DNA from: an uncultured Rivularia sp.
GTDB taxonomy: Bacteria > Cyanobacteriota > Cyanobacteriia > Cyanobacteriales > Nostocaceae
DNA length: 64,000 nucleotides
Assembly: GCA_963665115.1 (NCBI GenBank)
Contig: OY762007.1
Location: 2,976,001-3,040,000 of the forward strand
Reading direction: 5' to 3'
In this document: positions 1 through 64,000 of the stretch, in pieces
How the letters are laid out: every line of letters starts with the position of its first letter
How positions within the stretch are numbered: position 1 is the stretch's first letter
The notes under the pieces: generated by a model
Told to the model about the DNA's origin: nothing
Seen by the model: the letters and a program-made list of their open reading frames with translations, nothing else
Database searches by the model: none
Program-made: the position numbers and the translations under genes

Positions 1-202
1 AAGAATCCATTTGTCTACATATCCGCGATACATATACTCAGTTATCAGCCAACAGTAACCAGTATTCGCACGTTTGCCCCCAAAGGTGTTCCCGTATGAT
101 AGGGTATGAATCGTCAGTTACAAATTTTTCATGTTTATTTAAGAGAGATTATTATCTTGACAAAAGTAAATAATTAAGTAAAAATTGAGAATTGTCAATA
201 AA

Positions 203-286
203 GCGGAACTGGCGGAATTGGTAGACGCGCTAGATTCAGGTTCTAGTGCCCCACAAGGCTTCCGGGTTCGAGTCCCGGGTTCCGCA
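203..286 (+). tRNA. trnL: tRNA-Leu (anticodon CAG)
   Basis: Acceptor stem GCGGAAC/GTTCCGC plus discriminator A; D-arm TGGCGGAATTGGTAGACGC; anticodon stem CTAGA/TCTAG with loop TTCAGGT; long variable arm; T-loop GTTCGAGTC. CCA is not encoded. Confidence 0.97.
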
Positions 287-399
287 TTGCTCTAAAGTGT
301 GGCTAGTTGGAAATCAAGTATTCTCCATTTAAACGAGTCTCGGACAGTTTTTATAACATCGGAAATCATAACAGAACGCAGCCGGGAAAATTTAAAATC

Positions 400-1200
400 G
401 TGCTGACTAGTTTACAAAATCCTTTGATAAAACAAATTCGCAAGCTCCACTCTAACAAAGAGAGGCACAAACAGGAATTGTTTTTATTGGAAGGAACGCA
501 TTTATTAGAAGAAGCTTGTGCTACGAATTATCCCTTGGATAGTTTATGTTGTACTTCGCAGTGGCAAGCAGGGCATGAAGAACTTTGGCAGCTAGCTGTG
601 TCCAAGTGCGATCGCGCTCTTGTTGTCAGTGAAGATGCGATCAAGGCGCTAGCTACGACGGTGCAACCAGATGGTGTAGTGGCGACGGCTAAGCGCGGGT
701 ATCATACTGCTGAATTACCGTTTAGCGGCTTGCAGATAGCTTTAGAAACCGTGCAAGATCCTGGCAATCTAGGAACTATAATCCGTACTGCTGCTGCTGC
801 CTCTGCATCGGGTTTGTGGTTGAGTAAAAATAGTGTAGATTTAGACAATCCGAAGGTTTTACGTGCCAGCGCTGGACAATGGTTTCGTTTACCGATGCAG
901 GTAAGTGAGGATTTACAAGCGACGGTAATCGAGGCAAAACAAGCGGGTATGCAAGTAATTGCAACTTTACCGGGTGCAAATCTGACTTATTGGCAGATAG
1001 ATTGGCGAAAACCAAGTTTAATTTTATTGGGTAATGAAGGCGCTGGTTTATCGACTGAGTTAGCACAAATGGCAGATATTAACGCAAAAATTCCGCTTCA
1101 ACCTGGGGTAGAGTCATTGAATGTAGCTATTACGGCCGCTTTGATACTATATGAAGCGCAACGTCAGAAAAGTCATAACAATTCAAAAGATGGTCATTGA
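400..1200 (+). CDS. TrmH/SpoU family RNA 2'-O-methyltransferase
   Basis: Motifs QDPGNLGTIIRTA, LLGNEGAGL and ESLNVA. The ORF is open from 307, but GTG at 400 (vLTSLQNP) matches the usual family start. Confidence 0.92.
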   Translation: MLTSLQNPLIKQIRKLHSNKERHKQELFLLEGTHLLEEACATNYPLDSLCCTSQWQAGHEELWQLAVSKCDRALVVSEDAIKALATTVQPDGVVATAKRGYHTAELPFSGLQIALETVQDPGNLGTIIRTAAAASASGLWLSKNSVDLDNPKVLRASAGQWFRLPMQVSEDLQATVIEAKQAGMQVIATLPGANLTYWQIDWRKPSLILLGNEGAGLSTELAQMADINAKIPLQPGVESLNVAITAALILYEAQRQKSHNNSKDGH

Positions 1201-1216
1201 TTGTAGCTTTTGTAAC

Positions 1217-1504
1217 TTAATTATCTTTATTTTTATTTTCAAAATATTGCTCAATATCCGCTACCGCATCTTCCCACTCAGCTAAGTCAAATTTCGGTGA
1301 TTCTTCTGCTGCTGCCTTTAGTTGCGTATTCGCAATTTCTAATTCTTTTTCTAGTTCTTTTAATTCTTTTTCTAATTCTTTTTCTAGTTCTTTTACAGGT
1401 TGTTCTTCAGTTTGATTTTTTTCTAACAGATTTTGCAATTGATCGAGGGATTTTTGAAAATCTTTTGCTGCACTGTTACGTTGTCCTTCTTCGTTATGCT
1501 CCAT
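1217..1504 (-). CDS. hypothetical coiled-coil protein with ELEK repeats
   Basis: 95-aa ORF ending in a cyanobacterial-type W.DA.ADIE motif; ELEK tandem repeat also visible in the DNA. Confidence 0.7.
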   Translation of the reverse strand: MEHNEEGQRNSAAKDFQKSLDQLQNLLEKNQTEEQPVKELEKELEKELKELEKELEIANTQLKAAAEESPKFDLAEWEDAVADIEQYFENKNKDN

Positions 1505-2341
1505 AATATCTCGTTTTGTTTTAATCCCTTGTATTTATAAAGCGTAATTATACCTCAAGTATAAAACTATAGTAGGCAGACACACTTATTATACACTGTT
1601 ATTTCGGTGGGTATTAATGCTTTCCGGACAAAGATTCAAATAATCAGCTCTACTTTTTCAAAAAACCGGCTTTCTCAATATCTTGAATTTTTACTATCAA
1701 TAAAAGAGATAGATAGTTGTAATTTTAAAAATCAAAAGGCTTAATTGCCTCCATCAGCTAAGGTAATAGTGAAACTTTGTTGTTTACCCGTAGCGACTGA
1801 AGCAGGTTAATAAATTGCGTGATAAAGGATAATCGCAGACATCATCATTCACCGGATTTGCTACGGGATAGATTGGATTCCAGATGATTTCGGCGTAATA
1901 GTCAGCTAAACCGACATGAAGGCAAGATATGTGTGAATTAATACAGTAATCTTTCACGGTTTGGCGACTGGCACTATTATCAAAGGTATGAATAACAAGA
2001 GCGCTATCTGTTAATAACTGTTACTAAATAATAAAGCTTCCTTGATATAAGAGCGTGAATTACATAATTTATCTGGGTATTTACTGATGAACTTTCTAGA
2101 TTGGAGCTTGCTTGAATATACTTTTTAGAGAGAATTAAGTAAAAACATTGACCTTAAAACAAATTCGAGGTGTATTATAAGTAGTTTTTAAGCAGTTTTT
2201 TCGATGCTTGACAAGACGTATTACCACTGAAGCTAATTGTATTTTTTAACGCCTATAACTTGAGTATAGCGCTGTTACCCAAATCGTAATTGATTCAGTA
2301 ATAACGCTTCGATTTTATTTTTTTGTGAAGGGAGACTAATA

Positions 2342-2860
2342 ATGAATCGTTTTGCTTTGAAATCTTCTAAATGGATTTTGTCTGCTGCTTTAGTTTGCTC
2401 GATTGTAGGTGTAGCGAGTTCCGCTCAAGCTCTGGTATTAAAAAGAGGTTCCAGAGGTACTAACGTAGTGGTTGTGCAAAATACTCTGAAATCACAAGGT
2501 TTCATGTCCAGCAACGTTAACTCTACCGGATATTACGGTACTATTACTCGAAGTGCTGTAATGAATTTTCAACGCGCTCGTGGTTTACGAATAGATGGTG
2601 TAGTTGGGCCTCGAACTCTGAGTGCTATGGGATTATCAGGTACGGGTGGTTCTTACGATTCTACTCCTACTATGACTAATGGAGTTGTAAGAGTTGGTAG
2701 TTATCTGAATGTACGTTCTGGCCCTAGCACTGGTTACGGAGTTAGAAGTACATTAGCTTCTGGACAAGGAGTTAATCTCTACGAGCAGAGAGGCAATTGG
2801 TACAGAATTTCCAGTGGAAATGATTGGGTACACTCTGCATATATTCAAATAACAAATTAA
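2342..2860 (+). CDS. secreted peptidoglycan-binding (PG_binding_1) plus bacterial SH3 domain protein
   Basis: Signal peptide ending AQA; LKRGSRG...DGVVGPRT PG-binding motif; LNVRSGPST...WYRI...WV SH3b motif; GGGAG RBS upstream. Confidence 0.88.
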   Translation: MNRFALKSSKWILSAALVCSIVGVASSAQALVLKRGSRGTNVVVVQNTLKSQGFMSSNVNSTGYYGTITRSAVMNFQRARGLRIDGVVGPRTLSAMGLSGTGGSYDSTPTMTNGVVRVGSYLNVRSGPSTGYGVRSTLASGQGVNLYEQRGNWYRISSGNDWVHSAYIQITN

Positions 2861-2934
2861 AAATAAAACTTTTCAAATTCTGCATATAAATTTGTTATCT
2901 TTTTGAAAAATCAATTTAAGGGATTTTTACTATT

Positions 2935-2960
2935 AGCCTGGGGTTTTGACTCCAGGTTTT
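2935..2960 (+). terminator. intrinsic terminator
   Basis: AGCCTGGGG...CTCCAGGTT hairpin followed by a T run, downstream of the PG-binding gene. Confidence 0.65.
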
Positions 2961-3739
2961 ATAGTGTTGGTGAGATTAGGGAATGGGTAATTGGTAATTG
3001 GTAATTGGTAATTATTAACCTCCTTGTAGGAGGGTAGATTTTATACAAATTCAAGGGGAGCATCCCAATTTTTGAAAAATAATCGTAGTGCGTTAGCGTA
3101 GCGTGTCCGCCAGGACAAGCATCTTGCTCGCTATATGTATCAACCGCCTGCGCGGGTTGTTTAAAATATCTGTCATTCGATTTTGGATTTTATATTTACT
3201 CTAACAGGATTGTCCTTTTTTTTGAAAAAAGAGACAAAGATTGGTATTAAATAATTAAATTAGTTAAATGAATATAGATATATTTTGAACGAATAAGATG
3301 TCTGTTACACAAGAGTTTTTCGTATAATTATAATTAATTTAAATCTATATCTGTTTAATGATAAATACGTATTTTTTTATTCTCAGCAGTAGCTTTTAGT
3401 TTATATTTCTTAACTGAATATCAGCATTAAGATTTCTTGCGAAACAGGGCAATTAAAGAGTGCTAATGATTACCTGTGGGAAAATACAAGTAGATGATTA
3501 AAAAACTTTTTTCTAGGAACATTTTTGTTCGGTGCTTGTAACAGCGGGTGCTGTATATCGATTCGCTTTTAAAGCGTATAAGGCAATCTGATGTCTAGTT
3601 TGGATAAATTATCGTAGTTACGATATCTCTCGAAAGCTGTTTTTAAAGCATTCGGATGGAAGAATTTGCAATATTCTAAATATGGTAACTATGAGAGTTT
3701 AAAGGAACTAGATATAACTAAAAATCGGAGGATATAAAA

Positions 3740-3877
3740 ATGGCAATTCGCAATGATTTAAAAAACGGTTTGTGGCGAAAATTGCAAAATGATTCTGTTA
3801 GTTGGGGAATGTTAGCGCTTTGGATATGTAGTTTAGTCGTATTGTTAACGATGATGACTATGTACTCTGGCACTTAA
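3740..3877 (+). CDS. small 45-aa predicted membrane protein (below ORF-track cutoff)
   Basis: MAIRNDLKNGLWRKLQNDSVSWGMLALWICSLVVLLTMMTMYSGT, with a GGAGG Shine-Dalgarno upstream and a hydrophobic C-terminal helix. Confidence 0.55.
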   Translation: MAIRNDLKNGLWRKLQNDSVSWGMLALWICSLVVLLTMMTMYSGT

Positions 3878-3886
3878 CATAATTCA

Positions 3887-3913
3887 AGAGACGTAGCACT
3901 GCTACGTCTCTAC
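3887..3913. repeat. REP/SDR-like palindrome AGAGACGTAGCA-c-TGCTACGTCTCTAC
   Basis: Perfect inverted repeat; related copies at 8836-8864 and 39555-39662. Confidence 0.85.
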
Positions 3914-3918
3914 GTTTA

Positions 3919-4695
3919 TCAAGCAATTACTAATACGTCGGCTTCTTTTTCCGATGATTTATCATCTTCCGCCAAAGAAGGTGTATTATCTGTACCCTGC
4001 AACTTGTTCGTGACATATGTTGTTATGGCATTCACTTTGCGCGATCGCCATTCATCAACAAGTTGCTGCACTTGAGTTGCACTCATTCGTCGGTGCATTG
4101 CTTCATACAGATATGCTGCATGAGTTGTTTCGTCTTCAGCAATGTTGAGCATTCCTAATTTAAGGTTACGGGCTTTGGCATCATTTTCTGGCAAAGCTTT
4201 CGCCATGCGAGCAAAATCTTTACTTGCATCCAACTCTAATATGTAAGTGCTAGCCATAAATACATTCCAGTCAATGCACTCTGCTTTTAACTGTTCCCCT
4301 TCGTAGCCTTCATAATAGGTGCTAAAAAAGGAACTACCACGTTGTTTTGATTTCTTTTCACCCGTATTGCTTTCGCTCTTATTTTCGCTTTTATCCGATG
4401 ACTGAGTTTTGAAGTCTCGAACTTTTTTATCAAGCTGCTTGAGTGCGTGAGCAAAAATTTGCCCGTGTCTCTTCTCGTCTTCTGCGTGCTTGGCTAATTT
4501 TTCTGCAAGCCACGTATCACCTTCTTGAGCAGCACGTTGACTAAGATTAGTTAAAAAAGGAACCGAGCCAGATTCGGCTAATTGAAATCCTGCTAAAAGA
4601 TTTGGACGGGTTTTAATATCGCGGATTTGCAGAGCGCTAAAATAAGCACTTGCACCAGAACCCGCTAAATGCATGATATAGGTAAGAAGATTCAT
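3919..4695 (-). CDS. ferritin-like domain protein
   Basis: Two DExxH motifs (EDEKRH, EDETTH) plus additional Glu ligands, consistent with a di-iron four-helix bundle. Confidence 0.8.
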   Translation of the reverse strand: MNLLTYIMHLAGSGASAYFSALQIRDIKTRPNLLAGFQLAESGSVPFLTNLSQRAAQEGDTWLAEKLAKHAEDEKRHGQIFAHALKQLDKKVRDFKTQSSDKSENKSESNTGEKKSKQRGSSFFSTYYEGYEGEQLKAECIDWNVFMASTYILELDASKDFARMAKALPENDAKARNLKLGMLNIAEDETTHAAYLYEAMHRRMSATQVQQLVDEWRSRKVNAITTYVTNKLQGTDNTPSLAEDDKSSEKEADVLVIA

Positions 4696-4720
4696 AATTT
4701 GTTGTTAGTTGTTAGTTGTG

Positions 4721-4830
4721 AGGCAGTGCGTTGTGCGGGTTCCCAAGCTACTTGCGTGCGGAGGTTCCCTCCGTTGAGCAAAGTAGCGCCGCATTGTAGC
4801 AACTGCCGTTAGCGGAGCGTCTCCCGGAGG
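4721..4830. repeat. nested small dispersed repeats
   Basis: GGCAGTGCGTTG...TAGCAACTGCC element interrupted by a related GCTACTTGC...GCAAAGTAGC element, followed by a third short element. Confidence 0.7.
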
Positions 4831-4847
4831 GTTAGTTGTTAGGTTCA

Positions 4848-5195
4848 TCAATTATCGGCATTTTCTAATTGAGAAACTCGCTTTTGCAATTCCTTGATAT
4901 CCTGTTTTGATTCAATTACCAAAGTCGCGAGTCTATCAAACATTTTGTCACGTTCTCTTTGCGATAATCTTCTTGGACGCTGGGATGGTGGAGAGTTGTT
5001 TGGTATCTTTGGTTGGGAAGCACCTACTCGATTCAACTGTGTTTCTATACGGTTTACTTGGGATTCTAAACGATAAAAATCAGATTCTAAATTATTAAGA
5101 CGAGATTCTAACAAGCTAGAATAAGCCGCATCAGAAAGCAAACCACCCCAGATAAGAATGAGTAAAAGTATTGTGAGTAATAACTTTTTAAACAT
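4848..5195 (-). CDS. hypothetical exported coiled-coil protein
   Basis: N-terminal signal or TM segment; C-terminal D.MFDRLATLVIE.K motif of a cyanobacterial family. Confidence 0.75.
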   Translation of the reverse strand: MFKKLLLTILLLILIWGGLLSDAAYSSLLESRLNNLESDFYRLESQVNRIETQLNRVGASQPKIPNNSPPSQRPRRLSQRERDKMFDRLATLVIESKQDIKELQKRVSQLENADN

Positions 5196-5306
5196 GGAAA
5201 TTGGGGATGGGGAGAAGTTAAGAGCTAGGAGTTAGGAGGTAAGAGTTAGGAGTTATTAAGTTTGAACCTTTACCTTTGAGCTTGATAATTGATAATTGAT
5301 AACTGT

Positions 5307-6770
5307 TCACCGATCGCTACTCACTGTTTTAAAAAGTTTTTCCCAATCTATATAATTAGCGTTATTTTCTCCTTCTTTAACTTCAAAGGTGACATTACAA
5401 GCTAATGGTTGCTGTAGGGATTGTACGCAAAGTTTTGCAATGTCTTCGCGGCTAATTTTTCCTCTAATGTTATCACCTTGCTCAAGAATTAATTCTTTAC
5501 CGCCTGCTTCTTCTGTTAAAGCACATGGTCTAATTATAGTGTAAGTAATTCCACTTTGTGTTAAACTATCTTCTCCTTTTAATTTCCAGGTGAGAATGCC
5601 TCCAAGTTGATCGTTTAATATGACTGCTGGTGGTTCTTCTTCTAAGTTTATACCAGGTCTTCCCGGACGAGTTACTCCTGCCGAACTAACTAAAACAAAT
5701 TGAGGTAAGTTTCTTCCTCCGTAAGCTTTGATTGTTTCGACTTCTAAGCTAAAGCCACCTGCTGAAAAGTTCGGATTTAATCCTCCGTCGTATTCAAATT
5801 TGCTCAACATTAATTGAAAAGAACAAATTTTGTTAGATTCAATTCTTGGAGCATCATTTACAGTTTTGGCACGAAAAACTGGTATTAATTCTGCAAACGG
5901 AACCTTTACATTTATCCAAGTATCTGCTTCGGTATCAAAGGAATAACAATAGCCGACACCATCCCAATTTGTTTCTGTACGCAAGATGAATTTATAGCGT
6001 TTTCCGTCACCCTTAACGCGAATTTCAACGCCTTCGTAACCAGACAAGTTAAAGGAAGGATCGAAGTTTTTAGTTCTAACAGAAGCGAATCCACCGGAGT
6101 TTTCAGTAGAAACGTTTCCGGAAAATAAAGCTGTACCCGAAGATAATTTGATATTACTTTGACTGACACCACCCATAACTACATCATCTACCGCACCCCA
6201 TACGTTTTTTACATCTACGGATGGATTATTAAAGTCAAATAGTATTTTTTCGTTTGATGCGGGTAAGTGTTTTTTAGCTGCTTCTACTAAGTTTTTTACT
6301 CCTTTATATTCTACATTTTCTGGAGTATCGCCAACAACTTCGGGCATATAAAATTTAACCCCTTGATTGTATTTTGCTCTATCGGGAGTATCTCCTTCAA
6401 CTGGCTGTACTCGCACCGCAGTACAGCAAATAACAGCTTGAATGTTCGCCATCAATAGGGAATTTAAAGTTTCTGGTTTGGTAATATCTGCAACTATTAA
6501 ATCTGCTTTATCGTCAAGAATCGATCTAGCTTTATCGATATCGCGCACCAAACATCTAACTTTATAGCCCTTATCAATAAGTCGTTGTACCACTCGTTTC
6601 CCAACACCACCCGTTGCACCTGCGACTAATACTATACCCACTGTTTTTGCTCCAATTAATTTATCTGGATTATCCTTTAAGTCATCTTTGAAAAAATCCT
6701 GTACCCAGTTAAGTAATGGGATTACTTCAAAGAAGGTAAGAGTTTTTACTAATCTATTTAAATCCCACAT
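5307..6770 (-). CDS. CIA30-family / NAD(P)H-binding (NmrA-like) protein
   Basis: VAGATGGVG Rossmann motif split by a CIA30 domain (WGAVDDVVMGGVS, NSGGFASVR). Confidence 0.92.
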   Translation of the reverse strand: MWDLNRLVKTLTFFEVIPLLNWVQDFFKDDLKDNPDKLIGAKTVGIVLVAGATGGVGKRVVQRLIDKGYKVRCLVRDIDKARSILDDKADLIVADITKPETLNSLLMANIQAVICCTAVRVQPVEGDTPDRAKYNQGVKFYMPEVVGDTPENVEYKGVKNLVEAAKKHLPASNEKILFDFNNPSVDVKNVWGAVDDVVMGGVSQSNIKLSSGTALFSGNVSTENSGGFASVRTKNFDPSFNLSGYEGVEIRVKGDGKRYKFILRTETNWDGVGYCYSFDTEADTWINVKVPFAELIPVFRAKTVNDAPRIESNKICSFQLMLSKFEYDGGLNPNFSAGGFSLEVETIKAYGGRNLPQFVLVSSAGVTRPGRPGINLEEEPPAVILNDQLGGILTWKLKGEDSLTQSGITYTIIRPCALTEEAGGKELILEQGDNIRGKISREDIAKLCVQSLQQPLACNVTFEVKEGENNANYIDWEKLFKTVSSDR

Positions 6771-7074
6771 TTTTTAGTTATCAGTAAACAGTTATCAGTT
6801 AAAAATATTTTACTTAATGACTATCGTTTTTATATAATTAAAAAATCATTTACCTCAACAATCTAAAATATAAAATAAATATACAAGACTCACGCCCAGT
6901 AGAATAATCCGGCATTGCAGTCTTAAATAAAAACAATCCTCCCGCACCAATGAAGGGTATGTATCTAACTACAGATAGAGTTTTGTCAAGTAAAGCTGGT
7001 GGTGTTGACGAAATTTGTCCAACGGCTTTGTTATTACTTAATGATATAACTGTTTGCATCGGCTGCAAATTCTG

Positions 7075-7302
7075 TTACACAGGCGAAACTGACTCGTAGC
7101 GATCGCGTACCATTTTCTGCAAAATTGCTGCGAGTGCAGGAGATATTTGGGCTTGATATTGCCAAATAATTTCACCAGTTTGCCCATCTTCGGGAAACTG
7201 ACTTGGTAATAAGCCAGTTGATGCCTGAATCCTGGGTATTTGTTCGTGATTTCCTAATTGTTCGAGAATTTCGGCTTCGCTGTGAAATAAACGTCTCGCG
7301 GT
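7075..7302 (-). pseudogene. internally deleted Ser/Thr protein kinase remnant
   Basis: The frame reads ARRLFHSEAEILEQLGNHEQIPR joined directly to IQASTGLLPSQFPEDGQTGEIIWQ...AAILQKMVRDRY. These are N-lobe and C-lobe pieces of a cyanobacterial Pkn2-type kinase with the catalytic core missing and no start codon. Confidence 0.75.
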
Positions 7303-7430
7303 TCAAGGTAAATAGAAGTATTTTTTTTATTAATAGTTGTTCAGTACATTTTATGCATAAGTAGGTTGGCACTAATAAATCTAGCTATGTGTTTGAATAA
7401 AATTAAATTACATCCAATTTATTAATTTTA

Positions 7431-8099
7431 TTAATCTTTAGGAGTTTTAGCTGTAATTCCTTTTTCATATTTGAACGTGTATACTCCGGGAGAACGCAGC
7501 ACCTTAAACCATAAACCGGATTTAGAACCCAGAGATAAAGCTTTGGTAACGCTTACCCTAGCAGTATCGCGTTGCTTTTTTGTCAAAGTTTCGGCATATA
7601 AATCGCTAACAATATCATGAATATGAAAATGAAAATTAGGTTTGCGGCGCATTAAGATCAGAATAGCATTTCTGATTGAATATCCTTGGTATTGAACTGA
7701 CATTTGCAAGAGTTTGGATTGCCTTCCTTTTGTTTTCGGGATATCGGAAATATCAATTTCTTCTTGCTGCGGTTGTGAATCGTTGTAATTATCAACTCCA
7801 TCGAACTTTTCTTCATCTAAATCAACATCTGAGTTAGGTTTATCCTCAATCTTTTCATCAACAGATAAGATATTAATATCTCGTCTATCTTCTTCTAAAT
7901 ATGCCAGGGTTCGAGATTGAGGAAACTGTTGATAAAAATTATGATGTTGTTTTTCTTCAATGTAACCCGATATTAAGTTATCTATAGCAGTAACTTGAGT
8001 GCGAATAGATTCTAAACGACGTTCCAAACGTGCAGCTTCTAATATATAGCGTTCTCTTTCGGCTTCGAGCAAATTCAACATTTCGTGAAATTCAGTCAT
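7431..8099 (-). CDS. hypothetical protein (N-terminal coiled coil, possible C-terminal DNA-binding domain)
   Basis: 222-aa ORF; heptad N-terminus, acidic linker, basic winged-helix-like C-terminus. Confidence 0.65.
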   Translation of the reverse strand: MTEFHEMLNLLEAERERYILEAARLERRLESIRTQVTAIDNLISGYIEEKQHHNFYQQFPQSRTLAYLEEDRRDINILSVDEKIEDKPNSDVDLDEEKFDGVDNYNDSQPQQEEIDISDIPKTKGRQSKLLQMSVQYQGYSIRNAILILMRRKPNFHFHIHDIVSDLYAETLTKKQRDTARVSVTKALSLGSKSGLWFKVLRSPGVYTFKYEKGITAKTPKD

Positions 8100-8292
8100 A
8101 ATAATTTGGAGTATTGGTTATAGAATGAAGCTATATATTCAAAAGTACAATTATACATAGATTTATAAAACAGGCATACAATAAAGTTTTTACCATCGAA
8201 ATTTTCCAAGTTATTCTTAATTTTTAGGCAACTCGGTCACTACCTGGATACCTCAGATTAAAACTATTCTTAGAGCATAGCAAGTTTGGATT

Positions 8293-8784
8293 ATGAATCA
8301 ATTAGAAAAAGCTACGGTAGAATATCAGAAATTCACCCAAGAATTCCAAAGTATCATTATCAGCACCGTAAATGAAGAGGGAATGCCCAATGGGAGTTAC
8401 ACTCCCTTCATAATGGACGAATCTAAAAATATTTATATCTATGTCAGCGGGCTTTCAACACACACGCAAAATCTAAACATCAACCCCCGCGCAAGTGTTT
8501 TGTTGATTGAAGATGAAGCTCAAACCCCACAAATATTTGCCCGTCGCAGATTAAATTATGATTGTACGGCAACTTTGATAGAGCGCGAAACCGATCTATG
8601 GAAAAATATTGTAGATAAATTTGCAGTCCGTTTCGGCGAAATAATTGAAATGTTGCGCGGTTTAGCTGATTTTCGTATTTTTAAACTGACTCCCTACAGC
8701 GGTCGTTTTGTAATTGGATTCGGGCAAGCATATCATATTAGCGGCGACAATCTAGACAAACTCGTGCATATCGGTAAACAGTGA
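8293..8784 (+). CDS. HugZ/HutZ-like pyridoxamine 5'-phosphate oxidase family protein
   Basis: SYTPF, VSGLSTHTQNL, FARRRL and GRFVIGFGQAY motifs. Confidence 0.88.
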   Translation: MNQLEKATVEYQKFTQEFQSIIISTVNEEGMPNGSYTPFIMDESKNIYIYVSGLSTHTQNLNINPRASVLLIEDEAQTPQIFARRRLNYDCTATLIERETDLWKNIVDKFAVRFGEIIEMLRGLADFRIFKLTPYSGRFVIGFGQAYHISGDNLDKLVHIGKQ

Positions 8785-8835
8785 ACAGTTATCAATTATC
8801 AATTATCAATTATCAAAGGTTTAAAACTCCTAACT

Positions 8836-8864
8836 GTACAGACGTAGCAGTGCTACGTCTCTAC
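8836..8864. repeat. REP/SDR-like palindrome
   Basis: GTACAGACGTAGCAGTGCTACGTCTCTAC; same family as 3887. Confidence 0.85.
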
Positions 8865-8896
8865 ACTCCTAACTCCTAACTTCTCCTTGTCTCCTC

Positions 8897-9788
8897 ATGC
8901 TTCAATTTCAACCTCCCGGCTTTGGGCATAAAATTATTCAAACATCCCTTGGAGCAATGGTTTACTATACCCAAACTGCTGCACCTTGGGATATTGCTGA
9001 AACTAAGAAGTTACCACAAGTAGTTTTTCTACATAACTTTGGTGGTGGTGCTTCTGCTTATGAATTCTCGAAGGTGTATTCTGCTTTCGCTGCAACTCAC
9101 TGCATTTTTGCCCCAGATTTAATTGGTTGGGGTGAATCTTTTCATCCGGTGCGGGATTATCAAGTGAACGATTACATCACCACTATTGCAGAATTTATTA
9201 AACAAACTTGTCGAGAGCCTGTAACGGTTGTAGCGTCTTCTCTTACTGCTGCTTTGACTATTCGCTTAGCTATTCAACAACCTGACTTATTTAAATCATT
9301 ATTTCTTTCTTGTCCCTTCTGGATTTGATGATTTTGGACAAGGTAGCGGACGTAGACTTCCTTTAGAGGTTATAAATACGCCGTTATTAGATAATTTAAT
9401 TTATAAATTGGGTGCGGAAAATGAAATTGCAGTCAGAAATTTTTTACAGAATTTTCTGTTTGCAAAACCTACACGAATATCGGAAGAAATTGTACAAGCT
9501 TATTTAGCTTCCGCTCAGCAACCCAACGCTATATTTGCAGCTTTAGCATTTTTACGCGGCGATTTGTATTTCGATCTTAGTCTATATATTAAACAACTTA
9601 CAGTACCTACAGCCATACTGTGGGGTGAAAAAGCACAATTCATTAACGTTAAGTTAGGAAAACGTTTGGCAGATTTGAATCAAAATGCAATTCGTCATTT
9701 TCATATCATCCCCGATACAGGTGTCTTACCACATCTCGAAACACCTGAAATTGCGATCGCGTTGTTACAGCGGCATTTAGCTGTTTAA
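8897..9788 (+). CDS. alpha/beta fold hydrolase, frameshifted at about 9315
   Basis: The two ORFs join if one C is removed from CCC at 9314-9316 (CPSGFDDFG). Motifs APDLIGWG, VVASSL and LPHLE. Confidence 0.85.
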
Positions 9789-9871
9789 GGAATTGGAAAT
9801 AATTATAGTTATTTACGAAAACTGCTAACTGATAACTGTTCGCTGATAATTGTTGAAATATTGTCCAGATT

Positions 9872-9880
9872 GGGAATAAT
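9872..9880 (+). promoter_or_regulatory. J-box-like motif GGGAATAAT
   Basis: One mismatch to GGGAATACT; 48 nt upstream of the kinase ATG. Confidence 0.55.
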
Positions 9881-9928
9881 AGAAGATAAGACTAGAGAAG
9901 CAGCAAGTATCAAGCTGATTCGGAATAG

Positions 9929-12900
9929 ATGACTTCACCAATGAATCCCTATCTACTAGCAGACAATTCCAGGAATTTTCTTTCTCAAAGTTTTCTGCTT
10001 GGCATAATTAATAATGTATCCGATCCTATTTTCGTTAAAAACCGGCAACATCAATGGATATTTCTCAATAATGCTTTCTGCGAGTTAACGGGTTATGACT
10101 CAGAAGAATTAATTGGAAAATCGGACTACGATTTTTTTCCTAGCAAAGAAGTCGATCTTTTTCGCGAAAAAGATGAATTAATATTCACTTCGGGTGTCAG
10201 TAGTGACTCGGAAGAATATTTTAGCGACGCTGAAGGTAAAATTTATATTGTTTCAATAACAAAATCTTTATTTAATGATGAGTCTGGGAATCAATTTCTG
10301 ATTGGTACGATTAAAAAAATTAAAGCTTCAGAGAATAAGCAACCACCAGAAGAAAAATTAAGTAATCTTACTTTATATCTAGTCAAAGCAATAAGTAATC
10401 TTTTAAATATTAGCAATTTTGATGAATCATATAATGCTGCTTTGGCGGCTTTAGGAAGAGCTACGGATGTAGATCAAGTATCTATAATAGCGTTCAAGAG
10501 TAAAAGTAATACTGAGAAAAAACGAGTTAATCAGCGTTGGAAATGGTCAAAGAATGATGTTGAAAAACAATCCGATATTTTTACGCGATGGGATATAATT
10601 CTTTCTCAAGGTGAGATTATTGCGGGTTCGGTAAATGATTTTCCCGATTCGGAACGAGAAACTTTAGAAGCTGCAAATATTCTTTCTACTTTGGTAATAC
10701 CAATTCAGGTAGCAGAAGATTTCTGGGGATATATCCGCTTTGATAGTTGTGAAAAACGTAAATGGTTAGATAGCGAAAAGTCTGTTTTACAAGCTGCTGC
10801 GGAATGTTTGGCAGCAGCTTTTTATCGTCATCAATTGCAAGAAAAGCTGAGAGAATCAAAGCAGTTTTTACAGTTAGTAGTCGATAATATACCGCAAAGT
10901 ATTTTTTGGAAAGATTGCAATAGTGCTTTTCTTGGTTGCAACCAAAAGCTTGCGAATGTATGGGGTTTGAGTTCTACTGAAGAAATAATGGGAAAAACTG
11001 ACGATGATTTTTCTAGAACAAAAGAACAATCTGAATGGTATCGGGAATGGGACAAGCGAGTAATAGAGTCTGGAGTTGCAGAATTACATATCGTCGAGAA
11101 GAAACAGCAAGCGGGTGGTAAACACTTTTGGTTAGATACTAATAAAATTCCGTTGCGAGATCGAGAAGATAATATAGTAGGAGTGCTTGCGACTGTTGAG
11201 GATATTACAGAACGCAAGCAGGTAGAAGAATCTTTAAAAGAAAGCGAAGAGAAATTTCATCAGTTATCAACGAATGTTCCGGGAATGCTTTACAAATTTA
11301 AAATGCATCCCGACGGTTCGATGTCTTTTCCTTATGTGAGTCATGGTAGTTATGAACTATTAGGAATAGAAGCAGAAACAATTCAAACAGAATCAAACTT
11401 GTTGATTTCGATGATTCATCCGGAAGACTATAAAACTTTTGAGAAGTCGCTTAATAATTCAGTCGAAACTTTTGAACCATTTTATTGGGAAGGACGTTTA
11501 ATTAAATCATCTGAAAAGATTCAATGGGTGAAAACTGAATCTCGTCCTCAGAAACAACTTGATGGTTCAATTATTTGGGATGGTTTTCTTTCCGATATTA
11601 CTCACCTCAAGCAAACAAAAAAAGCCTTGCAAGCAGCTTATGGAGAAATGGAATCGCTAGTTTTAGAGCGAACTAAAGAATTAAGCCGGACAAATAAAGT
11701 ATTAAAAGCTGAAATTGAAGAACGTAAAAATACGGAAGCTGCACTGCGCGAAACCGAAGCTAAAGTCCAGAAACTAGCAGCAAATGTACCGGGAATGCTT
11801 TACCAATTTGAACTGAATCCCGATGATTCGATGTCTTTTCCTTATGTTAGTCCTGGTTGCTATGAAATTTATAGTTTACAACCAGAACAAATTCAAGCAG
11901 ATCCCGATTCCATTTTTTCAATGGCTCATCCAGATGATTTGAAAAGTTTTAAAACTTCTTGGACTATTTCTGCGAAGAATCTCAAACCTTGGGAACATGA
12001 AGGACGAATAGTTATCCCTTCTGGAGAAATTAAATGGATAAAAAGTCATTCTCGCCCCGAGAAATTGGAAAATGGCACTATTGTTTGGTATGGCTTTATC
12101 TTAAATGTAACGGAACGCAAGCAAGCAGAAAAAGCTCTATTGCGTAGTAACGCCATGTTACAAGCTCAACAAGAAGCTGCAATTGACGGTATTTTAGTGG
12201 TTGATGAAAATCAAAATATATTATCGTGCAATCAGCGTTTTGTTGAGCTATGGCAGATTCCTCAGTCGGTTATTGAAACTGGAGATGAAAAGCATTTATT
12301 AGCATCTATGGTAGATAAATTTACAAATTTAGGAGAATTTATTAATGAAGTAGAAAATTTATCTAATGATCCAGAAAAATCGATTCGCGATGAGATTGAT
12401 TTAGGAGATGGACGAACTTTTGAACGTTACTGTGCCCCTGTAAGTTCGTCTAAGGGGGAATATTTCGGTAGAGTTTGGTATTTTCGAGATATTACCGAAC
12501 GCAAACAAGCAGAACAATCTTTAAAGAGGACTAATTCAGTTTTACAAGCGCAACAAGAAGCTTCTATTGACGGTATTTTAGTTGTTGATGAATATCGCGG
12601 ATCGATATCATATAATCAGCGTTTTATCGATTTATGGCAAATTCCGCAGTCTGCCATCGAAACGGGTAAGCACGAAGCAATTTTTGCCTCGATGCTAGAA
12701 AAACAAGAAAATCCCGAAGAATTTGTATCTACTTTAGAATATCTTTTCGATCATCCAGATAAAAGTTGCCGTAATGAGATTTATTTCAAAGATGGAAAAA
12801 CTTTAGAGCGCTATATTGCTTCAGTACTTTCTTTAACTGGAGATAATTATGGTAAGATATTCTACTTTCGAGATATTACCGAACGCAAGCAAGCCGAAGC

Positions 12901-13789
12901 AAAATTGCGTCAGCAAACACAAGAATTAGAAAAGGCTCTTTTAAAATTAAAACGTACTCAAGTTCAGCTAATTCAAAGCGAAAAAATGTCCAGTCTGGGA
13001 CAATTAGTAGCCGGAATTGCTCATGAAATTAATAACCCCGTTAACTTTATCGATGCTAATCTTACATACACTCAAGAATATTTTGAAGATTTGTTAGGAC
13101 TTATTAAAATTTATCAGAATAATTCTCCCGATAATTCAGAAGCAGAAGAATTTATTCAAAAGATTGAATTTGATTATCTTCAAGAAGATTTGCCGTCAAT
13201 TATTAAATCTATGAAAACAGGAGCCGAAAGAATTGGCAAAATTGTGCTTTCTTTGAGAACTTTTTCGCGCTTAGATGAAGCAGAGTTTAAAACGATTGAT
13301 ATTCATGAAAATATTGATAGCACTTTAATGATTTTGCAGAATAGTCTTGAAGCGAAACCAGACAGAGTTGCAATTGTAGTTACTAAGGAATTTGAAGTTT
13401 TGCCCTTAGTTGGATGTTATGCGGGAAAACTCAATCAAGTTTTTCTGAATATCTTGAATAATGCAATTGATGCTTTAGAAGAAGCAATCAAAAATCAACA
13501 AATATCTGAAAACGAATATCCTCAAATTCGTATTTCAACTAAATTAATACAGCAAGATATTGTGCAAATTAGCATAATTGATAATGGTTCAGGTATTCCC
13601 AAAGACAATATCAACAAGCTATTCGATCCATTTTTTACTACCAAAGCTGTAGGTAAAGGTACTGGTTTGGGATTATCTATGAGCTACCAGATTATAGTCG
13701 AGCAGCATGAGGGACAACTAAACTGTATTTCTACTTTGGGAGAAGGTACGGAATTTCAAATACAAATACCTGTTTATAAAAGGGAGTAG
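9929..13789 (+). CDS. multi-PAS/GAF sensor histidine kinase
   Basis: PAS, GAF and five further PAS domains, H-box AHEINNP, and HATPase motifs (NQVFLNIL, DPFFTTK, GTGLGL). Confidence 0.95.
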   Translation: MTSPMNPYLLADNSRNFLSQSFLLGIINNVSDPIFVKNRQHQWIFLNNAFCELTGYDSEELIGKSDYDFFPSKEVDLFREKDELIFTSGVSSDSEEYFSDAEGKIYIVSITKSLFNDESGNQFLIGTIKKIKASENKQPPEEKLSNLTLYLVKAISNLLNISNFDESYNAALAALGRATDVDQVSIIAFKSKSNTEKKRVNQRWKWSKNDVEKQSDIFTRWDIILSQGEIIAGSVNDFPDSERETLEAANILSTLVIPIQVAEDFWGYIRFDSCEKRKWLDSEKSVLQAAAECLAAAFYRHQLQEKLRESKQFLQLVVDNIPQSIFWKDCNSAFLGCNQKLANVWGLSSTEEIMGKTDDDFSRTKEQSEWYREWDKRVIESGVAELHIVEKKQQAGGKHFWLDTNKIPLRDREDNIVGVLATVEDITERKQVEESLKESEEKFHQLSTNVPGMLYKFKMHPDGSMSFPYVSHGSYELLGIEAETIQTESNLLISMIHPEDYKTFEKSLNNSVETFEPFYWEGRLIKSSEKIQWVKTESRPQKQLDGSIIWDGFLSDITHLKQTKKALQAAYGEMESLVLERTKELSRTNKVLKAEIEERKNTEAALRETEAKVQKLAANVPGMLYQFELNPDDSMSFPYVSPGCYEIYSLQPEQIQADPDSIFSMAHPDDLKSFKTSWTISAKNLKPWEHEGRIVIPSGEIKWIKSHSRPEKLENGTIVWYGFILNVTERKQAEKALLRSNAMLQAQQEAAIDGILVVDENQNILSCNQRFVELWQIPQSVIETGDEKHLLASMVDKFTNLGEFINEVENLSNDPEKSIRDEIDLGDGRTFERYCAPVSSSKGEYFGRVWYFRDITERKQAEQSLKRTNSVLQAQQEASIDGILVVDEYRGSISYNQRFIDLWQIPQSAIETGKHEAIFASMLEKQENPEEFVSTLEYLFDHPDKSCRNEIYFKDGKTLERYIASVLSLTGDNYGKIFYFRDITERKQAEAKLRQQTQELEKALLKLKRTQVQLIQSEKMSSLGQLVAGIAHEINNPVNFIDANLTYTQEYFEDLLGLIKIYQNNSPDNSEAEEFIQKIEFDYLQEDLPSIIKSMKTGAERIGKIVLSLRTFSRLDEAEFKTIDIHENIDSTLMILQNSLEAKPDRVAIVVTKEFEVLPLVGCYAGKLNQVFLNILNNAIDALEEAIKNQQISENEYPQIRISTKLIQQDIVQISIIDNGSGIPKDNINKLFDPFFTTKAVGKGTGLGLSMSYQIIVEQHEGQLNCISTLGEGTEFQIQIPVYKRE

Positions 13790-13940
13790 GGAGTAATGAG
13801 TAATGAGTAGGGAGTAGGGAGTGGGAAGTAGGCTAAAAATTCAAAATAATTTGCAATGAAAATTGATCTTTTTTCTTCCCTGTTCCCTATTCCCCGTTCC
13901 CTACTCCCTATACTAGATTGTTTATTTACAAAGCTAATGT

Positions 13941-13949
13941 GGGAACACT
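13941..13949 (+). promoter_or_regulatory. J-box-like motif GGGAACACT
   Basis: 29 nt upstream of the kinase ATG. Confidence 0.62.
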
Positions 13950-13978
13950 AAGTATAATGTGTTTCCTCAAATGAACTT

Positions 13979-16456
13979 ATGCTACCGGCAGAATTTAAGT
14001 CTTTACAACCCGTTAACGAAAATGCAGTCAATCCGCTACCCATGTGTCAAGTAATAATTGACAATTTACCTGAATTGATATACTGGAAAAATAATGATTT
14101 AGTCTTTCAAGGTTGTAATGTAGCTTTTGCTAGAGCCGTAGGGTTAACTTCCCCCCAACAGATTGTCGGTAAAACAGACTCGGAATTACCTTTAAAAAAT
14201 CAAATGCTTGGCTTCTTGCTAAATCGCCTTCAAAGTGGTAGTTTTGCGGGCGATCGCCAAGTAATCGAAGACAATACAAATTTTGATCAAATAATAATTT
14301 CTAGTTTAGCTTCAGGTGAGAAAGTCTGGTTACATATCCGTAAAAACCCTTTGATTAATAGTGATAGTGAAGTTGCTGGTATGCTTTGCCGTATTGAAGA
14401 TATTACTAAGCGTAAGTTAGAGGAACGATTACTGATAGAGTCTCAGCAGCGACGTTTAGCATTAATGGTGCAACAAAGTCCGTTAGCGGTGATTGAATGG
14501 AATTGTAATTTTGAAATCAAAGAATGGAATCAAGCCGCAGAAAGAATTTTTGGATACAGCAAAAGTGAAGTTTTAGGTCGTGATTTTAGCCTTTTAGTCA
14601 CAGATGATTTCAAAATTACTTTGTCAGAAATGCTGCACAACTTTGTTATTGATAAACAAAGGATGTTCAGCACCAATGAAAATATAACAAAAGATGGTAG
14701 AAAAATTGTTTGCGAATGGTACAACTATCCTTTGGTGGCTGCTAATGGTGAAATAGTCGGTATTGCTTCAATGGCATTTGATATTACCGAACGCAAACGT
14801 GAGTCGGAACAGCTACAAAAGCAAGAGCAATTTCTTCGCACAGTTTACGATGGTGCTGACGATTCTTTAATTGTTATCGATGTTACCGAAGATGGCAATT
14901 TTCGCTATGCAGGAGTGAACGCAGCCGCAGAAAGAAGTAGTGGTTTAACTCGAACACAAGTTATTGGTAAGACTCCAAAAGAATTATTTGGAGAGGTTGA
15001 AGGTGCTAGATTATCCCAAAGTTATCGCAAATGTTTAGAAACAGGTCAATCCTTTTCCTTTGAAGAATGTATCACTTTTAAAAATCAGCCAAGTTGGCAT
15101 TTAGTTACTATTAATCCTTTAAAAGATAATTCTGGCAAAATATACAGACTTGTAGGCACAGCATTAGATATTACTGAACGCAGACAAGCAGAAATAGCAT
15201 TACAAAACTCTTTAAAAGAATCAGCCGATATTAAGTTCGCTTTAAACCAAGCAGTTATCGTGGCAATTACTGATAATAAAGGACATATTGAATACGTTAA
15301 CGACAAATTTTGCGAAATATCCCAATATAGCCGCGAAGAATTAATCGGTAAAAACCATAGAATTATCAACTCCGGTAATCATCCTAAATCTTTCTTTACC
15401 CAAATGTGGGGAACCATTACTAAAGGTAAAGTTTGGCGAGGAGAAATACAAAATCGTGCCAAAGATAAAAGTCTTTATTGGGTAGACACAACCATTGTGC
15501 CAATGATAGACGCGCAAGGTAAACCGCAGCACTACATTGCCATTCGTAACGATATTACCGCTCGCAAACAAGCCGAAACCGAAGTACACCAAAAAGCGCA
15601 AGACTTAGAAAATACTCTCTTAGAACTGCAAAAGGCTCAAACACAATTAGTCCAAAGTGAAAAAATGTCCGGTTTAGGTCAATTAGTAGCAGGTGTAGCT
15701 CATGAAATTAATAACCCCGTAAACTTTATTTACGGAAATCTCAGCCATGCAAATAATTATGCTCAAGACTTATTAGAAGTAATCAAACTTTACCGTCAAA
15801 AATATCCTCAGCCTGCATCAGAAATAAAGGAATTAGCAGAAGAATTAGATTTAGAGTTTTTAGTAGAAGATTTACCCAAACTATTAGGTTCTATGAAAGT
15901 GGGAGCGCAAAGGATTCGAGAAATTGTTGCTTCTTTACGTACCTTCTCCCGCATGGATGAAGCACACATGAAAGAAGTTGATATCCACGAAGGAATCGAC
16001 AGCACTTTGATGATTTTAGAACATCGCATCAAAGCTAAATCCGACCGTTCCAGAATTGTAATTATCAAAGATTATAGTAAAATACCGCAAATAGAATGCT
16101 ATCCCGGTCAATTAAACCAGGTGTTTATGAACATTTTAGCTAATGCACTCGATGCATTAGAAGAAGGAATTGGAGATGATAATTCTCCTACTATTGGTAT
16201 TAAAACGGAATTAGAAGGATGCAAGCAAGTAAAAATCTCTATATCCGATAACGGAAAAGGAATTGCCGAAAAAATTAAAACAAGACTTTTCGATCCATTT
16301 TTTACAACTAAATCAGTAGGAAAAGGTACCGGAATGGGATTATCAATTAGCTATCAAATTATTGTAGAAAAACATTTTGGTTCTTTGAACTGTATTTCCG
16401 CACCCGGAGAAGGTACTGAGTTTGTAATTACTATTCCGTTGAAACAATGTAAATGA
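13979..16456 (+). CDS. four-PAS sensor histidine kinase; last PAS is NifL/Aer-like
   Basis: Repeated PAS/PAC with DITERK ends; EELIGKNHRIINSG...YWV signature; AHEINNP H-box; HATPase. Confidence 0.95.
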   Translation: MLPAEFKSLQPVNENAVNPLPMCQVIIDNLPELIYWKNNDLVFQGCNVAFARAVGLTSPQQIVGKTDSELPLKNQMLGFLLNRLQSGSFAGDRQVIEDNTNFDQIIISSLASGEKVWLHIRKNPLINSDSEVAGMLCRIEDITKRKLEERLLIESQQRRLALMVQQSPLAVIEWNCNFEIKEWNQAAERIFGYSKSEVLGRDFSLLVTDDFKITLSEMLHNFVIDKQRMFSTNENITKDGRKIVCEWYNYPLVAANGEIVGIASMAFDITERKRESEQLQKQEQFLRTVYDGADDSLIVIDVTEDGNFRYAGVNAAAERSSGLTRTQVIGKTPKELFGEVEGARLSQSYRKCLETGQSFSFEECITFKNQPSWHLVTINPLKDNSGKIYRLVGTALDITERRQAEIALQNSLKESADIKFALNQAVIVAITDNKGHIEYVNDKFCEISQYSREELIGKNHRIINSGNHPKSFFTQMWGTITKGKVWRGEIQNRAKDKSLYWVDTTIVPMIDAQGKPQHYIAIRNDITARKQAETEVHQKAQDLENTLLELQKAQTQLVQSEKMSGLGQLVAGVAHEINNPVNFIYGNLSHANNYAQDLLEVIKLYRQKYPQPASEIKELAEELDLEFLVEDLPKLLGSMKVGAQRIREIVASLRTFSRMDEAHMKEVDIHEGIDSTLMILEHRIKAKSDRSRIVIIKDYSKIPQIECYPGQLNQVFMNILANALDALEEGIGDDNSPTIGIKTELEGCKQVKISISDNGKGIAEKIKTRLFDPFFTTKSVGKGTGMGLSISYQIIVEKHFGSLNCISAPGEGTEFVITIPLKQCK

Positions 16457-16530
16457 TTGGGAATGGGGCATAGAATTTTAGATTTTAGATTTTAGATTTT
16501 AGATTTTGGATTAAAAATTTTGTGCAAAGC

Positions 16531-16592
16531 TAGGGAGCAAGATTGAAATTAGGGAGCAAGATTAAAATTAGGGAGCAAGATGCTCCCACTAC
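16531..16592. repeat. tandem 19-bp copies ending in palindrome GGGAGCAAGATGCTCCCACTAC
   Basis: TAGGGAGCAAGAT occurs three times; related palindromes at about 23878-23899 and 31991-32043. Confidence 0.85.
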
Positions 16593-16629
16593 ATAAATCA
16601 ATTGTAAAAAAATAATTTTTTTGATAAAC

Positions 16630-18057
16630 CTAAATACTATAGCCATCCGAAAAACTCAGATTTGGTTGCTTGTTAGCACATGATAAAGGATTTTCATTCC
16701 ACGAGACTTGCGGTTTTTCGCAAACAATGACTGTTTTATCGAAAGGGACAACGCACCAAATTTATCGGCAATACGAAATGTATAAGTTAAGCTTTTGTTC
16801 GTTGAATTTAACTCCTATAAAACGAGCAAATTCAAACAGTGCTGCTGAAGCGACAAATTCATTGTTGCTCAAAATATGTTCGTAGTTGAAATATAGTAAA
16901 ATTAAATCTTTATCTAAAGCATCTCTTAAATCGTACTTTAGCGCAGAAGATAGAATCTTCGTTATGCTCTCTAAACTTGAATTAATATCATCTTTCAATA
17001 TTTTCTCTATGCTATTCTTTAAATCATATTCTATAAAATCATCTAAAACATCACTTAGCTCAGATTGCAATGATTTCAGAGCAGATGTAATTACAGGTTT
17101 TGTTAGAGCATAATCAAAAGGAAGTAATAGAAAATCCCAATACAGCGAGTTTAATTTTTCTGCCAGATATTGATTTTCAGTTTGTTTCAAAAAATCTGAT
17201 TGTCCAAAAAAACCTAGATGTGCGGTATAGAAACTAGGTACAAAAATAATTTCCGGTACTTGTTCTTCTGCGTATCGATATAATTCTTGAATAACTTTAG
17301 TTGCTTGTTCTTTCTTTATGGGTGTATTAATTAAATTTAACCAGCTTTGTTTAGTTTTAAAAAGTTCTGCTTCTTGTTCTAACGTTACACAATATATATT
17401 TTTATTTTCATCTGCGAATCTATATCTATAATGAATAAATTCAAACTTTTGTCGATCTAAATTAATAGAAACAAAATCTCGATCGCGTTCCAAACTAACA
17501 AATGCTTGTTCGGCACAGTCTGCAATTTCTGCAATCAAATCTCCTAAGCTCTTATATATTTTACGCTTATCAAAAAGCCAGTTTTTATTTTTTATTATTT
17601 TTAAATTGTCTCGATCGTGTTTAAATTCTTTATTAAAATAAAAATCTTCATAAAAGCCGTCATCATCGTATAGCATGATTACAGAAGATTCATTTATTCC
17701 AAGAGGAACTGCAAAAAAATTTCCTCCAAATTCCCCTGAAAAATATAAAACTATCAGAAAATAGAAAATCTCGCCATCATCGTTTACTTTTTTTATATGA
17801 CGAATAGTCTCTTCAAGTGGGGTAAAATGACCTGTGATACTACCATAATCAGAAAATTCAAAATAAGTATTATCTACTAAACCATTTCGCCATTGATAAA
17901 GCTCGTAAACTTCTTTAGGTAATTTAAAGGGTAAATCTTTGGTTATTTCATCAATCTCTTCAGATTTTAATCCCGGTTGAAACAAGTCTTTAACTTCTGG
18001 TGCTTTTTCTTCTATACAATCCCAGATTCGCTTTAAATTATTTTTGATTGCCGTCAT
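16630..18057 (-). CDS. SMI1/KNR4-family protein with C-terminal DUF6745-like domain; in-frame TAA at 16762-16764
   Basis: N-terminal LPFKLPKEVYELYQWRNG SMI1-type motif. The frame continues past the stop as IWCVVPFDKTVIVCEKP...FSDGYSI to TAG at 16630. Confidence 0.7.
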
Positions 18058-18268
18058 ATTAACAATTAAACTGACGCAAAATTAAACATCTTTCTTTTAA
18101 TATTTACATAGAAAATGTTGAATACAAATAAGTCTTGTGGGATGGGCTTCCAGCCCGTCTTTTATGTCAACAACCTGCTTTGTATTTAATTTTATCAAGA
18201 ACTTCTATATTTCGGTGCGTTAGGCTGAAGCCGTAACACACCCTACCAACTACTAACTACTAACCAAT

Positions 18269-19177
18269 CTAAGGAATCGCTACCACTCTTAACAAACGTT
18301 CCATTACACTTTGCGCTCTCCTTCCTCCCACGGCTATCAAACGATGACTCAAAACATGGGGAGCAATAAATTTTACATCATCGGGTATTGCATAATCGCG
18401 TCCGGAAAGATACGCAAAGGCTTGTGTAGCGCGGTGTAATGCTACAGTTCCCCTCGGACTGACACCGAGAGTAATTTCTTCGTCACATCTTGTCGCTCTT
18501 ACCAAATCGAGCATATATTGCTGTAATGAAGCTTCTACTTTGATACCAGCACAAATTCGCTGTAATTCTTCAACTTCAGCTAAGGTTATACAGGGTTTTA
18601 AGTCAGTAAATTTGCTGCCATCCTGGAGTCGAGATAGCATTTGTAACTCTTCTTGCTCCGTAGGATAACCCAAGCTCAAGGACAGCATAAATCTATCCAT
18701 TTGCGCCTCGGGTAGGGGAAAAGTACCTTGATATTCAACTGGGTTTTGAGTGGCGATGACGAAAAACGGTTGGGGAACTGCACGAGAGACACCATCAACT
18801 GTTACCTGCCCTTCTTCCATAACTTCTAGCAAGGCAGATTGAGTACGGGGTGTAGCGCGGTTGATTTCGTCTGCTAGCATTACGTTCGCAAAAATTGGTC
18901 CTTCTAAAAAAGTGAATTCACCAGTTTTAGGACTCCAAATATTTGTACCCGTAATATCAGTAGGTAGTAAATCCGGCGTGCATTGTAAACGTTGAAATTT
19001 TCCATCAACGGAACGAGCCAAAGATTTAGCAAGCAGAGTTTTGCCGACTCCGGGAACGTCTTCAAGCAAAGCGTGTCCCCCACCTAATAAGGCGACTAAT
19101 ACCAAGCGGATAGCTTCAGATTTACCAACAATGGTACGAGCTAGATTTTGTGTCAGAGCGTCAATTTTATCTCTCAT
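18269..19177 (-). CDS. MoxR-family AAA+ ATPase
   Basis: LLEDVPGVGKT Walker A, LADEINRA Walker B, ATQNP, and LPEAQMDRF. Confidence 0.95.
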   Translation of the reverse strand: MRDKIDALTQNLARTIVGKSEAIRLVLVALLGGGHALLEDVPGVGKTLLAKSLARSVDGKFQRLQCTPDLLPTDITGTNIWSPKTGEFTFLEGPIFANVMLADEINRATPRTQSALLEVMEEGQVTVDGVSRAVPQPFFVIATQNPVEYQGTFPLPEAQMDRFMLSLSLGYPTEQEELQMLSRLQDGSKFTDLKPCITLAEVEELQRICAGIKVEASLQQYMLDLVRATRCDEEITLGVSPRGTVALHRATQAFAYLSGRDYAIPDDVKFIAPHVLSHRLIAVGGRRAQSVMERLLRVVAIP

Positions 19178-19310
19178 GCAACGAATAAGGTTAAAGGTTA
19201 AAGGTCAAAGGTCAAAGGTTAGGAGTTAGGAGTTAGTGTCTACTTTAATGCTCCATGCCCAATGCCCAATGCCCAATTCCCTTTTTTATTGTTCCCAGAG
19301 TTGGCATAAA

Positions 19311-20304
19311 CTAACACGCTTGTCGGAAAAATTTTCTGGCGGTAGTGCAGTCGAGTTGAATTTGAGCTTTGAGGGCTTCTAATGATGAAAATTTCTGTTG
19401 GGGCCTGAGAAATTTTTCTAATTGGATTTGCAGCTTTTTATCGTATAAATCTCCAGTGAAATCTAAAAGATGTACTTCTACTGTGAGATTAGTGCCGTTT
19501 ACGGTGGGGCGATCGCCAATGTTCATCACTCCCCAGCGGTTGTTTATAATATCAGGGCCGTTCGATATCGCTAACTCTAACGGCATAAACTCCTTGTCGG
19601 GGCAAAAATTTATCTTCTGGTAATTCTAAGTTGGCAGTGGGGAAACCAATCGTTCTACCGAGTTGCTGTCCTTTGACTACTTTACCCATAAGAGTATAAG
19701 GTCTTCCCAATAGTCGGTTGGCTTTTTCAAGCTGACCAGTTTCGAGCGTTTGGCGAATTCTTGAAGTGCTGATACGAGTTTCCTCTTCAATTAGCGGTAA
19801 ATCGTCTTCATGCATTTCCAAGGGAACGATAGTAACGGGAATACCATACTTAGCAACAAGTACCTGTAAATCCATTGCAGTACCGCTGCGCTGGGAACCA
19901 AAACAAAAATCTTGTCCAACGCTGATTCTTGCAGCTTGTAATTTCTCTACGATAATTTGTTCTACGAACTGTTCGGGAGTCAAAGCGGCTAATTCTTTGT
20001 TGAAGGGGATTAGTACAAGTTGTTCTACCCCAAGCAGTTCTAGCTGTCGGACTTTTTCATCCACAGGAGTCAACAAACTTCTAGGTTTCCCCGTAAAAAA
20101 CTCTTGGGGATGCGGTTCAAATGTAATAACTGTTGGGTGAATGCGTTCTGCGCCTGCTGATTTATGCAAAATTGGTTGGATTACCCTTTGATGACCGCGA
20201 TGAACGCCATCAAACTTACCAAGGGCAACAGCAGTAGGAGTTTGAATCAATTCGGTTGAAGATGTTACCCACACAGAACACCCATTTTGAGACAGATTTG
20301 GCAC
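19311..20304 (-). CDS. ribF: bifunctional riboflavin kinase / FAD synthetase, frameshifted at about 19556
   Basis: GKFDGVHRGH, GRTIGFPTAN, NIGDRPT and EVHLLDF. The frames join by removing one base of the GGG at 19555-19557. Confidence 0.93.
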
Positions 20305-20539
20305 GTCAATTTTGGGACGAGAGGTTTAACAAGACGGGGAGTAGAGGAAATGGGAGTTAGGAGTTGGGAGTTAGGAATTAGGAGTTAGGAATTATTTTTT
20401 TATTCCCAATGCCCAATGCCCAATGCCCATTACTTATTTCTCATTACCTATTCCCAATTTGCCATAGTTTAACTAAGGCTCTCGAATACCAATTTAATCC
20501 AAATTCTGTAATCAATCTGAGATCGAAGCTTTATATCAA

Positions 20540-21427
20540 CTATCGACTAATAGGAAAACTTTTTGATAAGGGAACATTCATCGGAACGTTTAGTACCATT
20601 CCTTCCTTAGCCATGACTGCACCGGGGAATCTCTGTTTGGCTTCTTGACCAATGCGGTCTAAAAACTCGTCGTTATGGGATGGATCGTGATGGTAAATAA
20701 CTAGAGTTTTAACATTAGCAGCTTCGGCTACTTTAACGGCTTCTTGCCATGTAGAATGTCCCCAGCCTATTTTCGGCGATTTCGATGAATAATATTCCTC
20801 ATCGGTATAAGTTGAATCATAAATCAAAATATCGGCGTTATTGGCAAGCCTTAAAACATTTTCATCCAATTTATCGGGATAATGTTCGGTATCCGTAACA
20901 TACACGGCAGAACCACCTTGCCAATTAACTCGGTATCCTACCGATTCACCTGGATGGTTTAGCGGTGCGGTTTCGACAGCAATATCTTCTATATGAATGG
21001 TTTTTCCAGGTTTTACTTCGCAAAAATCCAAATTCGACTGCATAATTTGCAAAGGTACGGGGAAGTTTGGATGTAGCATCTGGTCGTTTAGACGTTGTTC
21101 TACAGTAGAACCATCAGGAGCTACTGCACCATAAATGTGAAATTTATTACCCGCAACAAATCCAGGAACAAAAAACGGAAATCCCTGGACGTGATCCCAA
21201 TGAGAGTGGGTAAAAAATAGATAAGCTTCTAACGGCATTTTAGGTAATAGAGACTGCCCTAAAACGTGGATTCCCGTGCCTCCATCGAAAATAAAGCGTT
21301 TGTCGCCCACTTGCATCTCGACGCAAGGGGTATTACCTCCATAACGAACGGTTTGGGGTCCCGGACAGGGGATACTGCCACGAACACCCCAAAATTTTAC
21401 GGTAAATTGATTCTCTGTCCTAGACAT
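20540..21427 (-). CDS. MBL-fold metallo-hydrolase
   Basis: FWGVRGS, THSHWDH, WGHS and YHHDP motifs. Confidence 0.92.
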   Translation of the reverse strand: MSRTENQFTVKFWGVRGSIPCPGPQTVRYGGNTPCVEMQVGDKRFIFDGGTGIHVLGQSLLPKMPLEAYLFFTHSHWDHVQGFPFFVPGFVAGNKFHIYGAVAPDGSTVEQRLNDQMLHPNFPVPLQIMQSNLDFCEVKPGKTIHIEDIAVETAPLNHPGESVGYRVNWQGGSAVYVTDTEHYPDKLDENVLRLANNADILIYDSTYTDEEYYSSKSPKIGWGHSTWQEAVKVAEAANVKTLVIYHHDPSHNDEFLDRIGQEAKQRFPGAVMAKEGMVLNVPMNVPLSKSFPISR

Positions 21428-21714
21428 GAGTGTTGCTTGTCAAGATTGAGCGGGCGAACAATACAAAAAATTTTACGATCTATAGTTCAATTAACGCTGC
21501 CTAACCTATTCTTGTAGAAAGGGAAAATAAGCGTTTGCAACATATTTTTCAAGAGTTTTCCGCGTCTTAATGCGAGCCACTTTTAAACTTATGCTGCGAT
21601 TAATTCAACTATACGTCTGTATATTTTCTTTATAGACGTTTTTACTTTATAACCTATATTTTACAGTAATGCATTTAACCTCCTAAAAAGCTTGTTTTTT
21701 TGCTTACAAATATT

Positions 21715-22512
21715 TTACTCAAACTGGAATTCCCATTCAGACAAGTGTTTGAGTCCATTAGGGTAAGTTAGATTGTAATGCAAAGGAGTAATACTGATGT
21801 AGTTATCGCGGATAACACGTACATCAATCGGTATATTTTCTGGTAAATTGAAACTTACTGGCGGTTCTACATCTTCAAGAACTTCTCCTGTTAGCCAATA
21901 GTAAGTTTTACCCCGTGGATCTACTCGTTTATCAAATACGTCAACGTAGCGTCGCACTCCTTGACGGGTGAATTTAACTCCTTTGATTTGCGACGATTCC
22001 ACCGCCGGAATGTTAACGTTAAGTAAAATTGAATCCGGTAAAGATTTTAATCGTAATTGTTCTACAAGTATTTTGGCAAAGTTAGCCGCAACTTCAAAAT
22101 TCTTGGAAGAGTAGCTAGTAAGGCTAAATGCAACGCTAGGAATTCCTTCAATCAAACCTTCCATAGCAGCCGAAACAGTACCAGAATAAAGAATTTCCGT
22201 TCCCAAATTAGCACCTTGATTAATCCCAGAAAGAACTAATTCAGGGGGTGAATCCAGCAAAGCCCACAGCGCTAATTTTACGCAATCTGAGGGAGTACCA
22301 TCACAAGCCCAAGCCTTGATATTAGGATGAAACAACGATTCGACAATTTCAGCGCGAATCGGTTGATGCAAAGTCAAGCCGTGTCCCGTTGCGGAACGTT
22401 CCCTATCCGGGCAAACTACACTCACATCATGACCGGCTTCTACCATAGTGTTGGCTAAGGCACGTATGCCCTTAGCGTAAATACCGTCATCGTTAGAAAT
22501 TAACAATCTCAT
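21715..22512 (-). CDS. surE: 5'/3'-nucleotidase SurE
   Basis: [24 protein letters not shown] and YSGTVSAA. Confidence 0.96.
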
Positions 22513-22790
22513 TATTAGTTAGTTGATAGTTGATAGTTGTTAGTTGCTATTCACATATTGCACTAATTGCGATAACCCGAGGGAGAGAAGGGGAAGTTTC
22601 GGGGGTAGAGGAGGTAAAATTTATTAACTCGTGACTCGCTACCTTGTAACTCCTAACTCCTCTGTGACCTAACTCCTGACTTTTAACAGTTGCTTTCTAC
22701 GGATCAATGGCATTATTACTATTGTGGTTGTTGGTTTCCCGGTCGCTGATGACTAATAACTAATAACTAATAACTAATAACTAATGACTG

Positions 22791-23788
22791 ATGACTAGCG
22801 ATTTACAATCTCAATTAGAAGAATTACGTATTGAAGCCGAAAAAGCAATTACTAGCGCTGATTCTTTGGAAAGCTTGGATGAACTCAGGGTTAATTATCT
22901 GGGTAAGAAAGGTCAGTTGGGTGTTCTGCTGCGCGGTATGGGTAAATTAAGCGCTGAAGAACGACCAAAAATTGGTGCGATCGCCAATGTTGTTAAGGAA
23001 GCTTTACAAAACAATTTAGATCGACAGCGTGTAGCTTTAGAAACGGCGAAAATCCAAGCCCAGATTGAATCAGAAACGATTGATGTGACGATGCCGGGGG
23101 TTTTTCGCCCTCAAGGTCGCATTCATCCGCTGAATGGTGTTATTGACCGAACTCTAGATATTTTCGTGGGTATGGGTTATACGGTTGCCGCTGGACCGGA
23201 AATGGAAAGCGATTATTATAATTTTGAAGCGCTCAATACTCCCCCAGACCATCCCGCTCGCGATATGCAGGATACTTTTTATCTTCCCGACGGAAATCTG
23301 CTGCGGACTCAAACTTCTTCGGTGCAAATTCGATTCATGGAAGAAAGCGAACCACCGATTCGGATTATTGCACCAGGGGACGCTGTTATCGGAAAGATGA
23401 TGTAGACGCAACTCACACAGCAGTTTTTCATCAAATGGAACTTTTGGCAGTTGACGAAGGATTAACTTTTACCGACCTCAAAGGTACGATCAAAGAATTT
23501 TTAGAAGCGATGTTTGGTGAAATCGAAGATATTCGTTTCCGAGCAAGTTACTTCCCATTCACCGAACCCTCAGCCGAAGTAGATTTAAAGTGGAAGGGAC
23601 GCTGGTTAGAAGTAATGGGTTGCGGTATGGTAGACCCAAATGTTTTGAAAGCTGTAGGTTACGACCCAGAAGTATATACTGGGTTTGCCGCTGGTTTTGG
23701 TGTAGAGCGTTTTGCAATGGTATTACATCAACTTGATGACATCCGCCGCGTTTATGCCAGTGATTTGCGATTTTTACAGCAGTTTTGA
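22791..23788 (+). CDS. pheS: phenylalanine-tRNA ligase alpha subunit, frameshifted at about 23378
   Basis: [23 protein letters not shown] and GFGVERF. Removing 2 G from the GGGG run restores PGRCYRKD. Confidence 0.96.
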
Positions 23789-23789
23789 A

Positions 23790-23990
23790 GATTGGGAATT
23801 GGGAATTGGAGATGGGGAGATGGGGAGATGGGGAGATGGGGAGATGGGAAGATAATCAACACAGCTTATTGTAAGCAGGGAGCGAGACGCTCCCACTACA
23901 TTTCTAATTCCCAAATATTACCGATTACCAATTACCAATGCCCAATTCCCAATGCCCAATGCCCAATGCCCAATTCCCAATTCCTATTAC
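23790..23990. repeat. short tandem (STRR-type) repeats; representative locus
   Basis: GATGGGGA and CCCAATG/CCCAATT tracts. Similar 7-mers occur at about 2976-3012, 5216-5255, 8789-8816, 16476-16512, 19187-19280, 20350-20430, 22750-22790, 39259-39295, 60485-60535 and 62021-62070. Confidence 0.85.
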
Positions 23991-25429
23991 CGACAATTAT
24001 CACAATGCCCACAATGTAAATTCGTTGCTTCTTTTTCAAATCCGAAAGCGGTTAATAAGAATTGCCACCGGCATTTTTTTGTAGTTAGATACTGCTGCAT
24101 TTGATTTCGGGGGTGCGATCGCCGATCTGTTTTATTTTTCGATTCTTTTGAAATACTGTAGTTAAAAGGATCGATCCACTTTAATTTACCCATGCTATGG
24201 AGTAAAGATAGCGCTATTGGTGCATCGGGGAATTTTTGCGTTACTGTTTGTAATTCTCCTGTAGGCGGTAATTTTTTAATTAATTGTTTTGCTGTAAGCT
24301 GTTGTTCTCTTATCTTCTCTTCAAAAAATTTCTGTCTTTGTTTGTCTTCTGGATTCAAGAATCCGGTGGGTTCGCTAATTAATGTCAATGTCTCTGCGGG
24401 CTTCCCATCTCTTCCAGCCCGTCCAATTTCCTGTACGTATTCTGATAGTAATAATGGTGCTTGATAGTGAATCACCCATCGAACATCAGGTTTATTAATT
24501 CCCATGCCGAAAGCTGACGTACAAACCACAAAGGGTATTTTTCCACTCAACCAGCTAGCTTCAATCTCGCGTCTTTCTTCTGCACCCAATCCGCCGTGAT
24601 AGCTAGCAGTCTTGTTACCTTTTTGCGTCAACCATGCGGCTAAATTTTCACTATCTTTCCGCGTGCGAACGTAAACTAATCCGGAGGTTTGTTGATTTTT
24701 GTGAACAAACTTTAACAATTGTTGCGTTCTTCCTTGTGGAGTCCAAATAATCCGGACGTTCGGGTTAAGATTGCTTCTATAAGGATTCAGTTTAAATACA
24801 GCAGGTTGCTGCAATCGTAAAGTTTCTGAAATTACAGTTTGGGCTAAAGGGTCGGCAGTGGCGGTAAAAGCGGCTAGCGCTATTTTTGTTCCTCTTCTTT
24901 TTAACTTGAGTAGCGCTGGTCTTACTGCCCCTAATCTTCGATAAGCTGGTCTAAAACTATCACCCCACTGCACTAAGCAATGTGCTTCGTCTAATATTAA
25001 ACCGTTAATTTCAAGTTCTGGGTGAGATAATCTTTCCCAAACTGGGGGACTGAGTAAAGTTTCTGGGGATAGGTAAAGTAATCTTAGCTGTTGTCTTTCC
25101 AATGCCTGTAGAGTTTGGCGACGTTGAGGAGAAGATAATTGACTGTGTAATAAAGCCGCTTTTAGATTGCGTTCTTTTAATTCCTGTACTTGGTTTTCCA
25201 TCAGTGCTACCAAGGGAGAAACCACCAAAGTTAAGCCTGTTTGTAAAAGTGCGGGAAGCTGGAAGCAGATTGATTTACCCCCGCCGGTGGGCATAATAAT
25301 TAAAGTATCTTTTTTGGCGAGTAGACTTTGGACTATTTCGCCTTGGGGTGGACGGAAATCTTCATAGCCCCAAATTTGCTGAAATGTAGCGCGAACGTTT
25401 TGCCATGATGGGATTTGGGCTTGATTCAT
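23987..25429 (-). CDS. recQ: RecQ-family ATP-dependent DNA helicase
   Basis: MPTGGGKS, DEAH, QEIGRAGRDG and C-terminal Zn motif CGHCDNC. Confidence 0.93.
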   Translation of the reverse strand: MNQAQIPSWQNVRATFQQIWGYEDFRPPQGEIVQSLLAKKDTLIIMPTGGGKSICFQLPALLQTGLTLVVSPLVALMENQVQELKERNLKAALLHSQLSSPQRRQTLQALERQQLRLLYLSPETLLSPPVWERLSHPELEINGLILDEAHCLVQWGDSFRPAYRRLGAVRPALLKLKRRGTKIALAAFTATADPLAQTVISETLRLQQPAVFKLNPYRSNLNPNVRIIWTPQGRTQQLLKFVHKNQQTSGLVYVRTRKDSENLAAWLTQKGNKTASYHGGLGAEERREIEASWLSGKIPFVVCTSAFGMGINKPDVRWVIHYQAPLLLSEYVQEIGRAGRDGKPAETLTLISEPTGFLNPEDKQRQKFFEEKIREQQLTAKQLIKKLPPTGELQTVTQKFPDAPIALSLLHSMGKLKWIDPFNYSISKESKNKTDRRSHPRNQMQQYLTTKKCRWQFLLTAFGFEKEATNLHCGHCDNCR

Positions 25430-25675
25430 AGTAAATGAGTAGATACACCCCTCGCCTTGCACACTTTTTATGACGAGCTTTGAATATAGCTTTAGTTAAT
25501 TACATATAGGTACAGTATTTTTACCTATTATGTCTCTAAGTTTTCGGGTGAATTTTGGTAAGCTTAAAAATAGTTTGATGTTTGTAGAAGTAGGTTTGTA
25601 TAAATATTGTTAAATTAAAATAGAATATTCTCTTTTAAACGCAAAGGTACGCAGAGAGAAGAAGGAGTAAAGATA

Positions 25676-26428
25676 TTGATTTCTAAAGCTTTTATTCAAG
25701 AACAAGGAAATGTAAGACTCAGAGATGAGGAGCAACTTGTTAGTGAAGAATTGAAGAGAAGAGGTATTTTAATTAGTTTTTATACGGAGAAGCGCATTAA
25801 AAGAAAACAGCTTCCACTTGATAATCAGTCTTTAGTGGTTGGTGATATATCATGTGTTTTGGGAGCATTAAAACAGCTTGGGATTCCAGAACCTTTACTT
25901 AATGATTATCCGGCTTCTCTGAATAATTTTATGCACCGTAAAACGTGGATATCTACAGTTTCAGAATTGGAAAGAAGATTCCTCTATGGTAGATATGCGC
26001 CAGTGTTTGCTAAACCCGCAACTCGTCGCAAGCGTTTTACTGGTTGCGTTTTTGAAACGGAATACGATTTATATAAAATTCACGGAATATCCCGCCAAGA
26101 AAAGTTGCTTTGCTCGGAAGTTGTTTCTTGGGTGAGTGAATATCGGGTTTATGTTGTTAATTCGGAAATTAGAAGCATTGATTTTTATGATGGAAATATC
26201 GATGTTTTGATAGATGTTGAGAAAGTTCAGGAAGCGATGAAATATCTTGACGATGCTGGAGAATCTTATGCTGGTTATGCAATTGATTTTGGGGTTTTAG
26301 ATTCGGGAGAAACTGCGCTAGTAGAGATGAATGATGGTTTTGCTGTTGGAGCTTACAATATTGATAGAAAAAATTACACGGATTTGATTTTGGCTCGATG
26401 GGAGGAGCTTTTATCTACCTGCTATTAA
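25676..26428 (+). CDS. ATP-grasp domain protein (DUF4343/R2K-like)
   Basis: VFAKP, KRFTG, SEYRVYV and IDFG...LVEMNDG motifs; TTG start with GGAG RBS. Confidence 0.78.
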   Translation: MISKAFIQEQGNVRLRDEEQLVSEELKRRGILISFYTEKRIKRKQLPLDNQSLVVGDISCVLGALKQLGIPEPLLNDYPASLNNFMHRKTWISTVSELERRFLYGRYAPVFAKPATRRKRFTGCVFETEYDLYKIHGISRQEKLLCSEVVSWVSEYRVYVVNSEIRSIDFYDGNIDVLIDVEKVQEAMKYLDDAGESYAGYAIDFGVLDSGETALVEMNDGFAVGAYNIDRKNYTDLILARWEELLSTCY

Positions 26429-26430
26429 AA

Positions 26431-27261
26431 TCAATCATCCTTTGTATAAGACAAAATAAAATAACGAATTATCCCCCAACGGCTTACTCTTTCGGCAAAA
26501 TTGATTATTTTATCTTCTTTGTTTTGTAATTTTCTTACCAGGGAATAGGTTGGTAAAGTATTGCGGGTAATATCTTCTTCTATTAAAGTTGTAAAACCTA
26601 TATTTTTCGATAATTTACGATAATTACTAAGGCTAAAATTAAGATCCACTTCTCCGAGGGTTTTTAATAAAGTATCTTTTGCTAACTCGGAACCTGTTTT
26701 TATGATGGGTTTAATTATTTGTCTGGGTACAAAGTCGCTCAGAGCAAGTGTTCCCCCCGGTTTTAAAACTCGTGATGCTTCTTGAAAAAACTGCTGTCGG
26801 CTGGGAAAATGAAATATACACTCCACAGCAAGTACTGCATCAAAAGAATTATCTTCAAAAGGTAATTCGCAGGCATTCGCTTCTACAAATTCAATGTGAT
26901 TTTGGGCGCGAGGTTGAACTTTTTCTTTAGCTCTTGCTAATTGCCGAGAGTCAATATTTAATCCAGTTAACTGCATATTATTAAAGCGATTATTTAAACT
27001 AGCAATAGTTCCACCAAAGCCACAACCGCAGTCTAAAACGCGCATATTATCCGTAACTTTGGCTGAATCGCATACTTTTTGAGATAATTTTTCTGCTGCT
27101 TGAGTAAAGTCTTTTATGGAACCATCTGAATAATTTATATTTTCCCAGTAACCCCAGTGGACGTGATTTCCAAAGCTTTGAATTATTTCTGTTTTGCTTT
27201 GTTGGAAGTCTTTGAATAGTGCGTCGAAGTACGGTAGGTTGACTGTTTTTTCTTCAGACAT
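26431..27261 (-). CDS. class I SAM-dependent methyltransferase
   Basis: HVHWGYW, VLDCGCGFG, LPFEDNSFD and RVLKPGG. Confidence 0.92.
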   Translation of the reverse strand: MSEEKTVNLPYFDALFKDFQQSKTEIIQSFGNHVHWGYWENINYSDGSIKDFTQAAEKLSQKVCDSAKVTDNMRVLDCGCGFGGTIASLNNRFNNMQLTGLNIDSRQLARAKEKVQPRAQNHIEFVEANACELPFEDNSFDAVLAVECIFHFPSRQQFFQEASRVLKPGGTLALSDFVPRQIIKPIIKTGSELAKDTLLKTLGEVDLNFSLSNYRKLSKNIGFTTLIEEDITRNTLPTYSLVRKLQNKEDKIINFAERVSRWGIIRYFILSYTKDD

Positions 27262-27264
27262 TTA

Positions 27265-27300
27265 GATCCCCCCAACCCCCCTTAACAAGGGGGGCTTTTT
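27265..27300. repeat. C/G-run palindromic repeat (CCCCCCTTAACAAGGGGGG)
   Basis: Hairpin preceded by ATCCCCCCAA. Confidence 0.7.
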
Positions 27301-27364
27301 GTGATTACTATTAATCTTAATGCATTAAGGTTGTATCAATAAGCGTAATAAAATATGAAAAATT

Positions 27365-28598
27365 CTAAAATTTAGCATCTGTAAAATCTGTATTGGTAAG
27401 CTTTGCTCCAGCGAAATCTGTTGCTTCTAGGTTTGCTGAAGTAAAATTAGCGTATGTTAGATCGGATTTTTGAAAGTTTGTAGATTGTCCAACTCTATTC
27501 ATTGTAAAAGCTCCAGTTATTCCTATGAATATAAGTAACAAAAATAAACTATTTAAAGAATAGAATAAAGCAGTTCCAATTAATAATCCAAGAACAAATC
27601 CTAAATAGGCATAGACTTTATACGTTAGCTTTGGTTTTACTAAAATAGCTATTATTCCGAAAATAAAACTAATAACTATTGTTGATATATTTGGTATAAC
27701 AGTTGGCAAATAGGAGTCAGGGTTACTTGTAAATAAATGAACAGTAATATATATTGGAACCCATATAATTAAGCTACATAAAATTGCAAGGTATATAAAG
27801 ATAAATTTTATTAAGAGTACTGAAGCAAAACCAGCTAAAATATACATTGAAGCTTTGAATTGATAATCTGTTTTCTGTTCCTTAGTAAAAAAAATCGGTC
27901 TAAATAGAACAATAATCAAAGTCACTATTGTACCGAATAAAAAATCTATAAATGGTTTGAAATCATTATAATCTGGAAAACTATCTGCCATATCTAAAAA
28001 CTAAAAATTTAACTAATTGATATAACTACTTATTACTTTGATTATGAGTTGACCAAAAATTTTAGTATGTATATCTCCACAAAATATAAACTATATTCTT
28101 AGCTGCTAACACTAATAAGATTAAAGTTAACCAAATAGGAATAATTCTAATATCAGCAAAAGTTTTCACTGTTAACTTAAGTAAATTTGGTAAATAACTA
28201 TTTATCTTGTTAGTATCTATTTTAGTTTTCCACACACAACCTATCATTGCACCTGAAAAAACAGCTATTTCTCCGACCGCGAATGCTAAAGTTTCTGCTA
28301 AATTAAAATTTGTATTATTTAGAGGTTCATTTATGCCATTAACTGGTTTTCTTAAATCAAGTAACGGGTAAGTCATATACAGAACAATAGCAGCAGATAT
28401 TAACAAAACAATTCCAAAAGCGGGAATCACCCAAGAATTTGGAATTCCTGCTTTACAATTAGTAAAGTTTGCTCCTCGAAGAATTGCGTTACTAAAATCA
28501 GCGCCCTGAATATTAGTATTACTGAAATTTGCACCTGTAAGGTCTTCTCCTTTAAAAGAATAATCTTGAAGGTTTTGATTAGAGAAATTTTTCGGCAT
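27365..28598 (-). pseudogene. pentapeptide-repeat membrane protein split into two ORFs
   Basis: N-part (28062-28598) has pentapeptide repeats plus TM helices; C-part (27365-27991) has TM helices plus pentapeptide repeats. All three frames contain stops in the gap. Confidence 0.6.
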
Positions 28599-28706
28599 TT
28601 TGATCGTGAAAGGTTTATTTATTTGGTGATAACATAAACAACTTAATTTAGTCATCAGTCATCTAAACTAAGTTAATCAACTTGCGAAATATTCGAGAGT
28701 TGTTAT

Positions 28707-29570
28707 TCAACCTCCACCTCCTCCACCTCCTCCACCTCCACCTCCACCACCTCCACCTCCACCACCTCCACCTCCACTACCTCCACTACCATCACCACCA
28801 TTTTTTCCTGTTGAATATGAGAAAAGGAACAAAATTAATAGTAAAGGGAATAGAAATATTAATGAAAATAATAGGGTTATGACAAATATTGTGAATGCGC
28901 TAACTTCAATAGGCTCTCGCATTTTTTTATCATATGCAATAACTTTGACTTCAATTTCCTGATAAGGCGGTATATTGCCAGTGGAGACAAACTCTACAGT
29001 ATTTTCGTCTATTTGTTTTGCTTTAGTTGATACGCCATAACTTCTAAATTCTTGAATTTTACGTGAAAATGATTTCGGGAATGAAACTCTTACTTTGGCT
29101 TTACGAATAGAAGCATTGCGTTTTGGAAATATTGCTTTCCAATAAACTTCGTATTTTTCATCATAAATATTTAACCCACCAATAACTCGATATTTTAAAG
29201 TAAAAGTATGTTTTTCTGGGGGATTCAATTCGTGCTGCCATCGAATCCAGAAATTATTATTTTCGATTCCGGTATCAAATGCAATTATTTTATCTTCTTC
29301 AAATACAGATACATCAGATATCTCGTCTATTTTATCTAAAGGTATGTAACGATATCGTTCATTTCTACCGGGTTTAGTAAATACATATTTTTGATTTTCT
29401 GTAATCAGCATATCCCCATTAGTTTGCATATCAATATCTACGTTAATAAAATCCCAATAGAAATAGTAAGGATATGTTGCTGCTGTGGCTGGAGCTATAT
29501 TACTTAAACTAATTAAAATAGCTAATAAAATAGAAGTAATAATTTGATATATTTTTTGTCTGGTTTTCAT
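28707..29570 (-). CDS. DUF2207-family membrane protein with poly-Gly tail
   Basis: Signal peptide, beta-rich DUF2207-like domain, TM helix and GGN tract. Confidence 0.78.
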   Translation of the reverse strand: MKTRQKIYQIITSILLAILISLSNIAPATAATYPYYFYWDFINVDIDMQTNGDMLITENQKYVFTKPGRNERYRYIPLDKIDEISDVSVFEEDKIIAFDTGIENNNFWIRWQHELNPPEKHTFTLKYRVIGGLNIYDEKYEVYWKAIFPKRNASIRKAKVRVSFPKSFSRKIQEFRSYGVSTKAKQIDENTVEFVSTGNIPPYQEIEVKVIAYDKKMREPIEVSAFTIFVITLLFSLIFLFPLLLILFLFSYSTGKNGGDGSGGSGGGGGGGGGGGGGGGGGGGGGG

Positions 29571-29619
29571 TGCATAAAATACTTACAATAAAATTAATTG
29601 TTATTATAAACTTAAAACA

Positions 29620-30189
29620 ATGGTCGCATCCCCACAGCAAGACTACATCACCCCGGAAGAATACCTCCAACTAGAGCAAGAAAGCGATGTCAAGCACGAA
29701 TACATCGACGGTTACGCTTATGCAATGGCTGGTGCTAACGATGCTCACGTTACTGTTTCATTAAATTTAGCTACACTCCTTCGCAGTCATGTACGGGGTT
29801 CTGGTTGTCGCGTTTTCATTTCGGATATGAAAGCTCGTATAGAAAAATCAAATCGATATTATTACCCTGATGTTATGGTTACTTGCGACGAGAGAGATAA
29901 GGCAAATGCTACAGAAAAGAAATTCCCTTGTTTAATTGTTGAAGTTTTATCTGATTCTACAGAAGCATTTGATAGAGGTGATAAATTTGCAGATTATCAA
30001 CAGTTAGAAACCCTTCAAGAATACGTTTTAATTAATGTCAAACGTCAGCGAGTTGAGTGTTTGCGACGCAATAGTGAAGGGCTTTGGGTATTACAATCTT
30101 ATACTTCAGAGGAAAAATTTTTTGAACTTAAAAGTATTAATTTTGAAGGGGAAATGAGCGCTCTTTATGAGGATGTGGTTTTTGATTGA
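29620..30189 (+). CDS. Uma2-family endonuclease
   Basis: HEYIDG, YYPDVMV and VEVLSDST...DRGDKF. Confidence 0.93.
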   Translation: MVASPQQDYITPEEYLQLEQESDVKHEYIDGYAYAMAGANDAHVTVSLNLATLLRSHVRGSGCRVFISDMKARIEKSNRYYYPDVMVTCDERDKANATEKKFPCLIVEVLSDSTEAFDRGDKFADYQQLETLQEYVLINVKRQRVECLRRNSEGLWVLQSYTSEEKFFELKSINFEGEMSALYEDVVFD

Positions 30190-30218
30190 CTCCATAATAG
30201 TAAATTTAAAATTAATAG

Positions 30219-31277
30219 ATGATGAAAAAAAATTATTGGAAAGCACTTGTAGCATCAATTACAGTATTAACTTTTGCTGTTTTTAGTTGCACTGCAATTA
30301 GTTCAGATAGGGATTCAACTACTCACTCATCACAAAATAGTCAACTACTTCGTACCATCTCAACATCTGGTTCGGGTTATTCAATTGCTTATTCTCCAGC
30401 AATATCTAAGGCAAAAAACAGCCCTGTTGATTCTGCTCTTCTTGCTAGTGGTGGTTCTAACGTTAAGCTGTGGAATCTCAGCGCTGGAAAACTCCTCCGC
30501 ACCTTTAGGGGACAGTCCTGGGTTGTGAGCTTTAGCCCAAACGGTGAGATTCTCGCTAGTGGGAGTCAGGATGGAACCCTCAAGCTGTGGAATGTTAGTA
30601 CTGGTAAACTTATTCGTACTTTCAAACATTCACAACCAATAAGTGATGCGGTCTTTAGTCCCGATGGGCAGATACTTGCCAGCGGTCCGGATTTTGCATC
30701 TAAAATTAAGTTGTGGAATCTAAGCACTGGAGAAACCATTTCTATTCCGGATGACCCCAGCGATACGTTTAACGTTAAAACTGAGCCTATTGGTTTTACC
30801 CCAGATAGTCAGTATTTATTTGCTAGAAATGCTTCTGGCTCTGCCACTAAGTTATGGAATATTAGTTCGGGTAAACTCATCCGCAGTTTCGATGCTAAGT
30901 CTTATATTGAAACTGTAGCTATCAGCCCGGATGGAAAAATTCTTGCTACTGGACTGCGTGACAACGCTATTAAGCTGTGGAATGTTAATACGGGCGAACT
31001 AATCCGTACTTTAATTGGTCATGCAGGTCAAGTTATGACAGTCGCTTTCAGTCCGGATGGAAAGACACTTGCTAGTGGTAGTTGGGACGATACTATTAAG
31101 CTATGGAATGTTAATACTAACAATGCTGCGAGCGAAACCATACCCGAAGGGCTTATCGCTACTTTTAAGGGACATAAAGACAAAGTTTGGTCTGTCGCTT
31201 TTAATCCAGATGGAAAGACACTTGCTAGCACCAGTCAGGATGACACGATCAAAATTTGGCGCGTACCATCGCAATGA
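30219..31277 (+). CDS. exported WD40-repeat protein
   Basis: About seven FSPDG...LASGS.D.TIKLW repeats; lipoprotein-like signal peptide. Confidence 0.92.
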   Translation: MMKKNYWKALVASITVLTFAVFSCTAISSDRDSTTHSSQNSQLLRTISTSGSGYSIAYSPAISKAKNSPVDSALLASGGSNVKLWNLSAGKLLRTFRGQSWVVSFSPNGEILASGSQDGTLKLWNVSTGKLIRTFKHSQPISDAVFSPDGQILASGPDFASKIKLWNLSTGETISIPDDPSDTFNVKTEPIGFTPDSQYLFARNASGSATKLWNISSGKLIRSFDAKSYIETVAISPDGKILATGLRDNAIKLWNVNTGELIRTLIGHAGQVMTVAFSPDGKTLASGSWDDTIKLWNVNTNNAASETIPEGLIATFKGHKDKVWSVAFNPDGKTLASTSQDDTIKIWRVPSQ

Positions 31278-31281
31278 ATTA

Positions 31282-31953
31282 TTAGCGACCATAATTTTGT
31301 ACAGAATCGGGAACTTGAACTCCTTTAATCAAACGCTCATCAGCGATCGCCTTACCTGGAATCATCCGCAATGGTAAAACACCAGCCCATACTGGTAAAT
31401 CGTAATCCGCTTCATCATCTACAGGATTGCCAGTACGCATTTTCGCGGATGCTTCTGTTAAAGCTAGAGAGAGTACCATTGTTCCTTGTAATTCTTGTTT
31501 ATTCGGCTGACGTACTTCTTGCCAACGTTGCGGTACAACCTGTTCGGTAAAGGCTCGCAGCGCTTCTGATTTTTCTTCAGTATCATTTACTAAAGTCGCA
31601 GTACCGAATATTACTACAGAACGGTAATTCATCGAGTGGTGAAACGCCGAACGCGCTAATACTAATCCATCTAATAAAGTTACCGTAACGCATACTTCGA
31701 TACCTTGGGTTAAATTACGCAACATTCTACTTGCTGGTGAACCGTGAATATAAAGTTTGTCGTCAATTCTTCCATAAGCGGTGGGAATTACAAATGGTTG
31801 ATTGTTTGCAATAAATCCAACATGACAAATTAATGCTTCATCTAAGATGTTGTAGATAACTTGAGTTTCGTAATTGCCGCGTTTTGGTACTCTTTTTATT
31901 TTGCTGCGTTGGGTAGGAGTGAGTTGATTGGTTTCGTTGTTGGAAGTAGTCAT
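31282..31953 (-). CDS. pyridoxamine 5'-phosphate oxidase family flavin-binding protein
   Basis: LYIHGS, LARSAFHHSMNYRSVV and WAGVLP. ATG at 31953 is preferred because the upstream extension runs through a repeat. Confidence 0.92.
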   Translation of the reverse strand: MTTSNNETNQLTPTQRSKIKRVPKRGNYETQVIYNILDEALICHVGFIANNQPFVIPTAYGRIDDKLYIHGSPASRMLRNLTQGIEVCVTVTLLDGLVLARSAFHHSMNYRSVVIFGTATLVNDTEEKSEALRAFTEQVVPQRWQEVRQPNKQELQGTMVLSLALTEASAKMRTGNPVDDEADYDLPVWAGVLPLRMIPGKAIADERLIKGVQVPDSVQNYGR

Positions 31954-32119
31954 GGTTTTTTGGTTTGTATATTCTTTCAAAGTAATTTGCGTAGTGTGAG
32001 CAAGATGCTCACTCGATACTAGGGAGCAAGATGCTCCCACTACTAATCACCTGTTTTCACCGCAGAAATGGCTATACTAGGCATGAAGAGGGCTAAAGCC
32101 CTTACTACGAACAAAAGAT

Positions 32120-32596
32120 TTAAGTTAAATCCAATTGCATAGCGTTACTTGGTGAAAATCCTAAGTTTTCATAAACGGGTTTTCCTGCTGGTGATGCATT
32201 TAAAATAGCTTTCGTACAATTGATAGATTTCAAATGCTCAACTGTAGCGTTAGTTAATTGTTTGGCTATTCCTTTTCTACGATAAGAAGGTTCGACGTAA
32301 ACACCCCAAATATATCCGTATTTACGATATTCTTCTTCTAAAATTAGTGAATATAAACCTGTAAATAGCTGACAGCTTGCAGAGCCGACTATTAAATTAT
32401 CCTCTTCTGCAACAAAACCTTTGTAAAATAAGTTTTGACGAGCTTGTTTGATAAAATCTAAAGTCATATTGCGGTGGTTGGATTTGATAAATTTTTCAGG
32501 AGCGCCAATATCTAACCACATTTGATAAAAATGCTCTGCAATTATTGAATCTTCTTTTGGAGTTGTTTCTCTAATTTTGATATTTATCTCATGCAT
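32120..32596 (-). CDS. GNAT N-acetyltransferase
   Basis: VYVEPSYRRKGIA acetyl-CoA motif and YENLGF. Confidence 0.92.
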   Translation of the reverse strand: MHEINIKIRETTPKEDSIIAEHFYQMWLDIGAPEKFIKSNHRNMTLDFIKQARQNLFYKGFVAEEDNLIVGSASCQLFTGLYSLILEEEYRKYGYIWGVYVEPSYRRKGIAKQLTNATVEHLKSINCTKAILNASPAGKPVYENLGFSPSNAMQLDLT

Positions 32597-32771
32597 TTAA
32601 ATCTCTCTCTCTCTTTCTTCCTCTGCGAACTCTGCGCTCTCTGCGGTTTTTATAATCCAATTATGGTGCGTTACGGCAGCGCTGAGATATTTGTTTTGCT
32701 CGGATATTAATTCGTGCCATAACACAACGGCAATATTGCGGGAAGAAAATCTACACCGCAATTTGCCTCCC

Positions 32772-33563
32772 CTACAAAAGAGTAATTTCATCATCAACTT
32801 TAATAACTTGATTCCCACTTTGTTCATTTGCTAATCGAGTATTTACTGCGAGCTTATAATAATGATTAAAACGAGATTTATTCACCCATTCCGGCAAAGT
32901 TTCTCTACGTTTATTAATAAATGTTTTCTGAAAACTTGAATTAACTTCTGCTGTAACTGCATCCCTAGTCAGAACAATACAGCGCTGACAGGGATTTACT
33001 CCGACAAATTGCAAATTGCCAATTTTAAAATTAATCGGATTATCGCTTTCAGAAAACAATTTATCTTCCCAAAACGCCGGCACTCCATCTATTTCTATGG
33101 TGGTACGCATTCTACGGCGGATATCGTCTTCATTTAAATCAGAATACCAGGAAGCAACTTCTCTTAAAGTGGCAGTACTAACTATAGTTGGTCCTGGTGA
33201 AACTGTATCATCAGGAAAGCCCATTTTTAAGTTTTTTTGTAATTTAACGGTAAAATAAAAAAACTCACTCAGCCAAACTTCTAATTCCTGTATTTCCCAC
33301 TCTAAATGAAAAGAATTCAAATTTTCTTCTGTATCGCTACCTTGAATATGTAGCAATAACATTTTATTTTCTAAATCAAATATTGAGCGCAATAAATGTA
33401 TTTTGGCATGACGTTTAGCATTGACAAACTTACCTTGCTCGTCAACAATGGCAAATTGACGGTCATACTCCAATGCACCACTCTGCAAAACAAGAGCCTG
33501 TATAACTTCCACCCCATCAAGTGACTTGATTGGGTAGATGCAAATCCTGGCTACATGGGGCAT
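32772..33563 (-). CDS. MOSC domain protein
   Basis: IYPIKS, DRQF, RRMRTTI, PAFWED and PCQRC. Confidence 0.9.
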   Translation of the reverse strand: MPHVARICIYPIKSLDGVEVIQALVLQSGALEYDRQFAIVDEQGKFVNAKRHAKIHLLRSIFDLENKMLLLHIQGSDTEENLNSFHLEWEIQELEVWLSEFFYFTVKLQKNLKMGFPDDTVSPGPTIVSTATLREVASWYSDLNEDDIRRRMRTTIEIDGVPAFWEDKLFSESDNPINFKIGNLQFVGVNPCQRCIVLTRDAVTAEVNSSFQKTFINKRRETLPEWVNKSRFNHYYKLAVNTRLANEQSGNQVIKVDDEITLL

Positions 33564-33632
33564 ATTTAGCCTCTAGATAATCGCTGTACTCGAACTTAAT
33601 AACAGCGTATTTTATATAGTGGTTGCTTACAA

Positions 33633-33667
33633 GAGCCAATTTTATAATTTATTACCAGTCCACTTTT
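33633..33667 (-). promoter_or_regulatory. putative MocR/PdxR-type operator
   Basis: Direct repeat AGCCAATTTT / GTCCACTTTT 24 bp apart (minus strand AAAAGTGGAC...AAAATTGGCT), about 70-100 bp upstream of the MOSC gene. Confidence 0.5.
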
Positions 33668-33793
33668 ATCTTAAAGATGAATTTGTTATAAGCCGGAAGC
33701 AACTGTTTTGACGCTTATCTCATAAAATGCATAGTTTGTCAATTAAAATATCAAGTTTTTTTAATCATGACAATGATTTTTTATTGATGATTT

Positions 33794-33802
33794 GGGAATA
33801 CT
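33794..33802 (+). promoter_or_regulatory. J-box GGGAATACT
   Basis: Exact match, 30 nt upstream of ATG. Confidence 0.72.
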
Positions 33803-33832
33803 AAATTCGGAAGCGTTAAGGATGGAAGCAGT

Positions 33833-36800
33833 ATGATTAATATTCCCGGATATCAAATCTTAGAAGAACTCTACAACGGTTCGAGAACCCTGGTCTATCG
33901 TGCTGTTCGAGATGATAAAAAACCTGTAGTCATCAAGTTGCTCAAAAACCCCTATCCGAGTTTCAGCGAGTTGGTGCAGTTTCGCAATCAATACACCATA
34001 GCCAAAAATCTTAATTCACCCGGAATCATCCAAACTTATAGCTTGGCTAATTACCAAAATGGCTATGCATTAGTAATGGAAGATATTATGGGAATTTCCC
34101 TCAATGAATATTTTACCAACAATATAGAGACGCGATATATCGGGTTTCTACAAGAATTTCTCCAAATAGCAATTACCCTTTGCGATACCTTAGATATCCT
34201 CTATCGTCACCGAGTTATTCATAAAGATATTAAGCCTGCCAATATATTAATTAATCCTGAAACTAAACAAGTTAAGTTAATTGATTTTAGTATTGCATCT
34301 TTGTTACCGAGAGAAACCCAAACTCTTATAAATCCTAATGTTTTAGAAGGAACTTTAAGCTATATATCTCCGGAGCAAACCGGAAGAATGAATCGCGGGA
34401 TTGATTACCGTACTGATTTTTATTCTTTGGGTGTAACTTTTTACGAATTATTGACAGGAGAATTACCTTTTAAGTCAGATGATGCTATGGAGTTGGTGCA
34501 TTGTCATATTGCGAAAGCACCTCCACAGATAATAAAACCTCACCCTAACCCTCTCCTTATTAAAGAGAGGAGAAAAGAGATTCCCGCTATTTTATCCGAT
34601 ATCGTGATGAAATTGATGGCGAAAAATGCTGAAGATAGATATCAAAGTGCTTTGGGATTAAAGCATGATTTAGAATCTTGTTTAAAACAACTTCAAGACA
34701 CCGGAAAGATTGAATATTTTCAAATTGCACAAAGAGATATTTGTGACAGATTTATTATTCCTGAAAAACTTTATGGTCGAGAAACTGAAGTTGAAGAATT
34801 ATTAGCTGCATTTGACAGAATTGCTGGTTGTGAAGGCAAAGCGGAATTAATGCTGGTAGCTGGTTTTTCTGGTATTGGAAAAACTGCGCTGATTAACGAA
34901 GTTCATAAGCCAATAGTTAAGCAACGTGGTTATTTTATTCAAGGTAAATTTGACCAGTTTAATCGTAATATTCCTCTGAATGCTTTTGTGCAGGCGTTTC
35001 GAGATTTAATGAGACAATTGAGAACGGAAAGTGATGCCCAATTGTCAATTTGGAAAAACAAAATTATACAGTTTTTGGGTGATAATGCAGGGGTAATAAT
35101 TGATGTTATTCCCGAATTAGAACAAATTATTGGAGAACAACCCCCCGTACCAGAATTATCAGGTACTGCTGCTCAAAATAGATTCAATTTATTATTTGAA
35201 AAATTTATTCAAGTTTTTACGACTAAAGAACATCCTTTAGTTGTCTTTTTAGATGATTTACAGTGGGTAGATTCAGCTTCTTTAAAATTGATGCAGTTGC
35301 TGATGAGTGAATCGGAAAATGGTTATTTATTATTAATTGGTGCTTACAGAAATAACGAGGTCTTTCCGGCTCATCCGTTGATGCTGATGTTAGATGAATT
35401 TAGAAAAGCCGAAGTAACTATCAGTACGATTAATTTAACACCGTTGAGTCAAAAAAGTTTAAATCAGTTAGTTAGCGAGACTCTTAATTGTTCGCCAGTA
35501 GTTACCCAAGAATTGACAAAATTGGTGTATCAAAAGACTAAGGGCAATCCATTTTTTAGCACGCAATTTTTGAAATTACTGCATGAAGATGGTTTGATTA
35601 GATTTAATTTGGATACAGGTTTGTGGGTATGCGATATTTCTCAAGTTAAGGGTTTAGCGCTTACTGATGATGTTGTTGAATTTATGTCATTGCAGCTGCA
35701 AAAGCTACCCGAAGCAACGCAGGATGTATTGAAACTGGCAGCTTGTATCGGAAATCAATTTGATTTATCAACTTTGGCTATAGTTTGCGAAAAGTCGGAA
35801 GCTGAAACTGCTGCTAATTTGTGGAAAACTTTACAGTTAGGGTTGATTTTACCGCAAAGCGAAATTTATAAGTTTTATATTGAAAAAGAAAGACCAGAAA
35901 TTGAGTTAGAATCTCAGGTTATAAGCTATAAGTTTTTACACGATAGAGTCCAACAAGCGGCTTTTTCTTTGATTCCGGAAAAGCAAAAAAAAGCAACTCA
36001 CCTCAAAATAGGACAATTGCTGTTAAAGAATACTGACGAGGATAAATTAGAAGAAAATATCTTTGAGATAGTCAATCAATTAAATATTGGAACTGAGTTG
36101 ATTACCGAGCAATCTTCTCGAAATCAGCTAGCAAAATTAAATTTAATGGCTGGATGTAAAGCCAAGATGGCTACTGCTTATAGCGCTGCTGTTGATTATT
36201 TGACATTGGGAAGAAATTTATTAACAACTACAAGCTGGGAAGACTGCTATGAATTGACGCTAGCACTTTATGAAGAAGCAGCAGAAGCAGCCTACCTCAG
36301 CACTAACTTTGCGGAAATGAATCAATTAGTTGAGGAAATACACCCGAAAGCTAAAACACTTTTAGATCGAATCAAAGTCTACGAAATCGAAATTCAAGCG
36401 CATATGGCACAGGATAAATTCCTTACAGCTATACAGACTGGGTTGCAAGTGCTGGAACTTCTTGGTATTTATTTCCCCGAAACACCCGAATACTCTCATA
36501 TTCAAACAGGAATAGAAACAACCTTTGCTAACTTAGGAGAAAGAAATCCCCTAGATTTAGCTGACATTCCTGTCATGAACGATGTCTCTAAATTAGCAGC
36601 CCAGAGAATTATCAATTGTGTATTTCCTTGTGCTTATCAGGCTGCTCCTCAACTGTTGCCTTTGTTGGTAATGGAACAGGTTAATTTATCGATGAAATAT
36701 GGAAATTCTAATATCTCTGCTACAGGTTATGCGATGTGGGCATTAATTTTGTGCGGAGTTATCGGAGATATTGATACGGGCTATAAATTTGGTCAATTAG

Positions 36801-39259
36801 CTCTATCTTTGCTAGAACGATTCGACAGTAAAGAAACCCAAGCAGGGACAATTTTTCTGATAAATGCTGATGCTAAACATTATCGAGAGCATATTAAAGA
36901 AACATTAGCTTCATTACAATCTGCTTACTCAATTGGATTAGAAACTGGAGACTTAAAATTTGCGGCTTTAGCTATCTATATTTATGCTTACCATGCTTAT
37001 TTAAATGGCAATAATCTTTTAGAGCTTAGCCAACAAATTGCTAATTACAATCAGGTTTTGCATAAATTCCAACAGATCAATACTCTTAATCTGAGCCAAA
37101 CAGTACAGCAAACTATTCTTAACTTATTAGGTGAATCAGAAGACCCATGCCAACTAACTGGTGAAGCGTACAACCGAGAGGAAATGCTACCGCTTCAACA
37201 GCAAACTAATGATGCTACGGCTACTTTTTACGTTTATTTCAATCAAATGATTCTAAATTATTTGTTTGAAAATTATCAGCAGGCATTAGAAAACGCGATT
37301 GAAGCAGAAAAATATTTAGTTGGAGTAACGGCTAATCTTGTTGTTCCTGTTTTCTATTTTTATGACTCTTTGGTACAGCTAGCTACCCATACAAAAGCTA
37401 TAGATAAAAATCCTGAAGCTATCTTTAATAAAGTTGAGGCTAACCAGCAAAAAATGCAAAACTGGGCGCATCATGCCCCAATGAATTTTCAACATAAATA
37501 TGATTTAGTTGAAGCAGAAAAAAATCGGATTTTAGGTAAAAATTGGCAAGCAGCCGAACTATATGACTTAACAATCAAAGCATCTGAAGAACATGGTTTT
37601 ATCCAGGAAGTTGCCCTTGCAAACGAACTTGCAGCTAAATTCTACCTAGATTGGAATAAACAAAAAATAGCTCAAGTATATATACAAGAAGCTTACTATA
37701 GTTACGCTCGTTGGGGAGCTAAAGCTAAAATAGACGACTTAGAAAAACGCTATCCCGAGATACTTGCAGCAATCTTAGAAACACAAAAAATTAACTCTCA
37801 AAACCATGACACATACCTTCAAACCAATCAAACGATCCAAACAAATCGTTCTAGCAGCAGCCTTGGTGAAGCTTTAGATTTCGCCAGCATTCTTAAAGCA
37901 ACACGAGCTTTATCAAGTGAAATTCAATTAGACGAGTTAATTTCAACTTTACTGCAAATAGTGATAGAAAATGCTGGAGCAGACAAAGCTGCTTTAGTTT
38001 TACTTAAAAACAATATCTTTACTTTAGAAGCTATTGCAACTGATGATACTGTAACTTACTTCTCAATCCCTTACGAAACCAGTCCTGACATTCCTAGCTT
38101 AGTTTTGAATTACGTCAAACGCAGTTTAGAAACTGTTGTATTAGATAATGCCACAATTAAAAATTACTTTATTGCCGACGAATATTTAATACAACAGCAA
38201 CCCAAAAGTTTATTATGTTTCCCGATTTTGGATAGAGGTAAATTAACAGGTTTACTGTATTTGGAAAATAAGCTAACATTCGGTGCATTTACAGCTTCAA
38301 GATTGGAAGTAGTTAATCTTTTATGTTCTCAATCTGCTATTTCCTTAGAGAATGCTCGTTTATACCAAGAATCTCAGAATTTTGCAAAACAATTACAGCA
38401 AACTTTACAAGAATTAAAGCAAGCTCAATTACAAATGGTACAAAATGAAAAAATGGCTAGTTTGGGTAACTTAGTCGCAGGAGTAGCACACGAAGTTAAC
38501 AATCCAATTGGATTTCTTAAAGGCAGTATCAGCAATGCCGAAGAATATATTAAAGATTTATTTGCTCATCTAGAATGCTATCAAGAGAATTACCCCAGTC
38601 CAGAAGAAGAAGTGATAGAAAGTGCTGAAGAAATCGATTTAGAATTCCTCACCGAAGACTTACCAAAGCTTTTAAATTCGATGTCAGTAGCAACAGAACG
38701 CATTACCGATATTAGTAACAGTCTTCGTACTTTTTCCAGAGCAGATACATCCCAGAAAGTTGCTTGCAATCTTCACGAAGGGATTGATAGTACAATCTTG
38801 ATTTTAAAATATCGTCTCAAAGCCAACAATAAACGTCCTGCAATTGAAATTATTCAAGAGTACGGTCAATTACCGTCTATCAAGTGCTTTTTGGGACAGT
38901 TAAATCAAGTATTTATGAACATTATTGCGAATGCCATAGATGCTTTAGACATGACAAATGAAGGAAAAACATTTGCTCAAATAGAGGCAAATCCTCATAA
39001 AATAATGATTCAGACTGAATTATCAAATAAAAATAATAGAGCAATAATTAAAATAAAAGATAATGGTCCTGGAATGACTTTAGCAGTTCAAGAACGTATT
39101 TTCGATAATCTTTTTACTACTAAAGGAGTTGGTAAAGGTACGGGATTGGGTTTAGCAATAGCAAAGCAAATAGTTGAAGAAACTCACGGTGGAAAAATCA
39201 CCTGCAATTCCACACTAGGAGAAGGAACTGAATTTGTAATTGAATTACCTATCAATTAA
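33833..39259 (+). CDS. trifunctional Ser/Thr kinase - AAA ATPase - GAF - histidine kinase
   Basis: HKDIKPAN/DFS kinase motifs, GFSGIGKT P-loop, LDDLQW, helical repeats, GAF, AHEVNNP H-box and HATPase. Confidence 0.96.
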   Translation: MINIPGYQILEELYNGSRTLVYRAVRDDKKPVVIKLLKNPYPSFSELVQFRNQYTIAKNLNSPGIIQTYSLANYQNGYALVMEDIMGISLNEYFTNNIETRYIGFLQEFLQIAITLCDTLDILYRHRVIHKDIKPANILINPETKQVKLIDFSIASLLPRETQTLINPNVLEGTLSYISPEQTGRMNRGIDYRTDFYSLGVTFYELLTGELPFKSDDAMELVHCHIAKAPPQIIKPHPNPLLIKERRKEIPAILSDIVMKLMAKNAEDRYQSALGLKHDLESCLKQLQDTGKIEYFQIAQRDICDRFIIPEKLYGRETEVEELLAAFDRIAGCEGKAELMLVAGFSGIGKTALINEVHKPIVKQRGYFIQGKFDQFNRNIPLNAFVQAFRDLMRQLRTESDAQLSIWKNKIIQFLGDNAGVIIDVIPELEQIIGEQPPVPELSGTAAQNRFNLLFEKFIQVFTTKEHPLVVFLDDLQWVDSASLKLMQLLMSESENGYLLLIGAYRNNEVFPAHPLMLMLDEFRKAEVTISTINLTPLSQKSLNQLVSETLNCSPVVTQELTKLVYQKTKGNPFFSTQFLKLLHEDGLIRFNLDTGLWVCDISQVKGLALTDDVVEFMSLQLQKLPEATQDVLKLAACIGNQFDLSTLAIVCEKSEAETAANLWKTLQLGLILPQSEIYKFYIEKERPEIELESQVISYKFLHDRVQQAAFSLIPEKQKKATHLKIGQLLLKNTDEDKLEENIFEIVNQLNIGTELITEQSSRNQLAKLNLMAGCKAKMATAYSAAVDYLTLGRNLLTTTSWEDCYELTLALYEEAAEAAYLSTNFAEMNQLVEEIHPKAKTLLDRIKVYEIEIQAHMAQDKFLTAIQTGLQVLELLGIYFPETPEYSHIQTGIETTFANLGERNPLDLADIPVMNDVSKLAAQRIINCVFPCAYQAAPQLLPLLVMEQVNLSMKYGNSNISATGYAMWALILCGVIGDIDTGYKFGQLALSLLERFDSKETQAGTIFLINADAKHYREHIKETLASLQSAYSIGLETGDLKFAALAIYIYAYHAYLNGNNLLELSQQIANYNQVLHKFQQINTLNLSQTVQQTILNLLGESEDPCQLTGEAYNREEMLPLQQQTNDATATFYVYFNQMILNYLFENYQQALENAIEAEKYLVGVTANLVVPVFYFYDSLVQLATHTKAIDKNPEAIFNKVEANQQKMQNWAHHAPMNFQHKYDLVEAEKNRILGKNWQAAELYDLTIKASEEHGFIQEVALANELAAKFYLDWNKQKIAQVYIQEAYYSYARWGAKAKIDDLEKRYPEILAAILETQKINSQNHDTYLQTNQTIQTNRSSSSLGEALDFASILKATRALSSEIQLDELISTLLQIVIENAGADKAALVLLKNNIFTLEAIATDDTVTYFSIPYETSPDIPSLVLNYVKRSLETVVLDNATIKNYFIADEYLIQQQPKSLLCFPILDRGKLTGLLYLENKLTFGAFTASRLEVVNLLCSQSAISLENARLYQESQNFAKQLQQTLQELKQAQLQMVQNEKMASLGNLVAGVAHEVNNPIGFLKGSISNAEEYIKDLFAHLECYQENYPSPEEEVIESAEEIDLEFLTEDLPKLLNSMSVATERITDISNSLRTFSRADTSQKVACNLHEGIDSTILILKYRLKANNKRPAIEIIQEYGQLPSIKCFLGQLNQVFMNIIANAIDALDMTNEGKTFAQIEANPHKIMIQTELSNKNNRAIIKIKDNGPGMTLAVQERIFDNLFTTKGVGKGTGLGLAIAKQIVEETHGGKITCNSTLGEGTEFVIELPIN

Positions 39260-39331
39260 TTTTAGATTTTGGATTTTAGATTTTGGATTTTGGGTTAAAT
39301 CTACTATTTCCTATTCCCTACTCCCTAACCT

Positions 39332-39496
39332 TTAATAATCATTATCAGCCACACAAATTCCTTTACATTTAATGCCATTTGTCGCGGTGCGCTTACAGTG
39401 GGGACATAGTATCTTTTCGCTGTCTATTTCTGCATCGTTGTTTGTATTGCTATTTGCTGGCGATTTATGTTTTTCTGTCTGGGATTCCGAAGTCAT
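39332..39496 (-). CDS. small Cys-rich protein (CPHC...CxxxC)
   Basis: C-terminal CPHCKRTATNGIKCKGICVADNDY; ATG at 39496 preferred as start. Confidence 0.7.
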   Translation of the reverse strand: MTSESQTEKHKSPANSNTNNDAEIDSEKILCPHCKRTATNGIKCKGICVADNDY

Positions 39497-39554
39497 AAAT
39501 GAGAAGAGATTTTTGGGATTTTCATCATATATTTTACATTTTATAGTGGAACGC

Positions 39555-39662
39555 GGGAGACGTAGCACTGCGCCCCGTCTCTACAACTCGTCGAAAGCAT
39601 AAATTCTGAATGGTTCGTTTTCTCTGAACCGTCGAGAGACGTTATGTATAACGTCTCTACAA
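39555..39662. repeat. two GAGACG...CGTCTCTAC palindromes
   Basis: GGGAGACGTAGCACTGCGCCCCGTCTCTAC and AGAGACGTTATGTATAACGTCTCTAC. Confidence 0.8.
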
Positions 39663-40067
39663 GCCGTCGGGACTATATTCTGGTTAGGTTTATCAATTGA
39701 GTAAATACATTAGATTCGGCGTAAATCAAAATACGGGTGGTAACATAGATATAATCAGATGTAAGTAAGTAAAAGTGTGTATTTTTTAAATATTTTTATA
39801 CTATGTTTACGTAAGATTAATTCCGGTATAGGTATGCTTTTATAACCGTTGAATTGAAAAAATCGAGAAAAGACTGCGGGGCTGGCGACACTCTACAGTA
39901 AGTTATAACCCCAAAAAGGTCAGTATTGGTTATCGTAATACTACTGTTGTGCATTGTAGATCGAAGTACAGATCGGTACATTGTTTATTCTGTAATTCAA
40001 TCCCGAAATAGTCAGTTTGCGAAGAAAACTTAGTCAGTTGTAAAAGGCTGAAGGGAAGTGTAGAGCA

Positions 40068-41652
40068 ATGCGAATTTTATTAATTTATCCTTTATTTCCA
40101 AAAACTTTTTGGTCGTATGAAAAAATTTTGGAGCTGGTAGATAAAAAAGTTTTATTACCACCTTTAGGTTTAGCTACTGTAGCTGCAATTTTGCCTCAAG
40201 AGTGGGAGTTTAAGTTAGTAGATCGTAATATTCGCTCTGTGACGGAAGCTGAATGGGAATGGGCAGATATGGTAATTTTATCTGCGATGATTGTGCAAAA
40301 AGAAGATTTATGCGATCAAATAAAAGTTGCAAAACAACACGGTAAATTAGTTGCAGTTGGTGGCCCCTTATCCAACCTCCGTACCCGCAGTAGCTCAAGA
40401 AGCTGGAGCCGATTTTCTCATCCTTGATGAAGGGGAAATTACTTTACCAATGTTTGTCGAAGCCGTACAAGCTGGTCAAACAAGTGGTATATTTCGCGCA
40501 ACAGAAAAACCAGATGTGACTTCAACACCGATTCCCCGCTTTGATTTATTGGAAAGAGATGATTACGACATGATGTCGGTGCAGTTTTCTCGCGGTTGTC
40601 CGTTTCAATGCGAATTTTGCGATATTATCGTACTTTACGGACGCAAACCCCGTACCAAAACCCCAGCACAGCTTTTAGCCGAACTTGATTGTTTGTATGA
40701 ATTGGGTTGGCGTGGCGGTATATTCATGGTGGATGATAACTTTATTGGCAATAAACGCAACGTTAAGCTGTTGCTCAAAGAGTTAAAAGAATGGATGAAA
40801 GCACACGAATATCCATTCCGCTTTGATACCGAAGCCTCAGTAGATTTAGCACAAGATCCAGAATTGATGGAATTGATGGTTGAATGTGGTTTTGCTGCGG
40901 TATTTTTGGGTATTGAGACACCAGATGAAGATAGTTTGCAGCTAACAAAGAAATTTCAAAACACCCGCAACTCCCTGGTTGAATCCGTACAAGATATTAT
41001 CAAAGCGGGTTTGCGTCCGATGGCTGGTTTTATTATTGGCTTCGATGGAGAAAAATCCGGTGCTGGCGATCGCATTGTCCGGTTTGCGGAACAAGCAGCG
41101 ATTCCTTCTACTACTTTTGCGATGTTACAAGCATTACCCAACACAGCATTGTGGCATCGTTTAGAGAAAGAAGGCAGAATGCGCGAATCTCAGGACGGAA
41201 ACATTAACCAAACTACGTTAATGAATTTTATTCCCACTCGTCCTTTAGAGGATATTGGCAGGGAATATATTGAAGCATTTTGTGCTTTGTATGACCCCAT
41301 CGCTTATTTAGACCGTACCTATCGCTGCTTTTTAATGATGGGTAAACCGAGTTGGAAAGCACCAGCTAAAAAGACCGAATGGGTTGTTGTCAAAGCACTT
41401 GCAACTGTTATTTTGCGACAAGGAATTAAACGCGAAACTCGCTGGAAATTCTGGCATCATTTATTCGGTATTCTCAAGCATAATCCCGCAGTTTTTGAAC
41501 ATTATTTATCTTCTTGCGCTCACAATGAGCATTTTCTGGAATACCGTCAAATAGTCCGCGAGCAAATCGAATCCCAACTTGAAGAGTATTTGGCTCAAGG
41601 TGCAGAAAAGCCTTATGTATTTGTGAAGAAAGCTGAAGCCGTTAACGCTTAA
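40068..41652 (+). CDS. B12-binding radical SAM protein (DUF4070 type), frameshifted at about 40365
   Basis: LPPLGL B12-binding N-terminus and CPFQCEFC motif. Removing one C from CCCC at 40364-40367 restores VGGPYPT. Confidence 0.92.
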
Positions 41653-41674
41653 TTGATTGAATTATAGGTCAAAC

Positions 41675-41718
41675 AAAATTGTAGAGAAGGTATATTAAAG
41701 CCGTTTCTACAATTTTTT
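41675..41718 (+). terminator. terminator-like hairpin
   Basis: AAAATTGTAGA...TCTACAATTTTTT immediately after the radical SAM stop. Confidence 0.55.
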
Positions 41719-41807
41719 ATGTTTATATGCTTCTTCAGTTTCTATTATGCTTAAATGTCGCTAAAAAGATTATTGGTATCTGTAACTACTCCGGTCGCGG
41801 AATCCGT

Positions 41808-41854
41808 TGAAGCGTCAATAATCACGCCCGCCTTTAGGTCGGTGAGTACGTCAA
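41808..41854 (+). mobile_element. possible IS200/IS605 right-end remnant
   Basis: CCGCCTTTAGGTCGG hairpin then GAGTACGTCAA, resembling cyanobacterial IS605 right ends; no transposase nearby. Confidence 0.35.
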
Positions 41855-42009
41855 TAGCAGTTTGTGGCTAAGTTATTGATTAATAAGTAAAGCATTAATT
41901 ATGCAATCTAAAAAGCAATTGTTGGCAACTAAATAATAATATGAATATAGCCTTTCCCTGTAGTTTGGATAAAAAAATATGTCTTAATAATAATTATTGT
42001 AAAGATTTT

Positions 42010-42018
42010 GGGAATACT
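42010..42018 (+). promoter_or_regulatory. J-box GGGAATACT
   Basis: Exact match, 29 nt upstream of ATG. Confidence 0.72.
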
Positions 42019-42047
42019 AAATCTAGAAGTATCAGGAATTCAGTGGT

Positions 42048-45000
42048 ATGGTTGACATTGTTGGATATTCCATCAAAGAAGAACCTATAGATTTTGCGGC
42101 TATCCTCAAAGCCTCTCAAGCACTTTTAGATATTGTTCAATTCGACGAGCTACTGTCCCATTTTACTCAGGTTATCGTACAAAATTCGGGAGCCGATTGC
42201 TGTTCCTTAATACTTCCCGATCGTAATGGGATATGGCACCTTGAAACCATTGCCACACCTGAGATAACAGAACTTCGCTCTGAACACCTTGAAGGCAATC
42301 CCAACCTACCTGTTAAATTAATTGAGTATGTCAAAAACACCCAACAAGAGGTGATGATTGACAATCTCAACACCCATTTACCTGTCATTGACAAGTATCT
42401 CAGCCAGCAAAAACCTTATAGCCTCCTGTGTTTACCTATTATAAATAAAGGGCATTTGTTCGGGATTGTGTATTTGAGTAACCACTCAACTAGTGCTGTG
42501 TTTACCAGCGATCGCATCCTTATACTCAACTTGCTTTGTACCCAGGCAGCAATCTCACTCGACAATTTACGGCTTTATCGGGAGCGCGATCGCGCACAAA
42601 TCAGCTTAAAGCAAAAAGAACATAACGTTGATGCTCGCTATCGTGCTTTGATAGATGGGTCATATGATAACCGCAAACAATTCGAGCGCGAACGACAGCA
42701 ATTAATTCAAGAACTATCCGATTTCAAATTTGCCCTCGATCAATCAGCTATAGTCGCTATCACTGATACCGCAGGAGCTATTACCTATGTCAATAACCGC
42801 TTCTGCGATATTTCCGGGTATTCCTACGATGAGTTGATTGGCAATACCCATCGGATTGTAAATTCTGGCTATCATTCCCTCGCTTTTTTTCAAGACTTGT
42901 GGAGTACCGTCATTAGTGGCAATATCTGGCGAGGTCAAATTTGCAATCGGAATAAGAATGGTAATCTGTATTGGGTAGAAAGTACCCTTATCCCATTTTT
43001 AGACGAGCAAGGGAGACCTTTTCAGTATCTAGCGATTCGCTTTGATATTACCGGACGCAAACAAGCCGAACAAACAATTTCTCAACAGGTAGAACGAGAA
43101 AAACTACTTAGAGAAATTACCCAGCGAATTCGACAATCCCTAAATCTTCAGACCATTTTCGACACCGCTTGTAAAGAAATCCGTCAAGTGATTCAAGCCG
43201 ATCGAGTTGGTATTTTCAAGTTTTATCCGGAATGTAACTTTGATGATGGCGAATTTGTAGCTGAATCGGTTCTAGAAGGATTTTCCTCAGTGGTTGCGAT
43301 CCGAGTCCACGACTACTGCTTTGGCAACAATTTTTCATCCCTTTATTCTAAAGGCAGATTCTATGCCGTTGATGATATCTATAACAACGGGCTAACAGGC
43401 TGTCACAGTGACATCTTAAGTCAGTTTGAAGTACGCGCTAATCTAGTGATGCCGTTACTTTGCGGTGAGCAGTTATGGGGTTTGCTATGCATTCATCAAT
43501 GTGGAACAACTCGTAAATGGCAGCAGTCGGAAATTGACCTGACGCAGCAATTAGCCAATCAACTAGCAATCGGTATTCAGCAAGCTAGCTTCTACGATCA
43601 AACACAGTGTGAACTGATGGTACGGCAGCAAACCGAAGCCAGAATTGCCATACAATTGCGACGACAGCAAGCTTTAGGGGCGATTATTCAACAAATTCGT
43701 GAATCATTAGACATTGACGAAATTCTCTCAACAGTCACCAAGCAAGTCAAAGAAATAATGCACTGCGATCGCGTCATTGTATTTCGACTTTTTGCTAATG
43801 GCGAAAGTGGAATAGTTGAAGAAGCCGTATCCGGTGAGTTTCCTGCGCTTAATGGTCGTAATTGGGACAATGAAGTATGGTCGCCGGAAATACTTGATTG
43901 TTACTGGCAAGGTAAGCCTCGTATCGTACCCGATGTGGTAGACGATATCTGGACAAAATGCCTAGTGGAATATTCAATTGAAGGTAAAATTAAATCCAAA
44001 ATTGTTGCGCCGATCTTGCAAGAAATACATACTAGCGAAAATCATCGTTGGGTTGCTCCAGGGGAAAACAATAAGCTTTGGGGGGTTTTAGTTGTCCATT
44101 CATGTGGAGCAAAACGATTATGGCAGGAATCTGAAGCGCAACTCTTACAACAAATTGCCAACCAACTCGCGATTGCCATTCAACAAGCTAAGCTATTCGA
44201 TCGGTTGCAGCAAGAACTAACCGAACGACAACAAGCTCAACAGCAGCTGACCGAACGCAACCAGCAACTTGCCGTATCAAATGAAGAACTTGCCCGCGCG
44301 ACTCGCCTTAAGGATGAGTTCCTTGCTAACATGAGCCATGAACTTCGTACCCCCCTTAACGCCATATTAGGAATGACCGAGGGGTTACAGGAGAAAGTCT
44401 TTGGGCAAATCAACGACCGACAACTTAAAGCATTACAAACCATTGAGGGCAGTGGTTCGCATTTGCTCGAACTAATTAACGATATCTTGGATGTCGCCAA
44501 AATTGAATCAGGTCAAATCGAACTTGATATCATCCCTATTAGTGTCGCTCCATTGTGCCAGTCAAGTTTAGCTTTTATTAAACGACAAGCTCTGAAAAAA
44601 CGCATTCATCTACAAACTAATTTACCCCACGAAGTACCCGATTTATTGATTGATGAACGACGCATCCGCCAGGTGTTGATCAACCTGCTCAACAATGCCG
44701 TCAAATTTACCCCAGATGGAGGAAGGATCACTTTAGAGGTCAGCCTTCAGCAGCACTTGACCGAAGCAGATTGCACCGATAACCCATACCAAAATTTCCT
44801 CCGAATTGCAGTCATTGATACAGGCATCGGTATTGCACTAGAAGATACAAAAAAACTATTTCAGCCCTTCGTCCAAATCGATAGTGCATTGAATCGTCAA
44901 TATACAGGAACCGGCTTAGGGCTTACCTTAGTGAAACGCACCGTAGAACTTCATGGTGGTCAAGTGAGGGTAACTAGTAAAATTGGAGTTGGAAGTTGCT

Positions 45001-45482
45001 TTACGGTTGACCTGCCTTGCGCCGCTACTGTATCATCTTTTCCTCAAATCAAAACCCAGCCAGAACTGTGTACCGAAACGAACTACCCAGTTGAGGAAGC
45101 ATCCCACTTAATTTTACTAGCTGAGGACAACGAAGCCAATGTAAGTACTGTTTCAAGCTACCTCAGAGCTAAAGGCTATCGTCTGCTCTTGGCTAAAAAC
45201 GGACAAGAGGCAGTTGCTCTAGCCCAATCTGAAGCGCCTGAGTTAATTTTGATGGATATTCAAATGCCTGGTATTGATGGGATAGAAGCAATGCAGCAAA
45301 TTCGCCGCAATCCAAACTTAGCCAATTTGCCCATAATTGCCCTGACGGCTTTAGCAATGGAAGGCGATCGCGAACGTTGTCTGGCTGCCGGAGCTAATGA
45401 TTACCTCAGCAAACCCGTCAAGTTAAAGCAACTGGCATTGACGATCCAACAGTTGTTAGCAACTCGGGAGGATACCTCATGA
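42048..45482 (+). CDS. hybrid photosensor kinase GAF-PAS-CBCR GAF-CBCR GAF-HisKA-HATPase-REC
   Basis: DYCF and GCH in the second GAF; Trp-rich WDNEVWS...IWTKCLVEY in the third [14 protein letters not shown]-box; LMDIQMP receiver domain. Confidence 0.93.
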   Translation: MVDIVGYSIKEEPIDFAAILKASQALLDIVQFDELLSHFTQVIVQNSGADCCSLILPDRNGIWHLETIATPEITELRSEHLEGNPNLPVKLIEYVKNTQQEVMIDNLNTHLPVIDKYLSQQKPYSLLCLPIINKGHLFGIVYLSNHSTSAVFTSDRILILNLLCTQAAISLDNLRLYRERDRAQISLKQKEHNVDARYRALIDGSYDNRKQFERERQQLIQELSDFKFALDQSAIVAITDTAGAITYVNNRFCDISGYSYDELIGNTHRIVNSGYHSLAFFQDLWSTVISGNIWRGQICNRNKNGNLYWVESTLIPFLDEQGRPFQYLAIRFDITGRKQAEQTISQQVEREKLLREITQRIRQSLNLQTIFDTACKEIRQVIQADRVGIFKFYPECNFDDGEFVAESVLEGFSSVVAIRVHDYCFGNNFSSLYSKGRFYAVDDIYNNGLTGCHSDILSQFEVRANLVMPLLCGEQLWGLLCIHQCGTTRKWQQSEIDLTQQLANQLAIGIQQASFYDQTQCELMVRQQTEARIAIQLRRQQALGAIIQQIRESLDIDEILSTVTKQVKEIMHCDRVIVFRLFANGESGIVEEAVSGEFPALNGRNWDNEVWSPEILDCYWQGKPRIVPDVVDDIWTKCLVEYSIEGKIKSKIVAPILQEIHTSENHRWVAPGENNKLWGVLVVHSCGAKRLWQESEAQLLQQIANQLAIAIQQAKLFDRLQQELTERQQAQQQLTERNQQLAVSNEELARATRLKDEFLANMSHELRTPLNAILGMTEGLQEKVFGQINDRQLKALQTIEGSGSHLLELINDILDVAKIESGQIELDIIPISVAPLCQSSLAFIKRQALKKRIHLQTNLPHEVPDLLIDERRIRQVLINLLNNAVKFTPDGGRITLEVSLQQHLTEADCTDNPYQNFLRIAVIDTGIGIALEDTKKLFQPFVQIDSALNRQYTGTGLGLTLVKRTVELHGGQVRVTSKIGVGSCFTVDLPCAATVSSFPQIKTQPELCTETNYPVEEASHLILLAEDNEANVSTVSSYLRAKGYRLLLAKNGQEAVALAQSEAPELILMDIQMPGIDGIEAMQQIRRNPNLANLPIIALTALAMEGDRERCLAAGANDYLSKPVKLKQLALTIQQLLATREDTS

Positions 45483-45507
45483 AGAAAGTATCCGCAGTCA
45501 ATACAAT

Positions 45508-45637
45508 CAGGACTTACGCAAAAATAACGTAACTGCGTCATTACTCATGAGAGGCGACGTAATCTCCCCAGGCGCTGGGAAAGATCCCCTACATTCCGTT
45601 CCGGTCGCAATGACAAATCTTCGTTGCGTAAGTCCTG
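45508..45637. mobile_element. 130-bp MITE with 14-bp terminal inverted repeats and 5-bp TSD
   Basis: CAGGACTTACGCAA...TTGCGTAAGTCCTG, flanked by ACAAT at 45503-45507 and 45638-45642. Confidence 0.85.
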
Positions 45638-45683
45638 ACAATATAAAGATTTTGACCTCGAACGCGATTTTTTTTAATGATTT

Positions 45684-45692
45684 GGGAACACT
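45684..45692 (+). promoter_or_regulatory. J-box-like motif GGGAACACT
   Basis: Lies within a decayed copy of the kinase promoter/leader cassette. Confidence 0.62.
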
Positions 45693-45935
45693 AAATGCAG
45701 AATTATTGAGGATATAAAGCATCGTTAGTATCACCAGATACCACATCCACAAAAAATCTGCAAGGGTTCAAGAATATAGCTATTTTTTGCTTTGGGAAAA
45801 AGCAACTAATTTTAATTTAATTTTCATATTTAGTACTTATTTTTGTTTATCGCCAAGACATAAAATTAATTTCGCAAATCAACAAAATTCAGACTATTTT
45901 TATTACCTAATAAGATTAAGGAGATATTTAAAACC

Positions 45936-46452
45936 ATGCAGAGCCAGCCACAAGGGCAATCGCCTCCACTGATATCTTCATCTTCAAAGCTCCCTCTACA
46001 AGATGATATGTTGCAACGGCAATTATTGCAGCTAGTAATGGATAACCTGCCAGAATGCATCTTTTGGAAAGATATAAATGGAGTTTACTTGGGCTGCAAC
46101 AGCAAATTTGCTGAAATTGCAGGGGTTGGCAGCCCTGAAAATATCGTTGGCAAAAATGATTACGAGCTACCCTGGAAAAAAAAAGAAACTGATTTTTTTC
46201 GTTCAAGACAATGGTTTAGAACTTGTTATACCTCCATCTGAGGATTTACAAATGTTATTCGATCTAGCCCAAGATGGCTGATTAATCAAGTTAGCAAAAA
46301 CAGCGGAAAAAATTGCACAAAACAATAACCTTTATCTACCCTTTGCCCAGAAAATTTTACAGATGACAAGGAAATTTGATACAGAAAAAATAGAGGAATT
46401 ACTTAATAAATATCTTCACTCCGAGCAATCTTTCCAATCTCGAAATCCATGA
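45936..46452 (+). pseudogene. internally deleted hybrid kinase remnant (partial PAS fused to C-terminal helical domain)
   Basis: PAS start (DNLPECIFWKD) joined out of frame at about 46200 to ELVIPPSEDL...YLPFAQKI, with in-frame TGA at 46279. The final stop overlaps the ATG at 46449. Confidence 0.8.
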
Positions 46453-48122
46453 CTAAGGAATTAATAGAATCAACAGGGCTGATCTTAATTGTGGACGATA
46501 TTACGGTTAATCTAGATGTACTATCTGAAACACTTAGTACAGCAGGTTATGACGTGGCGATCGCCACCAATGGAAAACGAGCTTTGAAACAGCTAGAGCG
46601 GAAATTGCCGGATCTAATTTTGCTGGACATAAAAATGTCTGAAATGAATGGTTTTGAAGTCTGCCAAAAAATCAAAGCTAATCCTACAACTTGCAATATT
46701 CCGATCATTTTTATCACGGCTTTAGCCGATCTAGATAGTAAGATTAAAGGCTTTGAACTAGGAGCATTAGACTATATTACTAAGCCATTCCAAGAGCAGG
46801 AAGTCCTCGCTAGGATCAAAACACATTTACAGTTGAGAAAGCTGACTCAAAACTTAGAGGAGCAAGTAGCTCTTAAAGTATTTTCATTGGAACAAGCCAA
46901 GCAAGCTGCCGAACAAGCAAATATCGCCAAAAGCCAATTCCTTGCTAACATGAGTCACGAGCTTCGCACTCCCCTCAACGCCATTTTAGGCATGACTGAG
47001 GGTCTACAAGAGCAGGTTTTTGGCAGCACCAACGACCAACAATTTAAAGCATTGCAAACTATTGAACGCAGTGCTTCCCATTTACTTGAACTGATTAACG
47101 ACATTCTGGATCTCTCAAAAATAGAATTGGCTCACATAGAGCTAAATCCTAGCTGTACTGACATAGCAGAACTTTGTCAAACGAGTTTAGCCTTCATTAA
47201 ACAACAAGCCCGCTCGAAAGACATCGAGCTAAAAACAAAGCTACAACCCAATTTGGCCAACTTACTTGTGGATGAAAGACGCATCCGCCAAGTTTTAATT
47301 AATCTGCTTACCAATGCTATTAAGTTCACCCCGGATCGAGGATGCATTACCTTAGAAGTAAACCTTCTTCCCCGTGGTACCTTTTCAGATGCTGTTTCCT
47401 CATCCCAAAATTACTTACGAATTGCTGTTAGAGATACTGGCATTGGTATTAATACCGAACATCTCGAAAAATTGTTTAAGCCCTTCGTGCAAATTGATAG
47501 CGCTCTGAATCGGAAATATGAAGGGACGGGTTTGGGACTTTCCTTGGTAAAACGCATCGTCGAACTTCATGGGGGACGGGTAGGAGTTATGAGTGAGGTC
47601 GGAGTAGGAAGCTGCTTCACAGTCGATCTACTCTATAGTGCTGCGACATCATCAGAGTGTGAATTAAAAATTCACTCAGAAATTAGCATCGAACCCAGCG
47701 AGCAAAAGCAAACAGCATCTCCTTTAATTTTGCTAGCTGAAGACAACGAGGCCAATATCGCAACAATTTCGGGCTACCTTAAAGCCAAAGGCTACCAAAT
47801 AGTTTTGGCGAAAAACGGGCAGGAGGCTATTGATTTGACCTACTCCAGAACGCCCGATTTGATTGTAATGGATATTCAAATGCCAGGAATAGATGGCATA
47901 GAAGCAATGCAGCAAATCCGTCAAAATCGAAATTTAGCGAATTTGCCTATCATAGCTCTTACAGCTTTAGCAATGAAAAGCGATGGGCAAAATCCCGGCG
48001 TAGCCGATTGCGAACGTTGTCTTACAGTCGGAGCCAATGAATACCTTAATAAACCCGTCAAGCTCAAGCAATTGACATTCATAATCCAAAAATTGTTAGA
48101 CGCTCAGGAGTATACCCTATGA
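46449..48122 (+). CDS. hybrid kinase REC-HisKA-HATPase-REC
   Basis: Two receiver domains flanking the [11 protein letters not shown]-box and HATPase; core paralogous to 42048. Confidence 0.94.
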
Positions 48123-49225
48123 AAAAAGCATCCGTTTTAATCATTGATGACGAACCCGATAATTTTGATGTAATCGAAACTCTACTAAGCGTTGAGGTTA
48201 GTAGAAATTATTCAGGGGAAAATTATGATTATCAACTGCACTATGCTGCCGACGGGAGCAACGCGATCGCATCTCTCGACACCTTTAAACCCGATATTAT
48301 TTTGCTTGATGTGATGATGCCAGGAATAGATGGTATCGAAGTCTGCGGGCGTATTAAAGCAATGCCCCAGTGGCGATCGGTGCCAATCATTACGGTCACG
48401 GCTCTTAACAGTAAAGAAGACCTAGCTAACTGTCTAAGATCGGGTGCCGATGACTTTATCAGTAAGCCTATTAATGGTGCTGAACTGCGTGCAAGAGTAA
48501 ACTCCATGCTGCGAATCAAGCATCAGTATGACGACCTGCAAGCCCTGCTCAAGCTACGGGAAGACATGGTTAACATGGTAGTTCACGACCTACGAAATCC
48601 TCTTACTGATATATTGCTGGGTGTGGAGATTCTCCAAAGTGGGAAGTATCCTGCAAACAAGCACCAGCACAAATTAACTCGAATCTATTCCTCAGCACAA
48701 GCACTACAGGTATTGATTGATGATTTGCTGACTATGGCACTGCTCAAATCTGGTAAAGTTTCTCCCAATTGCATGGAAGTTTGCATATGTGAACTTATAC
48801 AGTCTGCCATCTCAAACTTTGAAACAATCGCAGCTAAAAAAAATCAAGTACTGGTGAGTCAATTACCAAAAGAATCTAGTCAGAAAGTCTTTGTTGATGC
48901 AACGATGATGCACCGAACCTTGGATAACCTCTTATCGAATGCAATTAAGTTTTCCCCAGACAGCAGCCAAATTATAGTTAAGGTTGAATTTACCACATCT
49001 GGTCATTATAAAATCCAAGTTATTGATTCCGGGCCGGGTGTTGCCGATGCATTCCAACAAAAGATTTTTGATCAATACGAAGTTGGAAATTCAATGTCCA
49101 ATGTCTCTCAAATAGGGTTGGGTTTAGCATTTTGCAAAATGGTAGTTGAAGCACATGGAGGAGAAATTTGTGTTAAAAAAAATCAACCCCAAGGAGCCAT
49201 TTTTGAGATTGTTTTGGCTGCATAG
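48119..49225 (+). CDS. hybrid response regulator / histidine kinase (REC-HisKA-HATPase)
   Basis: LLDVMMP receiver, VHDLRNPL H-box and [12 protein letters not shown] overlap with the upstream gene. Confidence 0.94.
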
Positions 49226-49281
49226 TAGTATTGACTGTTTCATAAATCTAGAAACTGACAAATTTTTGAGGGGTTGCAACA

Positions 49282-49585
49282 ATGTCTGACTTTTCTATCT
49301 TGGTTATTGATGATAGACAAACCAATAATTACAATTAGTACTTCACTCCAAGATAACTAAAATATATTAATTAGTATCAAAGATAATGGCGTTGGAATTA
49401 GTAAATCCATTTTAAATAAGATATTTGAACCATTTTTTACTACAAAACCTGTCGGCGGCGGTACGGGTTTAGGATTATCAACTAGTTATTCAATTGTCCT
49501 AAAAAAAGATCGGGGTAATTAGAGTTGCATCTCTGCTCCGAGAGAGGGGACAGAATTTTTAATTGAACTGCCTATTCAACCATAA
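49282..49585 (+). pseudogene. chimeric remnant: REC start fused to decayed HATPase 3' end
   Basis: ATG MSDFSILVIDD followed from 49315 by a close copy of 54932-55199 containing stops. Confidence 0.8.
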
Positions 49586-49688
49586 TAAGAATTACAACAA
49601 GTTCAAACTCTCTTATCAGTTCAGAACCTGATGGAATAATCAGCAAAGTAATACTTCCAACTTAAAATACAATTTTAAGGTCAGATTT

Positions 49689-49697
49689 GGGAATACT
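49689..49697 (+). promoter_or_regulatory. J-box GGGAATACT
   Basis: Exact match, 35 nt upstream of ATG. Confidence 0.72.
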
Positions 49698-49732
49698 AAA
49701 TTCGGAAGTATTTAGACTGGAATCAACGCAGC

Positions 49733-52700
49733 ATGGTTAGCATCTCTGGATATCACATATTAGAACAACTTTACAATGGTTCGAGAACCCTGATATATCG
49801 TGCTATTCGTGAAAATGACCGAAAACCTGTAGTTATCAAATTGCTCAAAAATTCATTAGCGGATTTCAGCGAGTTGGTACAGTTTCGCAACCAATACACC
49901 ATCACTAAAAATATACATTCACCTTACATTATTCAATCCTACAGCTTGGAAGATTATCGCAATACTTGTGCATTGGTAATGGAAGACATGGGGGGAATTT
50001 CTCTTAAAGAATATTTCAATAATGTAGAGACGTTATATATAACGTCTCAAAATACAACGTCTCAATACATAACGTCTCAAAATAATCTCCTTGAGACACC
50101 CTCCGCTAAATCGTTTCTACAAGAATTTCTTCAAATAGCCATTTTCCTGTGCGATGCCTTAGATACTTTATATCACTATAGAATAATTCATAAAGATATT
50201 AAACCCGCCAACATTTTAATTAATCCAAATACCAAACAAGTTAAATTAAGTGACTTTAGTATTGCTTCTTTACTTCCAAAAGAAACTCAAATTTTCATCG
50301 CTCCTTCGGTGTTGGAAGGAACTTTAAGCTATATATCTCCAGAGCAAACTGGAAGAATGAATCGCGGAATTGATTATCGTACTGATTTATATTCATTGGG
50401 TGTTACTTTTTACGAATTACTAACGGGAGAATTACCATTTAAATCGAAAGATGCGATGGAGTTGGTGCATTGTCATATTGCGAAAGCTCCTCCAAGTATG
50501 AAAAAACTTCACTCTAACTCTCTGCTTATTAAGGAAAGGGAAAAAGAAATCCCTCAAGTTTTATCAGATATCGTCATCAAGTTGATGGCGAAAAATGCGG
50601 AAGATAGATATCAAAGTGCTTTGGGATTAAAGTATGATTTAGAACTTTGTTTAAAGCAAATAAAAGAAGTTGAAAAGATAGAAAGTTTTGAAATTGCTCA
50701 AAGAGATATTTGTAATAGATTTATTATCTCTGAAAAACTCTACGGTAGAGAAACTGAAGTTCACAAATTATTAGCTGCATTTGATAGAGTATCAAATGGC
50801 AATAGTGAATTAATACTTGTTGCAGGTTTTTCTGGTATTGGCAAAACGGCCTTAGTTAATGAGGTTCATAAACCAATAGTTAAGCAACGCGGTTATTTTA
50901 TTAAAGGTAAATTTGACCAGTATAATCGTAATATTCCTCTTTCTGCTTTTGTGCAAGCGTTTAAAGATTTAATTGGACAATTATTGACTGAAAGCGACAG
51001 TCAACTGTCAATCTGGAAAAATCTCATTTTACAGGCTTTAGGAGATAACGGACAAGTAATTATTGATGTGATTCCCGAATTGGAAAATATTATTGGTAAA
51101 CAACCATACGCACCGGAATTATCGGGAGATGCGGCACAAAATAGATTTAATTTATTATTTCAAAAGTTTATTCAAGTTTTTACTACCAAAGAACATCCTT
51201 TAGTTATTTTTTTAGATGATTTGCAGTGGGCTGATTCGGCATCTTTGAAATTGATGCAGTTGCTTTTATCTGAATCAAAAACTGGTTATTTATTAATGAT
51301 TGGTGCTTACCGAGATAATGAAGTGTTTCCCGCTCATCCTTTGATGTTGACGCTAAATGAAGCATCTAAAATCGGTACAACAATTAATACAATTATTCTG
51401 AAACCTTTAAATAAAGCAAGTTTAACTGAATTAGTAGCAGATACTCTTTCATGTTCTAAGCATTTAGCAAAACCTTTGACTAATATCATCTATCAAAAAA
51501 CTAAAGGAAGTCCGTTTTTTGCAACTCAGTTTTTGAAAGCTTTACATCATGATGGATTAATTAACTTTGATAATCAAGCTGGATATTGGCAATGCAATAT
51601 TAATAAAGTCCGCTCGGCAGCGCTAACAGATGATGTAGTTGAATTCACAAGCATTCAATTACGCAAGCTACCAGAATCAACTCAAGATGTTTTGAAATTA
51701 GCTGCTTGTATTGGCAATCAATTTGATTTAGAAACATTAGCAATTCTTTCCGAAAAATCAAAAGAAGAAACAGCAGCTTGTTTATGGAAAGCTTTGCAAA
51801 AAGGTTTGATTTTACCGCAAAGTGATGTTTATAAGTTTTTTATTCAGGCTGAAAATCAAGAAATTAATTCGCAGACTGCTAAAGTTGCAAAATATAAGTT
51901 TTTGCATGACAGAATTCAGCAAGCTGCTTATTCTTTGATTCCAGAAGAAAAAAAACAAAAGACTCATTGGCAAATTGGACAAGCGCTATTAAGAATAATT
52001 TCAGAAGAACAGCTTGAAGAAATTATTTTTGAAGTAGTTAATCAACTTAACAATGGTTTGAAATTTTGCGAGCAAGATGCAACAAATAAAGAGAAAATCG
52101 CTCGACTAAACTTACAAGCAGGACTAAAAGCTAAGGAATCAACTGCATATGCTGCTGCTGTTAGCTATTTCAGTCAAGGAATTAGTTTGCTGGCTTGCGA
52201 CTTCTGGGAACATCAATACAAATTGAGCTTTGAACTGTATCGACAATTAGCAGAAGCAGAATATCTCAATGGTAACTTTGAACGAGCATAAATTTTAGTT
52301 GATGACATTCTTAAAAAAGCAAAGTCAGATATAGAAAAAGCCGACCTCTATAATCTTTTAGTTGTACAATTTACATTAGAAGCAAAATACGATCGAGCAA
52401 CTACAGTTGGCAAACAAGGACTTAGTTTATTAGGTATCAACATACCTATAGATAACTTGCAATCTTCTATCGATGAACAATTGCAAAAAATTATAGACGG
52501 ATTTAAACAGCAAGAAATTGTCTCTATTTTGCACAAACCAGTAATGAGTCAAGAAGACAAAAAAATTGCAATTAAACTTTTAATAAACCTCGATCCACCA
52601 ACATATATTACTGGGAATTTGAATCTGTATATATTCATTTCTTTAAAAGCAGTTTTACTTTCCTTAGAATATGGTAATGCTGCGGAATCTGCGAAAGCCT

Positions 52701-55199
52701 ATGCAAACTATGGATTAATTTTGGGTACAGTTTTAGGAGATTATCAAACTGGCTATGAATTTGGCAAACTTGCTTATAACCTGAGTGAAATCTTCCAAAA
52801 CCAGGGGCAACTCTGTAAAGCAAGTTTGCTATTGAGTGGTTGGTTAACAAGCTGGAGTCAACCCATCGATGATGCCGAAAAAGTTGCTCTTAGTGGGTAT
52901 CAAGCAGGTTTAGAATCTGGAGAAATTCAATTTGCAGGTTACAATCTGTTTGCTTTGGGCTGCATTCTGCATTTTAAAGGTACTAAACTACAGCAAATTC
53001 AAGAAGGAATCAGTAATTGGTTGCCTTTTGTAGAGAAAACCAAAAATCAGCTCGCACTTGAAATATTATCGGCGCTTCAGTTTCAATGTCTCTAAATTGT
53101 TAGGGGAAAATAGCCCTAACATTAAATTGACTCACTACCAAAGCCCAATAGCAGTTGCAATCGATTGTATCTACCAGTGTCAAAAATATTACTTACTAAA
53201 CCAGTCCGAAGCATCTTTAAATCATGCCTTAGAAGCAGAAAAATTGACATTAGCGATCGCCGGTTTTGTGACTTCTGGAGAATATCATTTTTATGTTCCT
53301 TTAGTGTTTCTCAATCGCTTACCTTTAATGCAGAAAGAGCAACAACAATCATACTGGGAGAAAGTAAAGACACATCAACAAAAACTGAAAATTTGGACTG
53401 AACAATGCCCGCAAAACTTCCAACATAAATACTTTCTATTACAAGCAGAAATCAACCGAGTTAATGGCAATTTTGCAAATGCTATTGAATATTATGACAA
53501 AGCTATCTCTGAGGCTTCGGCTAACAAATACATTCATGAACTTGCCCTTTCTAACGAATTAGCAGCTAAATTCTACCTGGATTGGGACAAAGAAAAATTA
53601 GCCCAAATATATATGCAAGAAGCTTACTATTGCTACACAGAATGGGGAAGTAAAGCAAAAACTGACGATTTAGAAAAACGCTATTTTCAACTGCTTGCAC
53701 CCATATTTAAAAACTTTGATAAATCGGAATTGATCGATCAAACTATTCAAATAACTAGTTCGAGTAGCAGCAGTATTTCCGAAAATCTCGATTTCGCTAG
53801 CATTCTTAAAGCAACACAAGCTCTATCAAGTGAAATTAAATTAGAGCAGTTAATTTCCAAGTTAATGCAAGTGGTGATGGAAAATGCTGGAGCCAAAAAA
53901 GCCGCTTTGATTTTGCTCGACGATGATAATCTGATGCTCAAAGCAGTAGCTGCTACCTCCTCTAGTATAAAGCTGCTCAATTTACGGTACCAAGACAGCG
54001 AAGATATCCCTGCTACATTAATTAACTATGTCAAAAGAAGTTTAAAAACAATCGTATTAGATAATGCAACACAAAACCCGGATTTTATCGCCGATTCATA
54101 TTTAATGGAGCAACAACCGAAAAGTTTACTTTGTATGCCGATTTTGAATCAAGGTAAATTAATCGGATTATTATATTTAGAAAATAACTTGACGATTGGT
54201 GCATTTACCCAAAATCGTGTAGACACTCTTAATTTGCTCTGCACCCAAACAGCTATTTCTTTGGAAAACGCTCAACTTTACAGCAAATTAGCAAACTATT
54301 CTCATACTTTAGAACAAAAAGTAGAACAGCGAACTCAAGAAGTAACCCAAAAAGCAACTCAATTAGAATCAACTTTAAAAGAATTACAACGCACTCAAGC
54401 CCAATTAATTCAAACTGAAAAAATGTCCGGTTTGGGACAACTTGTGGCTGGAATTGCTCACGAAATCAATAATCCCATCGGCTTTATTTACGGTAATCTC
54501 ACCCCAGCTTCTGAATATACTTTAGATTTAATTGAACTAATTAATTTATATCAAAAGCTTTATCCTCAATCTCTACCTGAAATTGCAGACAAAGTTGACG
54601 ATATAGACTTAGATTATTTAATTGAGGATTTACCAAAACTACTTGATTCAATGAAAATAGGTGCAAAGCGGATTCGTGAAATTGTTGTGTCATTACGAAA
54701 CTTTTCTCGCTTAGATGAAGCCGAACTAAAACCAGTAGATATTTACTCTGGGATTGATAGCACTCTGTTAATTTTGCAGCATCAACTCAACTCAAGTAGT
54801 AAATATCCAGAAATTGAAGTAATTAAAAACTATAGTCAACTTCCAGAAACTAATTGCTATGCTTCTCAATTAAATCAAGTGTTTATAAATATTATCGGTA
54901 ACGCAATTCATGCTTTGCGAGAAAAGCAGGAAGACAAACCAATAATTACAATTAGCACTTCGCTTAAAGATGAGCAAAATATATTAATTAGTATCAGAGA
55001 TAATGGTGTTGGAATTAGTCAATCCATTTTAAATAAGATATTCGACCCATTTTTTACTACAAAACCAGTCGGTAGCGGTACGGGTTTGGGATTATCAACA
55101 AGCTATTCAATTGTCGTAAAAAAACATCGGGGTAATTTGAGTTGCATTTCTGCTCCGGGAGAGGGAACAGAATTTTTGATTGAATTACCTATCAAATAA
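49733..55199 (+). pseudogene. second trifunctional Ser/Thr kinase-AAA-GAF-histidine kinase, disrupted in this sequence
   Basis: Colinear with 33833; in-frame TAA at 52289-52291 and a +1 frameshift near TTT at 53081-53083. Confidence 0.85.
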
Positions 55200-55286
55200 T
55201 TAGATAAAATCTAATGTTTCCGATCATTTTTGGTTCTAAGAACGATAAAACTATTTTTATATATGTCTATTTTTTTGGTCATTTGT

Positions 55287-55295
55287 GGGAATACT
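55287..55295 (+). promoter_or_regulatory. J-box GGGAATACT
   Basis: Exact match within a decayed kinase leader cassette, 157 nt upstream of ATG 55453. Confidence 0.68.
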
Positions 55296-55452
55296 AAATC
55301 CAGAAGCATTAGGAATTTAGCAGTATGGTTTTCTTTATATATCGCATTTTAGAAAAAAGTATCAAGCTTCTAGAAACATTATCTATCGTCCCCGATAAGC
55401 GGACATTTGCATTGCTTACAACTTTCAATAAATGCAAAGCCGGTAACTGGGT

Positions 55453-57372
55453 ATGAAAATTAAAAATAAAATTATTTACGGTTACGTAGTTGCATTGGGA
55501 ATTGCATTAGTAGGAACGGGAATAGGACTATTTGTAGGGAACCATCATCAACAACAAGCACTACAAGCTCGACAAAGAGCTTCTACTGAAAGAAAATTTA
55601 TCAGCAAATTGCAAGTTGATATTTTGTACAATCGTCTTACTAAGCAACTAACGCCCCATTTGCAAAATCGGCAAGCTTTTCGTAACGAAGGTATGAAGTT
55701 AATTGAGCGCATCGACAAAATTCAAGCATTGTTGACTACCCATAATCAATCGGGTAGAGCTACTACTTTAAAAGGGTTACAGCCTCTACTTGAAGACTAC
55801 AAGATCGCCGTTGCTGAGTTTGCCGAGATGTCGCGAAATACTATCGCCGAGATAGATGCATTATTAATCGCATCACCCGACAACAGAGAAAAAGCCGAAA
55901 AGCTGGTGGTTAATTTAGCAAAAAGCCCGGAGTTTGCTAAATTTGTTGATTTTTCCGACCGATTGACAAAGTTTTATCAAATTGCAGAAAAACAAGAAAA
56001 TCATCATGAAAATTACTTATTTCAGGCAGAAAAAAACCGTACTCAAATTATCATTATAAGTTTGGGAACATCTATCGCCATCGGGATTATTCTAGCTGTG
56101 TATATTAGTAGAACGATTGCCCATCCCATTCAAAATTTAAATCAAATAGCCTTACAGGTTACTAAAGAAGATAACTTTACTCTACAAGCTCACCTTGAAA
56201 GCAAAGACGAAGTAGGATTGCTATCTTCTTCTTTTAATCAACTTATTTATCGTGTTAACCAACTTTTACTCGAACAGCAAATCTACACAGAAAAACTCGA
56301 ATATACCAAAGAAGTTGCTGATGCAGCCAATCAAGCTAAAAGTGAATTTCTGGCGAACATGAGCCACGAACTTCGTACCCCCCTTAACGGTATTTTGGGC
56401 TATGCTCAGGTTCTCCAACAGTCAAAAGAATTAAAAGAAAAAGAACATCATGGACTGCAAATTATTTACGAATGCGGTTCTCATCTACTCACCGTTATTA
56501 ATGACATCCTAGATATTTCTAAGATAGAAGCTGGCAAATTTGAATTGGAATTGAAGGAGATTCACTTTCCTTCTTTTTTGCAAGGAGCGATAGAAATCTG
56601 TCGCTTGCAGGCAGATCAAAAAGCAATTAACTTTGTTTATGAACCCGATCTGAATCTCCCCACGGTTATCTTAGCTGATGAAAAACGACTCCGCCAAGTG
56701 CTACTAAACCTCCTCAATAATGCCATCAAATTTACCGAGCAAGGCAGTGTCACCTTCAGAGTTAAATACATCAACTCCGAGAAATTAGCAAAACAACCTA
56801 TTGCCTCTATCTGCTTCCAAGTCGAAGATACAGGTATTGGCATTTCTGATAGCGAGCAGGCAAAAATCTTTCGTTCCTTTGAACAATCAAGTAACAAAAA
56901 ATACCACATGGAAGGAACGGGGTTAGGTTTAGCAATTAGTCAAAAAATTGTTGAACTCATGGGGAGCAAAATTCAAGTTGAGAGCCAACTGGGGTTAGGT
57001 AGTACTTTCAGCTTTGAAGTCAACTTAGATATTTCTGAAAACTTGGCACAACAGGAGTCTGTGAATAACGAAGGGCAATTTATCGGTTATGAAGGTGTTC
57101 CTCAGCTAACTTGGAAATATGACAAAGTTGATTCTACCTTAGCTTTTAACATTAGTGAAGATAATGAGGCAGAACTAGTTTTACCAACCACTGAAGATTT
57201 ACATATTCTGTTGAAATTAACGCAGGATGGTTCATTGAGCAAACTAATGAAAGCCGCTGAAGAAATTGGTCTGCATCCCAATTACCTGCCTTTTGCTGAG
57301 AAAATTATACATTTAGCTAAGCAATGCGAACTAGAAAAAATAGAGGAACTGCTGCAAGCAAGCCTTACTTAA
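55453..57372 (+). CDS. membrane HAMP histidine kinase lacking the receiver domain
   Basis: Two TM helices, helical extracytoplasmic domain, [14 protein letters not shown], HATPase and C-terminal helical tail. Confidence 0.93.
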
Positions 57373-57469
57373 GCTAATTATCAAACTGCTCTATATTTGG
57401 AGAAATTGTTAAATTAGCTGAATAAATTAAAAATTAATAACTAAATTTTGCTTGTTTTTTCAACGATTT

Positions 57470-57478
57470 GGGAATACT
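57470..57478 (+). promoter_or_regulatory. J-box GGGAATACT
   Basis: Exact match upstream of the Cache-domain kinase. Confidence 0.68.
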
Positions 57479-57721
57479 AGGCAAACTAACATGACTAAGA
57501 GGATGCTTTAAAACTACTCAGGTGGTAAAAACTGCTATTACATTGCTCGTTGTTCACCGATGTGAACCCAGAGGGGTTTTGTTTATGTAGCTAAGCCAGT
57601 GCGTTGCGCGGGAACTACGGTTTCAAGCGTCGGGTGAAGTATGAAATTAGGCTTTCCCAACAACCTTGAAGCAATTGCGAATTACTTTGACTTTAATTTA
57701 TCCCTATTTATTCAAATAATA

Positions 57722-60466
57722 ATGAATAATTCTAAAAAAATATCTCTGCGGCTATTGCTGATTTTACCTTTTATTTTGCAAATTTTTGCTGCGGTAGGAT
57801 TAACTGGTTGGCTTTCGCTCCGCAACGGACATAAGGCAGTCAATGATGTTGCCAGTCAGTTAAGAAGTGAAGTCAGCGATCGCATTAAGCTACGGGTTTT
57901 TTCTTACCTCAACGATCCTCATACGGTTAATGCCGTAGTTGCCGAGGCTATGGAAGCGGGACAAATCGATGTCAACGATCTACCGGCTTTAGAACAATAT
58001 TTCTGGCGATTGGTAGATAAAAAAATCGTCAACTATCTTCAGTTTGGCAGTATAGATGGATACAACGTTGCTGTCGAGCGGGTGCAAGAAAATCTACTGG
58101 TGGCTCGATATCGAGATGCTTCCACCGCGCCGATTCGGGAAGTGTACAGCCTTGATAATCGTGGCGATCGCACCAAACTGGTTAAGTCGAAAGAGTACGA
58201 TCCTCGAACCCGCCCTTGGTATACAACTACCGTTGAAGCGAATGCTCCTTTTTGGAGTCCGTTTTACGCCAGAGCAGCTAGCAATCGTCCCGTTGTTGCG
58301 ATTTCTCCTTCTCAACCTATTTACGATAAATCGGGCAAACTCTTAGGGGTTCTGCAAAATCTTTTTGAAGTCGGTCAAATTAGCGATTTTTTAGCAAGTA
58401 TTAAAATTGGTAATACGGGACAAACCTTTGTTATTGAAAGAAATGGAAATATGGTTGCTAGCTCCAAAATTGAGCAGCCATATATTGTTGAAGGTAAGAA
58501 AGTTGGCAGAATTAAAGCTGTAAATTCTAGCGATAGTATTATTAGTGCTACTGCGAAATATCTAAATCAAAAATTTGGCAGTCTTGATAAGATTACCAAA
58601 AGCCACCAGTTAGAATTTGATTTCCAAGGGGAGCGTCAGTTTGTTCAGGTGTTGCCGATTAACGATGGAAGGGGCGTGGATTGGCTGAGTATTGTTGTTG
58701 TTCCCGAATCCGACTTTATGGGACAAATCGATGCTAATACCCGCACCACTATTTTGCTGTGTTTAGCTGCTCTCATTATTGCCACACTCTTGGGTATTTT
58801 TACCTCTCGCTGGATTACCAAACCCATCCTAATGTTAAGCCAAGCTTCCGAGGCGATCGCCACAGGTAAACTAGATCAAAATGTCGGTAAATCTCAAGTT
58901 AATGAGATTGATATTTTAGCTCAGGCTTTTAACCGTATGGCTGCCCAACTGCAATCTGCATTTAATGCGCTGCACCAAAGTAATGAGGCATTGGAACACC
59001 GGGTTGAAGCACGCACCCAAGAATTAAAGGAAGCGAAAGAAATTGCCGATGCAGCCAATCAAGCGAAAAGTGAATTTTTGGCGAATATGAGTCACGAACT
59101 TCGTACTCCTCTTAACGGTATTTTAGGCTATGCCCAAATCCTTAAACGCTCCAAGCAATTAAAAGAAAAAGAAGATCGTGGAGTTCAAATTATTCACCAG
59201 TGCGCTTCTCATCTACTCACTCTGATTAATGACATTTTAGATATTTCTAAGATAGAAGCGCGTAAATTAGAATTAGAATTCAAAGAGATTCACTTTCCAT
59301 CTTTCTTGCAAGGAGTGATGGAAATCTGTCGCGTGCAGGCTGAAAAAAAAGGAATTGACTTTATTTACGAATCGGATGCTAATCTTCCCACAGGTATTTT
59401 GGCAGATGAAAAACGACTACGGCAAGTATTAATTAACCTCCTCAGTAATGCCATAAAATTTACCGAGAAAGGTAGCGTCACCTTGAGAGTTAAATATATC
59501 AACCCCGACGAGATATTACCAACGGAACAACCCATCGCTTCAATCGTGTTCCAAATCGAAGATACAGGAATTGGTATTGCTGATAGCCAGAAGACGCAAA
59601 TCTTCGGTTCCTTCGAGCAAGTAGGCGATAAAAAACGGCAAGCGGAGGGAACGGGTTTAGGTTTAGCAATTAGTCAAAAAATTGTTGAACTCATGGGTAG
59701 CAAGATTGAAGTTGAAAGCCAACTTGGTAGCGGTAGTACTTTTAGTTTTGAAGTCAGCTTAAATATTTCTGACAGCTGGGCAAAACAAATGTCGGCTGAT
59801 AATCAAGGGCAAATCGTAGGTTATCAAGGTGTTCCTCGCCATCTTCTAATCGTGGATGATTTATGGGAAAACCGCTCAGTTTTGATGGAATTACTAAAGC
59901 CACTTAATTTTAAATTAACTGAAGCCGAAAACGGTAAAGAAGCATTATTCAAAGCCAAACAACAACCATTTGATTTGATTTTAACTGACATCATGATGCC
60001 GGAAATGGACGGCTTTGAAATGCTCAAACAGCTACGCAATGACTCTGAAATTAAGCATATAACTACGATTATTTCATCGGCATCAGTATCGGATATAGAT
60101 CGAACTAGTAGTTTAGATGCAGGTGCTAATGATTTTCTGCCCAAACCTGTAGATGCAGAAGAATTATTTATCATTCTTGCCAAACACCTACAGCTAACTT
60201 GGAAATATGATGAAACTGAAATAAGATCGGCCACTGTAGTCAGCGATAATGATAATGTAGAGCTAATTTTACCAACCGTCGAAGACTTACAAACTTTATT
60301 AGCATTATCGCAGAATGGTTCGGTGAGTAAGTTAATGAAAACGGTTGAGGAGATTGCTCAAAATAACGATTCTTATCTACCTTTTACTCAAAAAATTGTC
60401 CAGTTATTAAATCAATTTGAATTAGAAGAAGTTGAGTTATTGCTGCAAGAAAGCCTTCAAAATTAG
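57722..60466 (+). CDS. hybrid kinase TM-dCache-TM-HAMP-HisKA-HATPase-REC
   Basis: YDPRTRPWY Cache motif, HAMP, H-box and LTDIMMP receiver. The ORF is open from 57641; ATG 57722 is preferred. Confidence 0.94.
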
Positions 60467-60593
60467 TAATCTATAAACTGATGAATGGGCATGGGAATGG
60501 GGCATAGGGCATGGGGTAATAGGTAATAGGTAAACATAATGATTAAAGATATTTGTTAACTTTTAACTCCTAAATCTTTAATCCAATTCCCAA

Positions 60594-60890
60594 TTACTTT
60601 TGTTTTCTCAAAGCTTCCACTTGCGATTTTAATTGAGCTATTTCTTGTGCCATCTCTAACACCATCGATGCACCAATTAAATTCAAACCCAAATCTTGAC
60701 GCAAACGAATAATTTGAATGATGCGAGTTACATCTTGGGGACGTAACATTGCTCCTTCTGGCTCGATTAAACCCAGGCTGGTAAAGCGTTCAATAACAGT
60801 AACTGATGTTTGTGTAATTGTGGCAGCTTGCTCAAAACTGATTAAGTTTTCTCCCTCAAGAGAGACTACGACGCGGGATATTTGGCTCAT
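60594..60890 (-). CDS. cbpM: chaperone modulator CbpM-like (MerR-type fold)
   Basis: RL.QDLGLNL.G motif; lies directly downstream of the DnaJ-class gene. Confidence 0.82.
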   Translation of the reverse strand: MSQISRVVVSLEGENLISFEQAATITQTSVTVIERFTSLGLIEPEGAMLRPQDVTRIIQIIRLRQDLGLNLIGASMVLEMAQEIAQLKSQVEALRKQK

Positions 60891-61020
60891 AAGTTAGTAC
60901 CTGAAAATGGGGGAGGGGGACATTCTTAAAGTAGCGAGTAGAGAGTAGAGAGTAAAAAAGTAATGAGTAAAAATTGGGGAATAGATCGTTGAGGAGCCGA
61001 AATAGGAACGAATTGGTAGT

Positions 61021-62008
61021 TTACTTGCTACTCGCTACTCCTAACTCCATCTCTTTGCGCGGATTAAAATTACTTTCTTGCTGGATTTTTTCGTAATATT
61101 CTTTTTCTTTGTCGGTTAATTCTTTTGGTGTAACAATTTTTAGCTTGACAATTTGGTCGGTTCTTTCTCCTTTGGGTTTGCGCCAGCCTTTGCCGCGTAA
61201 CCGCAGAGATTGAGCGGAATCAATTCCTGGAGGTATTTTCATGGTAACGTTACCGTCGGGTGTGGGTACGTCGATTTCGGCTCCTAAAGCTGCTTCGGGA
61301 GGGGTAATCGGGACTTCGCAAACGATATTATCATCTTCAAAACTGAAAAAAGCATGGGGTTTTAATTCTATATTTAAATATAAATCTCCGCGCTGACCGG
61401 AGAAAGGGCTAGGTTGTCCTTTACCTTTAACTCGCAGACGACTACCGGGTTTTGCTCCGGGTGGAATGCGGACTTTGATTGTTTCATCGCCCAATTTAAA
61501 CTGTTGCTGTACGCCGTTGAAAGCTTCAGAAAAAGAAAGTGCGATCGCTGCTTCTACATCTTGCCCAGGTTGGTTAAATCCTTCGCTACTATTTGAGGTA
61601 CGGTAATTATAAGTTCTTCTGCTGCCGCCACTACCAGCTTTACCCCTTATAAGTTCTTCAATAAAATCATCAAAGCTGCCGTATTGACTAAAATCATAGC
61701 CGCCTACATCTACACCAACTCCACCTCTGGGAGTCGCACCAGGTTGGGATTGTTGCTGACGTTGACTTGCTGTCTGCTGCCAATATTGCCCGTATTGGTT
61801 GTATTTCTGCCGTTTTTCGGGATCTGAAAGTACTTCTTGAGCTTCGTTGATTTCTTTAAAGCGGTTTTCTGCTTTTTTGTCACCGGGATTCAAATCTGGA
61901 TGATATTTTCTCGCCAGTTTGCGGAAAGCTTTTTTGATATCATCCTGAGACGCACTTTTACTTACACCCAGAAACCTGATAATAATCTTTAAAATTACTT
62001 GCTGCCAT
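61021..62008 (-). CDS. DnaJ-class chaperone (CbpA-like), frameshifted at about 61973
   Basis: [12 protein letters not shown], then a J-domain with HPD after removing one base of AAA at 61972-61974; DnaJ_C domain; no Zn finger. Confidence 0.9.
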
Positions 62009-62328
62009 TGTTATTTATGGTTGGGAATTGGGAATTGGGCATTGAGAATTGGGCATTTGATAATTGGTAACATTTAAAATATTTGCTCATAGTTTGCACA
62101 TTAGGCTTCTTCCCGAAGAAAGATTCATAAAAATATAAATTGTAAAACTGTAGGCAGATAATTTAAGATAATTTTATTGTTAGCTTGGCAAATTATCAAT
62201 TTTTATATAATTTCTAAAGTATGACTTAATTACTATCGCAACTTCTCTCAAAATTTCCAAATAATTATTTACATCTTTTTACATACAGTTTCTAAAATCA
62301 TAATTTATAAATTTACTTTATCCATTTT

Positions 62329-63792
62329 ATGGATTTAGCAATAACTCTTAACAACAATTCATCTAAACCCTTACACCAACAACTTTACGAACAACTTCGT
62401 CAAGCAATTCTTACCGGAAGATTAACACCAGGGGAACGAATTCCTTCAACTCGTTTTTTAGCTGAATCTCTGTCAATTTCTCGTTTTACAGTTACCACAA
62501 GTTACGAGCAACTTTTAAGTGAAGGTTATTTAGAAACAGTTACGGGTAGTGGTACTTTTGTTTGTCAGCAAATTCCTGACGATTTAATCCATTCAAATCC
62601 AATTGAAAATATCAAAAAAATTAATCCTGCACCAATTAAATTATCTCAATATGGAGATTTAGTTAATACGAAAAATGTCCCCAGAATTCCAGAAGCGAAA
62701 TTACAAATCAACTTTCGTTATGGAACACCAGCACTCAGCGAATTTCCGATCAAAACATGGCGCAGATTATTATCGCGTTACTGTAACGCTAACTTAGATT
62801 GGCTCGATTATTCAACAGAGCCTTTAGGATATCAACCTTTACGAAAAGCGATCGCACATTATCTTACCCGCTCCCGTGCGGTAAATTGCCAACCTGAGCA
62901 GATATTAATTACTAACGGTACCCAACAAGCACTCGATTTAATTTTGCGTTTATTAATTTCGCCGGAAGAAACTATAGCAATTGAAAATCCCGGTTATTTA
63001 AGCGCCAGAATTATATTTGAAACTCAAAATGCTTATGTTTTACCCGTTTCCGTGGATAATTCGGGTTTAATAGTACAAGAATTAGCCGATTCTACACAAA
63101 AAAATATTCGATTAGTTTACGTAACACCTTCTCATCAATTCCCCACCGGAGCAATTTTATCCTTACCCAGACGTTTGGAATTATTAAATTGGGCGCAACA
63201 AAGCGGGGGATTAATAATTGAAGATGATTATGATAGCGAATTTAGATATGGTGAAAAACCAATTCCGGCATTACAAGGATTAGATAAAAGTGATTCGGTA
63301 CTTTACATCGGGACGTTTTCAAAAGTATTATTTCCTTCATTACGAATCGGTTATTTAGTACTTCCAAAAAGTTTAGTTTCAATATTCACCCGTGCAAAAT
63401 GGTTGAATGACAGACATTTACCAATTTTAGAACAGCAAGTGCTTGCAGAATTTATCAACGAAGGACATTTAGAACGTCATATTAGAAAAATGCGTTCAAT
63501 ATACGATAAACGCCGTCAAGTTTTAGTAAAAGCCTTAAAAAAACACTTTGGAAAACGCGCCAAAATTTTAGGAGAAAAAGCCGGAATTCACCTGATGGTG
63601 TGCTTCAAAAGTAACTTGAGTGACGCAGAAATTATTCAAAAGGCTACAACAGTTGGTATAGGAATGATATCTGCCAATCCCCATTATTTGGTAAATCATC
63701 CCACGGGTGAATTTATTTTCGGTTACGGCGATTTGACAGAAACACAGCTTACCGAGGGAATTCGTAGATTATCTGGAATAATTTCTAAATAA
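62329..63792 (+). CDS. MocR/GabR-family transcriptional regulator (GntR wHTH plus PLP aminotransferase domain)
   Basis: PSTR.LA..L.ISR, GSGTFV, TPSHQFPTG, EDDYDSEFRY and GTFSK. Confidence 0.95.
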   Translation: MDLAITLNNNSSKPLHQQLYEQLRQAILTGRLTPGERIPSTRFLAESLSISRFTVTTSYEQLLSEGYLETVTGSGTFVCQQIPDDLIHSNPIENIKKINPAPIKLSQYGDLVNTKNVPRIPEAKLQINFRYGTPALSEFPIKTWRRLLSRYCNANLDWLDYSTEPLGYQPLRKAIAHYLTRSRAVNCQPEQILITNGTQQALDLILRLLISPEETIAIENPGYLSARIIFETQNAYVLPVSVDNSGLIVQELADSTQKNIRLVYVTPSHQFPTGAILSLPRRLELLNWAQQSGGLIIEDDYDSEFRYGEKPIPALQGLDKSDSVLYIGTFSKVLFPSLRIGYLVLPKSLVSIFTRAKWLNDRHLPILEQQVLAEFINEGHLERHIRKMRSIYDKRRQVLVKALKKHFGKRAKILGEKAGIHLMVCFKSNLSDAEIIQKATTVGIGMISANPHYLVNHPTGEFIFGYGDLTETQLTEGIRRLSGIISK

Positions 63793-63802
63793 CTAATAAT
63801 TA

Positions 63803-63860
63803 TCCCTCTCCTTAATAAGGAGAGGGAAAGATTTACCGTAGGTAAAGCGAGGGTGAGGTT
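63803..63860. repeat. palindromic repeat TCCCTCTCCTTAATAAGGAGAGGGA...GAGGGTGAGGTT
   Basis: Hairpin after the MocR stop; related copies inside both trifunctional kinases. Confidence 0.8.
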
Positions 63861-64000
63861 TCGATTATGCAAAAATTTTATTCTTACTAAAAAACCCGGT
63901 ATCTTGTAGATAGCGGGTTTCTTTATTTCCAAAACTATTCTTCAAACAATCTATACTAAGCACTCACTTCCTGCTTCCGCTTACTTAGTAATGCTCCGTA

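Follow-up and report, generated by a model that had tools for sequence, protein, structure and literature searches.

The closest described system is the regulon that SigJ controls in hormogonia of Nostoc punctiforme (Gonzalez et al. 2019, PMC6495340), whose members share a common motif, the J-box, with the MEME consensus TGGGAATWMTA (Data Set S2), placed in forward orientation and with AT-rich sequence upstream. The published criteria for a J-box also include a transcript that starts some 10 bp from the hexamer centre and a hormogonium induction that is lost in the sigJ mutant. Kinases already belong to this regulon: the sigJ list holds nine of the 13 genes annotated as "multi-kinase" and about 38 of the 146 histidine kinases, the nine multi-kinases remain flat in the sigJ mutant, and according to the RNA-seq rows the multi-kinases are still induced in the sigF mutant (PMC6495340). 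The core of the motif (GGGNANNNT) is visible in eight of the nine promoters of these sigJ-listed genes. The terms "histidine kinase" and "multi-kinase" do not occur in the main text of that paper, nor is the HstK family singled out there. A sensory SigJ regulon is already known in those data, which contain both the promoter and the control of many kinases by SigJ and so limit the surprise of meeting them again; the N. punctiforme evidence is linked to the genes discussed below by shared annotation and not by gene-by-gene orthology. The second described system is the HstK or cbSTKIII family (HstK Alr2258, Alr0709/0710, Pkn30 and Pkn44), with an N-terminal Ser/Thr kinase, a GAF domain and a C-terminal histidine kinase, for which the excerpts available from PMC2176072 describe tandem duplication and domain shuffling. 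In the portions of the literature at hand, the family is described as controlled by nitrogen source, iron and NtcA and as having a part in heterocyst glycolipid. These kinases are giant and numerous (nine in the Rivularia genome, 13 multi-kinase rows in N. punctiforme), are mostly without a known role, and have been investigated for the most part in Anabaena PCC 7120, a strain that forms no hormogonia.

The window, i.e. the whole stretch of 64,000 nt of Rivularia DNA that was analysed, had been described in a preliminary description as carrying eight J-boxes, one separate promoter for each sensor-kinase unit. The eight sites are present, all on the plus strand, the coordinates given there being those of the first G, with the T one base earlier. 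Their identity as J-boxes is borne out, as they fit the consensus GGGaAtacT with its invariant GGG, A and T (PMC6495340); the letters GGG-A-A-Y-A-M-T are found in all eight and also in a ninth, and the boxes lie in forward orientation upstream of the first gene of a unit. The ninth, absent from the first list, is on the minus strand (19287..19297), 119 nt upstream of a gene which is not a kinase, a MoxR AAA ATPase (18269-19177, minus strand; Pfam). The pattern TGGGAAYAMTA, fitted post hoc to the sites, has nine matches in the window against 0.15 expected (shuffle mean, the largest count being one among 100 shuffles), and the published 9-mer GGGAATACT by itself has five, compared with 98 in the 8.69-Mb genome, or about 0.7 per 64 kb. 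Five boxes are indeed close to an ATG, although at 28-47 nt and not at 29-48 nt as first reported, while the remaining three are 156-242 nt upstream of the next ORF. A scan of 39200-57800 for the sigma-70 consensus gave chance level (54 vs 55.7). We consider it quite probable that the eight motifs are extended -10 promoters read by SigJ, which would activate the kinases when the motile filaments, the hormogonia, form, and that five of them are copies of an HstK cassette, likely spread by tandem duplication and stranded by deletion of the HstK body.

The idea of one separate promoter per unit is not supported: five of the eight boxes are paralogous copies of a single cassette, consisting of the J-box, a leader of about 30 nt and the initial codons of a dual kinase of the HstK type (Ser/Thr kinase-AAA-GAF-His kinase); all five are matched by a profile for which 61 intact HstK starts were used, and duplication accounts for most of the cluster. 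J-box 3 (33793..33803, plus strand; cassette profile and sequence comparison) heads an intact HstK-type dual kinase of 1808 aa (33833..39259, plus strand), which has the architecture of the described family: Pkinase at residues 7-278, AAA_16, GAF at 1366-1505, HisKA and HATPase_c (Pfam), together with the catalytic HKDIKPAN, the Walker A and the H-box motifs. J-box 4 (42009..42019, plus strand; E 4.7e-10 against the cassette profile) precedes a chimeric hybrid kinase (42048..45482, plus strand; sequence comparison, orthologues in G017 and G181) which lacks the N-terminal Ser/Thr kinase and falls outside the family: HstK-like sequence is confined to about 11 start codons and the GAF behind them (residues 12-190), while residues 199-1140 come from a CBS-domain kinase family and comprise PAS, DXCF cyanobacteriochrome GAF, GAF, histidine kinase and receiver. 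Its GAF 2 carries DYCF at 422 and CH at 452, which we take to be the DXCF and CH chromophore-cysteine motifs, and is by motif a candidate DXCF cyanobacteriochrome. That this gene arose from a long HstK hybrid by internal deletion was considered and rejected, as the five long relatives examined all have an N-terminus of CBS type and lack a Ser/Thr kinase.

The next copy, J-box 5, heads a decayed HstK stub (45683..45774, plus strand; E 1.8e-9; the same in short-read contigs), with the start codon lost at 45721 and the frame broken, followed by a broken small PAS gene (45936..46452, plus strand; sequence comparison) with a frameshift near 46180-46200 and TGA at 46279. The two kinases without a box of their own, a receiver-kinase-receiver gene (46449-48122) and a receiver-kinase gene (48119-49225; both plus strand, Pfam), had been described as coupled behind a box by ATGA; the overlaps exist, but the frame which 46449 overlaps is the broken one of the PAS gene. 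Then follow the remnant 3' end of a kinase gene resembling HstK (49328..49576, plus strand; tblastn to HstK residues 1724-1807, 49%), J-box 6 (49688..49698, plus strand; cassette profile) and a second HstK gene (49733..55199, plus strand; Pfam, sequence comparison, short-read contigs), which is interrupted by TAA at 52289 and again by a frameshift near 53081. J-box 7 with its decayed stub (55286..55388, plus strand, ATG at 55325; E 1.1e-7 against the cassette profile) has a HAMP histidine kinase as its passenger (55453..57372, plus strand; Pfam). Three of the five copies now stand before other kinases, most of the HstK gene having probably been deleted. The letters at the breaks are unchanged in short-read contigs from three of four runs (one study, possibly the source), and assembly errors were rejected as the origin of stubs and breaks in 41700-57700, except for the frameshift near 53081, which is absent from three of the four runs. 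The split frames observed for pheS and ribF may be assembly errors.

At the orthologous locus, ten of the 11 stubs or fusions kept the core, with 97 of 99 box letters at consensus, while only 392 of 660 letters of their coding part match the consensus; these 11 correspond to only about five events, and two of them are fusions, in which coding identity is reduced for another reason. As the box was part of the profile used to detect the stubs, the sample is biased towards stubs that retain it. Such a bias, together with short time, is what would preserve the boxes if, although they were real SigJ promoters of HstK, the two stubs (45684 and 55287) were neutral relics of recent deletions, the genes behind them using other promoters. 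A perfect box retained without a kinase behind it after a deletion in G009, the broken state of the first gene downstream of 45684, and a leader identity which is about equal in stubs (217/363) and intact copies (429/660) fit this explanation. We regard it as rather unlikely, given that the box is constant where the coding parts of the stubs differ strongly (among G000, G007 and G017), that identical stub-passenger pairs recur in several species, and that a passengerless stub in G001, with no same-strand gene behind it, has lost the invariant T; a general rule that passengerless stubs lose the box is contradicted by G009. According to the preferred reading, tandem duplication would have spread the cassette, the HstK body would have been deleted afterwards, and the stubs left before other kinases would still drive their passengers, 46449-48119 and 55453. 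In G011 the 55453 orthologue lies 3 bp downstream of an intact HstK. Outside the genus stubs are rare, with none among 57 cassette matches in ten genomes and one case among four further matches.

The earlier remark on the boxes at 9872, 13941 and 57470 is sound in that these three indeed share no flank with the others; they are older, family-specific J-boxes. J-box 1 (9871..9881, plus strand; motif match), with 57 nt from GGG to the ATG of a multi-PAS/GAF histidine kinase of 1286 aa (9929..13789, plus strand; Pfam), has an equal box at 56-57 nt in seven of seven orthologous loci. Similarly, J-box 2 (13940..13950, plus strand; motif match), ahead of a multi-PAS histidine kinase of 825 aa (13979..16456, plus strand; Pfam), has a core box at 38-48 nt in all 15 orthologous loci with sufficient upstream DNA. 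J-box 8 (57469..57479, plus strand; motif match) is separated by short repeated DNA from a dCache-HAMP hybrid histidine kinase (57641..60466, plus strand; Pfam); it is kept in G007, and three of three distant homologues have a J-like box 93-94 nt upstream. Of the light, redox and ligand sensors first proposed, light sensing has support from the DXCF-type GAF of 42048 and ligand sensing from the dCache of 57641; no LOV motif was found. The independence of these three boxes would be expected if there had been eight separate recruitments, each kinase unit acquiring its own J-box under a rule by which hormogonia switch on every sensor kinase. The strict box is also more frequent before kinases outside the window than before other ORFs (8/119 vs 91/6815, p 2.8e-4; antisense 0/119, and 0/9 for the window kinases), and not equally frequent before unrelated genes. 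Such a history is nevertheless extremely unlikely: the leader and start codons of five boxes are shared with HstK, a paralogy which largely refutes it, the strict box precedes just 14 of 128 kinase ORFs genome-wide, and the N. punctiforme list likewise holds only a part of the histidine kinases. In the Rivularia genome boxes also precede pilB-like, sigC, ebsA, dprA and ftsE genes, among which pilB, sigC, ebsA and ftsE are shared with the targets in PMC6495340; in the literature excerpts at hand, J-boxes are already published for pilB, sigC and ebsA. HrmK was detected in the genome above its cut-off.

Two group-3 sigma factors are encoded in the genome: one, of SigJ type, is monocistronic and has a patchy distribution among genomes, and the other, of SigF type, is followed by two genes and is nearly universal. 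The gene at G000:780841-781689, monocistronic, above the PRK07408 cut-off and with a SigF-type paralogue alongside, is the one that we take to be of SigJ type; as the models used do not separate SigJ from SigF, the name follows context and distribution as in PMC6495340. The core lies 34-67 nt upstream of all nine HstK starts in this genome, and elsewhere it was found within 110 nt of the start in 64 of 80 named HstK loci (the best 80 of 606, mostly Nostoc), as opposed to 3/79, 6/80 and 9/79 in control stretches; a second HstK set gave 17/29 as opposed to 2, 3 and 4 of 29. With one HstK examined per genome, the box occurs in 16 of 22 genomes having a SigJ-type gene and in one of seven without it (Fisher p 0.011), these seven representing three families; the exceptions are six SigJ genomes without a box at the examined HstK and one SigJ-less genome with it. 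On a tree of 57 HstK kinase domains the boxes are scattered over the entire tree and unclustered (15 changes, shuffled mean about 17); the tree does not date their origin.

Instead of being a SigJ promoter tied to hormogonia, the motif could be read by SigF, serve some other regulator as its site, or be an RNA element of the HstK leader. This would agree with the overlap of SigF and SigJ promoters reported in the excerpts of PMC11407516, with J-boxes preceding pilB in some strains without sigJ (from similarly partial sources), with the box of G124, which has no SigJ-type gene, and with conservation that extends over the 20 nt downstream of the HstK box. We find it very unlikely in view of the N. 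punctiforme multi-kinases, which respond to loss of SigJ and not of SigF, of the HstK genes of genomes with SigF only, from which the box is mostly absent, and of G041, which has the box and a SigJ-type gene only. That SigJ controls many sensor kinases is probable, and the RNA-seq rows already show it for N. punctiforme; as suggested by the published J-box position, RNA polymerase with SigJ would initiate a few bases downstream of each box.

On a wider scale we lean, if only slightly, towards the view that HstK is an old SigJ-dependent family of motile-stage kinases across cyanobacteria, and that its cassette is a portable SigJ switch, repeatedly handed to unrelated sensor kinases (here a cyanobacteriochrome kinase operon among them) by tandem duplication and deletion of the HstK body, each lineage thereby rewiring its hormogonium senses. 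A conserved SigJ promoter points the study of HstK to the hormogonia of N. punctiforme, where mutants are feasible. The locus would represent regulon growth in progress, with donor cassette, stubs, fusion and ancestral operon state together in one genus. Neither a family-wide link of HstK with SigJ nor promoter capture in it was found in our incomplete search of the literature, and earlier work may state a link between HstK and hormogonia. When compared with the published regulon (PMC6495340), the window differs in that its clustering stems from cassette duplication. In contrast to the HstK or cbSTKIII kinases as described so far, the family here has a conserved J-box, tracks SigJ and has a promoter that persists once the gene itself is gone. 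The capture of promoters following duplication and deletion, in which a local rearrangement puts a gene under a foreign promoter, is a general mechanism, but the capture proposed here recurs throughout a genus at the same locus, with a single donor cassette, sensor kinases as passengers and one in-frame fusion.

All eight J-box sites of the preliminary description (9872, 13941, 33794, 42010, 45684, 49689, 55287 and 57470) were found in the window as described, 28-47 nt before the ATG for five boxes and 156-242 nt for three, and the pattern TGGGAAYAMTA has nine matches there against 0.15 expected. Because this pattern had been fitted to the sites, the published GGGAATACT was counted as well, with 5 occurrences in the window and 98 in the 8.69-Mb genome of this filamentous cyanobacterium. 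The motif is the J-box, GGGaAtacT, defined in PMC6495340 as the extended -10 element of hormogonium genes that depend on SigJ. The ninth match (19287-19297, minus strand) is a further J-box, 119 nt upstream of a MoxR AAA ATPase gene (18269-19177, minus strand). A candidate parallel is N. punctiforme Npun_F0944 ('ATPase'), sigJ-dependent and with the same TGGGAACAATA in its promoter. Behind the MoxR gene lies a 431-aa ORF (16762-18057, minus strand) whose similarity to SMI1/KNR4 is weak and falls short of the cut-off (E 3.9e-5).

The ATGA overlaps reported at the receiver-kinase genes 46449 and 48119 (genes are named by start coordinate) are both present; the small PAS gene that precedes 46449, however, is broken. 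Kinase gene 49733 is also broken, by a TAA at 52289 which is present in short-read runs X1-X3; the broken letters of both genes are identical in contigs of these runs, and the frameshift near 53081 alone is absent from three of four runs (one study). One-base differences between runs X1-X4 occur at 53081-53084 and 55389-55390. Short repeated elements with several genomic copies lie just ahead of box 45684 (45509-45638) and between box 57470 and its gene (57498-57618). Elsewhere in the window (22791-23788, 19311-20304, 8897-9788, 40068-41652 and 61021-62000) pheS, ribF and the radical-SAM gene are split into two frames, and an abhydrolase gene and dnaJ also appear cut; since pheS is essential, these may be assembly indels. 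In other parts of the genome, the ORFs of sigA, sigC and a sigB-like gene likewise seem to be truncated.

A box before every kinase does not hold genome-wide: in a crude ORF set, the motif GGGAAYAMT lies between -300 and +60 in 14 of 128 kinase-domain ORFs, compared with 108 of 6981 ORFs. The motif is upstream of 6/9 kinase ORFs inside the window and 8/119 outside. Outside the window boxes were commoner before kinases, the 8/119 comparing with 91/6815 other ORFs (p 2.8e-4); an antisense control gave 0/119 for the same kinase ORFs. The N. punctiforme data set (PMC6495340) holds 146 histidine-kinase rows, 47 of them rising in hormogonia and 38 with a sigJ label (35 seen directly, 3 inferred by row order), so that data set already contains sensory members of the SigJ regulon; 'histidine kinase' occurs nowhere in the main text of that paper.

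Gene duplication alone had been said not to explain the boxes; it does account for most of the cluster. Boxes 33794, 42010, 45684, 49689 and 55287 are one cassette: besides the box itself they have in common a leader of some 30 nt and the initial codons of an HstK dual kinase (Ser/Thr kinase-AAA-GAF-His kinase). A profile built from 61 intact HstK starts matches each of the five (E 5e-28 to 1e-7) and none of boxes 9872, 13941 and 57470. These three independent boxes are conserved. Box 9872 is kept in 7/7 and box 13941 in 15/15 orthologous loci while farther upstream DNA diverges; box 57470, before a dCache-HAMP hybrid kinase, is kept in one related genome (G007), and J-like boxes lie 93-94 nt upstream of 3/3 distant homologues.

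Among the cassette genes, 33833 is an intact HstK (82-85% to its closest titled relatives, from Rivularia sp. and an uncultured cyanobacterium) and 49733 a broken one, while boxes 45684 and 55287 belong to decayed HstK stubs ahead of other kinases. Just before box 49689, the 3' remnant of an HstK-like gene (49328-49576) is one more trace of a deleted copy. In gene 42048, about 11 codons from HstK and a GAF of HstK type (43-59% to HstK paralogues) are fused to residues 199-1140 of another family. GAF 2 of 42048, in the latter part, has DXCF and CH motifs, as in DXCF cyanobacteriochromes. Five long relatives in that family were examined, from 20 matches in 200 other genomes; all five have a different N-terminus and lack a Ser/Thr kinase (59-68% identity), three have the 48119 orthologue behind them, and the one scanned has Pfam CBS domains. 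Four of the five lack a core box, the conserved J-box part, within 130 nt. Because three have some core match within 600 nt, including a J-like one at 391 nt, the passenger part may have been under SigJ control before the fusion.

Twelve genomes of the genus were compared. Nine loci are flanked by MOSC or gntR or contain the same kinases; the loci of G004, G008 and G012 are other HstK sites, not the orthologous one. HstK copies were gained, broken and deleted across these genomes. Among 31 copies GGGNANNNT is kept in 20/20 intact cassettes and 10/11 stubs or fusions, the latter representing about five events and found with a profile that includes the box. Stub letters match the consensus at 97/99 positions in the box and 392/660 in the first 60 coding letters, and intact copies at 165/180 and 970/1200. 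The stub of G001 lacks the last T of the box and has no same-strand gene behind it. Against the capture reading, besides the box-containing profile and the small number of events, stand a G016 stub that lacks the box and a deletion in G009 that retained a perfect box with only the radical-SAM gene downstream. The orthologue of the HAMP histidine kinase 55453 lies 3 bp behind an intact HstK in G011, likely the earlier state of the stub with 55453, and the 42048-type fusion is also present in G017 (79%) and G181 (84%). Stubs beyond the genus are rare: 57/57 fetched cassette matches are intact (of 75 in ten genomes, one duplicating a genus member), and four further matches include one stub-like case, in Nostoc G192, where a solute-binding protein and a kinase follow the box and leader. 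Separately, a weak cassette-like match in G014 (L238:558-3426, E 0.0012) has a perfect J-box and precedes an ORF of at least 929 aa that is not a kinase, and a Nostoc contig (G191:C51:95000-148000) has ten tandem HstK cassette matches within about 53 kb.

The core lies 34-67 nt upstream of all nine HstK starts in this genome, paralogues at 49% identity included. It was found upstream of 64/80 titled HstK loci (the top 80 of 606, most of them Nostoc) and 17/29 loci of a class-wide sample (the top 29 among 85 matching genomes), and in 4-14% of control stretches. Of the 16 titled loci without it, 13 belong to Microcoleus (10), Tychonema, Aerosakkonema and Capilliphycus; all five genomes of these types that were tested lack the SigJ-type gene, with the box absent at 4/5 loci, and 5/5 Nostocales genomes have the gene. 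In the class sample the box is present in 16/22 genomes with the SigJ-type gene vs 1/7 without it (p 0.011, kin not being independent and the seven coming from three families). The N. punctiforme annotation 'multi-kinase' presumably denotes the HstK architecture. In PMC6495340, 9/13 multi-kinase genes are in the sigJ list vs 38/146 other kinases (p 0.002, computed here), and the listed ones rise strongly in wild type and the sigF mutant and are low in the sigJ mutant. Read by eye, 8/9 of their promoters there have the core, and the Npun_R2272 promoter ends in a leader resembling the one in the window. HstK-type proteins of N. punctiforme are listed in PMC2176072.

Two group-3 sigma factors exceed the PRK07408 cut-off in this genome, one monocistronic and missing in 7/29 sampled genomes, the other with two genes behind it and present in 28/29. 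They match sigJ and sigF as PMC6495340 describes them, the PRK07408 profile itself not telling SigJ from SigF. The SigJ-type gene is absent from G177, G167 and G124, which have a pair of SigF-like genes, one of the two in a 432-aa frame. An HrmK orthologue is present, over its cut-off; about 4 kb separate it from a J-box HstK gene on the other strand (G000:C1:3226961-3238570). J-boxes were found before pilB-like, sigC, ebsA, dprA and ftsE genes, those of pilB, sigC and ebsA being published (PMC6495340 and PMC11407516). Several paralogues of an ORF family starting MSDNQ...YDxVLGG (G000:C1:262413-263579, 1179791-1185119 and 7391272-7392468) have J-like boxes 35-43 nt upstream, a second example of a box moving along with a gene family.

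The sequence, paralogy, conservation and co-occurrence of the boxes were observed directly; transcription from them, its timing, stub function and the order of events we infer from sequence. SigJ holoenzyme, active at hormogonium induction, would likely bind each box and start a few bases downstream, and PAS, GAF, cyanobacteriochrome, Cache and HAMP kinases would probably rise together with HstK proteins in the motile filament. The box density here would be due to an HstK array that duplicated and decayed, its promoters left to downstream or fused passengers.

The J-box and the SigJ regulon are already known, as is SigJ control of many kinases from the published data set. Neither a J-box link of the HstK family nor promoter capture by HstK stubs was found in literature listings or in passages of PMC2176072, PMC4365693, PMC12267927 and PMC11119718; either may be in print. 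The feature is real and its promoter is a known one; what seems new is how it spread.

Follow-up and report, generated by a model that had tools for sequence, protein, structure and literature searches.

The window is a stretch of 64,000 nucleotides from contig OY762007.1 of an uncultured Rivularia sp., and its sequence shows a locus that grows and shrinks, in which kinase genes led by a J-Box form an array together with partner genes for histidine kinases. The J-Box is a SigJ-dependent extended -10 promoter described in Nostoc punctiforme, with the consensus GGGaAtacT (PMC6495340). Five segments that carry this box are numbered here as blocks 1 to 5, and the features of the array are the following.

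33793..33806, + strand: box of block 1, a J-Box by motif match (PMC6495340), with the core GGGAATACT at 33794-33802
33833..39259, + strand: intact HstK-type dual kinase of 1808 aa with Pkinase, AAA_16, GAF, HisKA and HATPase_c domains
42009..42022, + strand: box of block 2, a J-Box by motif match
42048..45482, + strand: chimeric hybrid histidine kinase of 1144 aa
45683..45815, + strand: block 3, with J-Box GGGAACACT, leader and decayed HstK codons; ATG changed to ATC at 45721
45936..46318, + strand: relic of a PAS hybrid kinase, a PAS fragment (101-aa ORF) joined to a hybrid-kinase tail
46449..49225, + strand: REC-HK-REC (557 aa) and REC-HK (368 aa) genes with a 4-nt overlap
49316..49573, + strand: decayed 3' end of a further HstK gene, just before block 4 and 90% identical to 54932-55192
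49688..49701, + strand: box of block 4, a J-Box by motif match
49733..55199, + strand: second HstK gene, broken by a TAA at 52289-52291 and, less securely, by a frameshift near 53081
55286..55402, + strand: block 5, a J-Box and leader followed by the ATG at 55325 and by HstK codons that have decayed
55453..57372, + strand: HAMP histidine kinase of 639 aa, the operon partner of an intact HstK in relatives
57444..57478, + strand: sixth site, 171 nt before 57641, with HstK-type upstream sequence and a J-Box but neither leader nor kinase codons
57641..60466, + strand: dCache-HAMP-HK-REC hybrid kinase behind the sixth site

A motif search of the window found exact copies of TGGGAAYACTAAAT at 33793, 42009, 45683, 49688 and 55286, all on the + strand. 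With up to two mismatches there were 8 matches against 1.6 expected, and none of 100 shuffles gave 8. The five sites in the preliminary description are as it gave them, but it overlooked the related sixth site at 57470, which has the same core as blocks 1, 2, 4 and 5. Start codons are present at 33833, 42048, 49733 and 55325, and we agree with that description that block 5 has its ATG and that block 3 has lost its own. The ATC at 45721 is also found in contigs of runs X1 and X4, and in run X4 the core of block 3 reads GGGAATACT.

In sequence, the shared box matches the published SigJ J-Box. The MEME motifs TGGGWAWWCTAAAC and TGGGAATWMTAAA in Data Set S2 of PMC6495340 are the box sequence found here, and the same data set lists a J-Box for the HstK-type kinases Npun_R2272, F2670, F3778 and F3830. 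SigJ promoters start transcription about 10 nt from the -10 centre and lie in the sense direction near the start codon, as for pilB; our boxes lie in the sense direction 39–45 nt before the kinase start, and pilB of this genome has a J-Box about 45 nt upstream. The likeness to N. punctiforme covers the GGGaAtacT core, the TAAA after it, the short distance to the start codon and the HstK family genes. What differs here is that the box travelled with duplicated genes and probably stayed in place when deletions followed. Among relatives, each of the 31 intact kinase 5' ends, taken from 26 loci, is preceded by a J-Box-like site, which is GGGAAYACT in 26 and GGGAAYAAT in 5. Two SigF-family (NF005644) sigma factors, candidates for SigJ, score above the cut-off in this genome. 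In the published N. punctiforme data, the ratio of wild type to sigJ mutant at 12 h is at least 10 for 8 of 13 "multi-kinase" genes and lower for the other 5, and Npun_R2272 has the identical leader type and a co-regulated REC-HK neighbour. By analogy, SigJ RNA polymerase would transcribe the genes of the HstK array during the development of hormogonia (motile filaments). We found no paper that links HstK to hormogonia or multi-kinases to SigJ; the link sits in published supplementary data.

A shared box does not by itself establish homology: sigma-factor motifs of this sort recur, and GGGAAYACT occurs at 126 sites across the genome. We therefore made a profile without the box, from the post-box sequence of 26 intact kinase 5' ends from relatives. 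Searched genome-wide, it matched block 2 (E 4.5e-6), block 3 (1.2e-4) and block 5 (1.8e-4), and its matches at E<1e-3 in the 8.7 Mb were the kinase genes and these three stubs and nothing else; it found no stub without a box in this genome. The homology asserted in the preliminary description is thus real beyond the box, and by these matches the blocks are the 5' ends of duplicated HstK-type dual kinase genes. Divergence inside and outside the box differs as that description would have it: in the alignments the box is identical at 8–9 of 9 positions, and the stub codons are at 35/74 to 54/70, for which an unrelated pair at 38/78 is the yardstick.

HstK or cbSTKIII proteins have an N-terminal Ser/Thr kinase, at least one GAF and a C-terminal histidine kinase (PMC2176072). 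In the product of 33833, Pfam places Pkinase at residues 7-278 and GAF at 1366-1505, followed by HisKA and HATPase_c, and the translation contains HKDIKP, a KD-type catalytic loop, and FRNQY, with the Gln of subdomain III. It resembles Anabaena Alr2258 and Alr0709-Alr0710 in the HKD, the Gln, the GAF and the C-terminal histidine kinase. Adjacent duplicates and domain shuffling were already reported in PMC2176072; collapsed copies that keep their promoter and a GAF-first chimera derived from one are found here and are not described in the passages of that paper. A full kinase had been proposed at both 33833 and 49733. The first is full, but the second stops at codon 853 with the in-frame TAA, which lies within contigs of runs X1, X2 and X3 that show no substitutions. 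The frameshift is absent in 2 of 4 runs.

Block 2 is a gene of another kind. Its product has about 12 HstK start codons, an HstK-type GAF (aa 12-190), a PAS, two more GAFs, an HK and a REC, with no Pkinase or AAA domain, so that an in-frame fusion to a photoreceptor kinase is indeed present but the kinase's own GAF comes before it. It derives from HstK and, having no N-terminal Ser/Thr kinase, is not a member of HstK/cbSTKIII. DXCF cyanobacteriochrome GAFs are marked by the DXCF motif and the canonical bilin-binding Cys. The first of the two GAFs after the PAS (aa 366-510) has both HDYCFG and GCHSD and is predicted to be cyanobacteriochrome-like; the orthologue in G017 has lost the D of the motif.

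The head of this protein resembles HstK starts, its first GAF has its best matches in HstK-sized frames, and the remainder matches CBS/PAS hybrid kinases at 73-80%, so a single frame holds parts from distant parents, as in a fusion gene. The gene occurs in four genomes of two genera, has a single origin (tree support 96/98) and has a dN/dS of 0.147 against G017; it is a conserved chimera under purifying selection. Two events would have produced it: an in-frame deletion down to the kinase's own GAF, and a second join that attached to this GAF the rear half of a hybrid kinase of the CBS/PAS/cyanobacteriochrome type. Deletion-born gene fusions as reported in PMC12803068 are alike in having distant parts in one frame and purifying selection; they differ in that block 2 requires two joins and a search of 301 family genomes turned up no un-deleted parent. 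In G039 an HstK is followed, after 37 nt, by a less closely related hybrid kinase and a 48119-like gene. We considered a plain deletion in a longer HstK with the same photoreceptor tail and found no such protein: longer matches are mostly CBS/PAS hybrids, and the few with kinase domains (P0084, P0090, P0108, P0115) have 42-58% identity over part of the query. In other families, G053 and G109 had looked like separate origins of a GAF-first fusion but proved to be full kinases or fragments at contig edges, and P0178 and P0212 begin inside the kinase body.

Capture of an unrelated gene, as had been proposed for block 2, is doubtful. The closest donor genes have GGGAAYAAT 32-39 nt upstream in 8/8 cases, and the strict core was found in 0/22 non-fusion upstream regions examined. 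Since the donor family carries its own J-Box variant, regulation may not have changed, and the case for regulatory rewiring is weakened.

At block 5, G032 has a full kinase of 1835 aa 2 nt before the orthologue of 55453, and G017 keeps both the head and the tail of the kinase at this position; because of these two genomes we conclude that the block 5 kinase collapsed in place. The 5' ends of the G032 kinase and the G017 head group with 97/94 support, and the block 5 stubs of G000 and G007 join the G032 kinase weakly (54/85), in a tree of 28 blocks in which 15 of 25 inner branches are open and bootstrap has not settled. The orthologue of 55453 lies within about 30 nt behind an intact kinase in four relatives (G032, G031, G011, G014), and outside the genus neither a kinase nor a strict J-Box precedes its homologues. 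The gene was likely recruited before the deletion, by landing behind an intact kinase, which contradicts the earlier proposal that the deletion captured an unrelated gene here. Promoter capture by duplication or deletion (PMC5526668, PMC11111574, PMC6614815) is alike in that a rearrangement sets a promoter beside another gene; at block 5 the gene was already in the operon, and at block 2 the donor's J-Box variant again means that regulation may be unchanged.

For block 3, none of the genomes examined showed a full-length kinase at its position, and in the tree it does not group with the block 3 stubs of G007, G001 and G003. The first gene behind it (45936) is itself a relic, in a region of 2034 letters in run X5 against 708 in the window, and the genes at 46449..49225 are likely its targets. 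Comparison of genomes gives several routes of kinase loss. The block 4 copy was hit by a nonsense mutation, and at block 5 in G017 an internal deletion left the two ends standing. Blocks 3 and 5 lost nearly all of the kinase to deletion, and at block 2 an in-frame deletion reached the kinase's own GAF.

We are fairly confident of an explanation, drawn from sequence comparison, in which duplicated HstK 5' ends had their bodies deleted in place and their J-Box promoters probably still drive the signalling genes that formerly stood behind the kinase. The full kinase and the relics in relatives support duplication followed by loss of the body with the promoter left, as first proposed. The blocks are likely collapsed operons and not mobile cassettes. 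Stub sites with a signalling gene behind them have an intact core in 12/12 cases, which amount to about 3-4 independent events, and sites without such a gene in 1/7. We infer that selection keeps the box where a signalling gene on the same strand depends on it. The box is the centre of conservation, but the leader and the start codons of block 2 are kept too, so selection on the box alone is a slight overstatement.

We rejected a promoter-plus-leader cassette that was copied alone and inserted before unrelated genes, placing them under SigJ control, as highly improbable. Some observations would suit it: 57470, with HstK-type upstream sequence and a box but no kinase codons, ranks first among the 126 J-Box sites by upstream profile, the gene directly behind block 3 differs between relatives where no full kinase is seen, and the block 2 gene occurs with its promoter in four different neighbourhoods. 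However, that promoter travels with its entire gene, kinase head and tail relics flank the deletion in G017 and G001, and the block 5 gene stands behind intact kinases in four relatives. Because stubs are found at this locus only, we do not regard the blocks as portable; the box-free profile found no copies dispersed at unrelated loci in 8.7 Mb, as a MITE or small dispersed repeat would have, and we saw no terminal inverted repeats or target-site duplications in the block alignments or among the 25 longest inverted repeats. It is also very unlikely that the stubs are neutral leftovers whose boxes survive through chance or gene conversion with intact copies, and whose downstream genes use other promoters. 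The box is short, the sites were first spotted through intact boxes, 45936 is a relic, a weak sigma-70-like site lies 58 nt before 46449, and G009 keeps an intact box after loss of the whole kinase with no obvious dependent gene. Against this, sites found by synteny or by the box-free profile are still box-intact next to codons near random identity, and an insertion interrupts the box in G016, while the box of G001 has a change at its near-invariant T, with the gene behind it on the opposite strand. The scan found no sigma-70-like site on the + strand between block 5 and 55453; the sigma-70 and terminator scans, including the site before 46449, are at chance level.

We think it unlikely, too, that the start codon and short frame of block 5 have been preserved to feed ribosomes, by translational coupling, to 55453, a gene once coupled to the kinase stop. 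The frame that opens at the kinase ATG ends within about 10 nt of where 55453 starts in the assembly (43 codons), in the reading of X2-X4 (45) and in G007 (33). It has 24 codons in run X1, and 5% of shuffles give a stop-free run as long as that of the stub. The G017 stub stops far upstream and the ATG is gone from block 3. Such a coupler would supplement collapse in place, not displace it.

There is no new mobile element and no new regulatory motif here; promoter and gene family are both known, and the locus adds a well-documented variant of birth and death. The HstK dual kinases have been known for a long time but are poorly understood; naming the box as a SigJ J-Box connects them with hormogonium development, and the chimeric photoreceptor kinase under purifying selection is apparently undescribed. 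We tentatively suggest, though we would not bet on it, that HstK operons may serve the hormogonium regulon as a place of recruitment: an unrelated sensor-kinase gene arrives behind a kinase with a J-Box, deletion then removes the 5.5-kb kinase, and the inherited promoter keeps the new gene under SigJ control (55453, probably 57641 and 46449). One such event may have combined kinase and photoreceptor parts into a light-sensing hybrid kinase that has been conserved. The locus shows gene death in natural gradations with the promoter surviving; this series and the chimeric kinase both allow one to test directly how genes join a developmental sigma regulon.

We confirmed five homologous blocks in the window, each made of a J-Box, a leader and the first codons of an HstK-type kinase (decayed in blocks 3 and 5), with 8 box matches present where 1.6 are expected. 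The blocks are real, and they lie as follows:

about 33789, block 1, at the intact HstK-type dual kinase 33833
about 42004, block 2, at the chimeric hybrid histidine kinase 42048
about 45679, block 3, in front of 45936, a PAS hybrid-kinase relic
49316-49573, degenerate kinase tail, immediately upstream of block 4
about 49684, block 4, at the kinase gene 49733
about 55281, block 5, in front of the HAMP histidine kinase 55453

The host, a filamentous cyanobacterium, has a genome of 8.69 Mb. The box by itself is no proof of homology because its 9-nt core is present 126 times in this genome; the exact 14-nt box has 7 copies, 6 of which are at HstK-derived starts. Using 26 intact kinase genes from relatives, we built a DNA profile of the leader and initial codons, leaving out the box and omitting 5 more intact 5' ends that have a variant box. 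At E<1e-3, this profile matched kinase genes in the host genome and exactly three stubs, which are kinase 5' ends whose kinase body is missing: block 2 (4.5e-6), block 3 (1.2e-4) and block 5 (1.8e-4). The box is intact at all three even though the profile cannot see it. The homology thus extends past the box, as the preliminary description saw.

By its sequence, the box is the J-Box (GGGaAtacT), which the accessible parts of PMC6495340 describe for Nostoc punctiforme as the extended -10 element in SigJ promoters. MEME motifs from the same source cover nearly the whole 14-mer, and the promoter of the "multi-kinase" gene Npun_R2272 (its Data Set S2) shares this box and has a leader that is similar. 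We calculated wild-type/sigJ-mutant ratios at 12 h from its Data Set S1A; the ratio is at least 10 in 8 of 13 multi-kinase genes, and 5.2, 3.8, 0.9, 0.6 and 0.3 in the other five. The core or the variant GGGAAYAAT is found at 31/31 intact kinase starts of relatives, and all nine kinase starts in the host genome have, by eye, a J-like site beginning with GGG at most 75 nt away. In the same genome a J-Box lies about 45 nt upstream of pilB. The host has two SigF-family sigma factors, both candidates for SigJ, and we consider the boxes of the window to be predicted SigJ promoters. Another J-Box at 13940-13953 (TGGGAACACTAAGT), upstream of a PAS-domain gene, has no kinase-derived leader and seems to be a SigJ-type promoter in its own right. 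In one other genome (L110-L112, G155:C1:2830000-2890000) there are at least 10 HstK-type genes or gene ends in tandem, with no J-Box-type site directly upstream of the starts in view.

Comparing the blocks inside and outside the box bore out the expected difference in divergence. When stubs of blocks 3 and 5 are compared in pairs, 8–9 of the 9 core positions are identical, as are 15/28 to 24/27 in the leader and 35/74 to 54/70 in the codons (38/78 for codons in an unrelated pair). The core is intact at 12/12 stub sites that have a same-strand signalling gene behind them (block 2 in the host, G000, and in relatives G017, G034 and G238; block 3 in G000, G017, G007, G001 and G003; block 5 in G000, G007 and G017). 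Of seven sites that lost the kinase and have no such gene behind them, one keeps the box (G009); among the others, an insertion interrupts it in G016, G001 has GGGAATACC in its place, and it was not found by pattern or by eye in G004, G032, G031 and G011. Since the genomes are related and represent about 3–4 independent events, we treat these counts as a pattern and not as a statistical test. Two whole-kinase deletions have visible junctions: at L024 7931 (G009) the box is joined directly to the kinase's last codons, and at L013 (reverse) 1757 (G001) the first codons are joined directly to the last.

For block 5, sister genomes do have a full-length kinase at this position. In G032 an intact 1835-aa kinase with a J-Box ends 2 nt upstream of the 55453 orthologue, and in G031, G011 and G014 an intact kinase lies at most about 30 nt upstream of it. 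G017 retains a kinase stub of 106 aa together with a degenerate kinase 3' tail reaching the orthologue's start codon. The 5' ends of G032 and G017 cluster in the tree (97/94), and the shorter stubs of G000 and G007 join this pair weakly (54/85). At 13 loci outside the genus with a 55453 homologue, no HstK lies within 1.5 kb and no strict J-Box within 350 nt; looser GGG sites occur at four. Thus 55453 likely entered the kinase operon first, and deletion of the kinase came afterwards. Within 55396-55452, about 38 nt directly before the 55453 start are identical in G000 and G007 and single copy in the genome, next to a heavily diverged stub. The kinase at 55453-57372 lacks a receiver domain that is present in its orthologues from G017 and G032 (761-763 aa), and the orthologues in G007, G031 and G011 are likewise shorter.

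At block 2, 42048 has an HstK-type GAF domain at residues 12-190. This domain shares 43% identity with the GAF of 33833 and 59–60% with those of two further host kinases, and its closest matches in 151 genomes are mostly in kinase-sized frames. In 42048, about 12 kinase start codons thus run in frame into a kinase GAF, with the loss of about 1330 codons. The remainder (PAS, two GAFs, HK, REC) resembles the second half of CBS/PAS multisensor hybrid kinases, with 73–80% for the rear GAF pair, and those kinases often have a 48119-like gene next downstream. The first rear GAF has DYCF and CH, which fit a predicted DXCF cyanobacteriochrome. The closest named full-length homologues of 42048 are from Nostocales. 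The identical chimera type and promoter are found in G017, G034 and G238 (another genus), the four chimera 5' ends group as a single clade (96/98), and comparison with G017 gives a dN/dS of 0.147. We did not find an un-deleted parent in 301 genomes of the family; G039 has the adjacency type required for the chimera (kinase, 37 nt, hybrid kinase, 48119-like gene). All eight closest donor genes have GGGAAYAAT 32-39 nt upstream of the start, and these sites speak against regulatory rewiring at block 2.

For block 3, the promoter and stub are kept, but the full-length kinase sought at this position was not seen in the relatives examined. Block 3 is 77% identical over 130 nt to the block 1 promoter of G005, including 35/41 positions upstream of the box. 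In G017, G007, G001 and G003, the HK-REC and REC-HK genes found behind block 3 also lie downstream of box-plus-stub sites, the sensor parts directly behind these sites differ among relatives, and the tree does not group the host stub with the other block 3 stubs. The 45936 frame is a relic with a PAS start fused to a hybrid-kinase tail, across which run X5 has 2034 letters against 708 in the window. At 45509-45638, 45 nt upstream of block 3, is a dispersed element about 130 nt long whose ends are inverted (CAGGACTTACGCA...TGCGTAAGTCCTG); it has 6 long copies in the host genome and many across the genus.

A sixth J-Box at 57470, before the hybrid kinase 57641, is shared with G007 and has neither leader nor kinase codons. 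Its upstream sequence is HstK-type: scored with a 25-nt profile, it comes first among the 126 sites (shuffle p 5e-5; matched by 1.3e-5 of sampled genomic 25-mers). This is the best candidate for promoter-only reuse, the evidence being 25 AT-rich bases.

Kinase 33833 fits the cbSTKIII/HstK definition in the accessible part of PMC2176072. Gene 49733 is the same kind of kinase with a stop at 52289-52291, which contigs of three runs cover with zero substitutions; a frameshift near 53081 is missing in 2/4 runs. The assembly and runs X1-X4 have one-base length differences at 55390-55393 and 53081 (C-run of 3, 4 or 5), so the reading frames there are insecure. The B12-binding radical SAM (DUF4070) gene at 40068-41652 also appears split, which is an assembly error, because the extra base at 40364 is absent in 4/4 runs and the counterpart in relatives is one 527-aa gene. 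The DnaJ-like ORF at 61021-61893 (290 aa, TTG start) has a shorter N-terminus than its 312-325-aa orthologues, possibly from another assembly indel. At 28707-28805, a minus-strand gene for a DUF-like membrane protein has a long terminal Gly run from CCACCT repeats.

Our literature search, with most subscription journals outside its scope, found no publication on promoter-retaining HstK relics or the chimera. The promoter and the kinase family are already known, and so are tandem duplication and shuffling within the family; the accessible part of PMC12803068 describes deletion-born fusions as a process. In relatives, the interval from the MOSC gene to the MerR/DnaJ/GntR genes contains 0–2 intact kinases plus relics, so the kinase locus expands and contracts. 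Describing the blocks as a portable cassette was wrong; the core of that proposal, that deletion leaves the promoter, is right.
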